Part shown: one piece after another, positions 1 through 64,000 of the stretch
Position numbering within the stretch: the first letter of the stretch is position 1
Layout: each line of letters starts with the position of its first letter
Assembly (NCBI GenBank): GCA_020137815.1
Contig: CM035357.1
Coordinates: 3,286,001 to 3,350,000 of the forward strand
Source of the DNA: Hormiphora californensis
Taxonomy: Eukaryota > Animalia > Ctenophora
Direction of reading: 5' to 3'
Length of the DNA stretch: 64,000 nucleotides
The notes under the pieces: generated by a model
Seen by the model: only the letters and a program-made list of their open reading frames with translations
The model's database searches: none
What the model was told of the DNA's origin: nothing
Program-made: the position numbers and the translations under genes

Positions 1-8
1 CTTGATTG

Positions 9-1901
9 ATGCTATACAAAGTTGCCTGTTCAGCGATCAAATCACATCATATTCATCGTTATACCTCTCTCACTCTCTCCTCTGTGAATGTGTCAACTAC
101 CGCCAGAATGAGAAACGATCAAAACTCCGCTGCTGCAATTATTAAACCTGAGCCCAAGAAACGGTCTCTAAAGCGGTTACTGTCCCTGCTTCTTCCTGAA
201 AAGGCCAGCTGTATCGCTGCTGTTGGGCTGCTTGGTGTCAGCACTGGTGTAACGCTCTCTGTTCCCTTGTGTGTTCAGAAAACGGTGGATGCCATTTTCA
301 AAACCGAAGAAACAAGTGGTATATTTCAAGGGGTGCCATTTGAGAATGTCTGTCTCATGTTCGCTGGGTTGTTTGCTGTTGGTGCGGTAGCTAATGCCGG
401 ACGGATCTGGTTTATTCAGTCAGCCAGTTGTAGGGTTGTGAAGGACCTCCGTCTAGACGTCTACAGCTCCCTTCTTCACCACGACATGACGTATTTCGAT
501 GCAACATCTTCTGGAGAACTGGTTAACCGACTCAGTGCAGACTGCCAACTCGTCGGAGATGTCCTAACCCAAAATGTCAGCGATGTTCTCCGATCCTTTG
601 GGCAATCGTTTGTTTCTATCGGACTGATGATTTACGTGGCTCCAGATCTGGCATTAAGAGCGGCCGCCATTGTCCCCTCAATCATGATCGTTGCCCTCTG
701 TGCGGGCAAGTTCGTCCGGAAAATCTCCAAATCTCTCCAGGATAACCTTGCTGCTGCGACTTCTCGAGCCGAGGAAGGATTTTCTGGAATCAAAGTCGTG
801 AAGGCGTTCGGTGCTGTTGACCAGGAGATAAGGTCCTACGAGGGGCGCTTGGGGAATATCCTAAGTCTGGGCTACAAATCAGCTGCTGTTAACTCCGTGT
901 ACTGGTCATTTCTGGGTGGATCAGGAAACATGGCACTCCTAATTGTGCTGTATAGTGGGTACAAACTAAGCATGACGGGTGCCATATCACCTGGTACCCT
1001 CACTGCGTTCCTACTCTATACTGTGTACAGTGGAATTGGGGTAGCAGGCCTGGGAAAGGCATACGGTTCACTCATGTCCGGGGCGGGTGCGGCTGATAGA
1101 TTGTTTGAGATTGTCGATAGACAGGTCCATAAGCAGGCATCGCTACCAACAATCCCTGTAGAGAATTTCAGGGGTGATATTACTTTTAGTGACGTTGTAT
1201 TTCGTTACCCATCCCGACAAGAGGAGTTGATTTTGAACGGGTTTTCAGAAGTTTTAGACAGACAGAAAACTACAGCTGTTGTGGGTAGCAGCGGTAGTGG
1301 AAAATCAACAATTTCCTGGCTTGTAACCGCTCTTTATAACGCTGAGAATGGAACCATTAAAATTGGTGATTACAACATCAGAGATATCCCTGCGAATCAG
1401 CTAGCCGGTAGAGTTTCTATTGTCCCACAGGAACCACCTCTGTTTACTGGGAGTATCTATGATAACATTGTGTTTGGATTAGACACGTACACTGATGAGC
1501 AAGTCCAACGAGCTGCCTCAATTGCTGATGTCCTCTCCTTTACTGACAATTTCCCGGATGGTCTGGGGACTGAGGTTGGTGCCAAGGGTAAAGCTCTCTC
1601 AGGGGGTCAGAAGCAACGGATAGCAATTGCACGTGCAATCGTTAGAAATCCAGACATTTTGATATTAGATGAAGCTACAAGTGCCCTTGATACGGCTACT
1701 GAGAGCAAAGTTATGGACGGTATTGGAAGTCACGTGAACTGTACCACAATTATAATAGCCCACAGATTATCAACCATTTTGAAGGCTGATAAAATTGTAG
1801 TTCTGCACAAGGGCAAGGTGAGGGAGGTTGGGGATTATGAGACCCTTGTTGCGTCCGGGGGCATGTTTAGTGATCTGGTAAAACTACAGGAAAGTGCCTA
1901 A
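9..1901 (+). CDS. ABCB10: Mitochondrial ABC half-transporter, ABCB10-like (intronless)
   Basis: TMD plus NBD: Walker A GSSGSGKS, signature LSGGQKQRIAIARA, Walker B ILILDEATSALD, H-loop IAHRLSTI. GELVNRLSAD..NVSDVLR resembles ABCB10/Mdl1. Basic/hydroxylated N-terminal presequence. First ATG at 9 follows an in-frame TGA. Confidence 0.85.
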   Translation: MLYKVACSAIKSHHIHRYTSLTLSSVNVSTTARMRNDQNSAAAIIKPEPKKRSLKRLLSLLLPEKASCIAAVGLLGVSTGVTLSVPLCVQKTVDAIFKTEETSGIFQGVPFENVCLMFAGLFAVGAVANAGRIWFIQSASCRVVKDLRLDVYSSLLHHDMTYFDATSSGELVNRLSADCQLVGDVLTQNVSDVLRSFGQSFVSIGLMIYVAPDLALRAAAIVPSIMIVALCAGKFVRKISKSLQDNLAAATSRAEEGFSGIKVVKAFGAVDQEIRSYEGRLGNILSLGYKSAAVNSVYWSFLGGSGNMALLIVLYSGYKLSMTGAISPGTLTAFLLYTVYSGIGVAGLGKAYGSLMSGAGAADRLFEIVDRQVHKQASLPTIPVENFRGDITFSDVVFRYPSRQEELILNGFSEVLDRQKTTAVVGSSGSGKSTISWLVTALYNAENGTIKIGDYNIRDIPANQLAGRVSIVPQEPPLFTGSIYDNIVFGLDTYTDEQVQRAASIADVLSFTDNFPDGLGTEVGAKGKALSGGQKQRIAIARAIVRNPDILILDEATSALDTATESKVMDGIGSHVNCTTIIIAHRLSTILKADKIVVLHKGKVREVGDYETLVASGGMFSDLVKLQESA

Positions 1902-2121
1902 TATAAAAAGTGTGTTTGATACTTTGATGTGTTTTGGTTTATTTTTTCGAGAAAAATATAGGTTGATATATAAAAATCATGATGTACGTGATGACGAATT
2001 TATTTTGGAGAAAGTTACGTTGTGTATCTTTATTTTGAGTAACACTCTTTCTAAAAACTTGGTGCTTTTGATCTGCTTTTGTGTTCTGATTGTACCCATC
2101 CCCAAAGTTACCATTTTACCA

Positions 2122-2241
<120 letters not shown>

Positions 2242-2317
2242 TTTGCCACTCCCTACTCTACTCCTCACCCTTCTTATCTTTACTAATGATCGCTCCCATC
2301 TTTTCACAGGAACAGCC

Positions 2318-4150
2318 ATGGTCAAAAAGCCGACTGCAGGAAAGGCTGGGAAATACGGTAGGAAACCAGCCGGTAAAGCAGATGGCGGAAAACCTGGTGG
2401 AAAACCCGGTGGTGGAGTGAAAAAGCCAAAGAAAATGACTAAAAGTAAGCCACCTACCACAATCAAAAAGGCTCTCGTCTCAAAGGAGGTCATGGAAGCC
2501 CTGAAGGAGAACCGGAAGGAGAAAAAGGAGAAAAGAGAGGAGAGTAAGGGTACTGATAAGAAGAAGAGAAAGTTCTCAAAAACAGTAGAGAAGAAAGAGC
2601 CGAAGGAGAACTTGACTGGAAAGCGGCTGAAAAAAGCGAGGCAAGCTTTCGATAACCAAGAGTACGAGGTGACGGTGAAAGTGAAAAAGTTGTGGGAGAA
2701 AGCCCGTGAGAAGGGTTTACCAGTTGACAAAAAGCAGGAAATTATCACTGAAATCAAGGGACTCATCGAGGGAAAAGTATCATCTCTGATCTTCAAACAC
2801 GATCTCGCTCGAGTGTTCCAGTTAATCCTACGAGAGGGGGAGAGTGTTCACAATACCTTCATTATTGAGGAACTGAAGCCTCACGTAATGGAGCTGGCTA
2901 AATCAAAATACGGCAAATTCACGGTGAAATGTATGCTGAAGCACTGCTCGGTTGCCCAGCGGAATATCATTTTCAAAACTCTGACCGGACATCTGAAGAA
3001 GTTGACCCTCCACGCACACGCTGTAACTGTTGTTGATACCTTCTACAACGAGTACGCAACCAGTGAACAACGAACTGCCATGGTAACAGAATTCTACGGA
3101 AAAGAGTTTTACATCTTCAGAAGTACACTCTCGGAGCACCTCTCAAAAGTTCTCGAACAGTATCCCAACAAAAAGGAGACTCTTCTCACGGAGCTCCTGT
3201 CCCTAACTCAAACATTTATTGAGAAGGGGCTAACTGGGTATATTATTGTACAACATCTCATGCTCCAATACTTCCTGCATGGACCCACTGAAACCATTCA
3301 AGAGCTGATATCGGAGAAACTATTGGACCAGCTTCCAAACATAGTCCACACAAAAGAAGGTAGCAAGATCGCACAGAGGTGTATCTGGTATGGCAAGGTT
3401 AAGGACAGGAAAATGATATTGAAGAGCTTCAAAGGTCACGTGAAAGACATGGCATGTGACCCTCATGGGTACCTGGTTCTGTGCGCCATATTTGATACGA
3501 TTGATGATACGGTGATGGTCAGGAAGATGGTTCTGAATGAGGTCCAGAGTGAGCTAGATGGGATTGTTATGAGTGTCAGTGGGCGGAAGCTGTTGAAATA
3601 TCTGATTGCAGGGAGAGAGAGTTCACAGACTCACAGCCAGGTGATCGAGAGTTTAAAAGTTGGCGAGGACAACACAATTTCTAAGAAAGATCCAGAGGTA
3701 CGACGGCAGGAAATCCTAAAATCAGTCGCACCCGCGGTGGTTAAATACTGTGTTGAGAATGTTGAGAGTTTACTCCTGGACAACTCGACTGCATCTCTCA
3801 TTCCCATGGTGGTCGAACACGCAGGTGGTGAGGTGGGTGAGATTCTGACAGCTCTCATTTCACACCTCACCACGGAGACGATGGAGAGTTATCCAGTTCA
3901 TTTTACCCTCAAAAAGATTCTCAAGATTGAGGGGAACAAGTTGGGAGAGATGTTGATAGGACAGGTTGATACTGAGACTGTGTGTGGATGGGTAAATTCT
4001 AACAGGGGAGCATGGACTGTGCTGAGAGTGTTGGAGTGTGCGGAGGGTGAGGGTAGCGACGGGTTGGTGGCTGCGTTAAAGAAGGTCGGAGTGGACATTT
4101 TTACAGAGTCAGCGGGTAGGGATGCCCTGTTTGAGTTTTTAAATAAGTGA
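2318..4150 (+). CDS. PUM3: Pumilio homolog 3 / Puf-A / Puf6 (intronless)
   Basis: Lys-rich N-terminus, then KKLWEKAR, FKHDLARVFQ, LAKSKYGKF, IVHTKEGSKIA, KDRKMILKSFK, FDTIDDT, SKKDPEVRRQEI motifs. The likely ATG is at 2318, after the acceptor ttttcacag; the ORF extension to 2090 is microsatellite. Confidence 0.9.
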   Translation: MVKKPTAGKAGKYGRKPAGKADGGKPGGKPGGGVKKPKKMTKSKPPTTIKKALVSKEVMEALKENRKEKKEKREESKGTDKKKRKFSKTVEKKEPKENLTGKRLKKARQAFDNQEYEVTVKVKKLWEKAREKGLPVDKKQEIITEIKGLIEGKVSSLIFKHDLARVFQLILREGESVHNTFIIEELKPHVMELAKSKYGKFTVKCMLKHCSVAQRNIIFKTLTGHLKKLTLHAHAVTVVDTFYNEYATSEQRTAMVTEFYGKEFYIFRSTLSEHLSKVLEQYPNKKETLLTELLSLTQTFIEKGLTGYIIVQHLMLQYFLHGPTETIQELISEKLLDQLPNIVHTKEGSKIAQRCIWYGKVKDRKMILKSFKGHVKDMACDPHGYLVLCAIFDTIDDTVMVRKMVLNEVQSELDGIVMSVSGRKLLKYLIAGRESSQTHSQVIESLKVGEDNTISKKDPEVRRQEILKSVAPAVVKYCVENVESLLLDNSTASLIPMVVEHAGGEVGEILTALISHLTTETMESYPVHFTLKKILKIEGNKLGEMLIGQVDTETVCGWVNSNRGAWTVLRVLECAEGEGSDGLVAALKKVGVDIFTESAGRDALFEFLNK

Positions 4151-4848
4151 AATGTGCAGTGAGATATGAAGGGTAATTTATTTTGACAGGATGGGGGGAC
4201 GTGTGTGTTTTAAAGAGGACTACTCTGTCTGTTTACCATCTTCTACTCTGTTGTGTTCAGCGTAATTTATTCATTTTAACAAAATCGCTGTTTTTCAATC
4301 GTGTCTTTCCCATTTCATTTCATTGCACGGTAAACCACGGTTCAGGGTCGGTCCTTTTGGGTCCAAGTTGCGTGTATAATATAGCACTATTACACGTCCA
4401 TTCATCTCCCAATTACAGATGTGAGTAGAGAACTTGAGCTTCTCTGTGTATACCAGTGTATACTTTATAATGGCGCAATACTTAATCACTTCCTTCTAGA
4501 CAGAATCTTCTCTCTCATTTACATACTATAACTGTCTCTTTCGCATGTCATATATTCTGTACAATCTCCCATACGCCATGGTCATTGTTCTGTCACACAT
4601 ACACACTTGACAGGTCTCTCAGTTACCAAGTAGTATTAGACAATTTTAACCGGTTATCTAAGTTTTCACAGTACACCGTTTCCGGTGGTTAAAGTGTACT
4701 GTGAAATTTTAGACCACTGCAAAAACACTAGTAATTATAAAGTAAAATACCGCTGCAGTGGTATGTGAAAAATTAAACACTTTCTAGTCACACGCACACA
4801 GTGTGAACATTACAAACATTACAAACTGAGTGAACGGGATAAAGATTA

Positions 4849-4949
<101 letters not shown>

Positions 4950-5098
4950 TAGGAAAAGAGAGAATCGAAGGCAGAGAGGGAAAGCAGATGCAGGACGCTC
5001 ATTGGTGTGGTGCCATCACGTGACGATCACGTGACCTATAGTTGCAGAGGGGAAGAAAAGATAAGGGTTAGGGCGTGTGCAGTAGTGACTACTGCACA

Positions 5099-5186
<88 letters not shown>

Positions 5187-5257
5187 TTCTCTTTCTCTCT
5201 CTCTCACTCAATCTTTATCTCTTTCACTCAGTTTGTTTCCAAAATCATCTAATAAAA

Positions 5258-5527
5258 TTAGATGACTGCTTTTACATGCTCTATTACACAACAATAATGT
5301 TAAAGATTCTTTCACTTTTAGGCCTCGCAGGCTCGGCCCAAAAGTACAACTACAGAGCTCGCAGGCTCGCTCAGTAGTTACACTTAGCGTGCCTCGCAGG
5401 CTCGGCAGCTAAGTAAAAGGATCTACCTCGACCTGTCGGTCTCGGTTCATTATTGTTGTATTTAGAGCACTCGGCCTTCGGCCTCGTGCACTAAAAAGTA
5501 ATAGACCATTTTAACCAGTCATCTAAT
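5258..5527. mobile_element. Short non-autonomous TIR-type repeat
   Basis: ttagatgactg ... cagtcatctaa inverted ends with internal ctcgcaggctcg repeats. Confidence 0.4.
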
Positions 5528-5723
5528 CATATAGTAGACCTACCAGCAATACAATCCCACTACAAATCAACTACAATTCAACTACAATTCCACTACTCTT
5601 AGTAGTTATTACCCAACATATAATCCCATTTTTGATGATTGATGATACTCAAACATAACTCATTCCTCTCTCTCTCTCTAGAAATGTGAATCTAAAAGTA
5701 ACCCCCGGTTGTACACCACTATA

Positions 5724-8700
5724 ATGAGTACGAGTGAGAGTGAGCTGTTGGTGGTGCTGGTTGACCTCCACCCAGTATGGTGGGCTGATCACAAGCTCAG
5801 TGAGGTGGTCCAGAGCGTTCTTGTGTTGCTGAATAGTCACCTTCTTAACAACCCTCTCAATCAGGTAAAGTTGTGTTTGTCATTCCTGAGATAATCACCG
5901 AGTCATTACATCAACTAATTGATCATGAGACTCATATCGAACGTTGCAACACATGAACTTATTATCAATGGATTAGTTATTCATAGGATCATGATACTTC
6001 TTTTCCTGCTATCCTCCCCCCCCCCCCTCAACTAAGCCTCTATCGTTCTTCTTGCTGAATCAGGTTGCTGTATACGGTTACCTCCACTAACCCTTATCAT
6101 TCTCCTTGCCCCATTGCAGGTTGCTGTATACGGTTACCTCCACTAACCCTCTATCCTCCTCTCCCTGTCCCACCAGGTTGCTGTATACGGTTACCTAAAC
6201 ACGGGTGTCCACATGCTCCACCCTACCCCCGATTCAACAGTCACGGGAGAGTGCAAGAGTGGAAAGTTCGAGGGATTTGATCAAATGAACACCCAGTTGG
6301 TGCTAAATGTCAGGGATATTGTGCTGGGATGTGATGAGCCCGAACCACACCAGGCCGTAGATGGTGAGTTGTGTGTCACGTGATGCCCATATATGGAGTT
6401 GTGTGTCACGTGATGCCCATATATGGAGTTGTGTTGTAGGCCCTGTTGGTGCCTCTCTTGTTCCTAATAAACACACTTTAAAATGTATGTCCCTTTTTCT
6501 GTATAATCTCATTTTTGAATGCATAATGACATTTAGAATTTGGATAGATGCAAGTGAAAAAACGACCGTTTCACAACAAGGGTTGTAACATAGATATTGT
6601 GTTAGTCAGGATTCTGAACTCAGCCTTACTGCCAACAAAAAAAACAGGTTAAAAGAACCACAGTACTTCCACTGAGAGAAATCTAGCTCACTATAGCTCA
6701 CTACAACAAAACTCACTATCGCTTTGGGTTTATCCGCGGTTTACATTTCTCCCGGAGATTTAAATGACCGCTTTTTGGCTCTGGGTTTTACTTGTCGCCG
6801 AGGTCAACTCACTTTAATTGCTGACAGCTATATATATCCATACAGTTTTAATATCTCTCTCAGATAAAACTAAGTATCTGACAATGTCATTACTTCTACA
6901 TGTGACACACGTAATGACCGTTGTGGGGTAAACTGAATACTAAATACTAGTTGAGATATCTTCCCCTTTTTGTTTGGCTGTCTTGGCAGTACAGGACTTT
7001 TGAAAACCTTTAAAATGTGTCCTAATAAAGATCATAGGGGGAAGAAGGAGATGAGAGAGAGAGAGAGAGAAGCGAGAGAGTAGAGAGAGAGACAGAGCGG
7101 AGAGGAGAGCGCGAAAGAGAGATAGACGCGGAGGTAAGGAGAGAGCTAGAGGATATGTGAGTGAGAGCTGATAGAGAGAGTTACTAGATAGTAGATAGAT
7201 GGATAGATAGCGCGAGGCGTAGATAGCGAGAGGTAGGAAGCTCTATCGTTAGATCGTATCTCTATATCTCTCTATCTCGCAAACCTATATCTCTATCTCT
7301 TTCTCTCTCTCTCTCCTCTCTCTCTCTCTTCTTCTCTACCTCTTTCTCTGTTGTGCAAGGGGGGGCCGGCTGAAGTTTTTGAAGTTTGAAGTTTTCCACC
7401 CTACTTTTTGAGTTTTTGAAGTTTTTGAAGTTGACTTCAAAAACTTCAAAAACTTCAAAAACTCTAAACTAATTTTATATGCTATCAGTGACTATTATTA
7501 CACTTGTTTAGGTTAGTTTCATGCTTAATACATATTGTGGCAAAGTTATCCGTCCTTGTCTGCCCTTTTTCTACCACAAATTAGGATATTTACAATGATT
7601 ACTAGCCATGAAATCCATGGCACAATTTAGTGTAAAAAATTTAAATTTTTTGTAAAAACAGATTTTATTTTCATTCTATAACTCAAAAAATTGCCTAGAA
7701 AATGCTAAGAAAGTGTTTAAAAATTATGAAGTAAATTTTCAAAATTTTTTTTGGGGCCACACCCTTTTTGCCAGTTTCACAAAATGCAAATTTTTTATGA
7801 AGGGAGTAGTGAAAAAGATATGGACACCAAAATCATCAGCGGCCTCGAGTTAGTGGGGGTACGTGCCAAAATGAAGTCTCCACCTCATCTAATTCGAGGG
7901 ATAATGGGATATTTTCATAATTGTGTGTGTGCGCATGACTTTTTTTGGGCTAGACCAGTTTTTATGGTTTATGAGTGACTATAAGCTTTTTAAAGGGGTG
8001 CATCTTGTTCGGAATATGCAAGTTTATATACGAGTTATGAAGCAACATAGGGCCTATCTCCAACGGTTTAGGAGATAAGAGTTTTTGAAGTTTTTGAAGT
8101 TTTTGAAGTTTTCCACCCTAAGTTTCTCTTTGAAGTTGACTTCAAAAACTTCAAAAACTTCAGCCGGCCCCCCCCCCCCCATGGTAACACATTGGTTACG
8201 AAGTTACCCCTTGCCAGCGCGCGCGAAGGTGTCTTCGATACCAAGGTGTCTTCGTTGGTAACATAGGGCATTGCGATAGTAAGGCACGTTTTAGCGTGCC
8301 CGCAATGTAGGGGGAACTGCGTTACCAAGCCCGGTGGCACGCCAATTTGAAGCTGCCGGGAATGGCCAGAGAATAACAAAAAAGTTGCCGATTTTTCAAT
8401 TTCACGATTGTAACAATCCTTGTTAAATTTTACCAATTACCGACCAATTATACCAATTAGCTCCTTTAATTGACCCCGGAGAACTTCGAAAAGTAACTCA
8501 TGTGATTCAGCGTATAAAAATTAGTGGGGATAGTGGGCAATGACATGAGTAATAGCCCATTCTAAAAAGTTGCTAATTACCGGCTAATTATGCCAATTAG
8601 CACACTTAATTGACCTCTGAGGTGATTAAAAAGTAGCTCACGTGATTCAGCGTCCCAAAATTAGTGGGGTTAGTGCTAAAACTTGATTAATTTAGAAAAT

Positions 8701-11700
8701 TTCAATTTTTTATTTTCCGGCAGGAAATCGTCAACTTTCCCTCCCCATTCCTAAGGAATATTCGAGGAATAAATATCGGCATGCCGATTTTTTAAAATAC
8801 AGATTCAATGAAGTTAGAACTGATCTCTGGTGATTTCATCCACATTTTTAATTTAAAAGGACCAAATGGAGGCATGCGTCCCCAAAACTTCGCACAATTG
8901 TGAAAAATACGAATGTGTACTGAAACACAAGGATTGTTTCTATCCTGAAATTTAAACATGGTCGCCGGCTAAAATCTTGCCGAAATTTAGGTCAACAGAG
9001 CTGACTTGCCGGAAGGAATGCCATTCCTAGATTCCTCACATTGTGCCACCGGGTTACCAAGTGTCTTCGATACCAAGGTAACACAGTAGTAGAGCTGCTG
9101 ATCCGATCCTATTAGGATTATCCTAACTAAACTGGCGTGAAGAACAAAAAGAATAAGGTGTAGAAGTCAAGAAAGATTGAAGTGGCCAATAGTTTATGAG
9201 GCGCATAGGATAAGGATGATTGGTGATATAAACTGGTCACCAAGCCCCCCCCCCCCCCCCCCCCCCGTGACCTCTAGTCTCCGGTTTAGCACCATTTAGC
9301 AATATATATATACCTTGGGTTGGTTATTTCGGAAGTTCGGGGTATGACATGCGGTGGTTTGATCTTCTGATGGTGTTTGTGTATTTGTGTCTTTGCTTTG
9401 TACAGTTGTGTACTTGCCGTTGTTTGTATCCACTATAATATCAGCGAAAGTTATGCTATGGCCCGAGGCTTTGTGTAACCTCACTGCATCCCCTTTGCTG
9501 TGACACAAAAATGTGTAAATTTGGTCTCTCTGGGTGAGACCTGAGGAGATCTGGAGGGTTCCACACAACTTCTGACTGGTTCCATTTGCAAAAACAGATA
9601 CCATCAGAATTCAGATTGTTATGACCTTCTCTACACATATTCCAATTGGACATAGAATAAGGTGTAGAGGTCAAGAGAGATTGGAGTGGCCAAAAGTTTA
9701 TTCTTGCTATCACTATGACATCAGAAATTGGGATGAACCTGGTGCAATAGAACGTCGATAGTAGCAACAGCACATATATCAGGAAAACAGATCTGAATAT
9801 GATGACTGAGTCGACACAACATTCACTGCCGAATGGTTAGACCAAGCTTCCGCTGAATAAGAATTTGTGGCAGGTCGGAAGAATCTCGACACCGAAATAT
9901 ATATGTATTTCAAATACATATGTATTTCAAATACACATGTCTATTTCAACTGAAATATATATGTATTTCAAATATATATGTATTTCAAATGCTAATGAGG
10001 GGGATGGACATATGATACGATTCTGGAACGCCTTATTAGCAGTGGGAGACAATACGGGATATGAACCATGTGATTCGGGGAAGCTTATTAGCAGTAGGAG
10101 ACGATACGAGATATGGTCACGGTCAAAAAGTCTGCTGAAAATCGATATATTTTTGAATTTACTCAATCGTGGATAAGATCATCTCCATGGACAAATTTTC
10201 CGAACTCAACCCACTCAAAATTGTTCAAATCATACTACTTACTAAGCAAATTGTGTAACGGAGATCACCTAGCAACTACACTTGCACGTGCAATTATTAG
10301 AGGGACTTGGAGGCCTAAAGAGTTTCAAACTTTCATCAACTACAACGTAAAACTATTTATTGAGTGAAAAAAGGCTAAAATACAGGGAATAAGATCGGGA
10401 GTGCTTATAAATTAAAGGACAGCATATACTTCGGAAACTAAACTGGCTATCATCCACTCAACACATCTCTAACAATAGAATAATACTAACAATATCAATC
10501 ATCCATCATGGTCGTAAGTTCACCTGTCCGTATTGTTTGTGCATTCATTGTGTATAGTTGATATTGTGAATGTAATTGATTATTTAATAATTAAGAGTAA
10601 GACAAGACATAGCTTGAGAGTGTGCCCCAGACAGACCAACATACGATAAATATCAACTCAGACCAAGACCCTCTCAAAGGCAAAATGTTACCTACCCGAC
10701 CAAGACCCTCTCAAAGGCAAAACGTTACCTTTTTCAAGAACAAGACCCTCTCAAAGGCAAAATGTTACCTACCCGACCAAGACCCTCTCAAAGGCAAAAC
10801 GTTACCTAACGGACCAAGATCCTCTCAAATGTTCCAGAAATTTAAACCATGAGTCTCTTTCTCTCCCAGGGGAGAGAAAGGGACTCAGCGCCATAGTTGC
10901 CACATACCCGGGTTGGTATGGAGGTTTGCTGAGCGTATCCCATGGTTTAGTGACAAACAAACAAACAAACAAACAAATTGTGTAACGGAGATCACCTAGC
11001 AACTACACTTGCACGTGCAATTATTAGAGGGACTTGGAGGCCTATCTGCCGGTTGTAGTTGGGTACCAAGGGCCAATTCAATTCTGCACGTGCATTCTTT
11101 TACTTCTGTCCTGATGTCTAGCTCTTCCACCCCAAGCGCTATTCGGCAACGGTTATATAGGTCCAGAAGATCTGCTGCTGTCAGGGAGCAGGCTAGAGAA
11201 TATGACAGATTACGCCAACGTGTTCAAGCGAGCCAATCAACGGACAACGACTACGGATAGCTTTACCCAACGTCGCCCAAGGGTGATTACTCGGGGATTA
11301 CTCCAGTCGAATATAGAAATCTCCGAATCGGCTACATAGCGGCGAAGTTTTCACGTGATGAGTTTCTGGAACAGCACTGCACCTCCATGACATTGATCTC
11401 TTAAATTCTCACCTTGACATTGTCAGGAGACAGGAAGCCCAGAGCGTACAACAACATGGGTAGGGAGAAAGTGAGATATAGGCTAGGAACGGATGGTGCA
11501 TGTGATGTCAGCGTTCCCTAATCCAGCTACCATTTCCCCGAAATTCGCCCGTAGGGCGAACGGGCCTACTAGTTTTATTAATCTGAAAAGTCCAATTTAA
11601 TTGCTTTATCTGTTTCTCTGTAATCAGCACTTAAAAAGTGTGGATAACAAATCGTGTGGATAACGGGCTCAACCGCATGATGATCGTGCTAGCAATTTGA

Positions 11701-14700
11701 AATTTTAGTATACACAAGAATGGGTACTCACAATATGAATTAGTTTGGTTTTATCAATATTTTTACTCAACTTAAGTGGATAACAGCAGTTTCCATCATA
11801 AATCGTTACTCAACCGTATGAAAGAGAGTACATTTGGTATTTATTTCGGGTTTATTGGCTAGAGCTAACATTTTTCTTCGAAAATAAGCTTCTACTTTAA
11901 CAAAAGGATAACTCAGCCGGTGTGGATAACCATTTTTGTACCCCTTGGTCAGCATTAGACATTTCGATTCTCATTTATCCACATCGATTGAGTAAGTTAT
12001 ATGACCAGGAAATTACAGGTAGAGACCAACCTCAACCAACAAGGGCAGTTTCCGAGCAAAAATTAACTCAACCGGTGTGGATAACGTCTCTTTGCTGTTA
12101 AGAGGATTTTAGCGGAAAATCGAAGTTATCCACACTTGTTGAGTATCTAATTGGAGCTAATCTAGCTTGTTCATTGATTTGGTATCGATTAGGAATATTT
12201 CACAAGTTGAGTAACCAAAATTGTGGATAATTTACGCATCTTCAAGTTTGGGAGGCTGTGTATCCACAATGGTTGAGTAAAACTTGCTCAACCGTATATG
12301 AGGAGGTTCCCACAACAATTATAATTGCAGTTATCCACAAAATTGAGGAATAGTTACAAAGATTACTCAACCAGGTGGATATTCATAAAACTTGTGTTTT
12401 TATCCACACTGGTTGAGCAATCGATTTAATTATTTAAAATTAGTAGAATTTAAACATATTTTGACCTGCTTACAAAATTTTAAGTGTCTAGAAGGTGTCT
12501 AAGTGGTCTAAAAATTTGTTTCAGTAATTTTGGTCGATTTTTTGAAACCCAAAATATCGAAATTTCAGCAGACTTTTTGACCGTGACCATATAGAACATG
12601 ATTCGAGGAAGCCAATCAAGAGTGTTAGACGATATGGTCACGGTCAAAAAGTCTGCTGAAAATCGATATACTTTTGAATTTACTCAATCGTGGATAAGAT
12701 CCTCTCCATGGACAAATTTTTCGAACTCAACCCACTCAAAATTGTTCAAATTTTATTAATCTGAAAAGTCCAATATAATTGCTTTATCTGTTTCTCTGTA
12801 ATCAGCACTTAAAAAGTGTGGATAACAAATCGTGTGGATAACGGGCTCAACCGCATGATGATCGTGCTAGCAATATGAAATTTTAGTATACACAAGAATG
12901 GGTACTCACAATATGAATTATTTTGGTTTTATCTATTTTTTTACTCAACTTGTGTGGATAACATCAGTTTCCATCATAAATCGTTACTCAACCGTATGAA
13001 AAAGAGTACATTTGGTATTTATTTCGGGTTTATTGGCTAGGGCTAAAATTTTTCTTGGAAAATAAGCTTCCACTTTAACAAAAGGATAACTCAACCGGTG
13101 TGGATAACCATTTTTGTATCCTTTGGTCAGCATTAAACATTTCGATTCTCATTTATCCACATCGATTGAGTAAGTTATATGACCAGGAAATTACATGTAG
13201 AGACTAACCTCAACCAACAAGGACAGTTTCCGAGCAAAAATTAACTCAACCGGTGTGGATAACGTCTCTTTACTGTTTAGAAGATTTTAGCAGAAAATCG
13301 AAGTTATCCACACTTGTTGAGTATCGAATTGGAGCTAATCTAGCTTGTCCATCGATTAGGTATCGATTAGGAATATTTCACAAGTTGAGTAACCAAAATT
13401 GTGGATAATTTACGCATCTTCAAGTTTGGGAGGCTGTGTATCCACAATGGTTGAGTAAAACTTGCTCAACCGTATGTGACGAGGTTCCCACAATAATTAT
13501 AATTGCAGTTATCCACAAAATGGAGTTATAGTTACAAAGATTACTCAACCAGGCGGATATTCTTAAAACTTGTGTTTTTATCCACACTGGTTGAGCAATT
13601 GATTTAATTATTTAAAATTAAAATAATTTAAACATATTTAGACCTGCTTACAAAATTATAAGTTTCTAGAAGGTGTCTAAGTGGTCTAAAAATTGGTTTC
13701 AATAATTTTGGTCGATTTTTCGAAACCCAAAATATCGAAATTTCAGCAGACTTTTTGACCGTGACCATATGAGACACGATTCGGGGAAGGTTTCTATCGC
13801 TTTCCATCTCTATGACCCTATCCACATCTCTGTGTCTCTCTTTCTTTCTCTTTCTTTCTCTATCTCCCTCTTTCTCTCTCACTTTCTCGAAGGGAGAAAG
13901 AGAAACATGGAGAAAGAGAGATACCCATAACTTTTTACCGAATGATATGAGAAAAGTCATGGTTTAGCCATGCGAATTGAATGGATGATATCTTCTTGAC
14001 CTCCCTGACCATTAGTCCTTCAATGCCGCCACCTCCTTCCAATCCGGTTTCTCTAGCTAAACCGACAATCTGCAAGAAACGACCGAGAGGCTAGGTGCCT
14101 ACACCTGGTAGGCGGACTCTAGTGCTAACGGACTCTATATATAAACCCAAGGAGGACTCTATATCTAGCCCTAACCTTTACACTAAACCCTAACCTCGAA
14201 CCCAAATAACAGCCCTAACACTTCTAAACGAGTATAGAGGCACAGCAAACTCTCGTTTCCGGCCTAACGGCCGAAATCTCGAGTTCGCTTTTCGTGATTT
14301 TAGCACTAGAGTCCGCTTACCGCCTACATCTACCTGCTAGGAAAGCGACGAAACGTATTTCCACGGAGCTCAACTGTCTTTTCTCATTCGAAAGAAAGAC
14401 AGACAGACAGACAGACACAGCGATGTGGATAGGGTCATAGGGATGGAAAGCGATAGAAACCTTCCCCGAATCGTGTCTCATATCGTCTAACACTCTTGAT
14501 TGGCTTCCCCGAATCATGTTCCATATCTCGTATCGTCTCCTACTGCTAATAAGCTTCCCCGAATCACATGGTTCATATCCCGTATTGTCTCCCACTGCTA
14601 ATAAGGCGTTCCAGAATCGTATCACATGTCCATCCCCCTCATTAGCATTTGAAATACATATGTATTTGAAATACATATATATATTTCGGTGTCGAGATTC

Positions 14701-17504
14701 TTCCGACCTGCCCACAGACATTTCGATTTTTGAGTTTGCCATACCTAGTGAATATGTAGGTACAATATATTGTAATATATATACCTTTTAGGCCAGAAAA
14801 AAAGAAACAACCCGTCTCCACATATGTTACAAATGATATTATATGTATAATTTTTTTATTTGGGGTTTTCCGAGAATAAATTCAAATTTTGAAATCGAAT
14901 TTTAATAGGAACATGAATGGCACAACTGAAATCTATGGAAGTCCAGCACAGTCCATCCTTCTTGCGATCTACAGTTTCCTCGCTGCATTCTTTGGCCTCA
15001 CTGGTAACGGACTTGTCCTATATTCCTCTATACGTTACGATGCCATCCAACTGGATGAAGTTTCTGTGGAGTTCCTGAGAAACCTAGCTCTTGCAGACAT
15101 TCTCTATACTGTCTGTGCTTCTTTGCCCCAGTTTGTCACCTTTGCCTCACGCCGCTGGGTCATGGGTCCGGTCTACTGTATTATACAGGGTGAGATTGGT
15201 ATAATACCCGGGTCTGTGAACACACTCACCGTGTTCGCTATATCGGCATACCGACTAAAACTAGTCATCTCGCCCTTCCATCACATCTCACTGCGAACAG
15301 CCCGGATTCTAATTGGGTTCATCTGGCTCCTTGCGTTTACTCCCATTGCAGTAGTGGAGGTGTACCGACTGGAAAATACCTTCGTACCGTACATTGCGAG
15401 GTGTATTCTCAGTGACGTTTACCAACACGATGACGCTCGGTTACCCTTTATGATATTTATTGGACTCATCGTGTTCCTACCCCTTTTTGGTATTATTGCT
15501 ACCAATTGTGTGCTTTTAGGGGTCGCTCTTCGGCTTACAAGCTCCAGAAATAACGGTCCAAGTCGCGGAATCAACTTCAACTTCAAGGCCCTTCTGGTTA
15601 TTCTATCTTTATCTGCATTTTTCATGGTAAGTTGGGGTCCCTACCTTGTCTACACATTTGTCATGCTCAAGACAGACAAGGCCCCCCACCATTTCGCCCT
15701 AGCAGCTTTCCATTTGCTCCTCCTAAATGCCTTTGGTAACCCTTTTCTCTACACCCTCACCAACAAAAGATTTGGCCGGTATGTCTACAGTCTGTTCTGT
15801 GGTATGCTGAGGAAACGGAACGTTGTTGCTGGATCTATTCCTAAGAAACAAAGTAGAACTAGCTCTAACCCAACCACTAGACTGTAAAAGAGTTGGTAGT
15901 AAACCTACCCCTGAACGCGAGGCCGTACCGAACACGCTCCCGGAGCGTAATAGGGGTGACTTCGTAACCAAGTAATAGAGATAGGGAGACCCTACTATAA
16001 GGAACGCAGAATTAAACCTTTACATTTACATGGTCAATGATGATTTGGAATTTGTACGTCGCGTGTGCAATGTGTGTTTTTTGTTTGTTTTTGTTGTTGT
16101 GTTTTTTGTGCCTTTCAAATGAATTTCGAAAACCATGAAACCCGACGTGTGATTAATTAAAGTTAAACTACCATAATCATGCATCATCTTCTAATTAGTT
16201 TAAACTAACCGCCTCCTGTAACATGTTATTGAACAGTCCTCACATGATGTCTCATACCAGTGTCTGCAGTGATTTACCCCTTGCAGCAGGTCCCTCACCT
16301 CCCACTATAATAGGTCCCACCTCCTTTCTCCCAGTATCACCCCCTGCCACCCCTTGCAGCAGGTCCCTCACCTCCCACAATTACAGGTCCTACTTCCTTT
16401 CTCCCAGTATCACCCCCTGCCACCCCTTGCAGGTCCCTCACCTCCCACTATAATAGGTCCCACCTCCTTTCTCCCAGTATCACCCCCTGCCACCCCTTGC
16501 AGGTCCCTCACCTCCCACAACAACAGGTCCTACTTCCTTTCTCCCAGTATCACCACCTGCCACCCCTTGCAGGTCCCCCACCTCCCACTATAACAGGCCC
16601 CACTTCCTTTCTCCCAGTATCACCCCCTGCCAAGTGCCACCCCTTGCAGGTCCCCCACCTCCCACAACAGGCCCTACTTCCTTTCCCCGGTGCGAAATGT
16701 TGGCCAATTTATCAATCTAATTGATATCACTTTTATGCTTAAATTTATGACTTATTGCACTCCCATCATCATTACACGCTAGTGGCGCTTGCCAGCGCTG
16801 CTAAATTTTTTCAGGTGCTAACACCGACCATTATATGTACTCCTAGATAGTAGATATAATGTCAAAAGTAGTTTTTATTGCTCGGATAGTCTTTAAAACT
16901 GCTGGAATGCACGGAATGCATATGTGCATTTAAGATACTCCTGGGGGCCCTTGCCGGCGCTACGAAATTTTTCAAGGGCTAACACCGACCATTATTATGA
17001 TTCAGTGATATACAACTCTCAGTGATAGTGAGAGAGAGAGATTCGCACTCTAAAATTGCTCTCCAATGCGACATCAATACAGGGTGATATTTTCCAATGC
17101 ACCAGCAATGCATTGCTGGCGCATTGGAAAATATCACCCTAAAAATATCACCCTCATAGAAAAAAATTATAGCACTTTTTTCGACCGGATTTCACATTGA
17201 TAACACCTTGAACAACGTTTCGCACTGGGTTCCTTTCTCCCAGTATCACCCCCTGCCACCCCTTACAGCTATATATCCACAGTTTTAATATCTCTCTCAG
17301 ATAAAACTAAGTGTCTGACAATGTCATTACTTCTACATGTGACACACGTAATGACCGTTGTGGGGTAAACTGAATACTAAATACTAGTTGAGATATCTTC
17401 CCCTTTTTGTTTGGCTGTCTTGGCAGGTACAGATCTTTGAAAACCATTATATATGTGTCCTATATACAGATCATACTCGAATATAGCTCTAGCGCGAGAG
17501 AGAT

Positions 17505-17542
<38 letters not shown>

Positions 17543-17846
17543 AGAGAGGCAGAGAGAGAGAGAGAGAGAGATGAGAGAGAGAGAGAAGAGGGGGGAGAGA
17601 GGGAGAGAGAGGAGAGAGAGAGAGGGAGAGAGAGAGAGAGGAGACGATAGAGAGAGAGAGAGAAGAGGAGAGATGAGAGAGAGAGGGGAGAGAGAGAGAG
17701 AGAAGGGAGCTAGAGAGGGAGAGAGGAGGAGAGAGAGGGGAGAGAGAGAGAGATATGAGCGAGATATGAGAGAGAGATATAAGTCATATATAGCTCTCTC
17801 GAGGAGATCGCAGTATCCAGCCACTCTTTTGCTCCCCACCTTTCTA

Positions 17847-17904
<58 letters not shown>

Positions 17905-20770
17905 ACCTCTTTCTCTGTTGTGCAAATCCGACACGTACAGCTCTGGCATTTGACAGCAGATACTGTTACAGTAGCTCGACCGGTGCGGGGTTCATCGCTC
18001 AACTATTGCTCAGCTATTAAAGAGTCCATTGCTCAGCTATATCCATTTCTAGCGACTATTTCCGTTGATATAGCACGTGGCCCGGCCATGCCGCATCATT
18101 GCAATGCATTGCTTGGGTTTTCCTTAAAAGTTGAGCAACAACAAAAACTATAATTTTACTGCTATCCTTTGCGAAATTGTTGAACATCTGATACCACATT
18201 TAAACAAAGTTCAGGATTAATCTACAGTATGTCTGAAATGGTTCCAATCTTTGCTTTGTGCACCACTGGGGTACTGGCAATCAGCTACATGGTCAACATT
18301 TGAAAACATAAAAAGAAGAACTCTCTCCGGAAAAGCTGTACATCATTATCCACGTCCTGGATGTCTTGGTTCTGATCCTGGTTACCATTGGTTACGGATT
18401 TCAGAATCCAACCCAAGAAATAATTATGAGTATGGCCCGACTGATAATATTTTGTGCTGGGATATGGACAGTGGCTCTCTGTACAGTTCGCCTCATTGTC
18501 ATTGCCAGCCCCTTCTACCAAATCAAAAAGAAGCTATTTTGGATGGGCAGCATTGTTACCATGCTGATCTACGTTTCAGCAACCTGTGCTGCCATACAGT
18601 TGACAACAATTCCAGGTGACCCCGCAACTACATACAAGAATTACCTGATAATAACCGTCACGATGCCCTTTCCCATCATGTCCACTCTGTTTAGTACAGC
18701 CCTGGCAATTTTCATCCTGCTGAGGAAGCCCAACCCGGAAGTTCCGATATCACCTGAAAAAAGGCGAGCATCCTGGAACATCATCCTTGTCACCATAGTT
18801 TACTTTTTCTACTACCTCTCCCACCTCTCAGTCTACATAGCCCTCTATATAACCTCATCTGAGGCCCACCCGACGGTGGTGGGCCTCTCCATCTTCGCCT
18901 GGTCCAGCTATATCTTCCACTCCTTTATCACGCCCTGCCTTGTCATCAGAAATGAGATCAAAGAATTAGGAACGAGGCTGGTTAACCGCTGTAAACCCAC
19001 AAACACTGTCGTACCAGCTGAGAGGTCATCTCATGGTAGTGGGTTACCGAAAACAGCATCTACTTCTACTTGAGATTAGAGATACACCTGGTTTAATTCA
19101 CCAGCACGTTACAACTTACATCCCCTTTTGTTGTTGCTAAGGTGTTGAAATGGTGTTGCTATTATAGAAACAGATATCTTGCCAAGCTATTATTATTATT
19201 GCCTAGCTAGACTGTGTTTTGTTAGAACATAACAATATCATTACAGCTGAATTTCCAAATTTTAACTTTCCCGCTGAACGGTTGATTATATGATGATGAT
19301 TGATTCAATTTTTCTGTTTCAATTTCAAACTCGATGTTTCCTTAGTTCCCATCTTATCCCTCCATCCAACTCACGCAAAATACAAACAAATAGGCAGGCT
19401 AAAAAAAATAAAAATGCAGGCTATTAGGGAGAAGGGATCCAACTTCTCCATCGATAAAACCGCGTCCATTTAGTTGGTGTTTCTAGTAAGTAGGGACCTA
19501 TTGGAACCTACTAGAAATTGAATTAGACAACAAGTATGCACCAAAATGTCAACATATTATCCTGGCTAATATAACATTTCTCGGTTCCCCTCAGGTTCGC
19601 TATTGGGTGGGGCGCTGCTTCGTGCCTTGTGTTACTGTAACGTAGTGAACAAAGCTGTGAAATCTGGACACACTCTACACTCTCGAATATTGGTTGTCAA
19701 AGGTGGGTTTTTTTGGATTTCATATTATACTTTCCGTACTTTTTTAGTTCTTGGTAACATGTTGGTAACATGAAACATGTGTTAGAAACATGTTTCTCAG
19801 AGGGGACGGGGCTAAAATCACATTACGAAGATATTTGTTGATGCTGCGTCAGGTCCTAATTAATTATTATGTCTCATTTGTTTTGAATTCAGTACTGAAT
19901 TACCGTGTATTTCTTTGATTATTATGTCTCATTTCTCAAAGTCACTAATTCTTTCTTCAGGTTCTCCTGATGGTCGGGGCCAGTACATGACCATTATGAA
20001 TGCCATATTTGCTGCTCAGAAAAACAAGATTGCCATCGATTCCGTTGTACTGGGAGAGGAGAGTACTTATCTGGAACAGGTTAGATCTCATCTGGGTTTT
20101 GGGTAGTGAGAGAAATTGAGTGCAGTTTTATACCACCTCATGCGTTGCGTAGAGTTAATTTATGAAAATACGCTTGATCGGATTTAACTCTGCTTACTTT
20201 TTAGGCGAGTGAGATAACGGGTGGAACATATCTTCGAGTCTCGGACCACAGTACACTAACGCAATACCTGCTTAGCGTCTTCCTGATGGCTATTGAGTTC
20301 CGGAAAACATTCAACATCCCACCTCCAAATAAGGTAATGTTCAACATCCCACCTCCAAATAAGGTAATATACAACTGTATATTCAACTGGTAAAGATAGG
20401 GTAAACACTGTAATCCTAGTGTAGCCATGTTTCCATAGTGTAGCTCTTGGTTAATTAAACCGAGAGTTACACTAGTATGGAAACAGCGTTTTACCGCTCA
20501 CTTCTAACTAGTCAGTAGTCACTATTTGAATTTTCTGTCTGAAATTAATCCATGCAACAATCCTCGTATTTTCAGGTTGATTTTAGAGCAGCTTGTCAGT
20601 GCCATGGCACAATGTTGGATACTGGGTTCGTATGTTCCGTCTGTATGACAGTGTACTGTTCCTTCCGGGCAATTTGTCAGTCTTGTAACGCTCACTTTAA
20701 ATTGAGAACAGCGGTCAAGAAAGTCAAGAAGACAGCCGGGAAACGAAAACTTGAAAATGGGAAAAGTTGA
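5724..20770 (+). CDS. GTF2H3: TFIIH subunit p34/Tfb4; exons 5724-5864, 6177-6363, 19595-19702, 19961-20079, 20205-20333, 20576-20770
   Basis: Spliced translation gives LLVVLVDLHPVWW, SLLGGALLRALCY, SRILVVK, QYMTIMNAIFAAQK, LEQASEITGGTY and the C-terminal zinc finger VDFRAACQCH..GFVCSVC..CQSC. All junctions are GT-AG with matching phases. Intron 2 is 13.2 kb. Confidence 0.92.
6825..7358 (+). repeat. ~0.55-0.65 kb dispersed direct repeat; second copy at 17266-17925
   Basis: Near-identical text from acagctatatatcca...ctctcagataaaactaag through ...ctacctctttctctgttgtgcaa at both positions. Confidence 0.85.
7356..8183. mobile_element. MITE with G-tract TIRs and gaagttttt subterminal repeats
   Basis: 5' caaggggggg-ccggctgaagtttttgaag and 3' cttcaaaaacttcagccgg-cccc..atg are inverted. 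No clear TSD. Confidence 0.75.
8191..9077. mobile_element. Non-autonomous DNA transposon, nTTGG...CCAAG termini, 7-bp TSD gtaacac
   Basis: gtaacac at 8184-8190 and 9078-9084. Termini are shared with the short copies at 15892-15972 and 53195-53304. Confidence 0.7.
9120..9830 (-). pseudogene. Fragmented nested gene remnant with a repeated extracellular-type domain
   Basis: Overlapping minus-strand ORFs (KLCGTLQISSGLTQRDQIYTFLCHSKGDAVRL). Internal repeat gaataaggtgtaga.gtcaaga.agattg at 9151 and 9655. Frames are broken. Confidence 0.3.
10230..11572 (+). mobile_element. Non-autonomous Helitron
   Basis: Inserted between A and T of gttcaaa|ttttatt (the empty site is visible at 12743-12757). Starts TC, ends CTAG, GC-rich hairpin ttcgcccgtagggcgaacgggc just before the end, no TSD. 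Confidence 0.85.
10490..10830. repeat. Dispersed repeat with ctctcaaaggcaaaacgttacct units; inverted relative at ~22058-22370
   Basis: aagttcacctgtccgtattgtttg and the caaaggcaaaacgttacc units occur reverse-complemented at 22058-22345. Confidence 0.7.
12636..13766. mobile_element. ~1.13-kb TIR element copy 2 (uninterrupted)
   Basis: Same 26-bp TIRs and atat flanks; highly similar to copy 1. Confidence 0.88.
14109..14320. mobile_element. Small MITE
   Basis: gtaggcggactctagtgctaa / ttagcactagagtccgcttac inverted ends. Confidence 0.6.
14913..15887 (+). CDS. Rhodopsin-family (class A) GPCR, intronless, nested in GTF2H3 intron 2
   Basis: Seven hydrophobic segments, GN in TM1, NLALAD in TM2, WVMGPVYC, SAYR (DRY position), SWGPY, NPFLY. 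N-glycosylation site MNGT. Confidence 0.9.
   Translation: MNGTTEIYGSPAQSILLAIYSFLAAFFGLTGNGLVLYSSIRYDAIQLDEVSVEFLRNLALADILYTVCASLPQFVTFASRRWVMGPVYCIIQGEIGIIPGSVNTLTVFAISAYRLKLVISPFHHISLRTARILIGFIWLLAFTPIAVVEVYRLENTFVPYIARCILSDVYQHDDARLPFMIFIGLIVFLPLFGIIATNCVLLGVALRLTSSRNNGPSRGINFNFKALLVILSLSAFFMVSWGPYLVYTFVMLKTDKAPHHFALAAFHLLLLNAFGNPFLYTLTNKRFGRYVYSLFCGMLRKRNVVAGSIPKKQSRTSSNPTTRL
15892..15972. mobile_element. 81-bp member of the TTGG..CCAAG family
   Basis: Ends ggggtgacttcgtaaccaag; flanks taaaaga / taataga. Confidence 0.6.
16277..16690. repeat. C-rich minisatellite, ~62-70 bp unit, about 6 copies
   Basis: Repeated ccccttgcaggtccctcacctccca...ctttctcccagtatcaccccctgcca; another fragment at 17230-17265. 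Confidence 0.9.
17081..17140. repeat. 60-bp near-perfect palindrome
   Basis: agggtgatattttccaatgcaccagcaatg|cattgctggcgcattggaaaatatcaccct (one mismatch). Confidence 0.9.
18229..19073 (+). CDS. Compact divergent 7TM GPCR-like gene, one frameshift near 18300-18315 (pseudogene or assembly indel), nested in GTF2H3 intron 2
   Basis: ATG 18229 opens a hydrophobic TM1. The 18366 frame supplies TM2-7 with TVRLIVIASPFY (DRY region), KRRASWNIILV and HSFITP (NPxxY position). Confidence 0.6.
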
Positions 20771-20927
20771 AAAAAGAGAACGAGGGTTGGTTTATATTTG
20801 TATTTTTGATTGTTTTAACAATGTTTTTAATTTATTTTCCTTTTAACAAAAAGATACGTTTAAACTTGGCTCATTTCACCTTCACTTCATCCGAAACAAA
20901 AATACCCCACTCCCACTACTAGTGTTT

Positions 20928-23900
20928 ATGCTCATAAGACGGTTGGTAGTAACAACAACCACACTCCTGTCTCGGTCTCTTTCAACTCTGAACATCATGG
21001 AGCCCCAAATGACACGTTGGAATATGAGTGCAGGGGATTTGGAGAAGGGGCTGGATGAAATGCTGAAAAAGTCTCGCTCCCTCTACGATGGTGTAGCTGA
21101 TCTGAAGCCTAATGAGGTAATAATTATTAATTAATTAATTAGGGGTTGAAGCCTAATGAGGTAATAATTAATAATTAAATCATAACTACCTCATTATAAT
21201 TGAATTAGGGTCTTTTTGAAATTGTGGAGAATTTGTTCTCACTCCTCTCTGTCCCTCTTCAGATGCCCTCACTCGTTGAAAAGTTAACGGAAGCTCACCG
21301 TTTTTATGATTCAGTTTCCACATTCTTCGATTTCCCCTCTCAAGTTTCCGGGGACAAGTCTGTTCGAGATGCTTGTAAGTTTTCATCTTAACCTAAACTC
21401 CAAAGAGTAAATACTCTCCCGGTCTCCAACCCCCTCTACTAACAAACTCTAAAGGTTTTGCCCTGTTTTAAACATGTTCCCTTCTATTTATCAGCGGTCG
21501 AGGCTGATAAGAAGCTATCTGAGTTCAGTGTAGAGATGAGTGCTAGGAAGGATGTGTTTGATGTTGTGTGCTCCTACCAGAATACCCAAACACCCGCTAC
21601 TGCAGAATCAAAACGGTACGTCGGTGTAATCTAGAAATATAATCAGAAGAAGGAGAGAATCATATACGCAATGTTTCACGCGCTCTCGCCAGCCCCACCG
21701 CTCCTGGTCTGAGGGTGTCGGTTGACACTCCTTGCATCCTCCACTGAAATTGTCCGGCCAGGGGCCGTGACAGAGTTTTGGAGCTTGGAAAATCCCAGAT
21801 CAGAAGCAGTCCCTTTGGTTGAGGAGAATTCGTTGAGCCCCCAGTCCAGACCAGGAGAAGCGGACGACTCCCAGTCAAGACTGGGAGCCGTAAGCCGCTG
21901 CGCCACGTCAAGGCTTCTCCTCATGCGAGCGGGTTGTTGTTGTTGTTGTGGTGCTGCGATTCGGACTATGCAGAGCATATCGCCTCAAACGCTCCACGGA
22001 GTCTAACTCCCGGCCTAACCAAGTAAAACTTGGGAATTCCCTATATGAATCTGGAACTAGGTAACGTTTTGCCTTTGAGAGATTCTTGAGTTTGATTTGA
22101 TCTGGAACAAGTTAACGTTTTGCCTTTGAGAGACTCTTGAGTTTGGTCTGGAACAAGGTAACGGTATCCCTTGGAGAGATTCTTGTGTTTGGTTTAGTCT
22201 GGATCAAGGTAACGTTTTTCCTTTGAGAGTGTCTTGAGTTTGGGTCTGGAATCCCGATGTATACCGTGTTTTGAATAGTCAATTACATTCACAATATAAA
22301 CTTTACACAATCTGTGAACAAACAATACGGACAGGTGAACTTACAGAATTTTGATGGATGATTGGTACCGTGATGTTGTTAATGATGAGATGAGGTATCC
22401 ATTTCCATGCCAGTAGCGATGAAGATAAACAAAAAACGATCAACACAGATAAGGGGTAGGACTGAGTGTAACAGCAATAGACTATAAAATGTTCTAGAAG
22501 ACAAATACAATGTAAGACATGTCTGGACGTAGCAGAACGTGTAAAGACCGTCAGGAATCGCTAAAATACGAAAATTTCAATTTTGACGTCATTGTGACGT
22601 CATAGCGTGACGTCACGACATTATAACGTCATGATAGGGAAATATTATTATCAGGCTCATCTAGATAAAGAGGCTGACCAAGTTTGAGATCGATTGGACA
22701 AGATTTGAGGTCGCTATGGCGAAAAACGCACTATTGTCATATCTATTTTCATACAGTCTTAACACGCGATTTGAGACCTTTAGAAATAGAGTTTCACAAA
22801 TTCGCTATACAGTTTCTGAAAGTTTAGACGATTATCTTTCATAAGTGTGGTCTCCGTTTTTCAATCAAAAACCGTCTTCAGGGTGTAAATTGAGCTCAAA
22901 GAAATTTGGTTGGTTTGAAAAATGTCCTATCTTTATGACAGTTTGTCAAGACGTTCTGATTGGACCTAGAACATGACAAATATTTGTCTACACAATTCAA
23001 ACGATTATCTTTCGAATGCAACAAACGAGAAGGGTCTATCTTATGTCGTTTTCTCTCAAAAACGATTATAAATTTGGTAAAATGCGTCTATCCATAGATA
23101 CATAGACACTTATTGCTTTTTTCACGATGGCATATCTCTAAAACTAAAAGAGATAAAGACTTGCCCTTTTAAACTACAGTAGATCTAGACTATGTGACAA
23201 TGTATACCAAATTTCAGACTGATTGGTGCAGTGGGGGCCTCGCTATGGGCGTCGCAAAATGCCATTTTTGGCTAAAAACTGAAAAAAGTTATTACTGCAT
23301 TCTGGCATGCGCGGCTGGGGGGAGGGGATGGTCACCTTTGTGCTTGCCAGCGCAGTGATACATACATAACTTGAATTTTTCATACTTTCAAGCGACTTCA
23401 AGTTATAAAAACAGCCATGAAATAATGCCTATCTGTTAGTACTAATTAGTTTGATTATCGGCTTTAGTTGCCATTAGCTGGGATAGCTGGTTCCACTTGA
23501 AATCGGATCCTCAACCTTTTCTTGCAGAAATCCAGGGCAGCAATGAAGCATTCGATGTTGTAGAGCAGTGGGTTAATAACGGCATTTATGGGCAGAATGG
23601 CGAGAGAGAAAACCTGGTACCACGGTGACATATCGAATACCTCTGTCGTGTGGAGGGCACAACAAATCAGAAACGGCATCCAGCAGCAGAAATCTGTGGC
23701 ACAAACTAACATTATTTTCTGGTTAAGCTTCGAAGCGAGATTACTGCCCTCTGGTGGTTTGCTCCGTGCTACCAGAACCCCAATGACAGTGTGACAGAGA
23801 GCCACAGTTAGGAAACAGACGAAATGTAGGGAAATGTAAAGCCACACGAACGTCACCTGAGGATCATCTGGAAGGACAAAGAACTTGAACAAACAAACTG

Positions 23901-26900
23901 GATCATTTCCATAGAAGGACAGCTCCCTGTGCTGTATTCCACCGTTATCTGTAGTAAACATGCTGCTCACAATACTCCGGATCCTCGCCCAGGAGAGGCC
24001 AGTCTCGGATCTGGTGATCATCCTAGTGCCATGGTATCCCTGGATAATCGTCAGGAGCTTCTCTTTTGTCATCACTCCCAGGAAAAGCTGATTGGCACCT
24101 TCATATGTAAGCCCATTTACGAAACCATCCTCAAAGGCGGAAATAATTGGGGTAATTGCAAAACTGACTGCTATAAAAATTATAGCAACCACCATTGCAA
24201 ATACCTTTTTCTTAAATTTCTGGCTGATATCCTTGGACCTCTTGTATCGAAGTCCACGTGTGGCTCCTTGGAGCTTGAATAGGCTGACAACTGCCATGGA
24301 GAGAGACGTGATGGTGGTGCCTGTTGTACTAATAATACCGATGGACTGACAGGAAAAGCTGCTGACCCAAGCTAACTGCTCTTCACAGAAACTATTTTGA
24401 TTAGCCCAGTTAAATGTAACCAGTATCAGTAGGTACAATGATGTGAGGAGGTCACCAAGAGCGATAAGATTGGACAGTACTTTATTGACAAACAAACTGT
24501 CCTTCTTGGAGGGTTCATCAAAGAAGAGACTTCTGATGATTTGGGCTCCACTCAACACTGTCCCGACTATACCCATCACCATTGCACAAACCATAATCCC
24601 GATATTTTCGATAGACTTCCGATGACAAACACTGTTGCATTCATCCGACAAGTCAGGACAGTCAATGGCCCCATCGCACATTTGACTTATCACAATGTAT
24701 TTACTGCTTCCTTGGCATTTCACGCTATTTTCGCAATTCTCTTCGTCTGATCCATCGCCACAGTCGTCCACCAAATCACAAACCTTAGAAAACGGTATAC
24801 AAAGGTTAGTATTACAAGCAAAGACGTTATTGTGATAGCCGTGTCTGTCCTTTTTTACCACAGTGACACCAGGTTGGGCAATGGAATACCGAACATTCTC
24901 AATATTTCCACAAGACGAGTGCAATATTGGCTTCTGTAAGGGACACTTTTCGTTACGGCATTGGCCACTGCAACTTTGGTAGACGTACTGGTTGCCATAG
25001 AAGTAGCGACAATCCTGTTTGACTGTCGAGAGAATTAATTGAGTGGCTTGAGTTTTCCCAAAAAACTCGTGAAATGGATGCGTGAAATCCTTTTCAGTAC
25101 ATCTGTCACCTATCAGCTGTCTAAAGGTTTCCAATCCTTTGTGACACCATCCACTCCGTATGATCCGCTTGTCGCCATCAAAAGTTTCAGTCACGCTCGA
25201 ACGTTTCACAGCTTGGTTGGAGATTCCGCACACTTTTCCTCCACAAGCAGAGGAAGTAATCGAGCAAACGTCTTCCAGTTCCAAAAATGTAAATTTTTCC
25301 TCCGGTCGACACAAGAAGACATCTTTACATTTCCCATCTTTCTGAACTCTGTTTGTAGATCCTGTTCCACACCTCTCCCAACTAGTGAAGTCCTCGTCCT
25401 CTCCTCCTACACAATCAACAACGCCGTCTTGGACCCAATTGTAGGGAATGGGAAGCATAGTTTTAACCTGAGTCATTATCCGTTTACACTTCCTGTTAGT
25501 GAGCCTGCTACAGACATCAAGTTTCTCATCCGCATCTGAACTGCAGTCGCTGTGACCGTCACAGAGTCGGTGTTTGTGAAGGCGGCAATGACGGTCAGTT
25601 GTAACACACTCCCCATCCAGTTTGTTATCGCACACAATTGGCATATCTTTCACACATAACATGTGGACCGAAATGGTTGTGGGGAATCCATTTACCTTGC
25701 ATTGTCCCGCTACAAACCCGGAATAGGAACAGTTGGTCTGATCATGTCCGTTGATACAGTATGGGTGTGAGTAACTTACGCCTACCGCCGCATGTTTGAG
25801 CAAATAAAAACACCGGGACCGGTTGCTTAACGGGTATAACTGTACAGTAATTTCATTTGATTCACAAGTTCCTTCAAATGTTAAGTTTCTGAACTCGGGT
25901 ATATGGCTGGTATCTCCAAAAAGGTAAACTGATGTAGGGTATACCCCAAATCCAGGAATAACGACGCCATATGACAATCCATTACAATCCAACTCATCGA
26001 CACAATTCCAACTAGGCGCCCAATAATCACACTTCCCGTCACACACAAGACTGGGCCGGATAGGGAATGTGTCCTGTGGAGACCGAGGCAGGGTGTAGGT
26101 AAATTCTTGTATCTCTTTGTCCCCTGGACATTGTTGGTCATCTGTATACAGATAGCCGCGATACACATCATTCCAGCACAAACGACCACACACAGGTCGA
26201 GAATCAAATAGCTGGGCCTTGTAATATTTATTGAAACCCCACCATAAATCATCAAATAGGTACTTGACAACACATGCTTGGTAGACAGCTGAGTCATCCG
26301 GACACAGTCCTGTAACAAGGGTGTACCGGGTGCGATGTCCCATGGTAAATCTTGCGTAGGCATCAAACGTGAAGTTTGAGTTATAGCACCGGAATTGTGT
26401 ATATCCTGTGGCATTTTCTCTCGAGCACATGTCAGTAAGAATGGGACCAATTTCAGTTATATTGCAGTTGTTGGCATGGCAATTAACAATACAGTGATGA
26501 CCGGCAATCAGCACAAACAGGTAGACCCGCCACATGTCTATCTAAAATGAGAAGTGATTTTATTGGTACATGATAATACAAGCAACAAGTAATTGCCCTA
26601 GTATAATAACAGTGGTGCTCCGTCGCATATTGGCAGCCCGCATTTAAAAGCGTTGTCCACAAACAACAACAACAACCCGCTCGTATGAGGAGAAGCCTTG
26701 ACGTAGCGCAGCGGCTTACGGCTCCCTTTTAATACCTTTAATAGATTGCCATGCATTCTAGAAACTTCGTAGAAGCGTTATTACCCCTTTCCGGGACCTA
26801 ATACTTTTATAGTAGCTTTTATAGTAGATATATATATCGTGACCCGGCAAGCAACCTAAAAGTTGTCTGTAGTACAAACAAAGGATCTGTAACACGTCTT

Positions 26901-29900
26901 TTGTTCAACCCGCAATCCTTTGTTAAATCGTTTGCTCAATCGATTTTATCATTGTTGTTCTGCTTTACAATAGAGATTCCCGTACGCCAAAATTTGAGAA
27001 TTTGGGAAAGAGAGAGAGGCCTCCGAGAGAACTTTTGTTATAGGTGATTTGGTGACATAGATACCTGGCGCCGGGGTCTGGTCAAATCGACGTGTTAAGC
27101 TGTGGAACTGCTAACCGTGCCTCTCCCCAGCAATGCCACTTGTCGAGGGTAATGTAATTTTTAGTCGGGGTCTGTACATATTGCCAATATGATATTGGAC
27201 CAGTGCAGTTTGTAGTAACTACACTACTAAATCTACTTCAGGTCGAGGGAAAGTTATTTTCAGAATTCACTCCTTATGTTCTTTTGTCCTTTTTGTCGGC
27301 ATTGTACTCACCCAGAATGTTAACAAGGAAGGATATCAGGTTGCTGGATATCTCCTGGTCCTCTATGGGTAACAAACAGACAACAGGGAGAGAATGGAGA
27401 CTGTATCGGGGCCAACCTGATCTACAATCTCACCAACCAATTCACTACTTAGCAGAGTACTGGCCTTCTCTGGGTTCCTTTTTACTAGTTCACCCAACAA
27501 TCTACATGCCTTATCTCTGATGATTGTTCTATGTTCATTAGGGGTTGCTAAGTTGAACAAGAATTATTGCATTATGTATTCATAATGCTGTGTTTCCCTG
27601 CCCTACCGTTTCACGTATCACTGCCAACAGGATCAATGCAAGACTTGGTCGTAATGTAATGTGAGATGCACTGCCAACAGGATCAATGCAAGGCTTGGTC
27701 GTAATGTAATGTGAGATGTATACGATCTAGCTGTCAGTATACTTCTCACATAGCTTAGCTAACTCACTTGCTAACTAGCTTTTGACATTCCAACTTAACT
27801 ACTTATCTAACCTTTCACATAGGAAGTAATTTTGATATCTCCTTCTGGTGATCAACACACACACACGCCCTCTGTACAACAGTTTTAATGGGGAATCTCA
27901 CACATACACGGGCAGAACTCGGTTAAGGAGAGATTAATTAGTATTCTGAATAAAGAGTTCAGAGCAAGAATTAAATAGGGAAGAAAATCGAAAAATACTG
28001 GGTTTGACCGGGAATTGAACCAGGGACCTCCAGAGAGACATGCTCGGGCTATAAACCACTAAGCTACCAAACCCTAGGGTTTGGTAGCTTAGTGGTTTAT
28101 AGCTCCGAGCATGTCTCTCTGGAGGTCCCTGGTTCAATTCCCGGTCAAACCCAGTATTTTTCGATTTTCTTCCCTATTTAATTCTTGCTCTGAACTCTTT
28201 ATTCAGAATACTTTCACATAGGGATCCCTAAAAAAGTTCAGTATTTACACAGAGTTTACACAGTCTTTACTCAGTCGTTACACCTAGGGTTTGGTAGCTT
28301 AGTGGTTTATAGCTCCGAGCATGTCTCTCTGGAGGTCCCTGGTTCAATTCCCGGTCAAACCCAGTTTTTCGATTTTCTTCCCTATTTAATTCTTGCTCTG
28401 AACTCTTTATTCAGAATACTTTCACATAGGGATCCCTAAAAAAGTTCAGTATTTACACAGAGTTTACACAGTCTTTACTCAGTCGTTACACCCAGAGCGC
28501 CCGCGCCGCTCTGGGTGTAACGACTGCTCTTTCGCACTCGATTTGCAGCGTTTTCGGAAACTTTTTTCGCCGCAGCGCTCAATTTTGTCAATTGTGCAGC
28601 ACACAATCCAATATTTTCTTGGAAAAAGCCACTGTGCGCAGCACGCGCCGCTCTGGGTGTAACGACTGAGTAAAGACTGTGTAAACTCTGTGTAAATACT
28701 GAACTTTTTTAGGGATCCCTATTCGACTCGCAAGATGACCATGTGTATGTAACACGCGAAACGCGCGGCAGCGCTATTTCATGTTTTGTTGAGTGGCGCG
28801 CACACACCACGTCCAAAGAATCGCGCCATTGGAATTTTGATGAAGGAGCACCTTGTTGTTGTGCGCGCGGCTCTAGTTGCTACGCCGTTGCCCTCGCAAC
28901 GAAAGTGTGACCAAAATGGTCCCTCTACCGATTAGTTAGTATACCAAAATGTCGTTTTCGAATTCTAACCCTGCTATGCCTTTTTACAAAGTAAAAAGGC
29001 ATCCGGGTGAATGCCGAAGGCATTCACCCGGGCAGGGAAAAAATATCGCTTTGGAACAATATGTCTGGTATTCAGTGGGTAATTTTCTACTGATTTCCGA
29101 AGTTTCAGCCCAAACGGTTGAGCCGCTTCGAATCGCAAGCGACTTTCATAACCCGCGTTTTTGCGTAAATAATGGAATTTTAGGGTTAATGAAGTCAATG
29201 GAGCACTATTTTTGTATACCTTGCTGTATACTCAAAATATCCCTTGCGAACAATATGTCTGGTATTCAGTGGGTAATTCTACTGATATTCGAATTTTAGC
29301 CCAAACGGTTGAGCCGCTTCGAGTCGCAAGCCACTTTTGTGACCCTTGTTTTCGGTGAAAAATCGGGAAAAAATCGAAAAAAAATTTTAAAATTTCAAAA
29401 CACGGAAATTAGTCCCTAGAACATCCCAATACACGTGCAACACTTTAAAATTGTGTATTCAAAAAATTTCAACTTAGCAACATTGTTCATCGTGTTATGT
29501 TTTAGTTCAGTCGTTAGAAACATTCTCTATCTAGGTTAGTTGAGAGGGTAATTCAAAACGGAAAACGGGTTGGACTTCACCTTGATAAGGAAAAACAAGA
29601 GAGAATTAAAGAAATCAACTCTCGGCTCAGCAACCTTGGTAGGCACTATGTACAGATACACATTCCTGGAGTTGATAGAAATTACTCTTTTTGTAACACA
29701 TAATAGTTTACATGTTACATGGACCAAATTCCTTTTCTAGGAATTAAATCCAGTTCATTATATCAACCTAACTCTCCAAGGAATCCAGTTCCAAATATAA
29801 CTCTATTTCCAGGGATCCAGTTCCAAATATAACTCTATTTCCAGGAATCCAGTTCCAAATATAACTCTATTTCCAGGAATCCAGTTCCAAAATAACATGA

Positions 29901-32900
29901 ATGAGGATAAGACTACACTTTTCTTCACACCTGATCAACTCAAGGGATGTTCCCAAGACTTCCTATCTGGTAAAACAAGTGACTATTATTGATTCTTTGT
30001 TTACACGAGTTGGGTAATCATGATTCTCGAAAATATTGTTCATCAGGCTGTCTCGAGAACAGAATGGGTTTTATTTCTCGTTATTTCCCCCTGTTAACCC
30101 TTATTACCCTGTTAACCATGTTATCTCTGTTACCCCCGTTAACTCTATCCCCCCTCCTACTAGGGATTGAGAAGGATGAGGAAGGTCGCCATAAGATCAC
30201 ACTACAGTATCCCCATCTATATCCCATACTGAGGGAGTGTGTCATTGAGGATACTAGGAAACAGCTGCTTGTGGCACGTTACTCCATGTGCAGGGACCAA
30301 AACACACCCATCCTTGAGGTAGGTAGTGAGGTATAGATTGAGGTGTAGATTGAGGTATAGAGTGAGGTATAGAGTGAGGTAGGGTGTGAGGTGTAGTGGT
30401 ATTATATAGGGACCAAAACACACCCATCCTTGAGGTAGTTACTACGTAACTTTAGACTTGAGGTATTTGGTTAGGTATTGAGTGAGGTATTGGGTGAGGT
30501 ATTGGGAGGTTTGTTTTTTAATCGACCCATGTTTTAGAACAAGCAGCAAACGCTAAAAACTTTCATTTTAGGAACTGGTTAAATTGAGGGCAGAGAAAGC
30601 AAAGCTTCTTGGATTTGAGACTCATTCTGATTTCATATTGGATGCGAGGATGGCCAAAAGCAGGACTACCGTGGCAACTTTTATAGATGACATGGTAAGA
30701 AGATATAATGATGTTAACTTAAGTTATCCTAATTAGGATACATTGAGATTATATATTTTCATTGTAATGCCATAATATAGTTTTCAGTTCAACCACTAAA
30801 ACTAATACAACTCTGGTTTTAGGTCTCTAAGATGAAAGGACCCCTTGCGAAGGAATTCGATGGATTCCTAAAAATGAAGGAGAAAGAATGTGCTGAGAAT
30901 GGGGAGGCATTTTCTGGGACAGTGCAACCTTGGGACATCTACCATTATATGCAGGTTGGGATTAAATTACTCATACAGTAAAGTATGAGATTCTGAATTA
31001 GGTTTAGAGTTGTAGCCAGAGGAGAGAGAATGGGGCGAGAATTTGAGATTATTTGAGATTTTAGTAGGAGATGAGATGAGATTAGAAATGATACTGATGT
31101 GTGATAAATTCCATCTGTGAAGTTTTTACACGGTTTTATAACAGATTCCTCCCCTCAGATTACAGTAAAAGAGCAGTACTCGGTTGACCAGGAGCTTCTC
31201 AAACAATACTTCCCAATTGATACAGTCACAAAGGGCCTTCTGGAGATCTACCAGCGAATATTCAACCTCCGATTTGAAAAGATCTCCGAGCCAGCTGCGT
31301 GGCACGCTGATGCCTCCCTACACAGCGTGTTCGATGCTACTTCCGGCCAGTTCCTCGGTCAATTCTACATGGATTTACACCCTCGGGAAGGGAAATACGG
31401 TCACGCTGCAGTGTTTGGACTCCAGCCAAGTGTTGCTCTCCCAACCGGAGATCGTCAACCCGCTGTCTGTGCTCTGGTTTGCAATTTCACCGCTCCCACT
31501 GCTGATAAACCCGCCTTGTTGACCCATGGAGAGGTGGAAACATACTTCCACGAGTTTGGCCACGCAATGCACCAGATTTGCTCACAAGCCGAACACGCAC
31601 TCTTCGCAGGTGAGGGGCGCGCGTGTACGCGGTATCCCGCGGTGCATATCATGACGAGACTCTCACCAGCGCTGAAGTCAGACTCTCTAACCGTTGGAGA
31701 GAGAAAGAGAGATCTAGATAGATCCTTCCCTAACCACAGCGGAGAGGGAGAGCTGTATGGACACTCTGTCTCTGCTGTGCGCACACTTGTCTCTGCTTGT
31801 TTACCTCATGACGTGGGTTACAGAGAGGGAGAGAACCATTATAGCGGATCAACGCCTCGTGATGCCCTCTCACAGAGAGGAGAGCCGATTATTGCGCACA
31901 CTTGTCTCTAGGGAGAGAGAGAGACGGCTAGGGACCGATTAAGTGTGACGCCCAGCGTCACACTTATTTTGCATTCTCCGGAGACTATATAAGGGCGGGC
32001 TGTTAGCTGCCATTTGTCTTTTGTTAGAGACCCAACCCAGAGGAAACCCAGAGGAAACCCTTCTCAACCCGCCTACCTCAGAGCTATTGCCTAGCCATGC
32101 TCTCCGCTCCTCTTCCTGCCAAAAGCCCGTGTAGATTTACCTATATATACTTAACATAGAGTTAGCTAGATAGGATACCAGTGCTCTTATTACATTGTTA
32201 GTGCCATTATTAGAGTGAATATTAAGGGTATAGAACATATTGTAGTTGCTTATCTATTTATTACCCACAACCCTGTGTTTGATATTCTATCCTCGGGTAG
32301 AGATATACTGAGTACCATAGCGGAGCTATGGAGGGGGGTTATGCGTGACTCAGTAGAGATGGAGCCCCCAGCGAGAATCGAACTCGCGACCCCTGGTTTA
32401 CAAGACCAGTGCTCTAACCTCTGAGCTATGGAGACTGGAAATCGGATATACCCACTTGGGAATGGGGAGAGGAAAGAAGAGTAGAAGCTATACTACAAAA
32501 ACTCCAGTTCGAAGACAACCCTCTACTAACGCCGGAGCAGAAAGCTCAAGTTCGGGAATTGTGAAGGAATACCAAGAAATCTTCAGTCTTTCAGATAAGG
32601 AACTGGGTCTAACTACCCTGTATCACACTGAGATAAAACTTAAAGAAAATGCCACTGTTGTTAACAAAAATAGACCCATACCCATGCACAGCTTCGAAAC
32701 GGCTAAAGAGATGATTCTAGACATGATTGAAATGGGAGTGTTAGAACCGAGCACAGCTACTTATCGGTCCCCCTTAGTGATAGTCAAGAAGAAATGGAAA
32801 GAATAAGATGTGTATCGATTTCAGGCTACTCAATGACGCTACGGTGTCTAATTTGCACCCACTCCCAACGGTCCAAGAAACTAGGAATATTTGGTTCGGA

Positions 32901-35900
32901 TGCAAAATGTGGAGCGTCATGGATCTTAGCTCCGCATTCTGGCAAATACCACTACAGAAGACTCTAGGACGTCACGACTATATGGCTGAATTCGATGGGA
33001 TCCTGGAGGCACAAGGTGGTGCCCATGGGGCGAGAACAAGCCCAGCAGCCCTGCAGTCTTTAGCTGATAGGCTTTTCGGGGACCTGAGGCGAATGTTTGC
33101 GCGGTTTACTTGGATGATATAATATCAGGGCAGCCAATGCTGAGGTCATGATGGATAATCTGAACTAATATCGAGAGACTAAAATTGGTGGGCTCAAACT
33201 GAAACCCGGAAATGCGAGCTATTTCAACGGGAAGTCATGTTCTTGGGATGCAAACTAACAGAAGAAGGGCTGTACGCAAACCAAGAGAAAATAAAGGATC
33301 TTTTGGAGATGCCAGACCCGAAATCAAAGAAGGATGTCCAAAGAGTGTTGGGATTAGCTGGGTATTTTAGGGAGTTCGTACCTAAATTCGCAGAAAAAGC
33401 TAAAGCCCTAACCTCGCTACTCCAAGGATCGGAAAAGTTTGAATTTGGGGAGGAAGCTAAAAACAGCTTCGAGGCCGTGAAAACCGCCCTGACGAACCCG
33501 CCCTTGCTTGGTTTGGGCGGATCCTAACAAGACGCTCAATATTTTACGGACGCATCAGGATACTGTATGGGGTTCTGTTTGATGCAGGAATCAGACGATG
33601 GAAAAATGCATCCCATCCATTATGGATCTAAAGTATTCAACCCCTCACAATTACACTGGCCATCTTTCGTGAAAGAATTCTACGCTGCATACTGGGCGAT
33701 AACCCGATGAGATTCTATCTATTGGGAGAAGGTTTGTTCTGCAGACCGATTGCAAAGCCATGAGTTTCGGGACTTTCCTAAGAAATCAACGGCCAATGCT
33801 ATAATCCGATGGAGTATGGAATTTGTCGGAGTACGAGTTTATATCAAGTTCGTACCAGGGAAGAGAACGTGGTCTCTGATTTTCTGACAGACCAGCTTGC
33901 CTCAGTCTTCATCAGGCTATACGATTACATCAAGCAAGGAATCCAGGATGCAGTAGCGGGTAAAGAAAAGAAGATAAGTCTAAAGTTGTGAATCAAGTGA
34001 GTGAGGAAACAAAACCAACCCAAGTAATAGGAGACGAGGAATTCTTGAGAGAGTCTAAGGAAGACCCTACTTTTAAAAGTGTACGCAAGTGGATCAGAGA
34101 AGAGGAAAAAGCAGGAGATCCCAACATGCTACCCCCTCAGAACGACAATACTATAACAAGCTGAGTCGGCTGAAGATAGGGGATCAAGATATCATTGCAT
34201 CAGATAGGGTAACCCGGGACTCACAGAGTTCCGCTGGTTACTTGCGTACCAGAGTCACAAATAGTCAAAGTCATAGAGGCAAGCCACACAGTGGCTGGAG
34301 CACCCCAGTCGTCCGAGAAGACCGAAAGTAGAATAAGACAGAATTCTATTTTCCTAATATCAAGAAAAAGTACGATTGTTCTGCAAGACCTGCAGCGATT
34401 GCTTCAAGACTAACCAGTATCTACCGGAACAAACCCATACCGGAGTTGAAACCATACACATAAATACCCAGGCATGTGGTGTTAACATGGACGTGGTACA
34501 GATATCGAAAGGGGGAAGATTTCCCAAGGTGCTTACTATGGTTGACAAATTCACGAAATATGTAGTGTTCGTGCCCATCGCTAATGAGAAGGCTACCACC
34601 ATAGCGAAAGCCTTCTTGGATAACTACGTTTGCATCTGGGGACCGCCCCAGATCTTAGTAACTGATAATGCTGCGACTTTCAAAACGGCGGAGGTCATGA
34701 ATAACCTATATGTCTCTAGGATAGAGAAGAAGTACTGTGCACCGTACCATCCCCAAGGGAATGGAATAGCAGAGCGGTTCAATAAGGTGCTACTACATCT
34801 GTTACAGAAACTAGTGGGGGATAATCCCGGACAATGGAGGCAAGCACACCGCGACTACAATTAGCAGTAAACTCAGCGATAAACGGTCCACAGGGTATTC
34901 CTTTCCGGTTAATGACCGGAAGAGAGATGACTGATTGGATGATGTCATATTCCAGACCAGATCAACAAAGTTCTTTGAGAGTGAGCATCATCTGGCAAGT
35001 GACATGTACCAAGAACTTAGAAAGATATTCCGATTGGCGGGTAACAACCTAGAATTGACACACCGTCTTCAAAAAAGGATATACGACCGGAATAAACAAG
35101 CCGTGAGCCTAGCAGTGGGAGACAAAGTGATGATCTACAGGCCGAAAGACACATCTAATAATTACTACAAGTTAGTAACTAACTTTAAGGGTCCATACAT
35201 TATAATTGATGCTTGGGATCAGCACGATTTTCTGGTGCAAAGAATACGGATGGAAAGAAAAACGGGGGACTGTAAATACGTTGTTCATCGAAACCACTTA
35301 AGGAAGATCCCCGAGGAATGAGAGGACATCTAGGAGAACAAGAGCAGGAAACCGCAGAAGCAAGCATAACTGAGGAGGAAGAAACAGAACCTGAGGACGA
35401 CAGCGAGATAGAGGAAATGCTGCTGCGAGACGACGACGACGACGGTTGGATCGGAGGATATACGGAAATTACGGGGACAGGAGATCGAAGGGTAACAAGA
35501 GCTCAAGCGAAGGCAAATCAGGCTGTAACAGGAATGGGGCCTCAAAACATTACGAGAGACTCTGGAATATCAATGGGGGAAATAAGGACACCTCCGAATG
35601 ATAGGGAAAGAGACCACCCAAGAGACAATACAAGGGTCCCCCCACGAAACCATACAAAGTCCCCCCAAGAGAACACACCAGACTACCCAAGATACCACCC
35701 AAGATTCCACGGGAGAGAGCTGGGGAAAACACCCCAGTAGCGGATAACAATAGGACAGCCCGGGTGAAGGGTCAACGCAAATTTCAACCCCATGGCGAAC
35801 TCGAATACTGGAAGAGTTAACCCGGGCATTTGAGAAGAGTTGGGAGAAGAAGAAGAAGGAGGGGAAAATCTAAGAGAACAAACTGACCCACTCAGAGGAG

Positions 35901-38246
35901 AACTAGATCCCCGCTTAGAACAGAGAGAACGGATAGCGGAGTCTGTAGCAGAGCGGGTAATAGAGCCAAGGGAAAGGGTAGTCAGATACACCGAAGCACC
36001 GCGTGAGGTGGCTGGACAGTACCAACTACTAGGAGGACCAAGTCCAGGAAGAAGGAGAAGTCAACTAGGGAGCCCAAGTAGACAGCAGGACCTACAGACG
36101 GACCTGACGGATCGTGATCTATATACAACTGCAGCAAAAACCTTGGCATTAGGTACTTCCATAGGAAATGAGGATGTACATAGGGTATCAGACTCACAAC
36201 CAGATAGACTAGAACCACATAACAGAACACCGGAGGGAGAGCATCTCAAAAACAGACAAGGAACGCCAAGGAGAACAACCCCGGGGGATAGCCATAGACA
36301 GCAAATTCCTGACCAACGGGTGGAGAGACCGGGACCCTCCAATAGAACCCCTAACGCCTCGCCACCAGGAAAAAACGTGGTCAGAGGAGAAAGGGGAGGA
36401 ACCCAAGAAAGCTCTATTTGGACATCCCCCAGATAGCTCCTGGGAGAAGGACTAACAAATATTCCGAGGAAGATGTACAGAGAGAGGAAGAATTGTTAAG
36501 AATGGGGTTGGGTATACCAACAACCATATTTCCAGACGTACCTCCAGCTAGACAAATATGGAGGGATAAAATGAATGAAATGAGAGGGGGACGCCGAATT
36601 CTGATGGATGATCCCACCAACCATTCTACACCTGGAAAGATACCGAAAGGAAAGGAGAAAAGAAGCCACTCAGGAGGTACCACCCTCTCCCCAGGAGGGT
36701 ACAAATACAAGGGACTGAAACTCCGCTGAAAATCAAACCAGCAAGACCCCGGACAGAGCGTCCAATGGAGAATAGTCCAATGATTTCACGGGGTGAGGGC
36801 CACAGACGACCGTCATATGAAGAAGAAATAGATATGGAATTGGAACAACCAGGCCATCAGGCTAGAGAAGAACAAATGGACTGGCAGAGTCGAAACCTTA
36901 ACAAGACCGAGTACAGAGAGCGGACAGACCAAGGGCTAGATAGCACCATGGACACTACCAAGAGCAAGACAAGCAACGACTCGTTTGGAGAATACGAAAG
37001 AGCTCGAACCCCAACAAAGGGAACGAGGGTAGTCATGCAACCGCCTAAATTTGAAGCGCGACCACAGCCAAGAGAAGAGGAGCCTGATTGGCAACAAATA
37101 CAGGCGATAGCCCAAAGACTGAATACCATAGATAGAGAGAACGTGCTAAGAAGGAGCGACCATGCAGAGGACGAGGAAATGGAGGAAGTTTTAGAGACAG
37201 AGAATAGACAAGAAAGAGACTTCGTGACAGGGACGGATGAAACAAGACTACCTAGCCCCCCACCTAGGCGGTCTAAAAGATTGGAGAATAAGGCCAATAA
37301 ACTATAAGTATCGGCGTGAGCCTACTAATTGCCGCTGAAATATTGCTTACTATGATAAATATTATTTACCTAGAACTAATACAATATAATATAAAAATAA
37401 TGCTGAGAGTGCGTGTAAACTGTAGGAGAAATGTGTTAATTGTAATTCATTATAACTATAATTTTAATCGAAAAAGCCTTGCTGTTTGACTGGGATAGAG
37501 GGAATTACTAAGACGGAACATATAATACAGACAATGATATGGGGAGCATGAAGGGCAAATATAACAACGTGTTAACTAAGGCTGACATATGGTTCACATG
37601 CGGGAGAGTGGAGTTATAAGGACTTGGGGCCTGAATGAATGGTCGTGGGGACATATGATCTTCTCATGGTAAAACACAAAGCGGCCCTGCCATGGGGGAT
37701 ATATGACAGAGCAGCAGAATAAGGTTGGGTGTTGAATACACACACAGTGAAACAAACGCATAGAGTTAACCAAAACAAATCAAACAAAAGAATTTTTTAA
37801 ATATAGTTTCTAGAGTTTCTGCAGTAGCACAGGGTTGGGGTGAAACATTGGGGGGCGGGTAGGGGCAGGTCGGTCCCTCCTCCCGCAACAGTAGCCGCCC
37901 ACAAGGCCTGCCACGAACACCCCAGCCAACATCAGGGGAACCACATACCAGGGGATCCAATGGGGCCGGTAATGGGGAACCGGAGGAGCCGTGGTAGGAG
38001 AAATCCTGAGAACGGTCATATAAGGAGGAATAACTGGAAAGAGGGGAAACTAATGGAAACTAACACTAAAGATAACAATAACTTACGGGCTATTACACCC
38101 AGAGGTGTAACAAAGGGAGCATCCGGGGTCCTCGGGCGAACAAAACCCACACCCTGAGAGAGCCCCCACAAAACACTGCATGCTGAGGGAAGAAAAATAA
38201 CAGAGATGAGATAACAGCAACCAGGAGAAAGATAATGAAGAGAAAT

Positions 38247-38293
<47 letters not shown>

Positions 38294-38561
38294 TAGTAGA
38301 GATATAATAACTTACAGGGAGCAGAGAACCTCGGTCTGCAAGTTAGAATCATAACAAGTATACATATCTAGAAGGAAATATAAAAATAAAGGGAAAATCA
38401 AAAAAAAGGGAGGGGAGAGAAACATAGAAAAAGGAATTTAGCACAAAACAATGAGAAAGGAAGAGGCAAGGAATACAACGGTAGAAAATGAAATGTGAGC
38501 ACAAGCAGTAGAGATAAGAGATAAGAGGGACCGATGAATGCATGAGCAAAAAGCAGGAGAG

Positions 38562-38603
<42 letters not shown>

Positions 38604-41600
38604 ATGACTTACCGAATGATGTTCAAATACTCAAATCTCTCACCTCCCAATCTCTCACTTCGATAAAGTCCCTACTTGCTAATTAACACCCCTTCCCAAG
38701 AAACCACCTTACCAGACCTCATTGTTCTGAACCTCAAAACTGACTCGGATTATTTGCTTAGGTTTTAGAATCAGGAAGATATGGCACAGGCAGAATGAAA
38801 TTCACCAGGAAAAAATACCCGGAGATAACAGCTATGATTGAAGAGGCCCCACCACAACCGGAGGACATATTACAAGATGAACCGCCTCGAAGGGACCTGA
38901 ATGAGGTGGAAGCACTGAAAGAAGTACAGGAAGAACAACAGAAGAGGATACAGATAAAACATAACAGAAGGAGGAGAAAGGAAGATGACAGAATGATATG
39001 GAAATTACTGCGAGCCAACCCCAGTTTTACGATAAAATTAACAAGTAACTTGTCGGCAGCCAATAGATCTAAGGAATACCATGCAATCAAAGTAAAATTG
39101 ACTAAAAGATACAGAAAATTATTCAAAAAATGCCGCCAATTAAATAGTAAAGTAAATGGAAACACAGAAGAAATATTTGCTGCGATGATAGAGGGAGAAG
39201 AAATACCTGGAAGAATTGAGCTGTGTGAGAAATGAAACTATGTAAGAAGGGTAGATTGATATAAATAATGCCATTTCATAATTGTGCCTATGGCTGTTGT
39301 TTTATTAGATCCCTGAAACCCCATACAAACTCTTTCTAATAAACCACATACAAATTACTGAGTTACCCTATAGAACTTTCTGTAGCCGACAACGGCTACA
39401 GAAAGAGTTGCGGCAACAGGAGCAACAGCAGCAACAACCCCCACTAGGGGACATTCCGCCCCTAGGAGAGAACTATATAGAATGAGAGACAGAGTGAGAG
39501 AGATAAAGAACTATTAGAGAGAGGGAGAAAAATTATAAATAAGGGAGAGAGAAAGAACTATTAGAGAGAGGGAGAAAAATTATAAATAAGGGAGAGAGAA
39601 AGAACTATTAGAGAGAGAGACTATTAGAGAGAGAAAAAAAAAAAAAAAAAATGTATAGAGAGAAAGAGCTATATAGAGGGAGAGGGAGGCAGACAGTTAG
39701 CGTTCAGGCAGACAGTTACACCTCTTATACGAAGTTTTGTTGTTGTTGTATATATACATAATAAAATGGCAGGAGTTTTGCACGAATACAGGGTGCGCCG
39801 AGTGCCCAAGACGAAGATACAGTTGGGAAACAACGCCCCGATCACGATAGAGGAATTATCCGGAAAAGTGGACGAAGGGATCAACTCCTGGGAAGAAAGC
39901 GACTCCTGGAAAATATACCCGGACTTCACGGAAATAACTGACATTGACGGCGCCCGAAGCGCGTGGTACGAGTTCCTCTGGTTTTCCGGGTTTTTCACAG
40001 TGAGGCATTCCTTTTGCAGAATGATCAAAGGATCAGGAGATGTGATGATAAACCCGGAGTTGAAGACCTTTCCCCCTTTCACTCGCCCCCTTAGGGCTGA
40101 AGGATCAATCACAGGTTACAGATTCGATCTGGACACCCTGTTTACCCCGCCTGAGGGGGACGAAGAACCAGAGAAGTGCCACAATCTGCATGGACTCATC
40201 ATCCCATCAAGAAAATTGATGGGGATGTTCTTCGCCTGCGCCGCGGAATTTGTCCCTCTTAACCCAATGTTCATTGAAATGCAGCAGGACAATGAATATG
40301 AGCGAGGCTGCTAATACGGGGTGGAGGGCATGGAGGAGGGGGTGCAGGCGAGGGGGGTCCTGGGCAGTGGGCAATGGAGTGGAGTATACGGGTGAACAAC
40401 AATCTGTAATTACGACGAGCGGAGTACCAGGTAAACATCTAATAATAGTCGTCTGACATTTCGTGCTTCCTGCCCGCTATATTATGCAACGCTGATTGGC
40501 CACTTGTGTGGGTAAGCAATAACCCAGTGCTTTTTGTTGCTTGCTCATATATTGCGAGACCAACTTAGATATCAAAGTGTTGGGGAGATCACGTCCAGTA
40601 GATGTTTGAGTAGACATAGTGTCTGACGCTATAAGTGGACATGGGTCTGGTGAGAATAAAACAAGATCAACAAAGGAGAAAGGGTATAGTAGTACAGCCC
40701 AAACTAATCTGGTTTTGGAATGGACACAAGCCTGTAAAGGCACGCCGTGTTGTATTCACACTAAGGAGCGCGTGGATATAGGGTCGAGCCGGACAATTAT
40801 AACCCAGATATCAACAGGATGGCAACGATGGGTGTTTTATTGAATTACTAATTTGCGACGCGGTTACCCTTACATAAGTTGTCGCACGCGACATTTCAAA
40901 ACTATATGTGAGGGAGGTGATGTAATCACCGATATTACTATTTCCAATCACTGTCTTGGTCTTCAAATTCGACTACTCCTAACATCCAACATTCTACACA
41001 GGTCCCGACAGAACGACCAGACTAATTATCGATTCTAATAAACCTCTTATCATAGCAATGACATCCTACCTCGAACACAAAATGGGAACGGATTTGATAA
41101 AAGAGGAGAAGGTACAACAATATCGGATAAAGCAGGCGATGGGAGATCTGGAAGAGCTGCTGAGAGAAGGGAAATGGAGACACAGATTCTTTGGCTCCAC
41201 CCAGAACAGGACAGTGGTGAGAGGGAGCGACATAGATGTGCTAATATGGGCGGAGCAGAGCGCAACCGAGACGATGAGGAATCTGGACAGGAACAAAGGA
41301 AAAGCATTTAAATTCGTGAAAAAGGTGAACAAACTGGGAGTCTTGACACTCAGGCACGAGGCAGGAATCAAGATAGACTTTTGCTGTGCTACGGAGGACG
41401 ATAGGAAGGAAAGAGTTCTGTGGAACTCAAACCTTATTAAATGGTACACAGAGGAGAAATTGTTCCAGATAACAGTTAAATCAATAAAAACTCTGTTCGA
41501 AGGGACACCGGTGTTGCAGGCTTCCTTGGGAGGAGTATCCAACTACGCAATAACACTAGTCACGCGGGCTGTCTTAGAAGAAAATAGAATCGTTAAAGAG

Positions 41601-44600
41601 GCCCACCTAGAGGAAAGACGAAAAAGAAACAGTGAGCGACAGAATCTGGGGGAAACATCAGCCATAATGACGATGTTAAGATTTATGGGGGACAGCACGG
41701 AGGGAATGGATAATTGTACGATAGACTTGAGAAAAAACTTGGGAGAGAAAATAGAAAGAGGATCTCCCCAGATTAGAGATCCTTTTGAGGTAAAAGATTT
41801 ATACAGAACTCAAACGGATGGTGTAAGAGAGATCAGATGGAACATAGTCTCTTATTACGTACAACAACTACCAGTCAGGAGGTGGAGAGACGTCAAGAAG
41901 GATGTAGTAAACGCGTCAAAAGCTTGGTATGAGCTACCAAGAAAAACTAGAACAAGGGCATATTTTGATGTAGAAGAATTGAACGATAGAATATGAGCAA
42001 TTGAACAAGTGGTATTTCACATTAAATTACCCATGCTAATGTAAATAGGATTATATTGCTACGAAATTGAGATCCAACTGTTAGCGAAGGTGCGAAATTG
42101 TTCTTACACAATGGTATATTATTGAATTGCATTTACATTTATCGAAACGGGTTAACCACTGCACTCAACCCTATGTGTTTTTCTGTAACCTTATTACTCT
42201 TGTTATCGCTGCATCCTTGTCAACGATGGCCCTCTCGTATCATTGATTAAACATTATCTATTTCCAAAATCAGATGGATTTGGTGTCCTAAAATTCAACA
42301 CCGCCTAACATCCAACCTTCTAAATAGGTCCCAACAGGAAGGAAATGAACGGAAGGGAAGACGGAGTTGATCCGGAGTTTGTCAACGAAATATTACAGAT
42401 ATTACAGATATTAGCTTCGCTACCAATCCCGGATGTTTGTACTACTAGTAGTGCTAGTGAACGTGCTGTTGGCAAAGGCGAGGAAGGCAGACATCTAGAA
42501 GAGGAAAAAGTAGAGAAAGAACCAGAGAGATCCTGGGACGGAACAGTTCCTACTGATGAGGCCGAGGGTATTAACGAGAGGAAAGAAGAGCGTGATAAGG
42601 AGTGGAAGTGGAAGGAGGACCAAAGAAAAGAGAGAAAGCAAGATAGCGAGACAATGGAAGAACATAAAGCCCAATATGAAGAGACTATTGAGAAAGAGAG
42701 AGAGGAAAGAAACCGAAAAGTGAAAGAGAGAAAAAGAGAGAGAGATAGGATATACCAAGCCAATAAACGGGCAGAAAGAAGAGAGTATAGAAACCGATAC
42801 GGTATAGACATGATTAAGAGGAAGAAGGAGGGGCCGAAAACTAGGAATGCGGTGTACTCGAGAAGATACAGAGAAAAGAAAAAAGAGAGGCAAGAGATCA
42901 TGAAATATTTAGGGAAGGAGAGGGAGTGATGTTCTCACGTGAACATGTCGATGATAATTAATGTCCGAGATATCTTGAACCTCACACTTCCTGGTACTGG
43001 GTTCACTATCGCTATCCATAAAATGCAACGAGACTGTTGAGTGGTTAGGGCTGTAGAGGCCCGGTACTGCTGTTTCCTTCCGCACAAGACAGACTTTGAG
43101 GGACAACGCGGCCCTTATGGTAAACAGGTGAACTCCATCCTTACGTTCGCCATCTCTCTCTTCACCTTCTCGGAAACCTTCGACGTAGCGCCACCGAGAT
43201 TCTAAACACAAGAGTTGTTATTCGGACTTTGAAATTATGCGGAAGGAGGTCTTCCTGGACCAGGGCTTTTAAGAATTCAATGTGGCCCTGTAGTAATGAG
43301 TGGATGCTGATTTAGGGGTAATGAGGTATTGGTAAATACCCGAACTAAGCTATCTTGTTGAATTTAATGAGAGTATTTTGTATGTATATTGAATTTTCGT
43401 ACACTGTAAAGATACTATACGTTCCTCATACCAATGTGTTATTTGAAATAATTATCGAGAGTGATCATAACTCTTTATGCCTGAAGTAATCCATTACGAT
43501 CTAGATACTGCTGATTCCCAACCTATAACTCTACCCACACACTAGCTAGAGGGCATATAATGAATTGCACGAATGAAGTAGGGGAATGTGAGTTCCCTTG
43601 GGAAGTGATAAAGATAACAGGGATACTGTTGAGTGGTATATACCTGGCCTGCGTTTTATGTTATTGTCTACGAACCTGCACACACTAAGGACACGAGAGA
43701 TAAAGAGACTTTAGAAGATGTGGAAAAATACTGTTTAACGAGATTATGTGACCTAGATAGATGAAATTGTAAATAATATTGACAATAATTACAAATTAGT
43801 ACAACAATAAACGTCAAAGATTGTTATTGATTTCTAGATAATTAGAGAAGGAAACTAATATGTGTCTTTTCAATATAGCGAATGGAAGAAATAGAGAATA
43901 TGTATGGGCAGGCAACTCCGATAACCGATGTAACAAATCCATTCGTATGTGACCCTTACAATGTGGAAAGAATTGAACCTATGTCACCCAATTACGTGAT
44001 CGCGGGAACAGATAGACCAGTTTTACCCTGTATCCTTAGGAAAGATATGGAGGAGGAGACATCGAAAGCATTGAGCCGATTGACAGTGTCCTCCGTTCAC
44101 TCATCATGCAACTCCCACGATTCACTACAGGGGCCACAACCCTCTACGGAGTATATTGAAGCAGAGGAACCCATGGAGGAGGGGGTTGCGGGAGAGCAAA
44201 CTTTGCATAGCCCAGAGGTGGGAGAAGTGGCAACCTTATCCCTTTCAACTACTCCTTATATGGATATTAGCGCGGAGGTACTCCCTTGCACAGAGGAGGA
44301 TGGTGTAGAAAAGGGATACGAAATGGAAGATCTCCTTAAAGAGTTAACAGGGGAGATATTGGACTTGCAATGTCCACCTCTCCAGGGGACACCAGTAACC
44401 TTCAGTCCAACAGCCTCACCCAAACAACAAGAAGCAGGACCGGAAGTAAGTGAGGATTATCCGGACTGGTTGGTACAGCTCCTGGAAGCAAAGATTGAAC
44501 CAGAGGAAGGCTATTCGTCATCAAGAGATATGGAGTGGGATGGCACAGACGAACGGGGGAATGGTGATAATACATGTTGCCAGGGGACGTCGATGGAGAT

Positions 44601-47600
44601 GGACGAACCCAGAACAGAGAATTCGGTTCTGGTATTAGGGAAATGTCGGGAGGAAGCGAGGATGCTGGATTTAGACAAGTCGGCTGTGGGAAAAGTCTCA
44701 ACACGGGAGAGATGTTGGAACAAAACAGTATACGAGAGCAAAGTCTACAGCGAGCTCCAGGCCCACACCACGACAAATTCACAACCAACCTCACCGGAGT
44801 ACAAGAAGGGGGAAGATGGTCCAGAACGAGTACACAGGAGAAGCAACAGAGAGGGAGCAGAGATGGACAGACCACACTTGACATCGAAGGAATGGGTAGA
44901 TTGGATACTGTCACGAGAGGGGGAGGAAGAAGTCTACACATGGATAGACAACATTAGCGAAACAAGAATGGACAGATTCGCTAAGGAGATGGAGAGCATC
45001 ACCCTTGAGGAAGCAACAGAGGATGGAAGAAAAATGAAGAAAGAAAAACTAAACGTAGAGATCACAGGAATAAAGCAAGGTGCAAGGGTACCAGTGAAAG
45101 ATGTCGCGATGGAGAATAGCGACGATGAAACCCAACCGGGAATCAACACAGAGACGGAAATAATAGTGAACGTGGAAGGTAGAGCGGTTATATCGGTATC
45201 AGCCGAAATACTAAGAACATTGCAAGGATTTGAACAAAGCAATAAGCAGCAACGCCGAAAGAAACGCAATATTGCAGCTCAGAGGGAGAAAGGGCGATTA
45301 AGGACCATAAAATACAGAGTTCGGAGAAGGTGGAAAAAAGAAATTGGACTTTCAATGATGACTATGCTGCAATCCACACTAACGAACAATTGAGGAGAGA
45401 CAAAGAATTATAAATATACTATACAGTGAGGGTTTGTTGATATTATCAAATGGATTTTAATGAGTGAGTCGCCATGGTGACCATAGCGACCGTGTTATTG
45501 ACAGTGAAAGAACCACACGAGAGAACCGGTGAGGTATCAAGAGGCACATATATTGAAAGATTAAAATGTAAAGTAAAATATTGGAAGATTGAAATGAGTT
45601 GGGAGTTGTTTTACTGTTCAAAATATGAGAACATACACACACGCTGATCATACTAACACGAACCTATCCCTATAGGCATGACAGCTAGTATGATATTGAT
45701 CGTTGGGATGGCAACAACGATAATGGCAAAGGAGATGGTGAGTCCAAGGATATGCCAAGATAAAAGAGGAGGCGCCATCTACAGATTACCACCTCTGCTC
45801 AACTGCGATGAGGAGAAGTTTGACAGTTGGGAGATTAGACTATGGAAGAAAAATATAAAGGAGTATACTGGAAACATAAAGGGGGTGAAAATCATCCGCA
45901 GGACGTGCACCACCAAAGTGGGGTTCCTAGGCGACAAGGAGGTATTGAAGAAGAAGACATATGAAATACTCCCACAGGATACAGTGGACACCCTCTTTAG
46001 ACAAGGAAGCTGCGTTAACCCTAACGGATACGCTACATTGAGTTCGGGCGGAAAGGACTTTAAATGCCCAGGGGAATGGATGAAGACAAAGACAGCGGTA
46101 GTGATGGAGTGCTTACACTACGAAGGGTCTATAGTGAAACGTCATGGACAACCCGGGCGAACAGACCTTACAAGTTTCCATGGTTGCGCTTACGAAACGG
46201 GTAGGTGTAGGGCAAAAGATGGAATGTACCTAAGATGGACTCCAGAGGAGATTGAGAAGGAGGAGTACACCCTGCAGGGACGTTATTCGGCAGTAAAAAC
46301 CGGAGACCACATACTTATACCGAAATTAGCAATGGTACTAACCGTCTCAGAGGGTGAGGGCCCTTGGGAATCTGGTGTGTTCCGGATTGAGAGGATAAAA
46401 GAGGAAGGACCCGACAACGCAACGGTAAAAATGGCCGGGAATCCAGACGGAATAGAGGCATTGAGAGAAGAAATGAATGCAAGACTGGAATACCTGGCGG
46501 AAACAATGAAGTCACCGAGAGCAAAACTAGAATATTTGTGTGACATATGGAATCAGGTGAGGAAGAACGAGAGAGTTGTAGCGTCTCGAAGCCCTACGAA
46601 ATACGCCCAATTAAAGCTGGGGTATGATGAAATGATAGCGAAAACCACGGGGGAATACCTCATGGTTTACCCGTGCCAAAGAGTGAATGAATGGAAATGG
46701 GGGAACAAAACAAATCGATGTTGGGAAGAGGTACCTATACAGTATAAGCTATCAAAAGATACCAAATGGACAGAAGGATATCTGGATCCAAAAACAAACA
46801 TCATCACCAGAAGAGGAACAGAGTCACAGTGCCGAGGAAGAGGCATAGTGACTGAAATAGGAGATAAACTGGAAAGTCATACACAACATGGCGTACAAGA
46901 TATAAACACAACAAATGTGGTAACGCTGGACGACGCGATAAGTGGAATTCCAATGATCGATTTCCTAGACGCAGAATGGGCTTACGACGAGAGTGAGTTA
47001 ACTAATACAGAGTTGGATAGAATAACGGACAAAACAGATATCTCAAAACCAGGGGATGAGGAGCCTGAAATAAACAGGAATCCCCATGGAATGTGGAAAT
47101 TAGTGGGACTGAAAACACTATCCTGGGACGCGGTGCTAAACTGGGTGTGGCTATGGTTCACAAGAATAGTGTGCCTGATCTACACAACCCAGACAATCGG
47201 AAAATGGATGTGGAAGATAGGAGAAAACAAGTTGAGAGAGATTAAATGGAAAAAGCAACAACGAAAACGAAACGTTTGGTTCTCAAGACGACAACCACGG
47301 AGGAGAAGTGATATATCACGAGAACGAAGTGAAGACTCGGAGGATGAAGACGAGAGCTCAGAAGGAGAGGTCGTATGGGGACCTTAGTGAACTACGGATA
47401 GATAATGAATCCTAATAGTACATACAGAAACGAACTTTAATTTGTGAATATAGTGAAGCTAAATGAGTGAAATATTGAAGAATATGATTGTACAATGACA
47501 AATGCAAGTAAATGAATGTGAATAATCAGTTTGATCAGGGGACCCCGGCCGGACTTAACAACACCCTTGACCACACGTATTTCCATTCAAGGCCTATTAA

Positions 47601-50600
47601 GTCTCGAGTCAGTTCAAACCGCGAGAGTATACACTGTATGACTTTTCAGTATGTAGGGCAAACCCCCTAGATAAATAACTGACTCGAGGAGAAGCGTTGC
47701 GCAACGTAGGAACGCGGTAGCATACACTCAGAAAACCCTATCCCCTCCGAGTACTTCACTTACAAATACTAATCAACATCTCTTCATATATAGCAATGTA
47801 TTGGACAGTGATACTAATACTACTGGCATGGATAAACAAATCCAGGGCTGGTACGAACGACTATATGATGGATGAAATAATCATAGGAGAAGACACAGGA
47901 GTTTCCATGGAGGCAGTAGGATTCTTACTAGGACGAGATGGAAACCACTACCGGTCTATTTTCCTGAAATTACAAGACCCGACAGACAAGATGGACCTAT
48001 GCAATCAACTCTGTCCAGGGAGCGTGAACAAGGCGGTAACGCAATGGACAAGAGCCAGACAGATGACATGCAAGGTTGGACAGAAAAAGGGGAAGACATT
48101 CGCCCCAGAACTACGACGAATTCGACACGATGGAGGAATCCCGGCGAACGTATGTGTCAAGACATGTTTACTAGACCCATTCTGCTTCCAAGTTGGAGTA
48201 ACGGCTACTGAATGTGTACTGCGACCACGGGAGCTGACGGACGACGAGATGGAAGGGGCGACTACGGACTATGGAGAGTATGGGATGAAGTGTTTCGCCG
48301 AAGCCAATACGAAACAGGCGATGTGTGAAGCAGCAGCGAAAACAGCGGAGGAAACCCTTCTACTGGAACTAGATAGAGAGAACCGGAAATTTGTACAGAA
48401 AACATGGGATAACTTGAACGCACTCATACCGACAGAAAAGGGAATAAAGAAAAGGGGTGTGAAAGATTGGTTACTAGGCGGAGGAACTGGCCTAAGCCTA
48501 TTAACTGCTGGATATGACTTATGGGCCACAGTGAAACTGAAAAAACATGTGAATGAGATACAGCAGGAATTCGAAGCGTTCAAGAAAAACCAAACTAGAT
48601 TCGACAAGGAGCAGATCAAGTTCAATGGGAAAATTTTGGAAGTGAGTCAACATTTGGAACAGCGTATAGAAAGACAAGAATGCCGAAGCGACCAGGCGGT
48701 GTGGCATCTACTAAACCAACGGAGGCTTTCGGAATGGAAAGACTATATGCAACAACTGTATCGGGGAGTCCTAGCGGGGAGTCAGGTTGGGGAGATATCA
48801 CCCATTATATTTCCAAAGAAATACATGGAGAAACTGGTGAGAGATGACACCAGTCTGGCCAAAACAGCGTACAAAGAAAATATAGCACTAGCATACCGAC
48901 TTGGACTGCTGGCGGTAGTTAGCCACGGCCAGGGAGAAGGACAATTCGCTATTCACGTGGTGCTAAGTTTCCCAGACCTGGGAACACAAGGGGTCAAAGA
49001 AGTATACAGGGTACTGCAAACGGGGGTAGCTTTTAACGGCAGTCAATGTGGAAGGTTCGAACTACCATCTGTCGTGTATAAGGAAGAAAACAAATTTTAT
49101 GAAATGGAACAAGCAATTTGCGAAACAAAGGCCAACCTGCACCTATGCTGGGGAGGATCAGGAGCAGGTAGGAGAGAAGTGTCTTGCCTGTCAAACAAAG
49201 AGGAATGCAAAATTGGATTAGAGAAATGCAGTACTCAAGTTAGAGAGAACAGGGCAGGATTACAGGTACGAACCACAGAACAAGTTAGAGCAGCAATGTT
49301 AAAAACACCAGATGTGTGGAAAAGAGTGGACATGGGAAAGACAAGGACAAAATTCTTCAATAGATCACAATACGCAGGAGTGATGGTGGGAGAATACGAG
49401 AGAAGCATGGCACCGGAGAAACATGAAATCAGGGTCACAACATTACCAAACCCGGACCAGTGGAGGGAAATAATAAGTCAACGATGGGAGACTCACCAGA
49501 GAGAGAATATTAGTGATCTAGCAACGATAGTACACGAGCAGAAACAGATAGTAAAAGGGATAGTGGAATCCGGAAAGATAAGCGGTGGAATGAAACTAAC
49601 GGATTATTTGGCGATTGCAGCAATGGTGATGGCCACGTTAGGGACAGTAGGGCTAGTGACCTACCTGGTGGCCAAGCACAAGATGGCTAGACTCAGTGAC
49701 GACGAACAACGAGTGAGATATAAAGTTAAAAGAAAGAGAAAATGGGACGAGAATGAAATTGAAGAAGAGGTGAAAAGGGAATCAAAGAGGAGGAGCATAA
49801 CGTTAGACGATGAATCAGAAGGAGACGAGAACAAAGAGACGACACAATTTCTGGAGGACACAGAGGACAGCGAACCAGAGGCAGCATACCGAACAGCCCA
49901 ATTAGATTTGGATCAGACCCTGGAACAAATTCCACTACAAATACAACCAATCGCACAAAGTACACCTAGACGAGTGACACAAATTCGAGGACACCAATAC
50001 CAACCGACAACGATGACACAAGCACTAGCGATAGTACATCGAAAGAATACGACGAGGTGAAGTGATAAGACGAAAAGACGAAAAAGAGATAGTGAGACTA
50101 TGAACTACTATTTTAAACGTTTTAGAAGACAATATGTGAAATATAGAAGTTAAAATGAATATGAAAAGCTATAGACTGTGCTAAAAATATTAGAAATAAT
50201 AAAAAGAGATAAGTAAAAAGTGAAATTAGTAATATTGGAAGGAGCGGTGGAGCGGGCTTGGTTTGGCTTTCGTGAGGAGGGGGGTGTACGCGGATAAACC
50301 GCGGCAGAAACGGAGTAGTTAGACTAGACTACTCGACCTTTTTTCAAAGACTCAAACGCAGACGGCCATCTCCAGAATTACGGGGTGGGAGTGAACCAGA
50401 CTACTCGACCTTCGACCTTTTTTCAAAGACTCAAACGCGGACGGCTATCTCCAGAATTACGGGGTGGGAGTGTACGCGGTATCCCGCGGTGCATATCATG
50501 ACGAGACTCTCACCAGCGCTGAAGTCAGACTCTCTAACCGTTGGAGAGAGAAAGAGAGATCTAGATAGATCCTTCCCTAACCACAGCGGAGAGGGAGAGC

Positions 50601-52247
50601 TGTATGGACACTCTGTCTCTGCTGTGCGCACACTTGTCTCTGCTTGTTTACCTCATGACGTGGGTTAGCAGAGAGGGAGAGAACCATTATAGCGGATCAA
50701 CGCCTCGTGATGCCCATCATCACAGAGAGGGAGAGCCGATTATTGCGCACACTTGTCTCTAGGGGAAGAGATAGACGGCTAGGGACCGATTAAGTGTGAC
50801 GCCCAGCGTCACACTTATTTTGCATTCTCCGGAGACTATATAAGGGCGGGCTGTTAGCTGCCATTTGTCTTTTGTTAGAGACCCAACCCAGAGGAAACCC
50901 AGAGGAAACCCTTCTCAACCCGCCTACCTCAGAGCTATTGCCTAGCCATGCTCTCCGCTCCTCTTCCTGCCAAAAGCCCGTGTAGATTTACCTATATATA
51001 CTTATACATAGAAGTTAGCTAGATAGGATACCAGTGCTCTTATTACATTTAGTAGTGCCATTATTAGAGTGAGAATATATATAAGGGTATAGAACATATT
51101 GTAGTTGCTTATCTATTTATTACCCACAACCCTGTGTTTGATATTCTATCCTCGGGTAGAGATATACTGAGTACCATAGCGGAGCTATGGAGGGGGGTTA
51201 TGCGTGACTCAGTAGACGCGGACGTGCGCGCGTGAAAAGCACCCAATGTTAGCATTCGAGGCACACCCATTCTCTCCCAGGGACGAGTGTTGAGCGGGAT
51301 TTCGTTGAAGCCCCATCACAAATGCTGGAAAATTGGTGCTGGGAACCGGAGAGTCTGAAGTTGATGTCCGGGCACTACAAGGATGGCAGTGCCATTCCAG
51401 ATGAGCTGTTGTCCAAATTGGTGGCGAGCAAAGCCGCTAATGTTGCTACTAGCACATGCAGGTGAAGGTGTTTTTTGGATGATGTCCAAGGGTGCACAAT
51501 AACAACTTTCTCATGCTTCCCCATTGCAATATTTCCTACCCACCCATCTCTACTCAGTGTTTCTCTTCTTTGTCCTCTCACCCCCTTCAGGCAGCTACTA
51601 TTTCTTACCCCTTATTTTCAGACAGTTAGTGTTCGGGATGTTTGACCAAGATATCCACACCCGAGAGAGCGCTGATACGGCAGCTTGCTTTAGTGCCGCT
51701 CACGAGAAGGTTATGGGAACCCGGCACCAGCTGGAACCAACTTTGCGGCACAATTCGGGCACATGGCAGGTACAATTGTGATTCTTCTTTGTCTCAAGAT
51801 CTGATTTCTAGACAATGTCTAGTAGACATTCACAATTATTTTAATATCTCAGCCCACATAAACAAAGACTATCAGGCGGACCCTTAACCGTTCAGTCCTT
51901 CCTAAATCAATATTTAATAAAACACCTTATTACCCCATCTCTATCGACTATCTTCCATCCCCAGACCCCCTATATTACTACCCATATACTTCTTTCAATA
52001 CCCATCTCCATCAGGTGGTTACGATGCCCAGTACTACGGCTACATGTGGAGTGAAGTCTACTCAGACGACATGTTCCAAACCGTATTCAAGGACGCTGGT
52101 GTCCTCTCTCAAGAGGCAGGCCTGAAATACAGGACATCAATTCTTCAGCCTGGTGGTTCAATTGATGCGTTTGATATGCTGAGGAATATGCTGGGACGGG
52201 AGCCCAACAGTGAGGCATTCTTCAAAGCCAAAGGGTTTGCTGTGTAG
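20928..52247 (+). CDS. Thimet oligopeptidase / neurolysin (peptidase M3A); exons 20928-21116, 21263-21374, 21495-21615, 29535-29638, 29877-29969, 30164-30318, 30572-30694, 30823-30954, 31159-31609, 51281-51461, 51622-51769, 52015-52247
   Basis: [27 protein letters not shown], zinc motif [49 protein letters not shown] junctions. One 1-nt frameshift near 51720 (probable assembly error). THOP1 versus NLN orthology cannot be resolved. Confidence 0.92.
23464..26535 (-). CDS. LDL-receptor class A repeat-containing GPCR (GRL101/LGR-related 7TM, no obvious LRRs), intronless, antisense in peptidase intron 3
   Basis: Signal peptide; multiple LDLa motifs ([43 protein letters not shown]); 7TM with TDFCCWMPF and [12 protein letters not shown]. 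Confidence 0.9.
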   Translation of the reverse strand: MWRVYLFVLIAGHHCIVNCHANNCNITEIGPILTDMCSRENATGYTQFRCYNSNFTFDAYARFTMGHRTRYTLVTGLCPDDSAVYQACVVKYLFDDLWWGFNKYYKAQLFDSRPVCGRLCWNDVYRGYLYTDDQQCPGDKEIQEFTYTLPRSPQDTFPIRPSLVCDGKCDYWAPSWNCVDELDCNGLSYGVVIPGFGVYPTSVYLFGDTSHIPEFRNLTFEGTCESNEITVQLYPLSNRSRCFYLLKHAAVGVSYSHPYCINGHDQTNCSYSGFVAGQCKVNGFPTTISVHMLCVKDMPIVCDNKLDGECVTTDRHCRLHKHRLCDGHSDCSSDADEKLDVCSRLTNRKCKRIMTQVKTMLPIPYNWVQDGVVDCVGGEDEDFTSWERCGTGSTNRVQKDGKCKDVFLCRPEEKFTFLELEDVCSITSSACGGKVCGISNQAVKRSSVTETFDGDKRIIRSGWCHKGLETFRQLIGDRCTEKDFTHPFHEFFGKTQATQLILSTVKQDCRYFYGNQYVYQSCSGQCRNEKCPLQKPILHSSCGNIENVRYSIAQPGVTVVKKDRHGYHNNVFACNTNLCIPFSKVCDLVDDCGDGSDEENCENSVKCQGSSKYIVISQMCDGAIDCPDLSDECNSVCHRKSIENIGIMVCAMVMGIVGTVLSGAQIIRSLFFDEPSKKDSLFVNKVLSNLIALGDLLTSLYLLILVTFNWANQNSFCEEQLAWVSSFSCQSIGIISTTGTTITSLSMAVVSLFKLQGATRGLRYKRSKDISQKFKKKVFAMVVAIIFIAVSFAITPIISAFEDGFVNGLTYEGANQLFLGVMTKEKLLTIIQGYHGTRMITRSETGLSWARIRSIVSSMFTTDNGGIQHRELSFYGNDPVCLFKFFVLPDDPQVTFVWLYISLHFVCFLTVALCHTVIGVLVARSKPPEGSNLASKLNQKIMLVCATDFCCWMPFLICCALHTTEVFDMSPWYQVFSLAILPINAVINPLLYNIECFIAALDFCKKRLRIRFQVEPAIPANGN
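27940..28722. repeat. tRNA-derived repeat in inverted and tandem arrangement (tRNA-like units at ~28000-28074 minus, 28077-28152 plus, 28286-28362 plus)
   Basis: A box TAGCTTAGTGG, B box GGTTCAATTCC, acceptor-like stem GGGTTTG/CAAACCC, T-run downstream, non-canonical anticodon arm. 27940-28212 is a near-perfect palindrome. Confidence 0.75.
31624..32357 (+). repeat. 5' LTR (TGTAC...GTAGA)
   Basis: Near-identical to 50471-51216. TATA-like ctatataaggg at ~31985; palindrome taagtgtgacg-ccca-gcgtcacactta at 31940-31966. Confidence 0.95.
32360..32435 (-). tRNA. Full-length tRNA-Thr(TGT) sequence with encoded CCA, occupying and extending the LTR primer-binding site
   Basis: Reverse complement GTCTCCA TA GCTC AGAGGTTA GAGC A CTGGT CT-TGT-AA ACCAG GGGTC GCGAG TTCGATT CTCGC TGGGGGC T CCA forms a complete cloverleaf, 2 nt from the LTR end. 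Confidence 0.92.
32456..35321 (+). pseudogene. Gypsy pol (RT, RNase H, integrase with GPY/F), multiply frameshifted in this assembly
   Basis: [36 protein letters not shown] at 33107-33118, [15 protein letters not shown], RNase H FTDASG and [51 protein letters not shown]. Confidence 0.92.
35318..37307 (+). CDS. Low-complexity charged/Pro-rich extension downstream of integrase (four ORF fragments, probably one frameshifted reading frame)
   Basis: Abutting ORFs 35318, 35840, 36418 and 36765 with similar composition, ending PPPRRSKRL. Confidence 0.45.
38795..39235 (+). CDS. Element accessory ORF A, 146 aa, bZIP-like (NLSAANRSK plus three heptad leucines)
   Basis: Frame is open from the acceptor at 38760-38761; basic helix followed by L-x6-L-x6-L. 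Confidence 0.45.
   Translation: MKFTRKKYPEITAMIEEAPPQPEDILQDEPPRRDLNEVEALKEVQEEQQKRIQIKHNRRRRKEDDRMIWKLLRANPSFTIKLTSNLSAANRSKEYHAIKVKLTKRYRKLFKKCRQLNSKVNGNTEEIFAAMIEGEEIPGRIELCEK
39766..40314 (+). CDS. Element accessory ORF B, 182 aa, unknown globular protein
   Basis: Clean ATG-initiated ORF of normal complexity between AT-rich spacers; no motif recognised. Confidence 0.6.
   Translation: MAGVLHEYRVRRVPKTKIQLGNNAPITIEELSGKVDEGINSWEESDSWKIYPDFTEITDIDGARSAWYEFLWFSGFFTVRHSFCRMIKGSGDVMINPELKTFPPFTRPLRAEGSITGYRFDLDTLFTPPEGDEEPEKCHNLHGLIIPSRKLMGMFFACAAEFVPLNPMFIEMQQDNEYERGC
41058..41996 (+). CDS. Element-encoded terminal nucleotidyltransferase (Cid1/Trf4/GLD-2-type non-canonical poly(A)/(U) polymerase), 312 aa
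   Basis: Pol-beta motif FFGS-x9-SDID, third Asp in [13 protein letters not shown] helix, [10 protein letters not shown] (GGxSSY) and QIRDPFE (PAP-associated IEDPF). Confidence 0.85.
   Translation: MTSYLEHKMGTDLIKEEKVQQYRIKQAMGDLEELLREGKWRHRFFGSTQNRTVVRGSDIDVLIWAEQSATETMRNLDRNKGKAFKFVKKVNKLGVLTLRHEAGIKIDFCCATEDDRKERVLWNSNLIKWYTEEKLFQITVKSIKTLFEGTPVLQASLGGVSNYAITLVTRAVLEENRIVKEAHLEERRKRNSERQNLGETSAIMTMLRFMGDSTEGMDNCTIDLRKNLGEKIERGSPQIRDPFEVKDLYRTQTDGVREIRWNIVSYYVQQLPVRRWRDVKKDVVNASKAWYELPRKTRTRAYFDVEELNDRI
42345..42929 (+). CDS. Element accessory ORF, 194 aa, highly charged with a bZIP-basic-like C-terminus
   Basis: [16 protein letters not shown] fits the N-x7-R basic-region pattern; no zipper follows. 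Confidence 0.5.
   Translation: MNGREDGVDPEFVNEILQILQILASLPIPDVCTTSSASERAVGKGEEGRHLEEEKVEKEPERSWDGTVPTDEAEGINERKEERDKEWKWKEDQRKERKQDSETMEEHKAQYEETIEKEREERNRKVKERKRERDRIYQANKRAERREYRNRYGIDMIKRKKEGPKTRNAVYSRRYREKKKERQEIMKYLGKERE
43882..45393 (+). CDS. Element accessory ORF, 503 aa, acidic body with basic C-terminus (putative nuclear regulator)
   Basis: Long intact ORF with an E/D/P/S-rich N-terminal part and C-terminal [27 protein letters not shown]. Confidence 0.6.
   Translation: MEEIENMYGQATPITDVTNPFVCDPYNVERIEPMSPNYVIAGTDRPVLPCILRKDMEEETSKALSRLTVSSVHSSCNSHDSLQGPQPSTEYIEAEEPMEEGVAGEQTLHSPEVGEVATLSLSTTPYMDISAEVLPCTEEDGVEKGYEMEDLLKELTGEILDLQCPPLQGTPVTFSPTASPKQQEAGPEVSEDYPDWLVQLLEAKIEPEEGYSSSRDMEWDGTDERGNGDNTCCQGTSMEMDEPRTENSVLVLGKCREEARMLDLDKSAVGKVSTRERCWNKTVYESKVYSELQAHTTTNSQPTSPEYKKGEDGPERVHRRSNREGAEMDRPHLTSKEWVDWILSREGEEEVYTWIDNISETRMDRFAKEMESITLEEATEDGRKMKKEKLNVEITGIKQGARVPVKDVAMENSDDETQPGINTETEIIVNVEGRAVISVSAEILRTLQGFEQSNKQQRRKKRNIAAQREKGRLRTIKYRVRRRWKKEIGLSMMTMLQSTLTNN
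45678..47387 (+). CDS. Envelope 1: class III viral fusion glycoprotein-like (chuvirus G / herpes gB / rhabdovirus G type), 569 aa
   Basis: Signal peptide; [12 protein letters not shown] and [10 protein letters not shown] putative fusion loops; [12 protein letters not shown]; central helix [29 protein letters not shown]; [25 protein letters not shown]; Trp-rich C-terminal membrane segment and basic tail. Confidence 0.75.
   Translation: MTASMILIVGMATTIMAKEMVSPRICQDKRGGAIYRLPPLLNCDEEKFDSWEIRLWKKNIKEYTGNIKGVKIIRRTCTTKVGFLGDKEVLKKKTYEILPQDTVDTLFRQGSCVNPNGYATLSSGGKDFKCPGEWMKTKTAVVMECLHYEGSIVKRHGQPGRTDLTSFHGCAYETGRCRAKDGMYLRWTPEEIEKEEYTLQGRYSAVKTGDHILIPKLAMVLTVSEGEGPWESGVFRIERIKEEGPDNATVKMAGNPDGIEALREEMNARLEYLAETMKSPRAKLEYLCDIWNQVRKNERVVASRSPTKYAQLKLGYDEMIAKTTGEYLMVYPCQRVNEWKWGNKTNRCWEEVPIQYKLSKDTKWTEGYLDPKTNIITRRGTESQCRGRGIVTEIGDKLESHTQHGVQDINTTNVVTLDDAISGIPMIDFLDAEWAYDESELTNTELDRITDKTDISKPGDEEPEINRNPHGMWKLVGLKTLSWDAVLNWVWLWFTRIVCLIYTTQTIGKWMWKIGENKLREIKWKKQQRKRNVWFSRRQPRRRSDISRERSEDSEDEDESSEGEVVWGP
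47796..50060 (+). CDS. Envelope 2: class I F-type fusion glycoprotein (paramyxo/baculovirus F / errantivirus Env-like), 754 aa
   Basis: Signal peptide; basic cleavage site GIKKR followed by a Gly-rich hydrophobic peptide [19 protein letters not shown] and a heptad helix; Cys-rich middle; membrane-proximal heptad; [25 protein letters not shown]; long cytoplasmic tail. Confidence 0.8.
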   Translation: MYWTVILILLAWINKSRAGTNDYMMDEIIIGEDTGVSMEAVGFLLGRDGNHYRSIFLKLQDPTDKMDLCNQLCPGSVNKAVTQWTRARQMTCKVGQKKGKTFAPELRRIRHDGGIPANVCVKTCLLDPFCFQVGVTATECVLRPRELTDDEMEGATTDYGEYGMKCFAEANTKQAMCEAAAKTAEETLLLELDRENRKFVQKTWDNLNALIPTEKGIKKRGVKDWLLGGGTGLSLLTAGYDLWATVKLKKHVNEIQQEFEAFKKNQTRFDKEQIKFNGKILEVSQHLEQRIERQECRSDQAVWHLLNQRRLSEWKDYMQQLYRGVLAGSQVGEISPIIFPKKYMEKLVRDDTSLAKTAYKENIALAYRLGLLAVVSHGQGEGQFAIHVVLSFPDLGTQGVKEVYRVLQTGVAFNGSQCGRFELPSVVYKEENKFYEMEQAICETKANLHLCWGGSGAGRREVSCLSNKEECKIGLEKCSTQVRENRAGLQVRTTEQVRAAMLKTPDVWKRVDMGKTRTKFFNRSQYAGVMVGEYERSMAPEKHEIRVTTLPNPDQWREIISQRWETHQRENISDLATIVHEQKQIVKGIVESGKISGGMKLTDYLAIAAMVMATLGTVGLVTYLVAKHKMARLSDDEQRVRYKVKRKRKWDENEIEEEVKRESKRRSITLDDESEGDENKETTQFLEDTEDSEPEAAYRTAQLDLDQTLEQIPLQIQPIAQSTPRRVTQIRGHQYQPTTMTQALAIVHRKNTTR
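50471..51216 (+). repeat. 3' LTR
   Basis: Follows the PPT and precedes the CGCG TSD; differs from the 5' LTR mostly by small indels. Confidence 0.95.
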
Positions 52248-52469
52248 AGTTGTATGTAGGTGTTGAGAAGTATTTGATGATGTGTGTTTGTATAATTTAG
52301 GGTTAATTATATTTTGCTTTTTGGTTGCAACTTATTATTTTTATTATTGCCCCACAATTTCCCCCCTTGATCTCTTTCCCCCGGAATCCTCTCTACATAT
52401 CTTTGCCAACTAATATTTCTACGTTCACCATTCCTTCACAAATTCTCGTCCTATTTTAGCGTGGCATGT

Positions 52470-53689
52470 TCAGTGATCCCGGTTATACTGTCACCGAAGA
52501 ACCATTAGATCCCATTCCCGACTAAAACGGCTACACCAGAGAAAATTACTGATCCGAAGTTTGAGTGAAATTAACAAGTCTATTGATAAGCGTCTGTTCC
52601 ATATCAGTAAGAATGGGCTGGGAAAACTCCGAGAAAGTATGAAGAGTATCGATGTGAGTAAACTACCTAGATCGAGCCAGAGGACCCGATTGAGAAGGGA
52701 TCACCGAAAAAGAACGTTCGGGATTCGCCTAAAAGAAGACTCATTCAGTTTCCGCAACGGTCTCGTGCTGAGAGCGAACTTGCTTTACGAGGGACGGAAC
52801 TAAATGTTTCAAAGAAGGAGGAGTTTTTCACTATTATCACCCCTGAGGATGCGATACGGATGGAGGAGGAGGAGGAGGAGAAGGCAAGGGAGGAAAAGCA
52901 GAAGTGGGCGGAGGAAGCTGAAAAAGGAGCTGAAAAAGAGGAGGCTGGAAGAGCGGGAGAAAAGGAAGATCGTGGAAAAGATGAAGAGAGCCGATGAGAA
53001 AAACAAGGAAGTTCGAAAAGTTCATGGCAGAACAAGAGAAAGAGAGAGAAATCAAGAAGATGAAATTGGCCAATGAAAAGGACCAAAAGTTGTTGAATAA
53101 ACGAGAGGGTTTCTGCAAAGTAACAGTAGAGATCCCTATCGGTGTGTACGTGTGTTCGCCTCCAAAGAGGAAGAAACTACATCCCAGCCCCCCACTTGGT
53201 AACGAAGTTACCCCTGATCCCTTGCCGGTGCGCAAAGCGCACCCTACGAAAGTCGCTAAGCGGCCCGAGTCAGATACAGAGTGTGAGGTATCTTCGATAC
53301 CAAGCCCCTCACACTCACAGGGCTGGGACAGCTTTTCCGAAGAAGAAGAAGTAGAAGAAGAAGAAGAAGAAAAAGAAGAAGAAGAAGAAGAAGAAGAGTA
53401 CCCGATGCTTCATCCCTCTCATCCCAGCCTCTACGAAGAAGTAGAAGAAGAAGAAGAAGAAGAAGAAGAGTACCCGATCGTTGTTTCTCCAAGGATTAGG
53501 AAGAAAGTTCGGGATATCACGCGGAAAAGGCTTGTTCAGTACCCGAAACTCTCTCTTGCTGAGATTATACCTCCTAATTTCGTTATGGGAGGGCCCATGG
53601 AGATGAATGTCTCGAAACAGAAAGACTTCTTCACAATAGCGGTAGCTATGCCTCAGGAACCGACCGAATCAGAAAATACTGGTCCCTGA
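52470..53689 (+). pseudogene. Degenerate/frameshifted tandem paralog of the 54209 gene
   Basis: Shares KSIDKRLFH.S.NGLGKLRE.MKSID, FFTIITPEDAIRME, RLVQYPK.SLAE..PPNF.MGG blocks with 54755-55330. Frames are broken and two MITEs are inserted. Confidence 0.65.
53195..53304. mobile_element. 110-bp CTTGG..CCAAG MITE inserted in frame
   Basis: cttggtaacgaagttacc / ggtatcttcgataccaag; flanks cccccca / cccctca. Confidence 0.7.
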
Positions 53690-53763
53690 TTGGCTGATAA
53701 CCAGTCACGTGACCTAAATAACGAGTTCTGATTGGTTGTTTACTTGTGTCGGTTCGGTTCCTG
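53654..53763. mobile_element. 110-bp hAT-like MITE
   Basis: TIR caggaaccga / tcggttcctg; 8-bp TSD ctatgcct / ccatgcct; it supplies the stop codon of ORF 52994-53689. Confidence 0.8.
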
Positions 53764-54208
53764 CCATGCCTGATAGTACCCAGAGGAGGGAGATGGCTGA
53801 AAGAGGGAGACTGAGAGTGGTTTTCCATCTGAAATCTTACTCTTGAATGGGTCTGAATGTTTACAATCCCACATTGCTTTTACGCTGCTTTATGCTGTAC
53901 TTCGTGTCATGTTGATATTTAGAAAATCAGGGTGTTGATTGATTGTGATGTTGATATTTTGTTGAGTAATATTTGATGTTTATATTAGGAACTGTCAGTT
54001 GTGTACATTTGGGCAATATGTGGGTCATGCAAACAGCTGGCCAGTGAATGGAGGTAGAGACGAAGGGTTTCTCTCGCCTTTTTAGTCTGAATTTTGGTTG
54101 AAATCTACAGTCCCTCCAAATACCCCGATAACAAAACTCCTTCCTTTCAGCGTGTTATTTCCAATTCTGATTATTGCTCTCACACCCCCATTTCCCTTGT
54201 TCTAGGAC

Positions 54209-56716
54209 ATGACAAAACAGCCGGGAGGCCCACCCGCTGGCATGATCACACCCTTCATCAAGGTGTCCTTCGAGGAGGAGAGGTATAAGAAACATGTTAG
54301 CAGTGAGACTGAGGCAGATCCTTGGCTGGGGGCCAGCAAGGATACCCAGGGGTTCTTTGATGCTGTTAGTTCGCCTTCCAAACTAAAGGAGGGTGATCAT
54401 ATAGGTGATAAAGAGAATAATGATACCAGGAACCAGGCGGAGAAGATCGATGAGATGATATCTAACTTGGTTGACGAGGAGTCGGCTCCTTCTGAGTTCA
54501 AATCAGACCCACCGAAATCCCCTACTGCTACAGACACTGAAGCCTCGCCCGCCGATCTTCCCTATGAGATTGAGACAACAAAAGATGCTCTTCCATTTCC
54601 CTCTGAAACAACAAAAGATGGTCTTCCCTCTGAGGTTGAGACTACGAAAGATGCTCTTCGCTCTGAGTCAACAAAAGAGAAACTCCCTCTGAATGAAGAG
54701 GAAACTCCTCTCCTTCACTGCGAGGAGAAAGGCACCGAACAGTTACCTACTATTGATCCAGGGTACTCCGTAACAGAGGAACCAGTAGATTTCAGCTCAA
54801 CTTTGAAGGTAGAAGGAACACCTGAAAAGAATTCTGTTTTAAAAGATCTGAATGTCAGTGAAATCAGAAAGTCCATTGACAAACGGCTGTTCCATGTCAG
54901 TGAGAATGGGCTGGGAAAACTTCGAGAAAATATGAAGAGTATCGATATCAGTAAACTACCAGTCGAGCCAGAGGACCCGATTGAGAAAGGATCACCGAAA
55001 GTTTCGCGAAAGAAGATTCGGGATACTACACGGACAAGGCTTGTTCAGTACCCGAAAATCTCTCTAGCAGAAAGTCTACCTCCTAATTTCGCTATGGGAG
55101 GGATGGAGTTGAATGTCTCGAAAACAGAGGAATTTTTCACTATTATCACCCCTGAGGATGCGATACGAATGGAGAAGGAGGAGAAAGCGAGGGAGGAAAA
55201 ACAAAAGTGGGCGGAAGAGCTGAAAAAGAGGAGGATGGAAGAGCGGGAGAAACGGAAGATAGTGGAAAAGATGAAGAGAGCCGATGAGAAAAACAAGAAG
55301 TTTGAAAAGTTCATGGCAGACCGAGAGAAAAACCTAAAACGAGACATTGAGAGGAAAAAACAGAAAGAGAAACTGGAGGAAGAGGAAATGGAGAAAGAAC
55401 TGGAACTAGAGCAACCTATAGACACAACTACGGAGAGAGAACTAACGGGCTTTGGGAACGAGTATAGACTTCGGGAAGTTATCGAGACTCGGATGACAAC
55501 AAAAAGAAAGAGCATTGGACAGACAACGAAGCAGGGACATTCAGGCACTTTCTCGAATCGGGATCAGGCAAATTTCAAAGATATTTGGACAAAGGATGTT
55601 ACCAGCGCCCCCCTTGACGTTGAACCTCCCTTACTTTCGGACGGGGAAGAACCTGATGATGATGATAACACGGGTAACCATGGTAACAAGGATAACCACG
55701 GTAACAGGGATAACACCGATAAGAAGGGACATTCTAGGAAGCGGGCCCGGAAATCCGTCAAACCGTGGAAGGATCGAGCGGTAATCCTGGAATCTGTTAG
55801 AGTTGATGAGTCCCCCTTTGATTTTATTGAGGAGGTGGAAGGCCAGGAGGACAGACGGACGACTATACCTGCCGGTAAAGCTCTCACTACGGGAGGTAGA
55901 CGTCCTGTTATCCAGCTCCAGAAACAGAAACTCGACCCGGAGGTGATCAACAAAACTCGGGAAAAGAGGAGGCGTTCTTCATCTAGCGGAGACCAGACCA
56001 GGAGGCGTTCGTCATCTAGTGGGGAAGGTTACTGGCAGGAGGTGGATGCACCTCTGCAGTTTGGAGGGTTCTGGACAGAACGAGGGAAAAACCTAAAACG
56101 AGAATCTGAGATGAAAAAACGGAAATATATAAAAGAGAAACTGGAAGAAGAGAGAAAACGGAAACTGAAAGATGTGGTTGAATTCGTCGAACAAAACCAA
56201 GATAACATCTCATTCCCTTCCTATAAAGCAGCCCTTCGATTTGCCGCCACACCATCACTATCAGCATCAAACTCTGAACAACAAGAACAACAAGACGATA
56301 ACTTTGCGCCACCGGAAGTTCCAGAAACACCAGCTCCTGCTCCTCTTGACCCTCGACCAGCATCACCACCCAACGTTGTACCGTCATCATCCACCATTGT
56401 ACCATCACCATCCACCATTGTACCATCACCATCGAACATTATGACGTCATCATCCAACGTTGTTCCGTCATCATCCAACGTTGTGCCGCCATCGTCTTCT
56501 TCAGGAAAAGTAACGCGAAGATCAAAATCAATTCGACCACTTCGAAAAAGCTCTAAGTCTAATAAAGCTAATGCAGTTGTCATCTCGCAAATCCATGATG
56601 TAAAGAAGGACATGTTACAATTTCAGCACAATTTGTACCAGATAATCCGGGGTGTTCACTCGAGTATTCGGCGGATTGAGGAGTTGGAAGAGGTCGTCCG
56701 GGGCCGGGCTGATTGA
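54209..56716 (+). CDS. Uncharacterised 835-aa low-complexity/coiled-coil protein (intronless)
   Basis: Long ORF starting just after the acceptor cttgttctag; internal repeats (ETTKD, VPSSS); no domain recognised. Confidence 0.7.
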   Translation: MTKQPGGPPAGMITPFIKVSFEEERYKKHVSSETEADPWLGASKDTQGFFDAVSSPSKLKEGDHIGDKENNDTRNQAEKIDEMISNLVDEESAPSEFKSDPPKSPTATDTEASPADLPYEIETTKDALPFPSETTKDGLPSEVETTKDALRSESTKEKLPLNEEETPLLHCEEKGTEQLPTIDPGYSVTEEPVDFSSTLKVEGTPEKNSVLKDLNVSEIRKSIDKRLFHVSENGLGKLRENMKSIDISKLPVEPEDPIEKGSPKVSRKKIRDTTRTRLVQYPKISLAESLPPNFAMGGMELNVSKTEEFFTIITPEDAIRMEKEEKAREEKQKWAEELKKRRMEEREKRKIVEKMKRADEKNKKFEKFMADREKNLKRDIERKKQKEKLEEEEMEKELELEQPIDTTTERELTGFGNEYRLREVIETRMTTKRKSIGQTTKQGHSGTFSNRDQANFKDIWTKDVTSAPLDVEPPLLSDGEEPDDDDNTGNHGNKDNHGNRDNTDKKGHSRKRARKSVKPWKDRAVILESVRVDESPFDFIEEVEGQEDRRTTIPAGKALTTGGRRPVIQLQKQKLDPEVINKTREKRRRSSSSGDQTRRRSSSSGEGYWQEVDAPLQFGGFWTERGKNLKRESEMKKRKYIKEKLEEERKRKLKDVVEFVEQNQDNISFPSYKAALRFAATPSLSASNSEQQEQQDDNFAPPEVPETPAPAPLDPRPASPPNVVPSSSTIVPSPSTIVPSPSNIMTSSSNVVPSSSNVVPPSSSSGKVTRRSKSIRPLRKSSKSNKANAVVISQIHDVKKDMLQFQHNLYQIIRGVHSSIRRIEELEEVVRGRAD

Positions 56717-57721
56717 GACTTATTGTTATATATTCATTATATTCCTGAATTTTTAACCATCTCAAGTGTTGGAGAGATAGAATATGCTGGAATAGTGAGA
56801 ATTTCAGAGAAATTAAGAGAGCAAGTTTTCTCAGAATTCTCCCCATTGTTCTGGATAAGAAATGACCTGCTTTCTCTTTCCAAGCTGCATTTTACAAATC
56901 CCAAGTGTATATTTGTCCGGCACCACCTAGTTTATGTCCCAGTAGATGTTTTTTATTTGTTAAATGAGCACTCAAGCATTTTATATCTTATCAAATAATA
57001 TTCGGCATAAATAATTATCGCATTCGACGAAAATACACGAACAAATAGAATAGTGATAAGAAGAAGAGAGGAAGAATGATAGAAAGATAGAAGGTACCAA
57101 GTTTTTTATCAACAGTTGAGGTGTCTTATGTTACAGACCCCTCTCACTCTCTCGTGTTACTAGCAAACCCTCTCAAGTTTGACAAATGTCTTTGGTACTA
57201 CTCCTGCTGAAATGTATGTGTTTGCTTGGTTGTATTTTCTCCGATATTTCCCAGTATATTAAATCCAATTGTTTTAATTTTCTCTGAGTCGTGTTTTGTT
57301 TATTCCACACCCTGCCCAACTCGAATCTATCCTCTTTGTCATCTTCTTTGATCCCCACTCCCCAGTCCCATATCTATATGCGAGGACCCCTCCCAGCCCC
57401 GTCATCTCCCTTTCTAGACCCCATTTTATGACAGGATCCACTCCTCCTCTCCTTTCTAGCTCCCAAATGTCAGGACTAATCTCACCCATCCTCTCCCTGT
57501 TTAGCACCCAAAAGTCAGGACCCCCTCTCCTCCACCCCATATTAATTAACCCCTCTGATCTCATCTCTAGCCACCATATGTCAGGACCCATCTCTCCTCC
57601 ACTCCATATTAATTAACTCCTCTGATCTCATCTCTAGCCCCCATATGTCAGGACCATCTCTCCTCCACTCCATATTAATTAACCCCTCTGATCTCATCTC
57701 TAGCCCCCATATGTCAGGACC

Positions 57722-57838
57722 ATGGAGTTGGTGGAGGTGTCGGAAAGACAACGCCGCAAATATATCCTTGGAATCGGTAATGACAGGGGCTGTCTGTTTT
57801 GTTTGTTTGTTTGTTTGTTTGTTTGTTTGTTAATTGTT

Positions 57839-57873
<35 letters not shown>

Positions 57874-60173
57874 TTTGTTTTGTTTTGTTTTGTTTGTTTG
57901 TTTGACTTTTTTCATTTTGTTTGTTCTGGAAGATCTGTCTGTGTTTCTGTTTTTTGTCATGCAGGATTCAGGCCCCCTATCTTTCTCTCACCATGACCCC
58001 ATCTCTCTCACACCCTCTCTCTCCCCATCCATATTCCTCTCTCTAGTCTCTAACACCCTCTCTCCCCACTCCTCACACACCCTCTCTCCCCACACAGGCC
58101 TCATAATCCTGGTGGTGCTATGCTGGGTTGGAGGAGACGAACTCACCCAGCTGTTATTCAGCAAGGAACACTACGATAAACCCTTCGCTCTGGTCTACTT
58201 CAAATCCGCTATGTTCATGTTGTATCTTGTCAAGTTGCTAAAGTTCATCCCGGAGTTTTTTAAGAAGTACTTGAACAACAAACGGAGTGCTAGTGATCTT
58301 CTTGGACCATCAAGTTATGAGAGGTGAGAAAACAGCTATTACATCTCCCCCCTTCGGTTCAGTGGAATGTTCCCCCTAGTCGCCCTATTATTCTAACCCT
58401 GTATCATGAACCCCCTACCTCAATCTAAATCCCAACCTCCCTCCTCCATGCCTCCAATCCCCTCCAATCATAAGCCATCCTCCCACTTTCAACAAACATC
58501 CCTCTCCCCTGCCAGGTTAGAGAAAAGTGATCCCCTTTCACTAAACCTCACTCCTTGCCCAGGTTAGAGTACGAGAAGAGTGACGACGATGGCAGTGAGA
58601 TGACAGATAGAGAAGAAGAGGATGAGGATGATATGATGACTGGTAGTGGGGAGAGTGATCCTATGCTAGGTGATGAGGTTCTAATCAGCTCCCAAGATAT
58701 CAGGTAATTAACAGCTACCGAAATTACCTCGAAATTACCCCGAAGTGAGCCCAGATTTACAGTCCTATGGGCTATGTCCGGATCGACCCCGATGGTCCTA
58801 AGTCATACTTCTGCTTTTCTATTCAAATGATTACCTCTCTCTTCTCCTCCTCACACTTTGTTTCTCCCCTCAGGGATTTGAACAGTCCGTTGAAGCCCAA
58901 GAAAAGTGCCCTGAAGCACCGCATGGCAAACCCCGCCGGTTCCAGCACCAATTCCTTCCTCACCGCCAACTCAAACGAAAACATCTCAGCTGGGGACGCT
59001 TTGGAGCAGTCAACATCTCGTCGGATCAAATTCAGGAGTGTCGCTGAGGTGAGGTGTCTTGCCTCACATGATCTTAATCTACAACGAGAAGCGAGGAGAC
59101 CATTCAACCACCGCGGGACTGACTCAACCAAACTGACGACTAGGGAACACATCAGGACTGCCATCTTTTTCTCCTTTCTCTGGTTCGTGGGGAACTACCT
59201 GAACGCTCTGGCTCTTGAAAAGACGACCTTATCAAACGTGGAAGTCCTCTCCGCTACCTCCAGTGTGTTTGTCCTCGTTCTCTCGGCGGCATTTCCAGTT
59301 GGTGAACAAGACAGGATATCCCTCACCAAGTTCCTGCTGGTGCTGATTAATGTAGCGGGTGTGGTGGTGTTGTGTTTCCAGAGGGAGGACACCAGTGGAC
59401 CGCCCACAACTGCTCCACCCACCCACCAGGACTGGAATAACATGATGATGCAACCTGGTGGTGACGTCACGGGAAACAATGACGTCACTAATGACCTAGT
59501 GGATGAGACTGGTTACAACTCAATGATTGGGATTCTCTTCGCCATAGCCAGTTCCATGATATACGCCGTCTACATGGTGTACTTCCGACGAGTTGCCGGG
59601 TCGGAGGATGGTTCTGATGACAAGGTTGATATTGTCCTCTTTTTTGGGACTGTCGGCTTCTTCTCCGCCCTCTTCCTCCTCCCCCTGTTCCCCATCCTCC
59701 ATTTCGCCGAGATTGAAGATTTCAAGTGGCCCACTGGCACGGAGCTAAAGTTTCTTGTTCTTACTGCTCTACTTGGTACCGTGATATCTGATATGTTATG
59801 GTTGTGGTCATCTCTCCTCACATCGTCTCTCGTAGCAACCATCGGACTCGCTCTCACCTCCCCTGTGTCCATCCTTGTCGATATAATGGTTAACAAGCGA
59901 CACTTCAACTTTGTCTTCTTCCTTGGAACAGTCTGCATTTTTATCAGTTATGTCTGTTTGAACTTACTAAACTTTGTTCGGAACTCTGACCCCGTAAGTA
60001 CGTGCCTGGCCGAGGTGTACCGAGTGATATCCTGTCGGATGGGCAGTTTTAGAAGTGCTAGTGATGTAGCTGCTGCTGCTGAGGTAACTGGGTTACTGGA
60101 TACCAGTTGTAGTAGTGATTCCCAACCGGTGGACCTGGAACATGGAAATCAGAGGTCAGCAGTGTCGGCGTAG
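57722..60173 (+). CDS. SLC35F5: Solute carrier family 35 member F5-like (DMT/EamA); exons 57722-57776, 58098-58323, 58563-58703, 58874-60173
   Basis: RRKYILGIGLIILVVLCWVGGDELTQ..YDKPF..KSAMFMLYL, IKFRSVAEVR, FSFLWFVGNY, LSATSSVF, KVDIVLFFGTVG, GTVISDMLWLW, TSSLVATIGL. Confidence 0.88.
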
Positions 60174-60490
60174 TTGTAGTGATTGGAAGACAATATCTAG
60201 CCCAGAATCTCACAAGCTGTAGATAGTGTCTGCACTGGGAGAGCTATGTTTTTGATTTTCTTATCAAATCCAGACTTGTTTCATTGATTGATCCAGTTAA
60301 ATGGACTAAAGTACTGTAAAATGTGAATTATTGTGTATCGCTGATATTACGAGCTGAATATGGCGTGTTTTTAATGTTAGAAACCTTTTAGAATGCCTTC
60401 CCGATATAAGTAGAGGAAGAAGATAGTGCATGTTCCAATTCCATGAAATCAATAATCAATACTATCTTTTAATTTTAGGACCATAACATA

Positions 60491-60636
60491 CAGTCGGACC
60501 CTGATTTACTGGGATGCCATGCTTGGGGGAAACGGTTTTGCCCGGTATATCGGGGTGCCCGGTATATCGGGGTGAAATATTGTTAATTTTATGTTTCGGG
60601 GGAAGTTTATCCTCCCGGTAAATCGGGGTCCGACTG
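60491..60636. mobile_element. Tc1/mariner-pogo-type MITE
   Basis: TA-flanked TIRs cagtcggaccctgatttac / gtaaatcggggtccgactg. Confidence 0.85.
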
Positions 60637-61489
60637 TATTATGCACTGTTGTTTTGTAGTAGACGATGAACAATACAAAACGTACATATAATCATACATG
60701 ATGTGCAAATGATATTTTTTGTTTTTGATTTATTTTTACGCGTGTGTTTGCTGTCAATTGATTACCTCTATCTCTCTCTTTATGTTGTGTAACTTATCTT
60801 AATAATTGTTCCACCGATTTGTTAAATTCGAGAGTTTTTGAGGTTTTTTGACCGCAGTCGAACACGTACCATCATATATCACTTTTAAATCCAGCTACGG
60901 AGCAGGATAGGTTATCCTCATGTAACCCCGTTCTGGCCATTATGGTTCTTGATGAATCACGGACATGTTAAAATCGTTGATATTGATTGATAGAAGAACC
61001 ACGCACGCGTCCGAGAGTACGTGAAAAATTAGTTTCCTGGGTATAATCATCATTCAATATTTTCATAAACCACTGTTTTATGAAATCAGAATCGCAAAAT
61101 CACATACATAGTTCTGGTATTGGTATTTGACAATATTGAATGGAGCATCAACTGCTTGATATATATATCCTTTTTCTCTGTAACTCCCCTCCCCTTCAAC
61201 TATAGCGAGTGGGATAGTGCAAGTTCAAAAAATCACATACTGTGAGCGGTTAGTAACTGCCCATCCCCTTTCAGATCTTGTTATGTGGTTTTTGTAGTTT
61301 ACTAGCAGTCCGATATATCCTCAGACTCTCTCGTTGCGAGGCCGCGACAATTCCACTGAGTCTACTGGACAGTGAGGAATCTGCCACTTTAAATCATGTA
61401 GCACCGGTCCCTAGACTTGCTCCCCCTTTTTTAGCCATGTTTTTGTTCAAGCCCGGTTCAAACCCCCCTTCCTTGGCCTAACATCGCGC

Positions 61490-62113
61490 CTTACCCAGAA
61501 TGTAATTGATGGACCCCTCCCCTCTAAGTCTAACATACTAACATCTCCTAACACCTCACCCCTACCCAGAATGTAATTGATGGACCCCTCCCCTCTAAGT
61601 CTAACATACTAACATCTCCTAACACCTCACCCCTACCCAGAATGTAATTGATGTACTCCGTGTCTAACATACTAACATCTCCTAACACCTCACCCCTACC
61701 CAGAATGTAATTGATGGATCCCTCCCCTCTAAGTCTAACATACTAACATCTCCTAACACCTCACCCCTACCCAGAATATAATTGATGTACCCCTCCCCTC
61801 TAAGTCTAACATACTAACATCTTCTAACACCTCACCCCTACCCAGAATGTAATTGATGGACCCCTCCCCTCTAAGTCTTTCAGTGCTGCTTGTAGTCAAA
61901 TTACCGTAATGAAAATACAGTAAGGAGACGCGCACGGTGTATAACTCGCGGCAAAAAGTTCATGTGTCAGCACGTACTAACGCCCTGATTGGTCACGGTT
62001 AAGCGTCGTCTTACTGTATCTTTCGTTTTCCATTACCGTTTTCCCACTACAAGCGACCGTGTAACATACTAACATCTTCTAACACCTCACCCCTACCCAG
62101 AATGTAATTGATG
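61490..62113. repeat. ~72-bp minisatellite (5-6 units) interrupted by nested small TIR elements (~61888-62054)
   Basis: Repeated tacccagaatgtaattgatggacccctcccctctaagtctaacatactaacatctcctaacacctcaccc; inverted pairs gcttgtagt/actacaagc and tacagtaag/cttactgta. Confidence 0.85.
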
Positions 62114-62546
62114 CACAAGTTGTGAAGCGAGAAACTCCTATCATCATCATTATCATCATCAACACTGCTACTGCATAGATCAAGCCAAGCCAGCTAAATA
62201 TCAAGCCAACATTTGACGACGATCACTCCACATCTGATTTCTGAACCATCACTATCCAGCTCTAAAAAGATTACTATATCCACTCTCTTTCTCTCTCCTT
62301 GTGGACACAATACTTGAACAGCATACTGCCGAGGAGCATCACATCTTCACACACAAACGGTACACACAATTGCACTTCATTTTACCTTATTTGGACATAA
62401 TTACAACCTTCCTTTTATGGGCATAATGCAGGGATCTCTAGTACAGCTGAGAGTTACCCCCACTCACGCTACTCTTTCTCTCTCGCTCACTGACTGTCAC
62501 TCTCTCACTCTACATCTCCCTTTCCCTCTTATTCTCTCTTTCTCTC

Positions 62547-62647
<101 letters not shown>

Positions 62648-63207
62648 TATCCAGTGCACCGCGTGTGTGCAGTAGTCCAGGAGCAATTGACGTTTGCGGA
62701 GTTTCTTTCTTTCCCTCCCTATCCCGGTTTACCATACTCCCTCTTCTCCCGAATTTCTCGATCTATTGTCTCTACTCTCTACGTCTTTCTCTACGGCTCC
62801 CTTTGCTGTCTGGCGGCGCCAGACCCCAATTTGATTCTCAAACAGTGTGCTCAGATGGGTCGCGGCGCCAGACAGTCCCTTTGTGTCCTATTTTATTGTG
62901 TGGGTCACCGTAATTTTATGTGAGGGTTCGAAAGATCAACTATTTAGTTTTAGAAGGGATTTTACTCACGTTCTACTAGAACGTCTTCTAGTTTGGAACG
63001 GGCTAGGAAGGATGATTTGACATGTCGAACTGTGGGCTACTACACTATAGTAGCTGAAAAGTTACTCCGCCGTGAGTAGGATATTGAACAAGGGTCAAAC
63101 GCAGGATGATTTGAAAATCTGAAATTCCCTTCCATGAGTCCAATGGAGATTTAATTGTGCGCCTTTTTTTGAAATAGCTACAAACTCTCTCTCTTTCCCT
63201 CCCTTCT

Positions 63208-63314
<107 letters not shown>

Positions 63315-63385
63315 CTCTCTCTATCTCTCTCTCTCTCCCTGTTTGTCATATGATCCTTGCCATCCGTATGTGATGCCGATGGAAT

Positions 63386-63418
<33 letters not shown>

Positions 63419-64000
63419 AGTGAGAGAGAGAGAAAGAGAGAGAAAGCTGTAGTCACGATCGAGTCTCACACACAACAAATCACATGTGTTTGATTCCTTG
63501 TGACAGCCTATTTTACTGTCATCCCTGGTGCGTGTTTCTTCGTTTTCACTGCTATAACTCATACCATTTGTAAATCTCGAGTAATGCTTGCATGTGCTTT
63601 ATCCAGTTTGTCCAGGTGTTTTGGATTTTTACACATGTTTAGGTTTTTTCTTATCCGTTTTCATGGGATTAGATGTAAAAGGCCGAAGATTTCATGTTCT
63701 AGGCCACATTGTAGCTCTCCAAATACTATGTTACCATGGTAGCCACTCTCTAAAATTCCCATGGTAACAGTAGCTGTGTATCCCAATTAGAGAGTCAACA
63801 ACATGGGCCTAGATTTAGTTGTCGTGCAAGGATCGCGACCCCTTGCTTGGTCGAGATCTACCTCATGGGAGAGAGAGTTTTGAGAGATTTGAGATGTAGG
63901 GTTGCATGTCAAGAATTCTACGTAAATGAAAAGCAGCTGCTTTTTACTTTTGTATCGCCGCTATACCCTTGTGCTCCTTCGTTAAACCGTTCGCGACAGT

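Follow-up and report, generated by a model that had tools for sequence, protein, structure and literature searches.

Introduction

Envelope-bearing Ty3/Gypsy elements are already known from ctenophores. The accessible text of Chary and Hayashi (PMC13524379) lists nine of them, six with an F-type and three with a gB-type envelope, each element holding one type. Two F-type elements from outside Pleurobrachia and one gB-type element, all with called LTRs, span about 12-13 kb. Much longer Gypsy elements occur in planarians, where Burro (GYPSM1) is translated as one polyprotein of 4,873 amino acids with env located between gag and pol (PMC6431247). In bdelloid rotifers, LTR elements carry a single extra ORF (ORF3), which encodes a DEDDy exonuclease or a GDSL esterase (PMC5408684). 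Outside of retrotransposons, the tailing of small RNAs is described for the vaccinia poly(A) polymerase, which acts on host miRNAs (PMC4498801), and for TUT4/TENT2, which act on 3'-tRNA fragments (10.1101/2025.05.12.650695). Inserts of 7-54 nt of tRNA sequence have been reported at the deletion junctions of defective HIV-1 proviruses (PMC12657518).

Here we describe a 19,593-bp LTR element, known from one locus, that occupies positions 31624-51216 of the plus strand in a 64,000-nucleotide stretch of Hormiphora californensis DNA (the window). No element with both envelope classes or with a tailing enzyme was found in the literature searched, outside of which lay Repbase and most subscription papers; the accessible text of PMC6338049 does not mention a nucleotidyltransferase.

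Results

Element boundaries and insertion site

The positions of the annotated features are given in Table 1. The LTR pair, the CGCG duplication at both ends, the polypurine tract and the Gypsy order of pol (RT, RNase H, integrase) reported in the earlier note were all recovered. The two LTRs are identical in 731 of 748 aligned columns, with one substitution and twelve gap runs, ten of which are gaps in the 5' copy. Their termini read TG...GA instead of TG...CA, and a purine tract (50461-50470) abuts the 3' LTR. A short target duplication with LTRs, a tRNA primer site, a purine tract and the order of pol place the element with Ty3/Gypsy (Metaviridae). The host gene encodes a peptidase M3 whose intron without the element would measure 74 nt, and the flanking exons match consecutive positions of the Pfam profile (189-263 and 267-326). 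Purines account for 0.60 of the bases in pol and 0.62 of those in the cassette downstream of it, against 0.50 in both 10-kb flanks.

The single substitution between the LTRs supports a young insertion. To this extent the recent activity suggested in the earlier note holds, whereas the copy itself, with gag and protease gone, is unable to replicate alone.

A first purine tract, with 9 nt of the LTR start after it, was observed 186 nt upstream of the true 3' LTR. Together with the 59-nt duplication that follows, this doubled tract suggests template switching. The region before the 3' LTR was found to fold no better than its shuffles (z 0.09).

Table 1. Features annotated in and around the element (window positions)
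Feature	Position	Strand	Remarks
Peptidase M3 host gene around the element	31369..51462	+	donor 31610, acceptor 51280
Left target-site duplication	31620..31623		CGCG
5' LTR	31624..32357	+	734 nt, ends TG...GA
Complete tRNA-Thr(UGU) copy with CCA, at primer-binding site	32360..32435	-	66.8 bits; 2 nt from LTR
Deletion junction	32430..32435	+	6 nt common to tRNA 5' end and pol; leader, gag, protease absent
pol without protease	32430..37307	+	RT, RNase H, integrase with a long disordered tail; many frame breaks in the assembly
ORF1	38795..39235	+	146 aa, charged, no family
ORF2	39766..40314	+	182 aa, no family, GC3 0.62, TATA-like box upstream
Six acceptor-like sites, CTAAY ... YAG	40979..47793	+	ending 41001, 41055, 42327, 43878, 45675, 47793; just before ORF3 to ORF7
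ORF3, TENT / non-canonical poly(A) polymerase-like nucleotidyltransferase (predicted)	41058..41996	+	312 aa
ORF4	42345..42929	+	194 aa, charged helix, basic C-terminus, no family
ORF5	43882..45393	+	503 aa, acidic, basic C-terminus, no family
ORF6, gB-type (class III) envelope (predicted)	45678..47387	+	569 aa, PF24664
ORF7, F-type (class I) envelope (predicted)	47796..50060	+	754 aa, PAN/apple domain residues 75-175
Earlier purine tract with 9 nt of LTR start, then 59-nt duplication ending in purine tract	50274..50470	+
3' LTR	50471..51216	+	746 nt
Right target-site duplication	51217..51220		CGCG

The pol region and the state of the assembly

When the Pleurobrachia bachei protein P0025, the nearest relative of the element's pol, was compared with solved structures, the nearest was Ty3 Gag-Pol (9e-72) and the best retroviral RT scored 4e-29. 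The RT is not of the retroviral kind that marks the Retroviridae, and the likeness to complex retroviruses lies in the layout only.

The pol frame switches 29 times relative to P0025. A single contig (X1, from a read run of sample S1) covers 32440-38200 with 29 differing letters and 94 gaps, and all 12 gaps listed, out of 101, are common to X1 and to the independent X5 from sample S2. Because these gaps are common to both and the LTR comparison is likewise gap-heavy, the broken pol points mostly to an unpolished assembly rather than to decay. Contig X1 also omits 55 nt at 35422-35478, within the integrase tail, which means that S1 includes a second form or that the window deviates at this place.

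The region 41000-50400 is present in four runs of S1, a possible source, with 0.99 of the sampled words, in X5 with 0.84 and in four runs of organism B with 0.15-0.19; ten of the twelve read runs listed hold it at least partly. Read and contig support thus covers 32440-38200 and 41000-50400, and no single contig was found to span the whole element.

A whole tRNA copy at the 5' junction

The primer-binding site described in the earlier note does contain a primer site, although it is actually the complement of a whole 76-nt tRNA-Thr(UGU) molecule including the CCA. The homology of pol to P0025 starts at 32430, at residue 104 of that protein, and the first two pol codons that match it are at the same time the final 6 nt of the tRNA copy. 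The gag and protease that precede RT in Ty3/Gypsy elements are absent from this copy, and a motif scan of the plus strand of the element found neither a protease nor a CCHC knuckle motif. In P0026, another pol relative, the stretch that matches the element is preceded by a protease. Since both genes are absent here and the protease is present in P0026, we file the element as a deleted derivative and not as an autonomous member of its family. A 30-codon leader fused to RT was considered as the normal form of the family and rejected, as this ORF is off-frame.

The read contigs behave differently at this position. X1 starts about 10 letters before 32440, i.e., at the tRNA-pol junction, as is expected if two upstream forms meet there. 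X5 extends 663 letters beyond 32440 without a break, which we infer to be farther than a contig could reach unbroken through the tRNA and the repeated LTR. Both contigs point to the existence of an undeleted form of the element.

The whole tRNA at the pol junction is likely to be a read-through copy of the primer. In the mechanism that we propose, and hold to be very probable, plus-strand synthesis ran through the entire tRNA-Thr primer and jumped into pol at the short shared stretch. Such an event would make the copy non-autonomous and the parent family likely larger than 20 kb, a full member having a leader, gag and protease in addition.

The downstream cassette

Seven ORFs follow pol, with lengths between 146 and 754 amino acids. 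In 200 block shuffles no more than one ORF of at least 140 amino acids was obtained each time, the longest being 186 amino acids. The seven same-strand ORFs of the earlier note are all open and lie on one strand. Its AT-rich spacers proved to be only mildly so, with a GC content of 0.36-0.45 against 0.43 for the cassette. It had also named nested insertions with their own termini as evidence that would speak against a single element, and we found no LTR piece or terminal repeat within the cassette. Two internal repeats were found and no others: the 59-nt duplication that precedes the 3' LTR, and a 53-nt block that occurs upstream of both ORF3 and ORF4.

Four of the ORFs (ORF1, ORF2, ORF4 and ORF5) gave no meaningful family match in Pfam and further searches; three of these, ORF1, ORF4 and ORF5, had been put forward as regulators. 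ORF2 is distinct from the rest of the cassette in codon use, its fold model has a pLDDT of 31.7 and its Atlas matches are all below 0.8. The basic tails of ORF4 and ORF5, which we take to resemble a basic-region motif, have no match in Pfam.

Among named proteins, gene models of P. bachei come closest to pol, ORF3 and ORF7, which would suit a pleurobrachiid-like ctenophore host; these models carry no genomic positions, and their identity to the element differs from gene to gene. Four viral and two metagenome scans yielded no related locus that holds the cassette; the second metagenome scan gave eleven distant Gypsy loci (23-34%), none of them matching the cassette.

ORF3, a predicted RNA-tailing enzyme

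The matches of ORF3 to Pfam nucleotidyltransferases are weak (E 0.001-0.03, below the cut-offs), and a sequence search of the PDB gave no meaningful match. Its Atlas score to MTPAP-like clusters is 0.97. Twelve relatives were found among the 1.84 billion representatives searched; they keep the catalytic and central motifs where covered, down to about 22% identity, and three of the seven that were scanned pass the MTPAP-like Pfam cut-off. The alignment contains FGS-x-DxD, a third Asp and, in the central domain, GGxSxY and DP(F/Y)E, which we take to be motifs of TENT / non-canonical poly(A) polymerases. The proposal of an RNA-tailing enzyme in the earlier note thus gains support at the level of the predicted fold. 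The closest relative is P0001 of P. bachei (98%). Two further P. bachei relatives were observed, P0029 (77%) and P0028 (40%), the latter running on into about 330 unrelated residues past the ORF3-like part.

ORF3 is quite probably an active tailing enzyme. Its main role is a more tentative matter: it might possibly tail host small silencing RNAs and so lead to their decay, and a role in stabilising the mRNAs of the element itself seems rather unlikely. The vaccinia and TUT4/TENT2 enzymes offer a likeness in that tailing serves as a route to remove small silencing RNAs; however, the former belongs to a DNA virus and the latter to the host, and neither is encoded by a retrotransposon (PMC4498801; 10.1101/2025.05.12.650695, as far as their accessible texts go).

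ORF6 and ORF7, two predicted envelopes

ORF6 matches PF24664 above the cut-off (E 6e-12) over residues 284-386 only, and it has hydrophobic stretches at both the N-terminus and the C-terminus. All six cysteines of the domain I-II segment are common to ORF6 and Pbac_errantivirus_3 (supplement of PMC13524379) in a comparison made by eye. The profile match and the cysteine pattern are those of a gB-type (class III) fusogen, as far as can be predicted, and through this match the element has an env-like fusogen gene after pol, which is one part of the operational sense of an errantivirus in PMC13524379.

ORF7 has the layout of a class I envelope, with signal, basic cleavage site, fusion peptide, two long helices and a membrane anchor, although no hydrophobicity peak above 1.5 was found at the signal or the fusion peptide. 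Seven relatives were identified at 32-93%, the closest being P0002 of P. bachei (93%). The cleavage site of ORF7 and P0002 matches the furin consensus less well than that of the five more distant homologues covering the site. The fold model has a mean pLDDT of 39.4 and is confident only at residues ~70-180, which match PAN/apple domains (Z 8.4, rmsd 2.4, 76 aligned). With this low-confidence model F proteins rank first among the viral fold matches (E 5e-7), and in the PDB Foldseek gave nothing at E <=0.001, the best and weak match being at 7e-3. No Pfam envelope matches ORF7, and sequence searches of the PDB were without meaningful match for ORF6 and ORF7 alike.

The two envelopes of the earlier note are thus borne out as predictions, a gB-type ORF6 and an F-type ORF7 between one LTR pair. 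We propose, and see even chances for it, that the PAN domain lets the F-type protein bind a receptor or a glycan, and that having two envelopes would provide two entry routes or cell targets.

Expression signals

The acceptor-like pattern CTAAY...YAG has nine matches on the plus strand of the cassette (eight distinct AGs) and seven on the minus strand; six of the plus-strand AGs lie directly upstream of ORF3 to ORF7. An acceptor at most 16 nt before the start was found for four of the seven ORFs and for three of 271 other ATGs (Fisher p 5e-6). With a window of 20 nt, set after ORF4 had been missed at 16, the counts are 5/7 and 4/271 (Fisher p 2e-7). ORF1 and ORF2 fail this test.

A 53-nt block occurs twice, at 40959-41011 and 42285-42337, with 81% likeness; it precedes ORF3 and ORF4 and contains the branch-point and acceptor. 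Upstream of ORF2, the stretch 39493-39765 contains tandem repeats with a 47-nt unit, as well as GA runs and a TATA-like box, and it is a possible internal promoter for this acceptor-less ORF.

At least 56% of the Iso-Seq reads from Hormiphora carry the spliced leader (PMC8527503), so trans-splicing could resolve a single transcript. No spliced-leader gene was found in the window, and no strong donor in the remaining LTR and leader. Spliced-leader trans-splicing is frequent among ctenophores, and it might well, if tentatively, be the process that cuts one LTR transcript at the acceptors into single-gene mRNAs. The acceptors agree equally with cis-splicing, for which the donor would have lain in the deleted leader, and it may perhaps be this route that would yield the single-gene mRNAs.

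Other features of the window

Three further regions were observed outside the element. Between 27940 and 28722, three degenerate tRNA-like copies (Rfam 32-34 bits) lie within nested repeats, inverted as well as direct, that measure 55-131 nt; this looks like a tRNA-derived repeat that is rearranged or mis-assembled. An 835-aa low-complexity ORF with no Pfam match is located in 52564-56716, with partial upstream duplicates that are 73-91% alike. On the minus strand, 23464-26541 holds a single-exon frame of 1025 amino acids with cysteine-rich repeats and several hydrophobic stretches, which presumably resembles an LDLa-bearing GPCR.

Discussion

Interpretation and alternative explanations

We consider it probable that the insertion at this locus is young and has lost gag and protease, that it belongs to a likely ctenophore Ty3/Gypsy family, and that the seven genes after pol, those for the predicted gB-type, F-type and RNA-tailing proteins among them, likely move together and are expressed as parts of a single complex, retrovirus-like genome. 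A bolder reading is rather doubtful when taken as a whole: an active ctenophore lineage of >20-kb Gypsy viruses, with a class I fusogen bearing a PAN receptor-binding domain, an unrelated class III fusogen and a counter-silencing RNA-tailing enzyme, its operon resolved by trans-splicing, which would be a complex retrovirus-like genome arisen independently on an early animal branch. The earlier note had likewise proposed an independently evolved complex virus. The multi-gene, two-envelope layout stands, whereas the copy is non-autonomous and the env-bearing Gypsy group is old and known. As such elements are known in ctenophores too (PMC13524379, in its accessible text), only the cargo and the layout are new.

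The two envelopes could also have been joined recently, by a template switch between a gB-type and an F-type family, and not be kept by selection. We regard this as unlikely. It would suit the finding that ctenophores hold each type singly, six F-type and three gB-type among nine elements (PMC13524379), as well as the purine tract that occurs twice and the false start of an LTR, which look like template switching, and the identity to P. bachei that varies between genes. On the other hand, both envelope ORFs are open throughout and agree in acceptor style and codon use, and the stretch with both was found in two samples. Quite improbable is a cassette of captured host or viral genes, or of nested insertions, carried by a non-autonomous derivative with no role in replication. 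Its one strand, the lack of internal termini and introns, the pol-like purine bias, the diverged conserved families of ORF3 and ORF7 and the contigs indicating an undeleted relative all argue against such capture; the missing gag and protease, the distinct codon use of ORF2 and the four ORFs without a family would agree with it.

The uneven quality of the sequence, where the 5' 6.6 kb are poorly polished and 41000-50400 is clean, would be seen if the assembly had joined two elements with a common LTR. Such a chimaera is very improbable, given that the target duplication matches, the host exons on either side are consecutive and one X1 contig covers 32440-38200. As to the tRNA, a nematode element is said to encode its own, and we found no paper on one. 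A working gene for the element's own primer tRNA, with the gag-less form as the normal one, would be in keeping with the 66.8 bits and the CCA end of the copy. This explanation is hardly credible here: the last 6 nt of the tRNA double as pol codons matching P0025, X1 forks at the junction while X5 continues past it, the relative P0026 has a protease, and the same lesion is described in HIV (PMC12657518). We therefore retain the deleted, complex derivative as our reading.

If this layout is general, LTR retrotransposons can attain the organisation of complex retroviruses with unreported cargo, namely an RNA-tailing enzyme and fusogens of two classes within a single genome. Published env surveys would then have missed a class through their length filters. 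The family would also allow one to test whether retroelements counter small-RNA silencing through tailing, and it would be an example of an operon that a retroelement runs by trans-splicing.

Comparison with known elements

The closest described group is that of the ‘Ancient errantiviruses’ (PMC13524379), found in ctenophores and other non-insect animals, which share with this element a Ty3/Gypsy pol followed by env, with F-type and gB-type envelopes in ctenophores. The nine ctenophore elements listed have one env type each, whereas the present element has two envelopes and five more ORFs. An intact errantivirus has GAG-POL-ENV with env no more than about 1 kb from pol, and it is further marked by its place in the POL tree and by an RNase H with a 'mini' bridge domain; here gag is deleted, and 8.4 kb with five ORFs separate pol from ORF6, the first env. 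The filters of that survey (POL-ENV gap <=1 kb, LTR distance <=14 kb) exclude such a layout. Its accessible text does not mention two env genes, accessory genes or a nucleotidyltransferase, and one of its ctenophore elements may share pol with this one.

Burro resembles the element in exceeding 20 kb, in its env homology and in extra domains that are thought to be host-directed (PMC6431247). The cargo of the present element differs from the Burro polyprotein in being separate ORFs after pol, of which ORF3 to ORF7 each have an acceptor-like site of their own. The bdelloid elements share an RNA 3'-end enzyme after pol, but theirs trims and does not tail, and the accessible text mentions no double envelope (PMC5408684).

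Finally, in defective HIV-1 proviruses, where second-strand transfer is delayed, tRNA primer sequence past the primer-binding site likewise marks an internal deletion junction (PMC12657518). In HIV-1 the insert is partial, while in this Gypsy element the copy extends to the tRNA 5' end; on this likeness, a lesion known from HIV reservoirs would also form germline Gypsy derivatives.

Follow-up and report, generated by a model that had tools for sequence, protein, structure and literature searches.

During reverse transcription, plus-strand synthesis copies the attached tRNA primer and normally halts at m1A58 (PMC13191261, PMC8599865), and run-off to the tRNA's 5′ end is described as a known product when the primer is unmodified (PMC13191261). 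According to Hardy et al. (2025; PMC12657518), transfer in HIV-1 can be deferred, in which case reverse transcriptase (RT) continues over tRNA(Lys-3) and then switches to a downstream position. Their account covers 44 defective proviruses (one of their own and 43 from GenBank) with inserts reaching 7–54 nt beyond the primer-binding site (PBS) at a deletion junction, and it attributes these products to read-through of m1A58.

Two other described groups resemble the present locus in part. The ctenophore errantiviruses of Chary and Hayashi (2026; PMC13524379) likewise have a Ty3/gypsy pol followed by a fusogen. Nine ctenophore elements are each typed there as F or gB, none with a Thr site as the account presents them, and the survey left out LTR pairs separated by more than 14 kb. 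The Helenus/TRIMp3 elements (Kojima, 2024; PMC10886601), of which a Helenus family is reported from Mnemiopsis, are likewise LTR elements that contain a tRNA-derived stretch bearing Pol III boxes. As described, Helenus has its tRNA within both LTRs, is non-coding and under about 1.3 kb, and its tRNA is not complementary to its own PBS.

Here we consider a 64,000-nt stretch of Hormiphora californensis contig CM035357.1 (the window, to which all coordinates refer), which contains a 19.6-kb LTR-flanked Ty3/gypsy retroelement with an entire tRNA complement in place of an ordinary PBS. Like the HIV-1 products, this copy has intact LTRs and a tRNA complement that continues past the PBS and marks the join left by a large 5′ internal deletion, and the same read-through is proposed for it. 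It differs in that the host element is an invertebrate Ty3/gypsy, that the product is apparently heritable, and that the complement extends 52–58 nt past the PBS, rather than 7–54 nt, to reach the tRNA's 5′ end with A and B boxes intact. The ctenophore errantiviruses differ from this element, which at 19.6 kb exceeds the spacing limit of that survey and carries two candidate fusogens and a nucleotidyltransferase; its class III ORF resembles, by eye, the gB-type ENV of Pbac_errantivirus_5. Identity with Helenus/TRIMp3 was rejected because the tRNA lies outside the LTR, occurs once, is the primer site itself and belongs to a coding element. We consider it highly probable that the tRNA–pol join is a genomic fossil left by deferred second-strand transfer, with RT reading through the whole primer. 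The mechanism is already known from HIV-1.

Layout of the element and its insertion site

The domain order RVT_1 then rve (RT, RNase H and integrase), between LTRs accompanied by a PBS and a polypurine tract (PPT), assigns the element to Ty3/gypsy (Metaviridae), and the fusogen ORF downstream of pol makes it an errantivirus in the operational sense of an env-bearing Ty3/gypsy. Its features are as follows.

31620..31623, no strand: 5′ target-site duplication (CGCG), present as one copy in empty-allele contigs of runs X1 and X6
31624..32357, + strand: 5′ LTR, TG...GA ends, 734 nt, from comparison of the LTR pair
31986: TATA box in the 5′ LTR, upstream of all three R-U5 boxes
32075..32087, + strand: R-U5 box predicted to pair with tRNA positions 7–19 (12 of 13)
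32177..32187, + strand: R-U5 box predicted to pair with tRNA positions 21–31 (11 of 11)
32323..32333, + strand: U5 box predicted to pair with tRNA positions 3–13 (11 of 11)
32358..32359, + strand: 2-nt spacer separating the LTR from the primer site, also in contigs of X1, X5 and X6
32360..32435, − strand: whole mature tRNA-Thr(TGT) with CCA (ARAGORN, Rfam)
32360–32377: ordinary 18-nt PBS, part of the tRNA complement
32378–32435: over-extension beyond the PBS, the rest of the tRNA complement
32430..32435, + strand: junction microhomology, tRNA positions 1–6 coinciding with the Pol codons that match P0001 G104-D105
32430..37307, + strand: 5′-truncated pol (linker, RT, RNase H, integrase and a long C-terminal tail)
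40983..41996, + strand: Pol-beta-superfamily nucleotidyltransferase, TENT/TUTase-like
45657..47387, + strand: class III (gB/rhabdovirus G-like) fusion glycoprotein (PF24664)
47721..50060, + strand: second glycoprotein, probably F-type class I (Atlas lead, motif pattern)
50461..50470, + strand: PPT
50471..51216, + strand: 3′ LTR with the same three tRNA-complementary boxes
51217..51220, no strand: 3′ target-site duplication (CGCG), in contigs

The 4-bp CGCG duplication borders both LTRs, and the insertion interrupts an intron of a gene for a thimet oligopeptidase-like M3 peptidase (Peptidase_M3, E 1.4e-51). The flanks (31610–31623 and 51217–51290) put it 10–14 nt past the 5′ splice site of a short intron, and splicing of the insertion-bearing allele may be disturbed.

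Short-read contigs from four runs (X1, X3, X5 and X6, representing two samples) were compared with 49300–51900; runs X7–X11, which have small shares, were left out. In X1 and X6, contigs run from the 5′ flank straight into the 3′ flank across one CGCG copy, and this empty allele indicates that the insertion is young and heterozygous. Contig depth, which is not copy number, was 27.5 in the element interior and 55.5 in the flank for X3 (about half), and 21.3 and 32.4 for X1, values that fit one heterozygous insertion. Intact LTRs, target duplication and empty allele together indicate normal integration. The second sample contains a sibling internal region with few differences. The contigs contain the LTR–primer site junction, comprising the spacer and 8 nt, and those of X1, X5 and X6 that run past the LTR end carry the same spacer and site start, ending after 10–18 letters among the contigs listed. 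An X6 contig, from the second individual, mismatches the primer tRNA at site nt 9 and may represent a sister subfamily. Loose ends after the LTR in X3 and X5 are mixtures of two and three contigs, and in X3 the contig that crosses the 3′ junction extends 30 letters into the LTR, one below the bridging rule.

The first 1000 codons of pol contain 31 frame breaks (27 short and 4 long) and two stops. Differences between the LTRs are indels or small clusters, those of indel type being unsupported by short-read contigs, and an X1 contig matches the 3′ LTR exactly over 50878–51132 at about twice single-copy depth. Flanking host exons in the assembly also lack single bases that are present in the contigs. 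Most of the frame breaks are probably consensus or assembly errors, and the insertion young.

Several features of the LTR and PPT regions stand apart. Both LTRs finish in GA (32357 and 51216) rather than the canonical CA, as does the sister LTR in the contigs. Sixty-four nucleotides around the PPT recur upstream at 50333–50396 with 95% identity, and contigs of all four runs contain a further tandem PPT variant of this region (50333–50475). In contigs of X3 and X5 the initial 61 nt of the LTR are fused to the terminal 19 nt (3′ LTR 50531 to 51198), possibly a miniature LTR derivative. Two metagenome matches and one viral match to the LTR-end motif were set aside as chance, having no further LTR similarity.

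Pol is colinear with P0001, a protein of Pleurobrachia bachei, at 87.5% identity over 963 aligned codons, and Pol relatives have the order PR-RT-RH-IN; viral and metagenome contigs yielded no relatives of P0001. The nucleotidyltransferase is 98% identical to another P. bachei protein. Both identities point to a host in Pleurobrachia or a closely allied ctenophore. It gives weak Pfam matches itself; its relatives (12 matches, three from P. bachei) match MTPAP-like domains. The enzyme might add tails to RNA of the element or to small RNAs. The class III fusogen matches PF24664 above the cut-off (E 6e-12) and scores 0.96 in Atlas. For the second glycoprotein no match was obtained in Pfam or PDB, and its Atlas score of 0.83 to Baculo_F/Fusion_gly clusters is a lead only. 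It has a signal peptide, a basic cleavage site (conserved in five of five aligned sequences), a Gly-rich hydrophobic segment, a heptad region and a transmembrane segment, and is probably an F-type class I fusogen. A single Ty3/gypsy element therefore holds two different candidate fusogens in tandem (45657–50060). Four further open frames in the element are without a Pfam match (38762–39235, 39628–40314, 42324–42929 and 43879–45393), and a 53-nt segment is repeated with 81% identity ahead of two accessory ORFs (40959 and 42285), possibly as a subgenomic promoter or splice signal. Elsewhere in the window, 162-nt inverted repeats (99%) lie 4.4 kb apart at 9955–14682 and are likely to mark a DNA transposon.

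The tRNA complement, its junction and the R-U5 boxes

An initial annotation of this DNA had described an antisense tRNA-Thr(TGT) of 76 nt, CCA included, starting 2 nt past the 5′ LTR. Two programs agree with this description: ARAGORN calls tRNA-Thr(TGT) on the minus strand at 32360–32435, and Rfam RF00005 matches the same tRNA with 66.8 bits (E 9.5e-13, model positions 1–71 of 71). The 76 nt fold into a cloverleaf of −27.0 kcal/mol with a U73 discriminator and CCA at the end, an A box is present and the B box (pattern GWTCRANNC) is at position 53 of the tRNA, so that the cloverleaf and both boxes are intact, as had been stated. The complement runs in register past the 18-nt PBS, and A58, C32 and A37 are copied without visible misincorporation. 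Acceptor position 2 forms a U-G wobble. Given their overlap with Pol codons, tRNA positions 1–6 may derive partly from pol; the acceptor-stem base proposed earlier as a diagnostic SNP falls inside this microhomology and is consequently unsafe for that purpose.

The cloverleaf and boxes are those of a Pol III tRNA gene, but the CCA is encoded and there is no nearby oligo-T terminator. The nearest T4 run is 235 nt downstream of the tRNA, within the LTR, and for these two reasons the sequence does not qualify as a conventional tRNA gene. Pol III might nevertheless use it as a promoter for transcription into antisense U5. Three tRNA-Thr calls at 27999–28363 were tried as donor and rejected (32–34 bits, anticodon arm unformed, sequence unrelated). 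The surrounding segment (27940–28722) consists of three degenerate tRNA-like heads (32–34 bits) in a head-to-head palindrome and a tandem unit of 210 nt, with T runs after them; it probably represents a SINE of tRNA origin or a foldback repeat and has no relation to the primer tRNA.

At its other end the complement meets pol directly. In the assembly sequence, 32430–32435 reads Gly-Asp, corresponding to P0001 G104-D105, and continues in frame into the pre-RT linker. All five protease-bearing relatives have 279–314 residues, protease included, before this point. Neither the N-terminal parts of P0002–P0006 nor P0001 residues 1–102 have a match in the element upstream of 32436, and leader, gag and protease are unmatched within the element, which bears out the earlier observation that gag and protease are missing. 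A protease-like match in ORF 54206–56716 (E 0.034) was discarded as a low-complexity ORF outside the element. The copy thus lacks the leader, gag, protease and about 280 Pol codons; without the gag and protease of an autonomous Ty3/gypsy, it is a defective, non-autonomous derivative. By its sequence, the tRNA insert marks the junction of this 5′ internal deletion, the tRNA's 5′ end being the upstream breakpoint with a 6-nt overlap. The junction hexamer recurs at two other sites in 2865 nt of pol, and because 6-nt matches are common there, the microhomology by itself is weak evidence. The strong point is the position of the breakpoint, since read-through must stop at the tRNA 5′ end or earlier. 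We estimate the chance of an independent deletion landing in this 7-nt window at under about 1%, assuming at least 0.9 kb of possible breakpoints.

Complementarity to the same tRNA extends into the LTRs. Three boxes, present in both LTRs, tile tRNA positions 3–31, comprising the acceptor 5′ strand, the D arm and the anticodon stem. The summed score of the top three (32) was not reached in any of 1000 LTR shuffles, 1000 tRNA shuffles or 166 real windows, the statistic having been picked after the matches had been seen; the best score in the wrong orientation was 7. This complementarity beyond chance outside the PBS is what characterizes an extended primer–template interaction. The U5 box at 32323..32333 is mostly masked in a predicted 7-bp hairpin, of which it forms the 3′ arm; the 5′ arm is apparently kept in the diverged sister LTR in the contigs. 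A minimum-energy co-fold contained the 18-bp PBS helix only, with the U5 box pairings absent, and the pairings would therefore need a chaperone. The boxes likely represent an extended primer interaction, and as sequence features they support tRNA-Thr(TGT) as the primer of the family. In the bipartite PBS of Ty1/Ty3, RNA beyond the PBS similarly complements other arms of the primer (PMC5371799); the primer activation signal of HIV-1 is described as masked in a helix (PMC3185550), as is one box here; and Drosophila gypsy, with two PBSs, is likewise described as having extended primer pairing (PMC1635307). Compared with these systems, the present element has three boxes, all within R-U5, and the pairing is predicted.

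Origin of the tRNA complement

In the sequence of events that we favour, tRNA-Thr(TGT) would be the family primer, aided by the pairing of the three R-U5 boxes with its 5′ half. The primer used here would have been under-modified, as suggested by the copying of A58, C32 and A37 without visible error, and we speculate that opening of the primer by box pairing could have eased read-through. RT would then have passed m1A58 and copied the primer to or near the tRNA 5′ end. The over-extended 3′ end, presumably unable to pair beyond the primer site, would have annealed in the Pol linker, and the over-long plus strand would have been transferred into pol via short microhomology. Normal ends on both LTRs may have allowed integrase to accept the product. 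The accident probably occurred at the present insertion or in a parent copy later moved by a helper. Ancestrally there would have been an ordinary PBS followed by a leader; gag-bearing siblings were not among the sequences read.

Several observations argue for these events, and with them for one of the two options offered by the initial annotation, read-through of the primer followed by a jump into pol. The plus strand carries the tRNA complement, as plus-strand copying of a primer gives; from the standard pathway, a minus-strand switch onto a tRNA would be expected to yield the opposite orientation. The CCA points to a mature tRNA as template. The deletion breakpoint coincides with the tRNA 5′ end, a 6-nt microhomology is present, and HIV-1 offers a precedent (PMC12657518). 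The insertion also looks young and single, from the empty allele in X1 and X6 and the roughly halved interior depth in X3. Against read-through, some misincorporation might be expected at modified positions and none is seen, and the tRNA–pol junction, known from the assembly alone, adjoins an error-rich stretch. Full over-extension is also said to block HIV-1 integration (PMC8599865), and in yeast Ty1/Ty3 primer sequence is described as normally not inherited, a tRNA-copying plus strand being a dead end (PMC5371799). We found no germline case and no invertebrate Ty3/gypsy case of this error in a literature search that did not extend to subscription journals, Repbase reports or the supplements of PMC12657518.

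A more ambitious version of the read-through origin, which we regard as doubtful in its two forms taken together, is that the product is a live new unit. In one form it would be a 76-nt primer site indifferent to over-extension, carried by the whole family or by a helper-mobilised sublineage. In the other it would be a Pol III promoter reading into antisense U5-R, a tRNA-head-plus-strong-stop structure that would act as a built-in antisense silencer of the family. Such a structure was reportedly once proposed, in the Okada model, as the birth of tRNA-derived SINEs.

Somewhat less probable still is that the leader of the family carries a full tRNA-Thr complement and that gag and protease were lost in a separate deletion. 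The complement could in that case be an antisense Pol III gene for the primer or an antisense regulator of the LTR (together the other option of the initial annotation, which the evidence does not support), or else a 76-nt primer over-extension sequence. The intact cloverleaf, A box and B box would suit such a trait, as would the family-level complementarity of the LTRs to the tRNA. Short primer over-extension sequences are described in lentiviruses (PMC13191261), and the listed contigs, which end 10–18 nt past the LTR, display no ordinary leader. Yet the position of the breakpoint on the tRNA 5′ end would have to be chance, the CCA is encoded and the first T4 run is 235 nt away inside the LTR. 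The mismatch at site nt 9 in the X6 contig would mispair the acceptor stem, although this contig may come from a sister subfamily. In addition, the literature yielded no family of LTR retrotransposons whose primer site comprises a whole tRNA, subscription journals and Repbase reports being outside the search.

We think it very unlikely that a host tRNA locus was brought between LTR and pol by misassembly or a chimeric read. Errors are indeed frequent in the 5′ part of the element (the 27 short and 4 long pol frame breaks and the unsupported LTR indels), and it is the assembly alone that documents the tRNA–pol junction. A host tRNA gene, however, would bring its own flanks and no CCA, and two joins would be required within 76 nt, one of them in exact primer register. 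Short-read contigs contain the junction of LTR, spacer and site as well as the target duplication and the empty allele, and the 135 nt ahead of the tRNA are the same in both LTRs. The tRNA-like calls at 28.0–28.4 kb have no 10-nt word in common with the primer tRNA. Finally, recombination of a separately reverse-transcribed tRNA cDNA into the integrated element, via the 18-nt site and the pol microhomology, is barely credible: tRNA cDNA insertions by proviral deletions are described in HIV-1 and MLV (PMC12220202), but the tRNAs in those reports are not the primers and lie at other positions, whereas here both the primer site and the U5 boxes match the tRNA, which stands in exact register. An allele of this locus with intact gag, which would favour such recombination, was not seen.

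Implications for ctenophore elements

Deferred second-strand transfer, so understood, extends a replication error of the HIV-1 reservoir to an invertebrate Ty3/gypsy element, and its product is able to integrate and to be maintained as a polymorphism. Since primer sequence is normally not inherited in yeast Ty3, the fossil hints that ctenophore elements use a retrovirus-like transfer of the strand that copies the tRNA. It also offers a route for welding a Pol III promoter to LTR sequence. Annotators of tRNAs will count such fossils as genes. The R-U5 boxes, together with the 19.6-kb element that bears two different candidate fusogens and a nucleotidyltransferase, may merit more attention than the fossil itself.

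Follow-up and report, generated by a model that had tools for sequence, protein, structure and literature searches.

How does a single LTR element express a whole series of genes? This question is raised by the window analyzed here, the whole stretch of 64,000 nucleotides of Hormiphora californensis DNA, in which a retrovirus-like LTR element of 19.6 kb carries, in its 3′ half, seven extra long open reading frames (ORFs) on the same strand (38795-50060). An earlier note, made from the letters alone, had proposed that a branch point and a 3′ acceptor just ahead of each start codon resolve one LTR transcript into at least six mRNAs, possibly by means of the host machinery for spliced-leader (SL) trans-splicing.

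Statistical procedures

For the shuffle test, the 200 nt before each of the seven ATGs were subjected to dinucleotide shuffling (3000 shuffles each). For the control test, the nearest YAG was chosen without the branch criterion. For the scoring of splice donors, a matrix was built from 18 hand-read host sites.

Structure of the element and its insertion site

The retroelement context assumed in the earlier note was borne out by an LTR pair and a pol region with RT, RNase H, and integrase. The following features were annotated (+, strand of the element):

31624..32357, +, 5′ LTR, TATA at 31986, 97.4% identity over 756 nt to the 3′ LTR
32360..32435, −, whole tRNA-Thr(TGT) gene-like sequence (ARAGORN), antisense to the element at the primer-binding position
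32460..35321, +, interrupted pol in RT-RNase H-integrase order (profile matches below)
35276..37307, +, acidic and Pro/Arg-rich frames 3′ of pol, interrupted at least 5 times, no family
37810..38722, −, predicted antisense gene with GT-AG introns between short exons, exon model by eye
38795..39235, +, 146-aa basic ORF, no family, 5-codon uORF upstream at 38781
39766..40314, +, 182-aa ORF, no acceptor motif, TATA-like run at 39749
41058..41996, +, 312-aa TENT-like (TUTase/non-canonical poly(A) polymerase) nucleotidyltransferase (profile, Atlas, alignment)
42345..42929, +, 194-aa charged ORF with basic C-terminus, no family
43560..43688, +, 42-aa ORF with one hydrophobic segment, no family
43882..45393, +, 503-aa acidic ORF with basic C-terminus, no family
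45678..47387, +, 569-aa gB-type (class III) env-like protein (Pfam profile)
47796..50060, +, 754-aa probable F-type (class I) env with PAN/apple-like domain (alignment A2)
50471..51216, +, 3′ LTR, polypurine run just upstream

The element is flanked on both sides by a 4-bp target-site duplication (CGCG), and its LTRs end in TG...GA rather than TG...CA. It sits within a 74-nt intron of a same-strand host gene for a peptidase M3 and splits the M3 profile into positions 119-263 upstream and 267-324 downstream; insertion into a host exon was rejected on the basis of this profile and the flanks. Profile matches to RVT_1 (E 2.8e-6), RT_RNaseH (E 1.3e-14), and rve (E 5.8e-12) confirmed the Ty3/gypsy-type order of RT, RNase H, and integrase, with at least 14 interruptions in the pol region. 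RT fragments start immediately 3′ of the primer site, and neither a CCHC nor a D[ST]G motif of gag or protease was found in the three + frames of the pol region, which we read as loss of gag and protease in this copy. With gag not found and pol interrupted, the copy appears to be errantivirus-like and either defective or poorly assembled; the intact gag-pol-env that defines errantiviruses is absent from it. The predicted antisense gene has a Cys-rich exon followed by an exon encoding a stalk, a transmembrane stretch, and a tail, and its two largest exons gave no Pfam match.

Genes of the cassette

By sequence, ORF 41058 is TENT-like, a predicted TUTase/poly(A)-polymerase-like enzyme of cellular type. 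The profile built from its alignment (A3) matches TUT4 (E 1.4e-15), TUT7, and Cid1, and the alignment contains a Pol-beta nucleotidyltransferase core with GS, DxD, and a third acidic residue as well as a C-terminal lobe. The Atlas score was 0.97, the match to NTP_transf_2 stayed under the cut-off (E 0.0014), and a single-sequence PDB search gave no match. For ORF 39766, neither Pfam nor Atlas yielded a family, its best Atlas score of 0.79 being a lead only.

Both proteins taken for env in the earlier note kept this assignment, although with different strength. ORF 45678 matches PF24664 (Monjiviricetes_fusion) above the cut-off (E 6.1e-12), and its best PDB match, a weak one, is herpesvirus gB (E 0.057). 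ORF 47796 is probably an F-type (class I) env: alignment A2 displays a furin site, a fusion peptide, and a heptad repeat, with a transmembrane segment near residue 607, and the fold matches are weak, the best Foldseek match being RSV F (E 6.6e-3, none at 1e-3) with a low-confidence model (pLDDT 39); Pfam gave no match. DNA scans of viral and metagenome contigs for relatives of alignments A1 and A2 (the latter representing ORF 47796) found none. Among the N-terminal read-through peptides of diverged F-type relatives, that of P0013 fits the motif strictly (0.0066 vs a mean of 0.0012) and that of P0024 only in relaxed form; both are too weak to count.

The closest relatives of the element proteins are gene models of Pleurobrachia bachei (85-98%; 98% for ORF 41058 and 85% for ORF 45678), which are genome-derived and do not represent expression evidence (PMC8527503). 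These matches agree with a ctenophore host. The three ORFs with relatives are all uninterrupted, and two equal the P. bachei models in length. Ten window proteins had zero exact-sequence matches in the protein collection.

Branch point and acceptor motifs

A CTRAY branch motif followed by a YAG precedes the ATG in six of the seven long ORFs. Every one of the six sites quoted in the earlier note was recovered at its place, and ORF 39766, already named there as the exception, has no branch-AG site ahead of its ATG. Including additional sites, the following acceptors were listed:

38740..38761, +, acceptor 1, branch motif and TAG, ahead of ORF 38795
40979..41001, +, acceptor 2a, branch motif and CAG, second acceptor of ORF 41058
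41035..41055, +, acceptor 2b, branch motif and TAG, ahead of ORF 41058
42305..42327, +, acceptor 3, branch motif and TAG, ahead of ORF 42345
43524..43545, +, weaker acceptor, TATAAC branch and TAG, ahead of the 42-codon ORF 43560
43855..43878, +, acceptor 4, branch motif and TAG, ahead of ORF 43882
45653..45675, +, acceptor 5, branch motif and TAG, ahead of ORF 45678
47769..47793, +, acceptor 6, branch motif and TAG, ahead of ORF 47796

At the six sites, the branch A lies 16-20 nt from the AG, the AG-free zones span 26-52 nt, and the AG is separated from the ATG by 2-33 nt (33 nt for ORF 38795, 17 nt for ORF 42345, 3 nt for ORF 43882, and 2 nt for each of ORFs 41058, 45678, and 47796). Some details needed correction. 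The acceptor said to open the 38795 frame is present at 38761, but the first downstream AUG is that of the 5-codon uORF; ORF 41058 has two acceptors (41001 and 41055); and the weaker site at 43545 had gone unnoticed in the earlier note. The sites at 41001 and 42327 are paralogues (81% over 53 nt, E 1e-9).

In the shuffle test, the per-ORF chance was 0.001-0.04 and P for at least 6/7 was 2.3e-10, a value that overstates the case somewhat since the motif was picked after the sites had been seen. In the control test, a nearest YAG was present in 6/7 ORFs and CTRAY accompanied it in 6/6, against a background at such YAGs of 10.8% of 528 on the + strand and 6.0% of 553 on the − strand. Host intron acceptors carry CTRAY in only 3/18 cases (Fisher p 6e-4 vs the element), and a comparable acceptor site was found at just two of 68 internal in-frame ATGs. 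Compared to host acceptors, those of the element have strong branch motifs, are more uniform, and are poor in pyrimidines (0.65 on average, against 0.79 in host introns). We regard the acceptors as very likely real and their actual use in splicing as highly probable. Being unlike host acceptors, and with one module duplicated inside the element, they look element-made and not imported with host genes; the earlier suggestion that such signals make gene capture easy is therefore supported only in part.

Expression of the cassette

Our best guess, held at slightly less than even confidence, is that SL trans-splicing resolves a polycistronic element RNA into separate mRNAs. A long RNA spanning the cassette, likely driven by the LTR, would be produced, the branch-AG signals would serve as 3′ splice sites for host SL trans-splicing, and every gene would end up on a separate capped mRNA, much like the genes of eukaryotic operons. 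The chance that the SL, and not an exon of the element, is the 5′ partner is about even. The one sequencing run compared with 38700-50400 shared almost nothing with it and gave no match at 80%, which speaks neither for nor against this. As drawn from retroviral splicing, strong branch motifs combined with pyrimidine tracts poorer than those of host introns could allow partial use of the sites, leaving some unspliced genomic RNA.

This guess builds on the host, since Pleurobrachiidae trans-splice many mRNAs and in four of the eight host genes in the window an acceptor-like YAG is found no more than 21 nt from the first ATG (13% background, p 0.014). In Hormiphora, confamilial with Pleurobrachia, 56% or more of the Iso-Seq reads carry the SL, which contains no AUG (PMC8527503); a piece of this SL had no match in the window with up to 3 mismatches allowed. 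Among the host genes, ABC and PUF are separated by 408 nt from stop to acceptor, and two GPCR ORFs are nested on the same strand in introns of Tfb4. Same-strand genes with a 3′ acceptor near the ATG, as in the six ORFs, are a feature of SL operons, and the 150 nt 3′ of most cassette stops are AT-rich and resemble host 3′ UTRs. Every cassette ORF has its own ATG and both env proteins have their own N-terminal hydrophobic leader, which we count for the SL, unlike the Drosophila errantivirus env, whose start is described as being contributed by an exon further upstream (PMC12992720). On the + strand, the interval from pol to acceptor 1 contains one host-like donor vs 5.9 in shuffles (P 0.013). 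This scarcity proves little because errantivirus donors are located in the gag-leader region, which this copy lacks; in R-U5 no donor was found, but shuffling predicts no more than 0.2.

Several observations count against an SL operon. ORF 39766 has no acceptor and ORF 38795 lies behind a uORF. Donor-like sites show no depletion in the cassette (13 vs 10.3), and above-threshold donors in 4/7 spacers could turn trans- into cis-splicing. The spacers (190-687 nt, stop to acceptor) exceed typical operon gaps, given as ~100 nt in C. elegans and ~30 nt in Oikopleura with the 3′ UTR excluded (PMC7986045). An AG ahead of the ATG would also suit an ordinary 5′ UTR intron, and no paper documenting ctenophore operons was found.

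Cis-splicing in the style of complex retroviruses, in which one donor at the leader or gag start, lost here, is joined alternatively to the acceptors and every mRNA terminates in the 3′ LTR, is a possible but rather unlikely alternative. C. elegans work indicates that an unpaired acceptor in an SL host tends to be trans-spliced, and this speaks against cis-splicing together with the complete ORFs with their own ATGs, the few donors ahead of the first acceptor, and a best donor score in R-U5 of 4.4, under all 18 host donors. The absence of the donor region from this copy would account for a missing donor, pyrimidine-poor acceptors (0.65 vs 0.79) suit competing sites, and cis-splicing is described as the usual env route (PMC12992720), with precedents in the Tor3a env (PMC4402516) and in the ORF3s of rotifers, for which splicing is described as typical (PMC5408684). 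Internal promoters in the spacers are unlikely. Each gene would then be a separate unit and no operon, and its acceptor would serve to take out a short outron or an intron in the 5′ UTR; the env of Oikopleura Tor3b/4b provides a precedent for an internal promoter (PMC4402516). The spacers offer sufficient length, four of seven contain donor-like sites, ORF 39766 combines a TATA-like run with a missing acceptor, and AATAAA/ATTAAA follows 6/8 stops, a raw count without chance baseline. Since AATAAA occurs near the ends of only 1/8 host genes, which thus mostly do without it, this signal may mean little; moreover, a strict TATA is absent in 4/5 spacers from 40315 to 47795, and poly(A) sites inside the element would truncate its genomic RNA.

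It is very improbable that the motifs are unused, either as relics imported with captured host genes or by chance. The defective-looking 5′ half of the copy and the cellular type of the TENT-like gene would suit relics, but the shuffle P of about 2e-10, the occurrence of the motif before both env-like genes, which are not host genes, the greater uniformity of the element sites (CTRAY 6/6 vs 3/18), and the duplicated module argue otherwise. Returning to SL resolution, we tentatively entertain, as a rather doubtful extension, a giant ctenophore endogenous retrovirus-like family with an SL-run viral operon, in which one RNA would yield seven or eight mRNAs, including those for a class I and an unrelated class III fusion protein and for an RNA-tailing enzyme of its own, and new genes would be gained by placing a duplicate of a 50-nt acceptor module ahead of them.

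If true, SL resolution would add a third route to cis-splicing and internal promoters for the expression of many genes by an LTR element, and how much a retroelement can encode would then be linked to whether its host trans-splices. Irrespective of the mechanism, two env classes and a TUTase-like gene in one LTR element extend the errantivirus survey discussed below, and the host of this two-env element belongs to the earliest-branching animal phylum.

Comparison with known systems

Complex retroviruses (HIV, HTLV, foamy viruses) have multiple acceptors upstream of accessory genes and env, and the element shares this presence of several acceptors. They are Retroviridae with overlapping multi-exon genes and no SL host, whereas the element is of the Ty3/gypsy type. 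With the ctenophore Ty3/gypsy errantiviruses reported by Chary and Hayashi (PMC13524379), it has in common the LTRs, the RT-RH-IN pol, an F or HSV/gB env, and the ctenophore host; ORF 45678, compared by eye, resembles the Ctenophora gB segments given there. The nine ctenophore entries of that survey have one env type each (6 F, 3 gB), whereas two env-like genes are present here, and the element differs further by its 19.6 kb even without gag and by five or six accessory ORFs with separate acceptors. LTR pairs more than 14 kb apart were excluded from the survey, so that an element of this size would be missed, and its main text does not mention splicing.

C. elegans Cer1 is also a gypsy element in an SL host (PMC3315495, PMC10309623). 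Its spliced accessory mRNA is described as taking SL1 while the 8-kb genomic RNA skips the site (PMC3315495); Cer1 has a single SL site, close to its 5′ end, and one product of cis-splicing, compared to six to eight acceptor-led genes here. Oikopleura Tor elements are likewise env-bearing LTR elements in a trans-splicing animal, with a single env expressed by cis-splicing (Tor3a) or from an internal promoter (Tor3b/4b) (PMC4402516). Large retroelements with captured enzymatic or accessory ORFs are further represented by rotifer Vesta/Juno/TelKA and Terminons, planarian Burro, and fish foamy-like ERVs; the rotifer LTR elements have one ORF3 each, Burro encodes a polyprotein, Terminons are Penelope-like, and no per-gene acceptor array is described for the rotifer, Burro, and fish foamy-like elements in the portions of PMC5408684 and PMC6431247 that cover them. 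The precedents are thus known singly, as SL1 splicing in Cer1, extra ORFs in rotifers, and ctenophore errantiviruses; no published description of their combination was found. In nematodes and tunicates, operons resolved by the SL also consist of same-strand genes with an acceptor near the ATG, but they are described as chromosomal and with short gaps (PMC7986045), whereas here the genes reside in a mobile LTR element and are separated by longer spacers.

Acceptor sites preceding the ORFs

Between positions 38795 and 50060, the LTR retroelement carries seven long ORFs on the same strand, named here by their start positions, which are uninterrupted (the check for interruptions covered four of them). 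In six of the seven, a CTRAY branch motif lies 16–20 nt ahead of a YAG, and the ATG follows after 2, 2, 2, 3, 17 or 33 nt. This acceptor array is a real and highly non-random feature of an unusual element. The probability of at least six of seven ORFs with CTRAY-YAG was 2.3e-10 in a shuffle test, the CTRAY criterion having been chosen after the sites were seen. When the nearest YAG was picked without the branch criterion, CTRAY was found in 6/6 cases against a background of 6–11%, and in the same comparison at 2/68 internal ATGs and at 3/18 host intron acceptors, the latter being predicted by eye in the Tfb4, M3 and EamA genes. Compared with this host set, element acceptors are more often TAG (6/7 versus 5/18) and poorer in pyrimidines (0.65 versus 0.79). 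On the plus strand from 38700 to 50100, eight strict sites were detected, seven in spacers preceding ORFs and one within env.

All acceptor sites quoted in the earlier note were recovered at their positions in the element, and ORF 39766 indeed lacks one. The acceptor at 38761, said to open ORF 38795, is present, but the first AUG after its AG starts a 5-codon uORF. Newly found were an acceptor at 41001, a paralogue of the 42327 site, and a weaker one at 43545 preceding a 42-codon hydrophobic ORF.

Element structure and genomic surroundings

The element spans 31624–51216 (19,593 nt), with two LTRs of 97.4% identity across 756 nt and CGCG flanking both ends. Since the adjacent exons of the host peptidase M3 gene match consecutive profile positions (119–263, then 267–324), the insertion point is a short M3 intron, with element and gene on the same strand. 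The target was a CG-alternating run (31610–31623, 51217–51280) in which CGCG was duplicated; Drosophila ZAM has a similar target preference. The element enlarged the intron from 74 nt to 19.7 kb, and a host donor now lies upstream of the element acceptors.

Directly after the 5′ LTR (32360–32435) lies a whole tRNA-Thr complement, not a short primer-binding site. The pol domains follow the Ty3/gypsy order (RT, RNase H, integrase), crossing pol requires at least 14 interruptions, and neither a gag nor a protease motif was detected. Small indels are abundant in the 5′ LTR and pol (31624–37307), whereas the 3′ ORFs are clean. Because the 5′ LTR has about nine small deletions versus one in the 3′ LTR, with only three mismatches, the broken 5′ half may reflect assembly error as much as decay; it would represent either poor consensus quality or a non-autonomous lineage retaining the cassette alone. 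The stretch immediately ahead of the 3′ LTR (50270–50475) contains a second polypurine run, a 64-nt tandem duplication and sequence resembling an LTR start.

The host genes ABC, PUF, Tfb4 and M3 (9–21116) are closely packed on one strand, with about 230 nt from the Tfb4 stop to the M3 start, and their layout is operon-like. Tfb4 introns contain nested GPCR ORFs, and an M3 intron contains an antisense LDLa gene. Three tRNA-like copies at 27940–28490 (tRNA-Thr by ARAGORN), two of which make a 108-nt inverted repeat, probably constitute a tRNA-derived repeat. Every unit of a 71-nt tandem repeat at 61418–62116 has a CTAAC branch motif and a CAG acceptor-like end.

Predicted genes of the cassette

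The closest proteins are Pleurobrachia bachei gene models (98% for 41058, 85% for 45678, 93% for 47796), which derive from genome sequence (PMC8527503); from these matches, a Pleurobrachia was judged the likely host. By sequence similarity, 41058 is a putative TUTase/non-canonical poly(A) polymerase-like protein; speculatively, it might add tails to the RNAs of the element, shield them, or have small RNAs as its targets. A match to PF24664 (E 6.1e-12) and a weak gB match in PDB indicate that 45678 encodes a predicted gB-type fusion protein. In ORF 47796, a basic cleavage-like site is accompanied by a hydrophobic peptide, a long helix and a TM segment, features that for the most part recur in seven relatives. 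This ORF is only a probable F-type env, because its predicted model is poor (pLDDT 39) and the top fold match, RSV F, reaches just E 6.6e-3. Positions 45678–50060 hold a tandem pair of env-like genes of different fusion classes. This layout may recur, as hinted by one gB-like and one F-like relative (P0002, P0007) that each list an 11,944-nt contig.

No family was found for 38795, 39766, 42345 and 43882, for 39766 also in Atlas. The proteins of 42345–42929 and 43882–45393 have basic C-terminal stretches that by eye resemble bZIP basic regions, without Pfam support; the LTR contains TGACG/TGACTCA motifs.

One gene lies in the opposite orientation:

37810–38722, minus strand: predicted intron-containing antisense gene with GTAAG donors at 38713, ~38612, 38315 and 38086 and CT-rich tracts

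Its Cys-rich exon ends in a CxxxxCN-like motif, reminiscent of three-finger domains, and another exon carries a TM segment. It looks like a membrane protein gene, captured or element-made, and retrotransposition would leave its antisense introns in place.

Mode of expression

The earlier note had proposed one LTR transcript split into at least six mRNAs, possibly via host trans-splicing. A polycistronic element RNA would then be resolved by spliced-leader (SL) trans-splicing at the ORF acceptors, an explanation which we hold tentatively, somewhat short of probable. It is favored by Hormiphora, a genus of the same family as Pleurobrachia, in which at least 56% of long reads bear a leader lacking an AUG and nested same-strand genes are numerous (PMC8527503), and by Cer1, a gypsy RNA able to take SL1 (PMC3315495). 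Acceptor-like sites at most 21 nt before the ATG were found in four of eight host genes of the window (13% expected, p 0.014), the others being M3, one GPCR, Tfb4 (42 nt) and one doubtful start, which also argues for SL trans-splicing. Furthermore, the ORFs of the cassette are all complete, in contrast to env of Drosophila, whose start comes from an upstream exon (PMC12992720), and host-like donors ahead of the first acceptor are scarce (1 versus 5.9 in shuffles).

On the other side, the leader-gag region is absent from this copy, and the spacers measure 190–687 nt. Donor-like sites, present in four of the seven spacers, are not depleted in the cassette (13 versus 10.3 in shuffles), which counts against SL trans-splicing. 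So does the precedent of the Tor elements, which are expressed through cis-splicing or internal promoters although their host, too, has an SL (PMC4402516). Among the alternatives, cis-splicing at the element acceptors is rather unlikely, internal promoters driving the cassette ORFs appear improbable, and it is very improbable that the acceptor motifs are unused relics. By analogy with Cer1, a mixed use of expression modes would be possible.

Comparison with known elements

A literature search, with most subscription papers outside its reach, found no description of ctenophore LTR elements with per-ORF acceptors or with polycistronic RNA resolved by SL. Nine ctenophore elements with one env type each are listed by Chary and Hayashi, whose survey leaves out LTR pairs separated by more than 14 kb and makes no mention of splicing in its main text. 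Giant LTR elements and extra ORFs are already known from rotifers, planarians and fish (PMC5408684, PMC6431247). The intact gag-pol-env that defines an errantivirus is not contained in this copy; the element works like an errantivirus with a complex accessory region.
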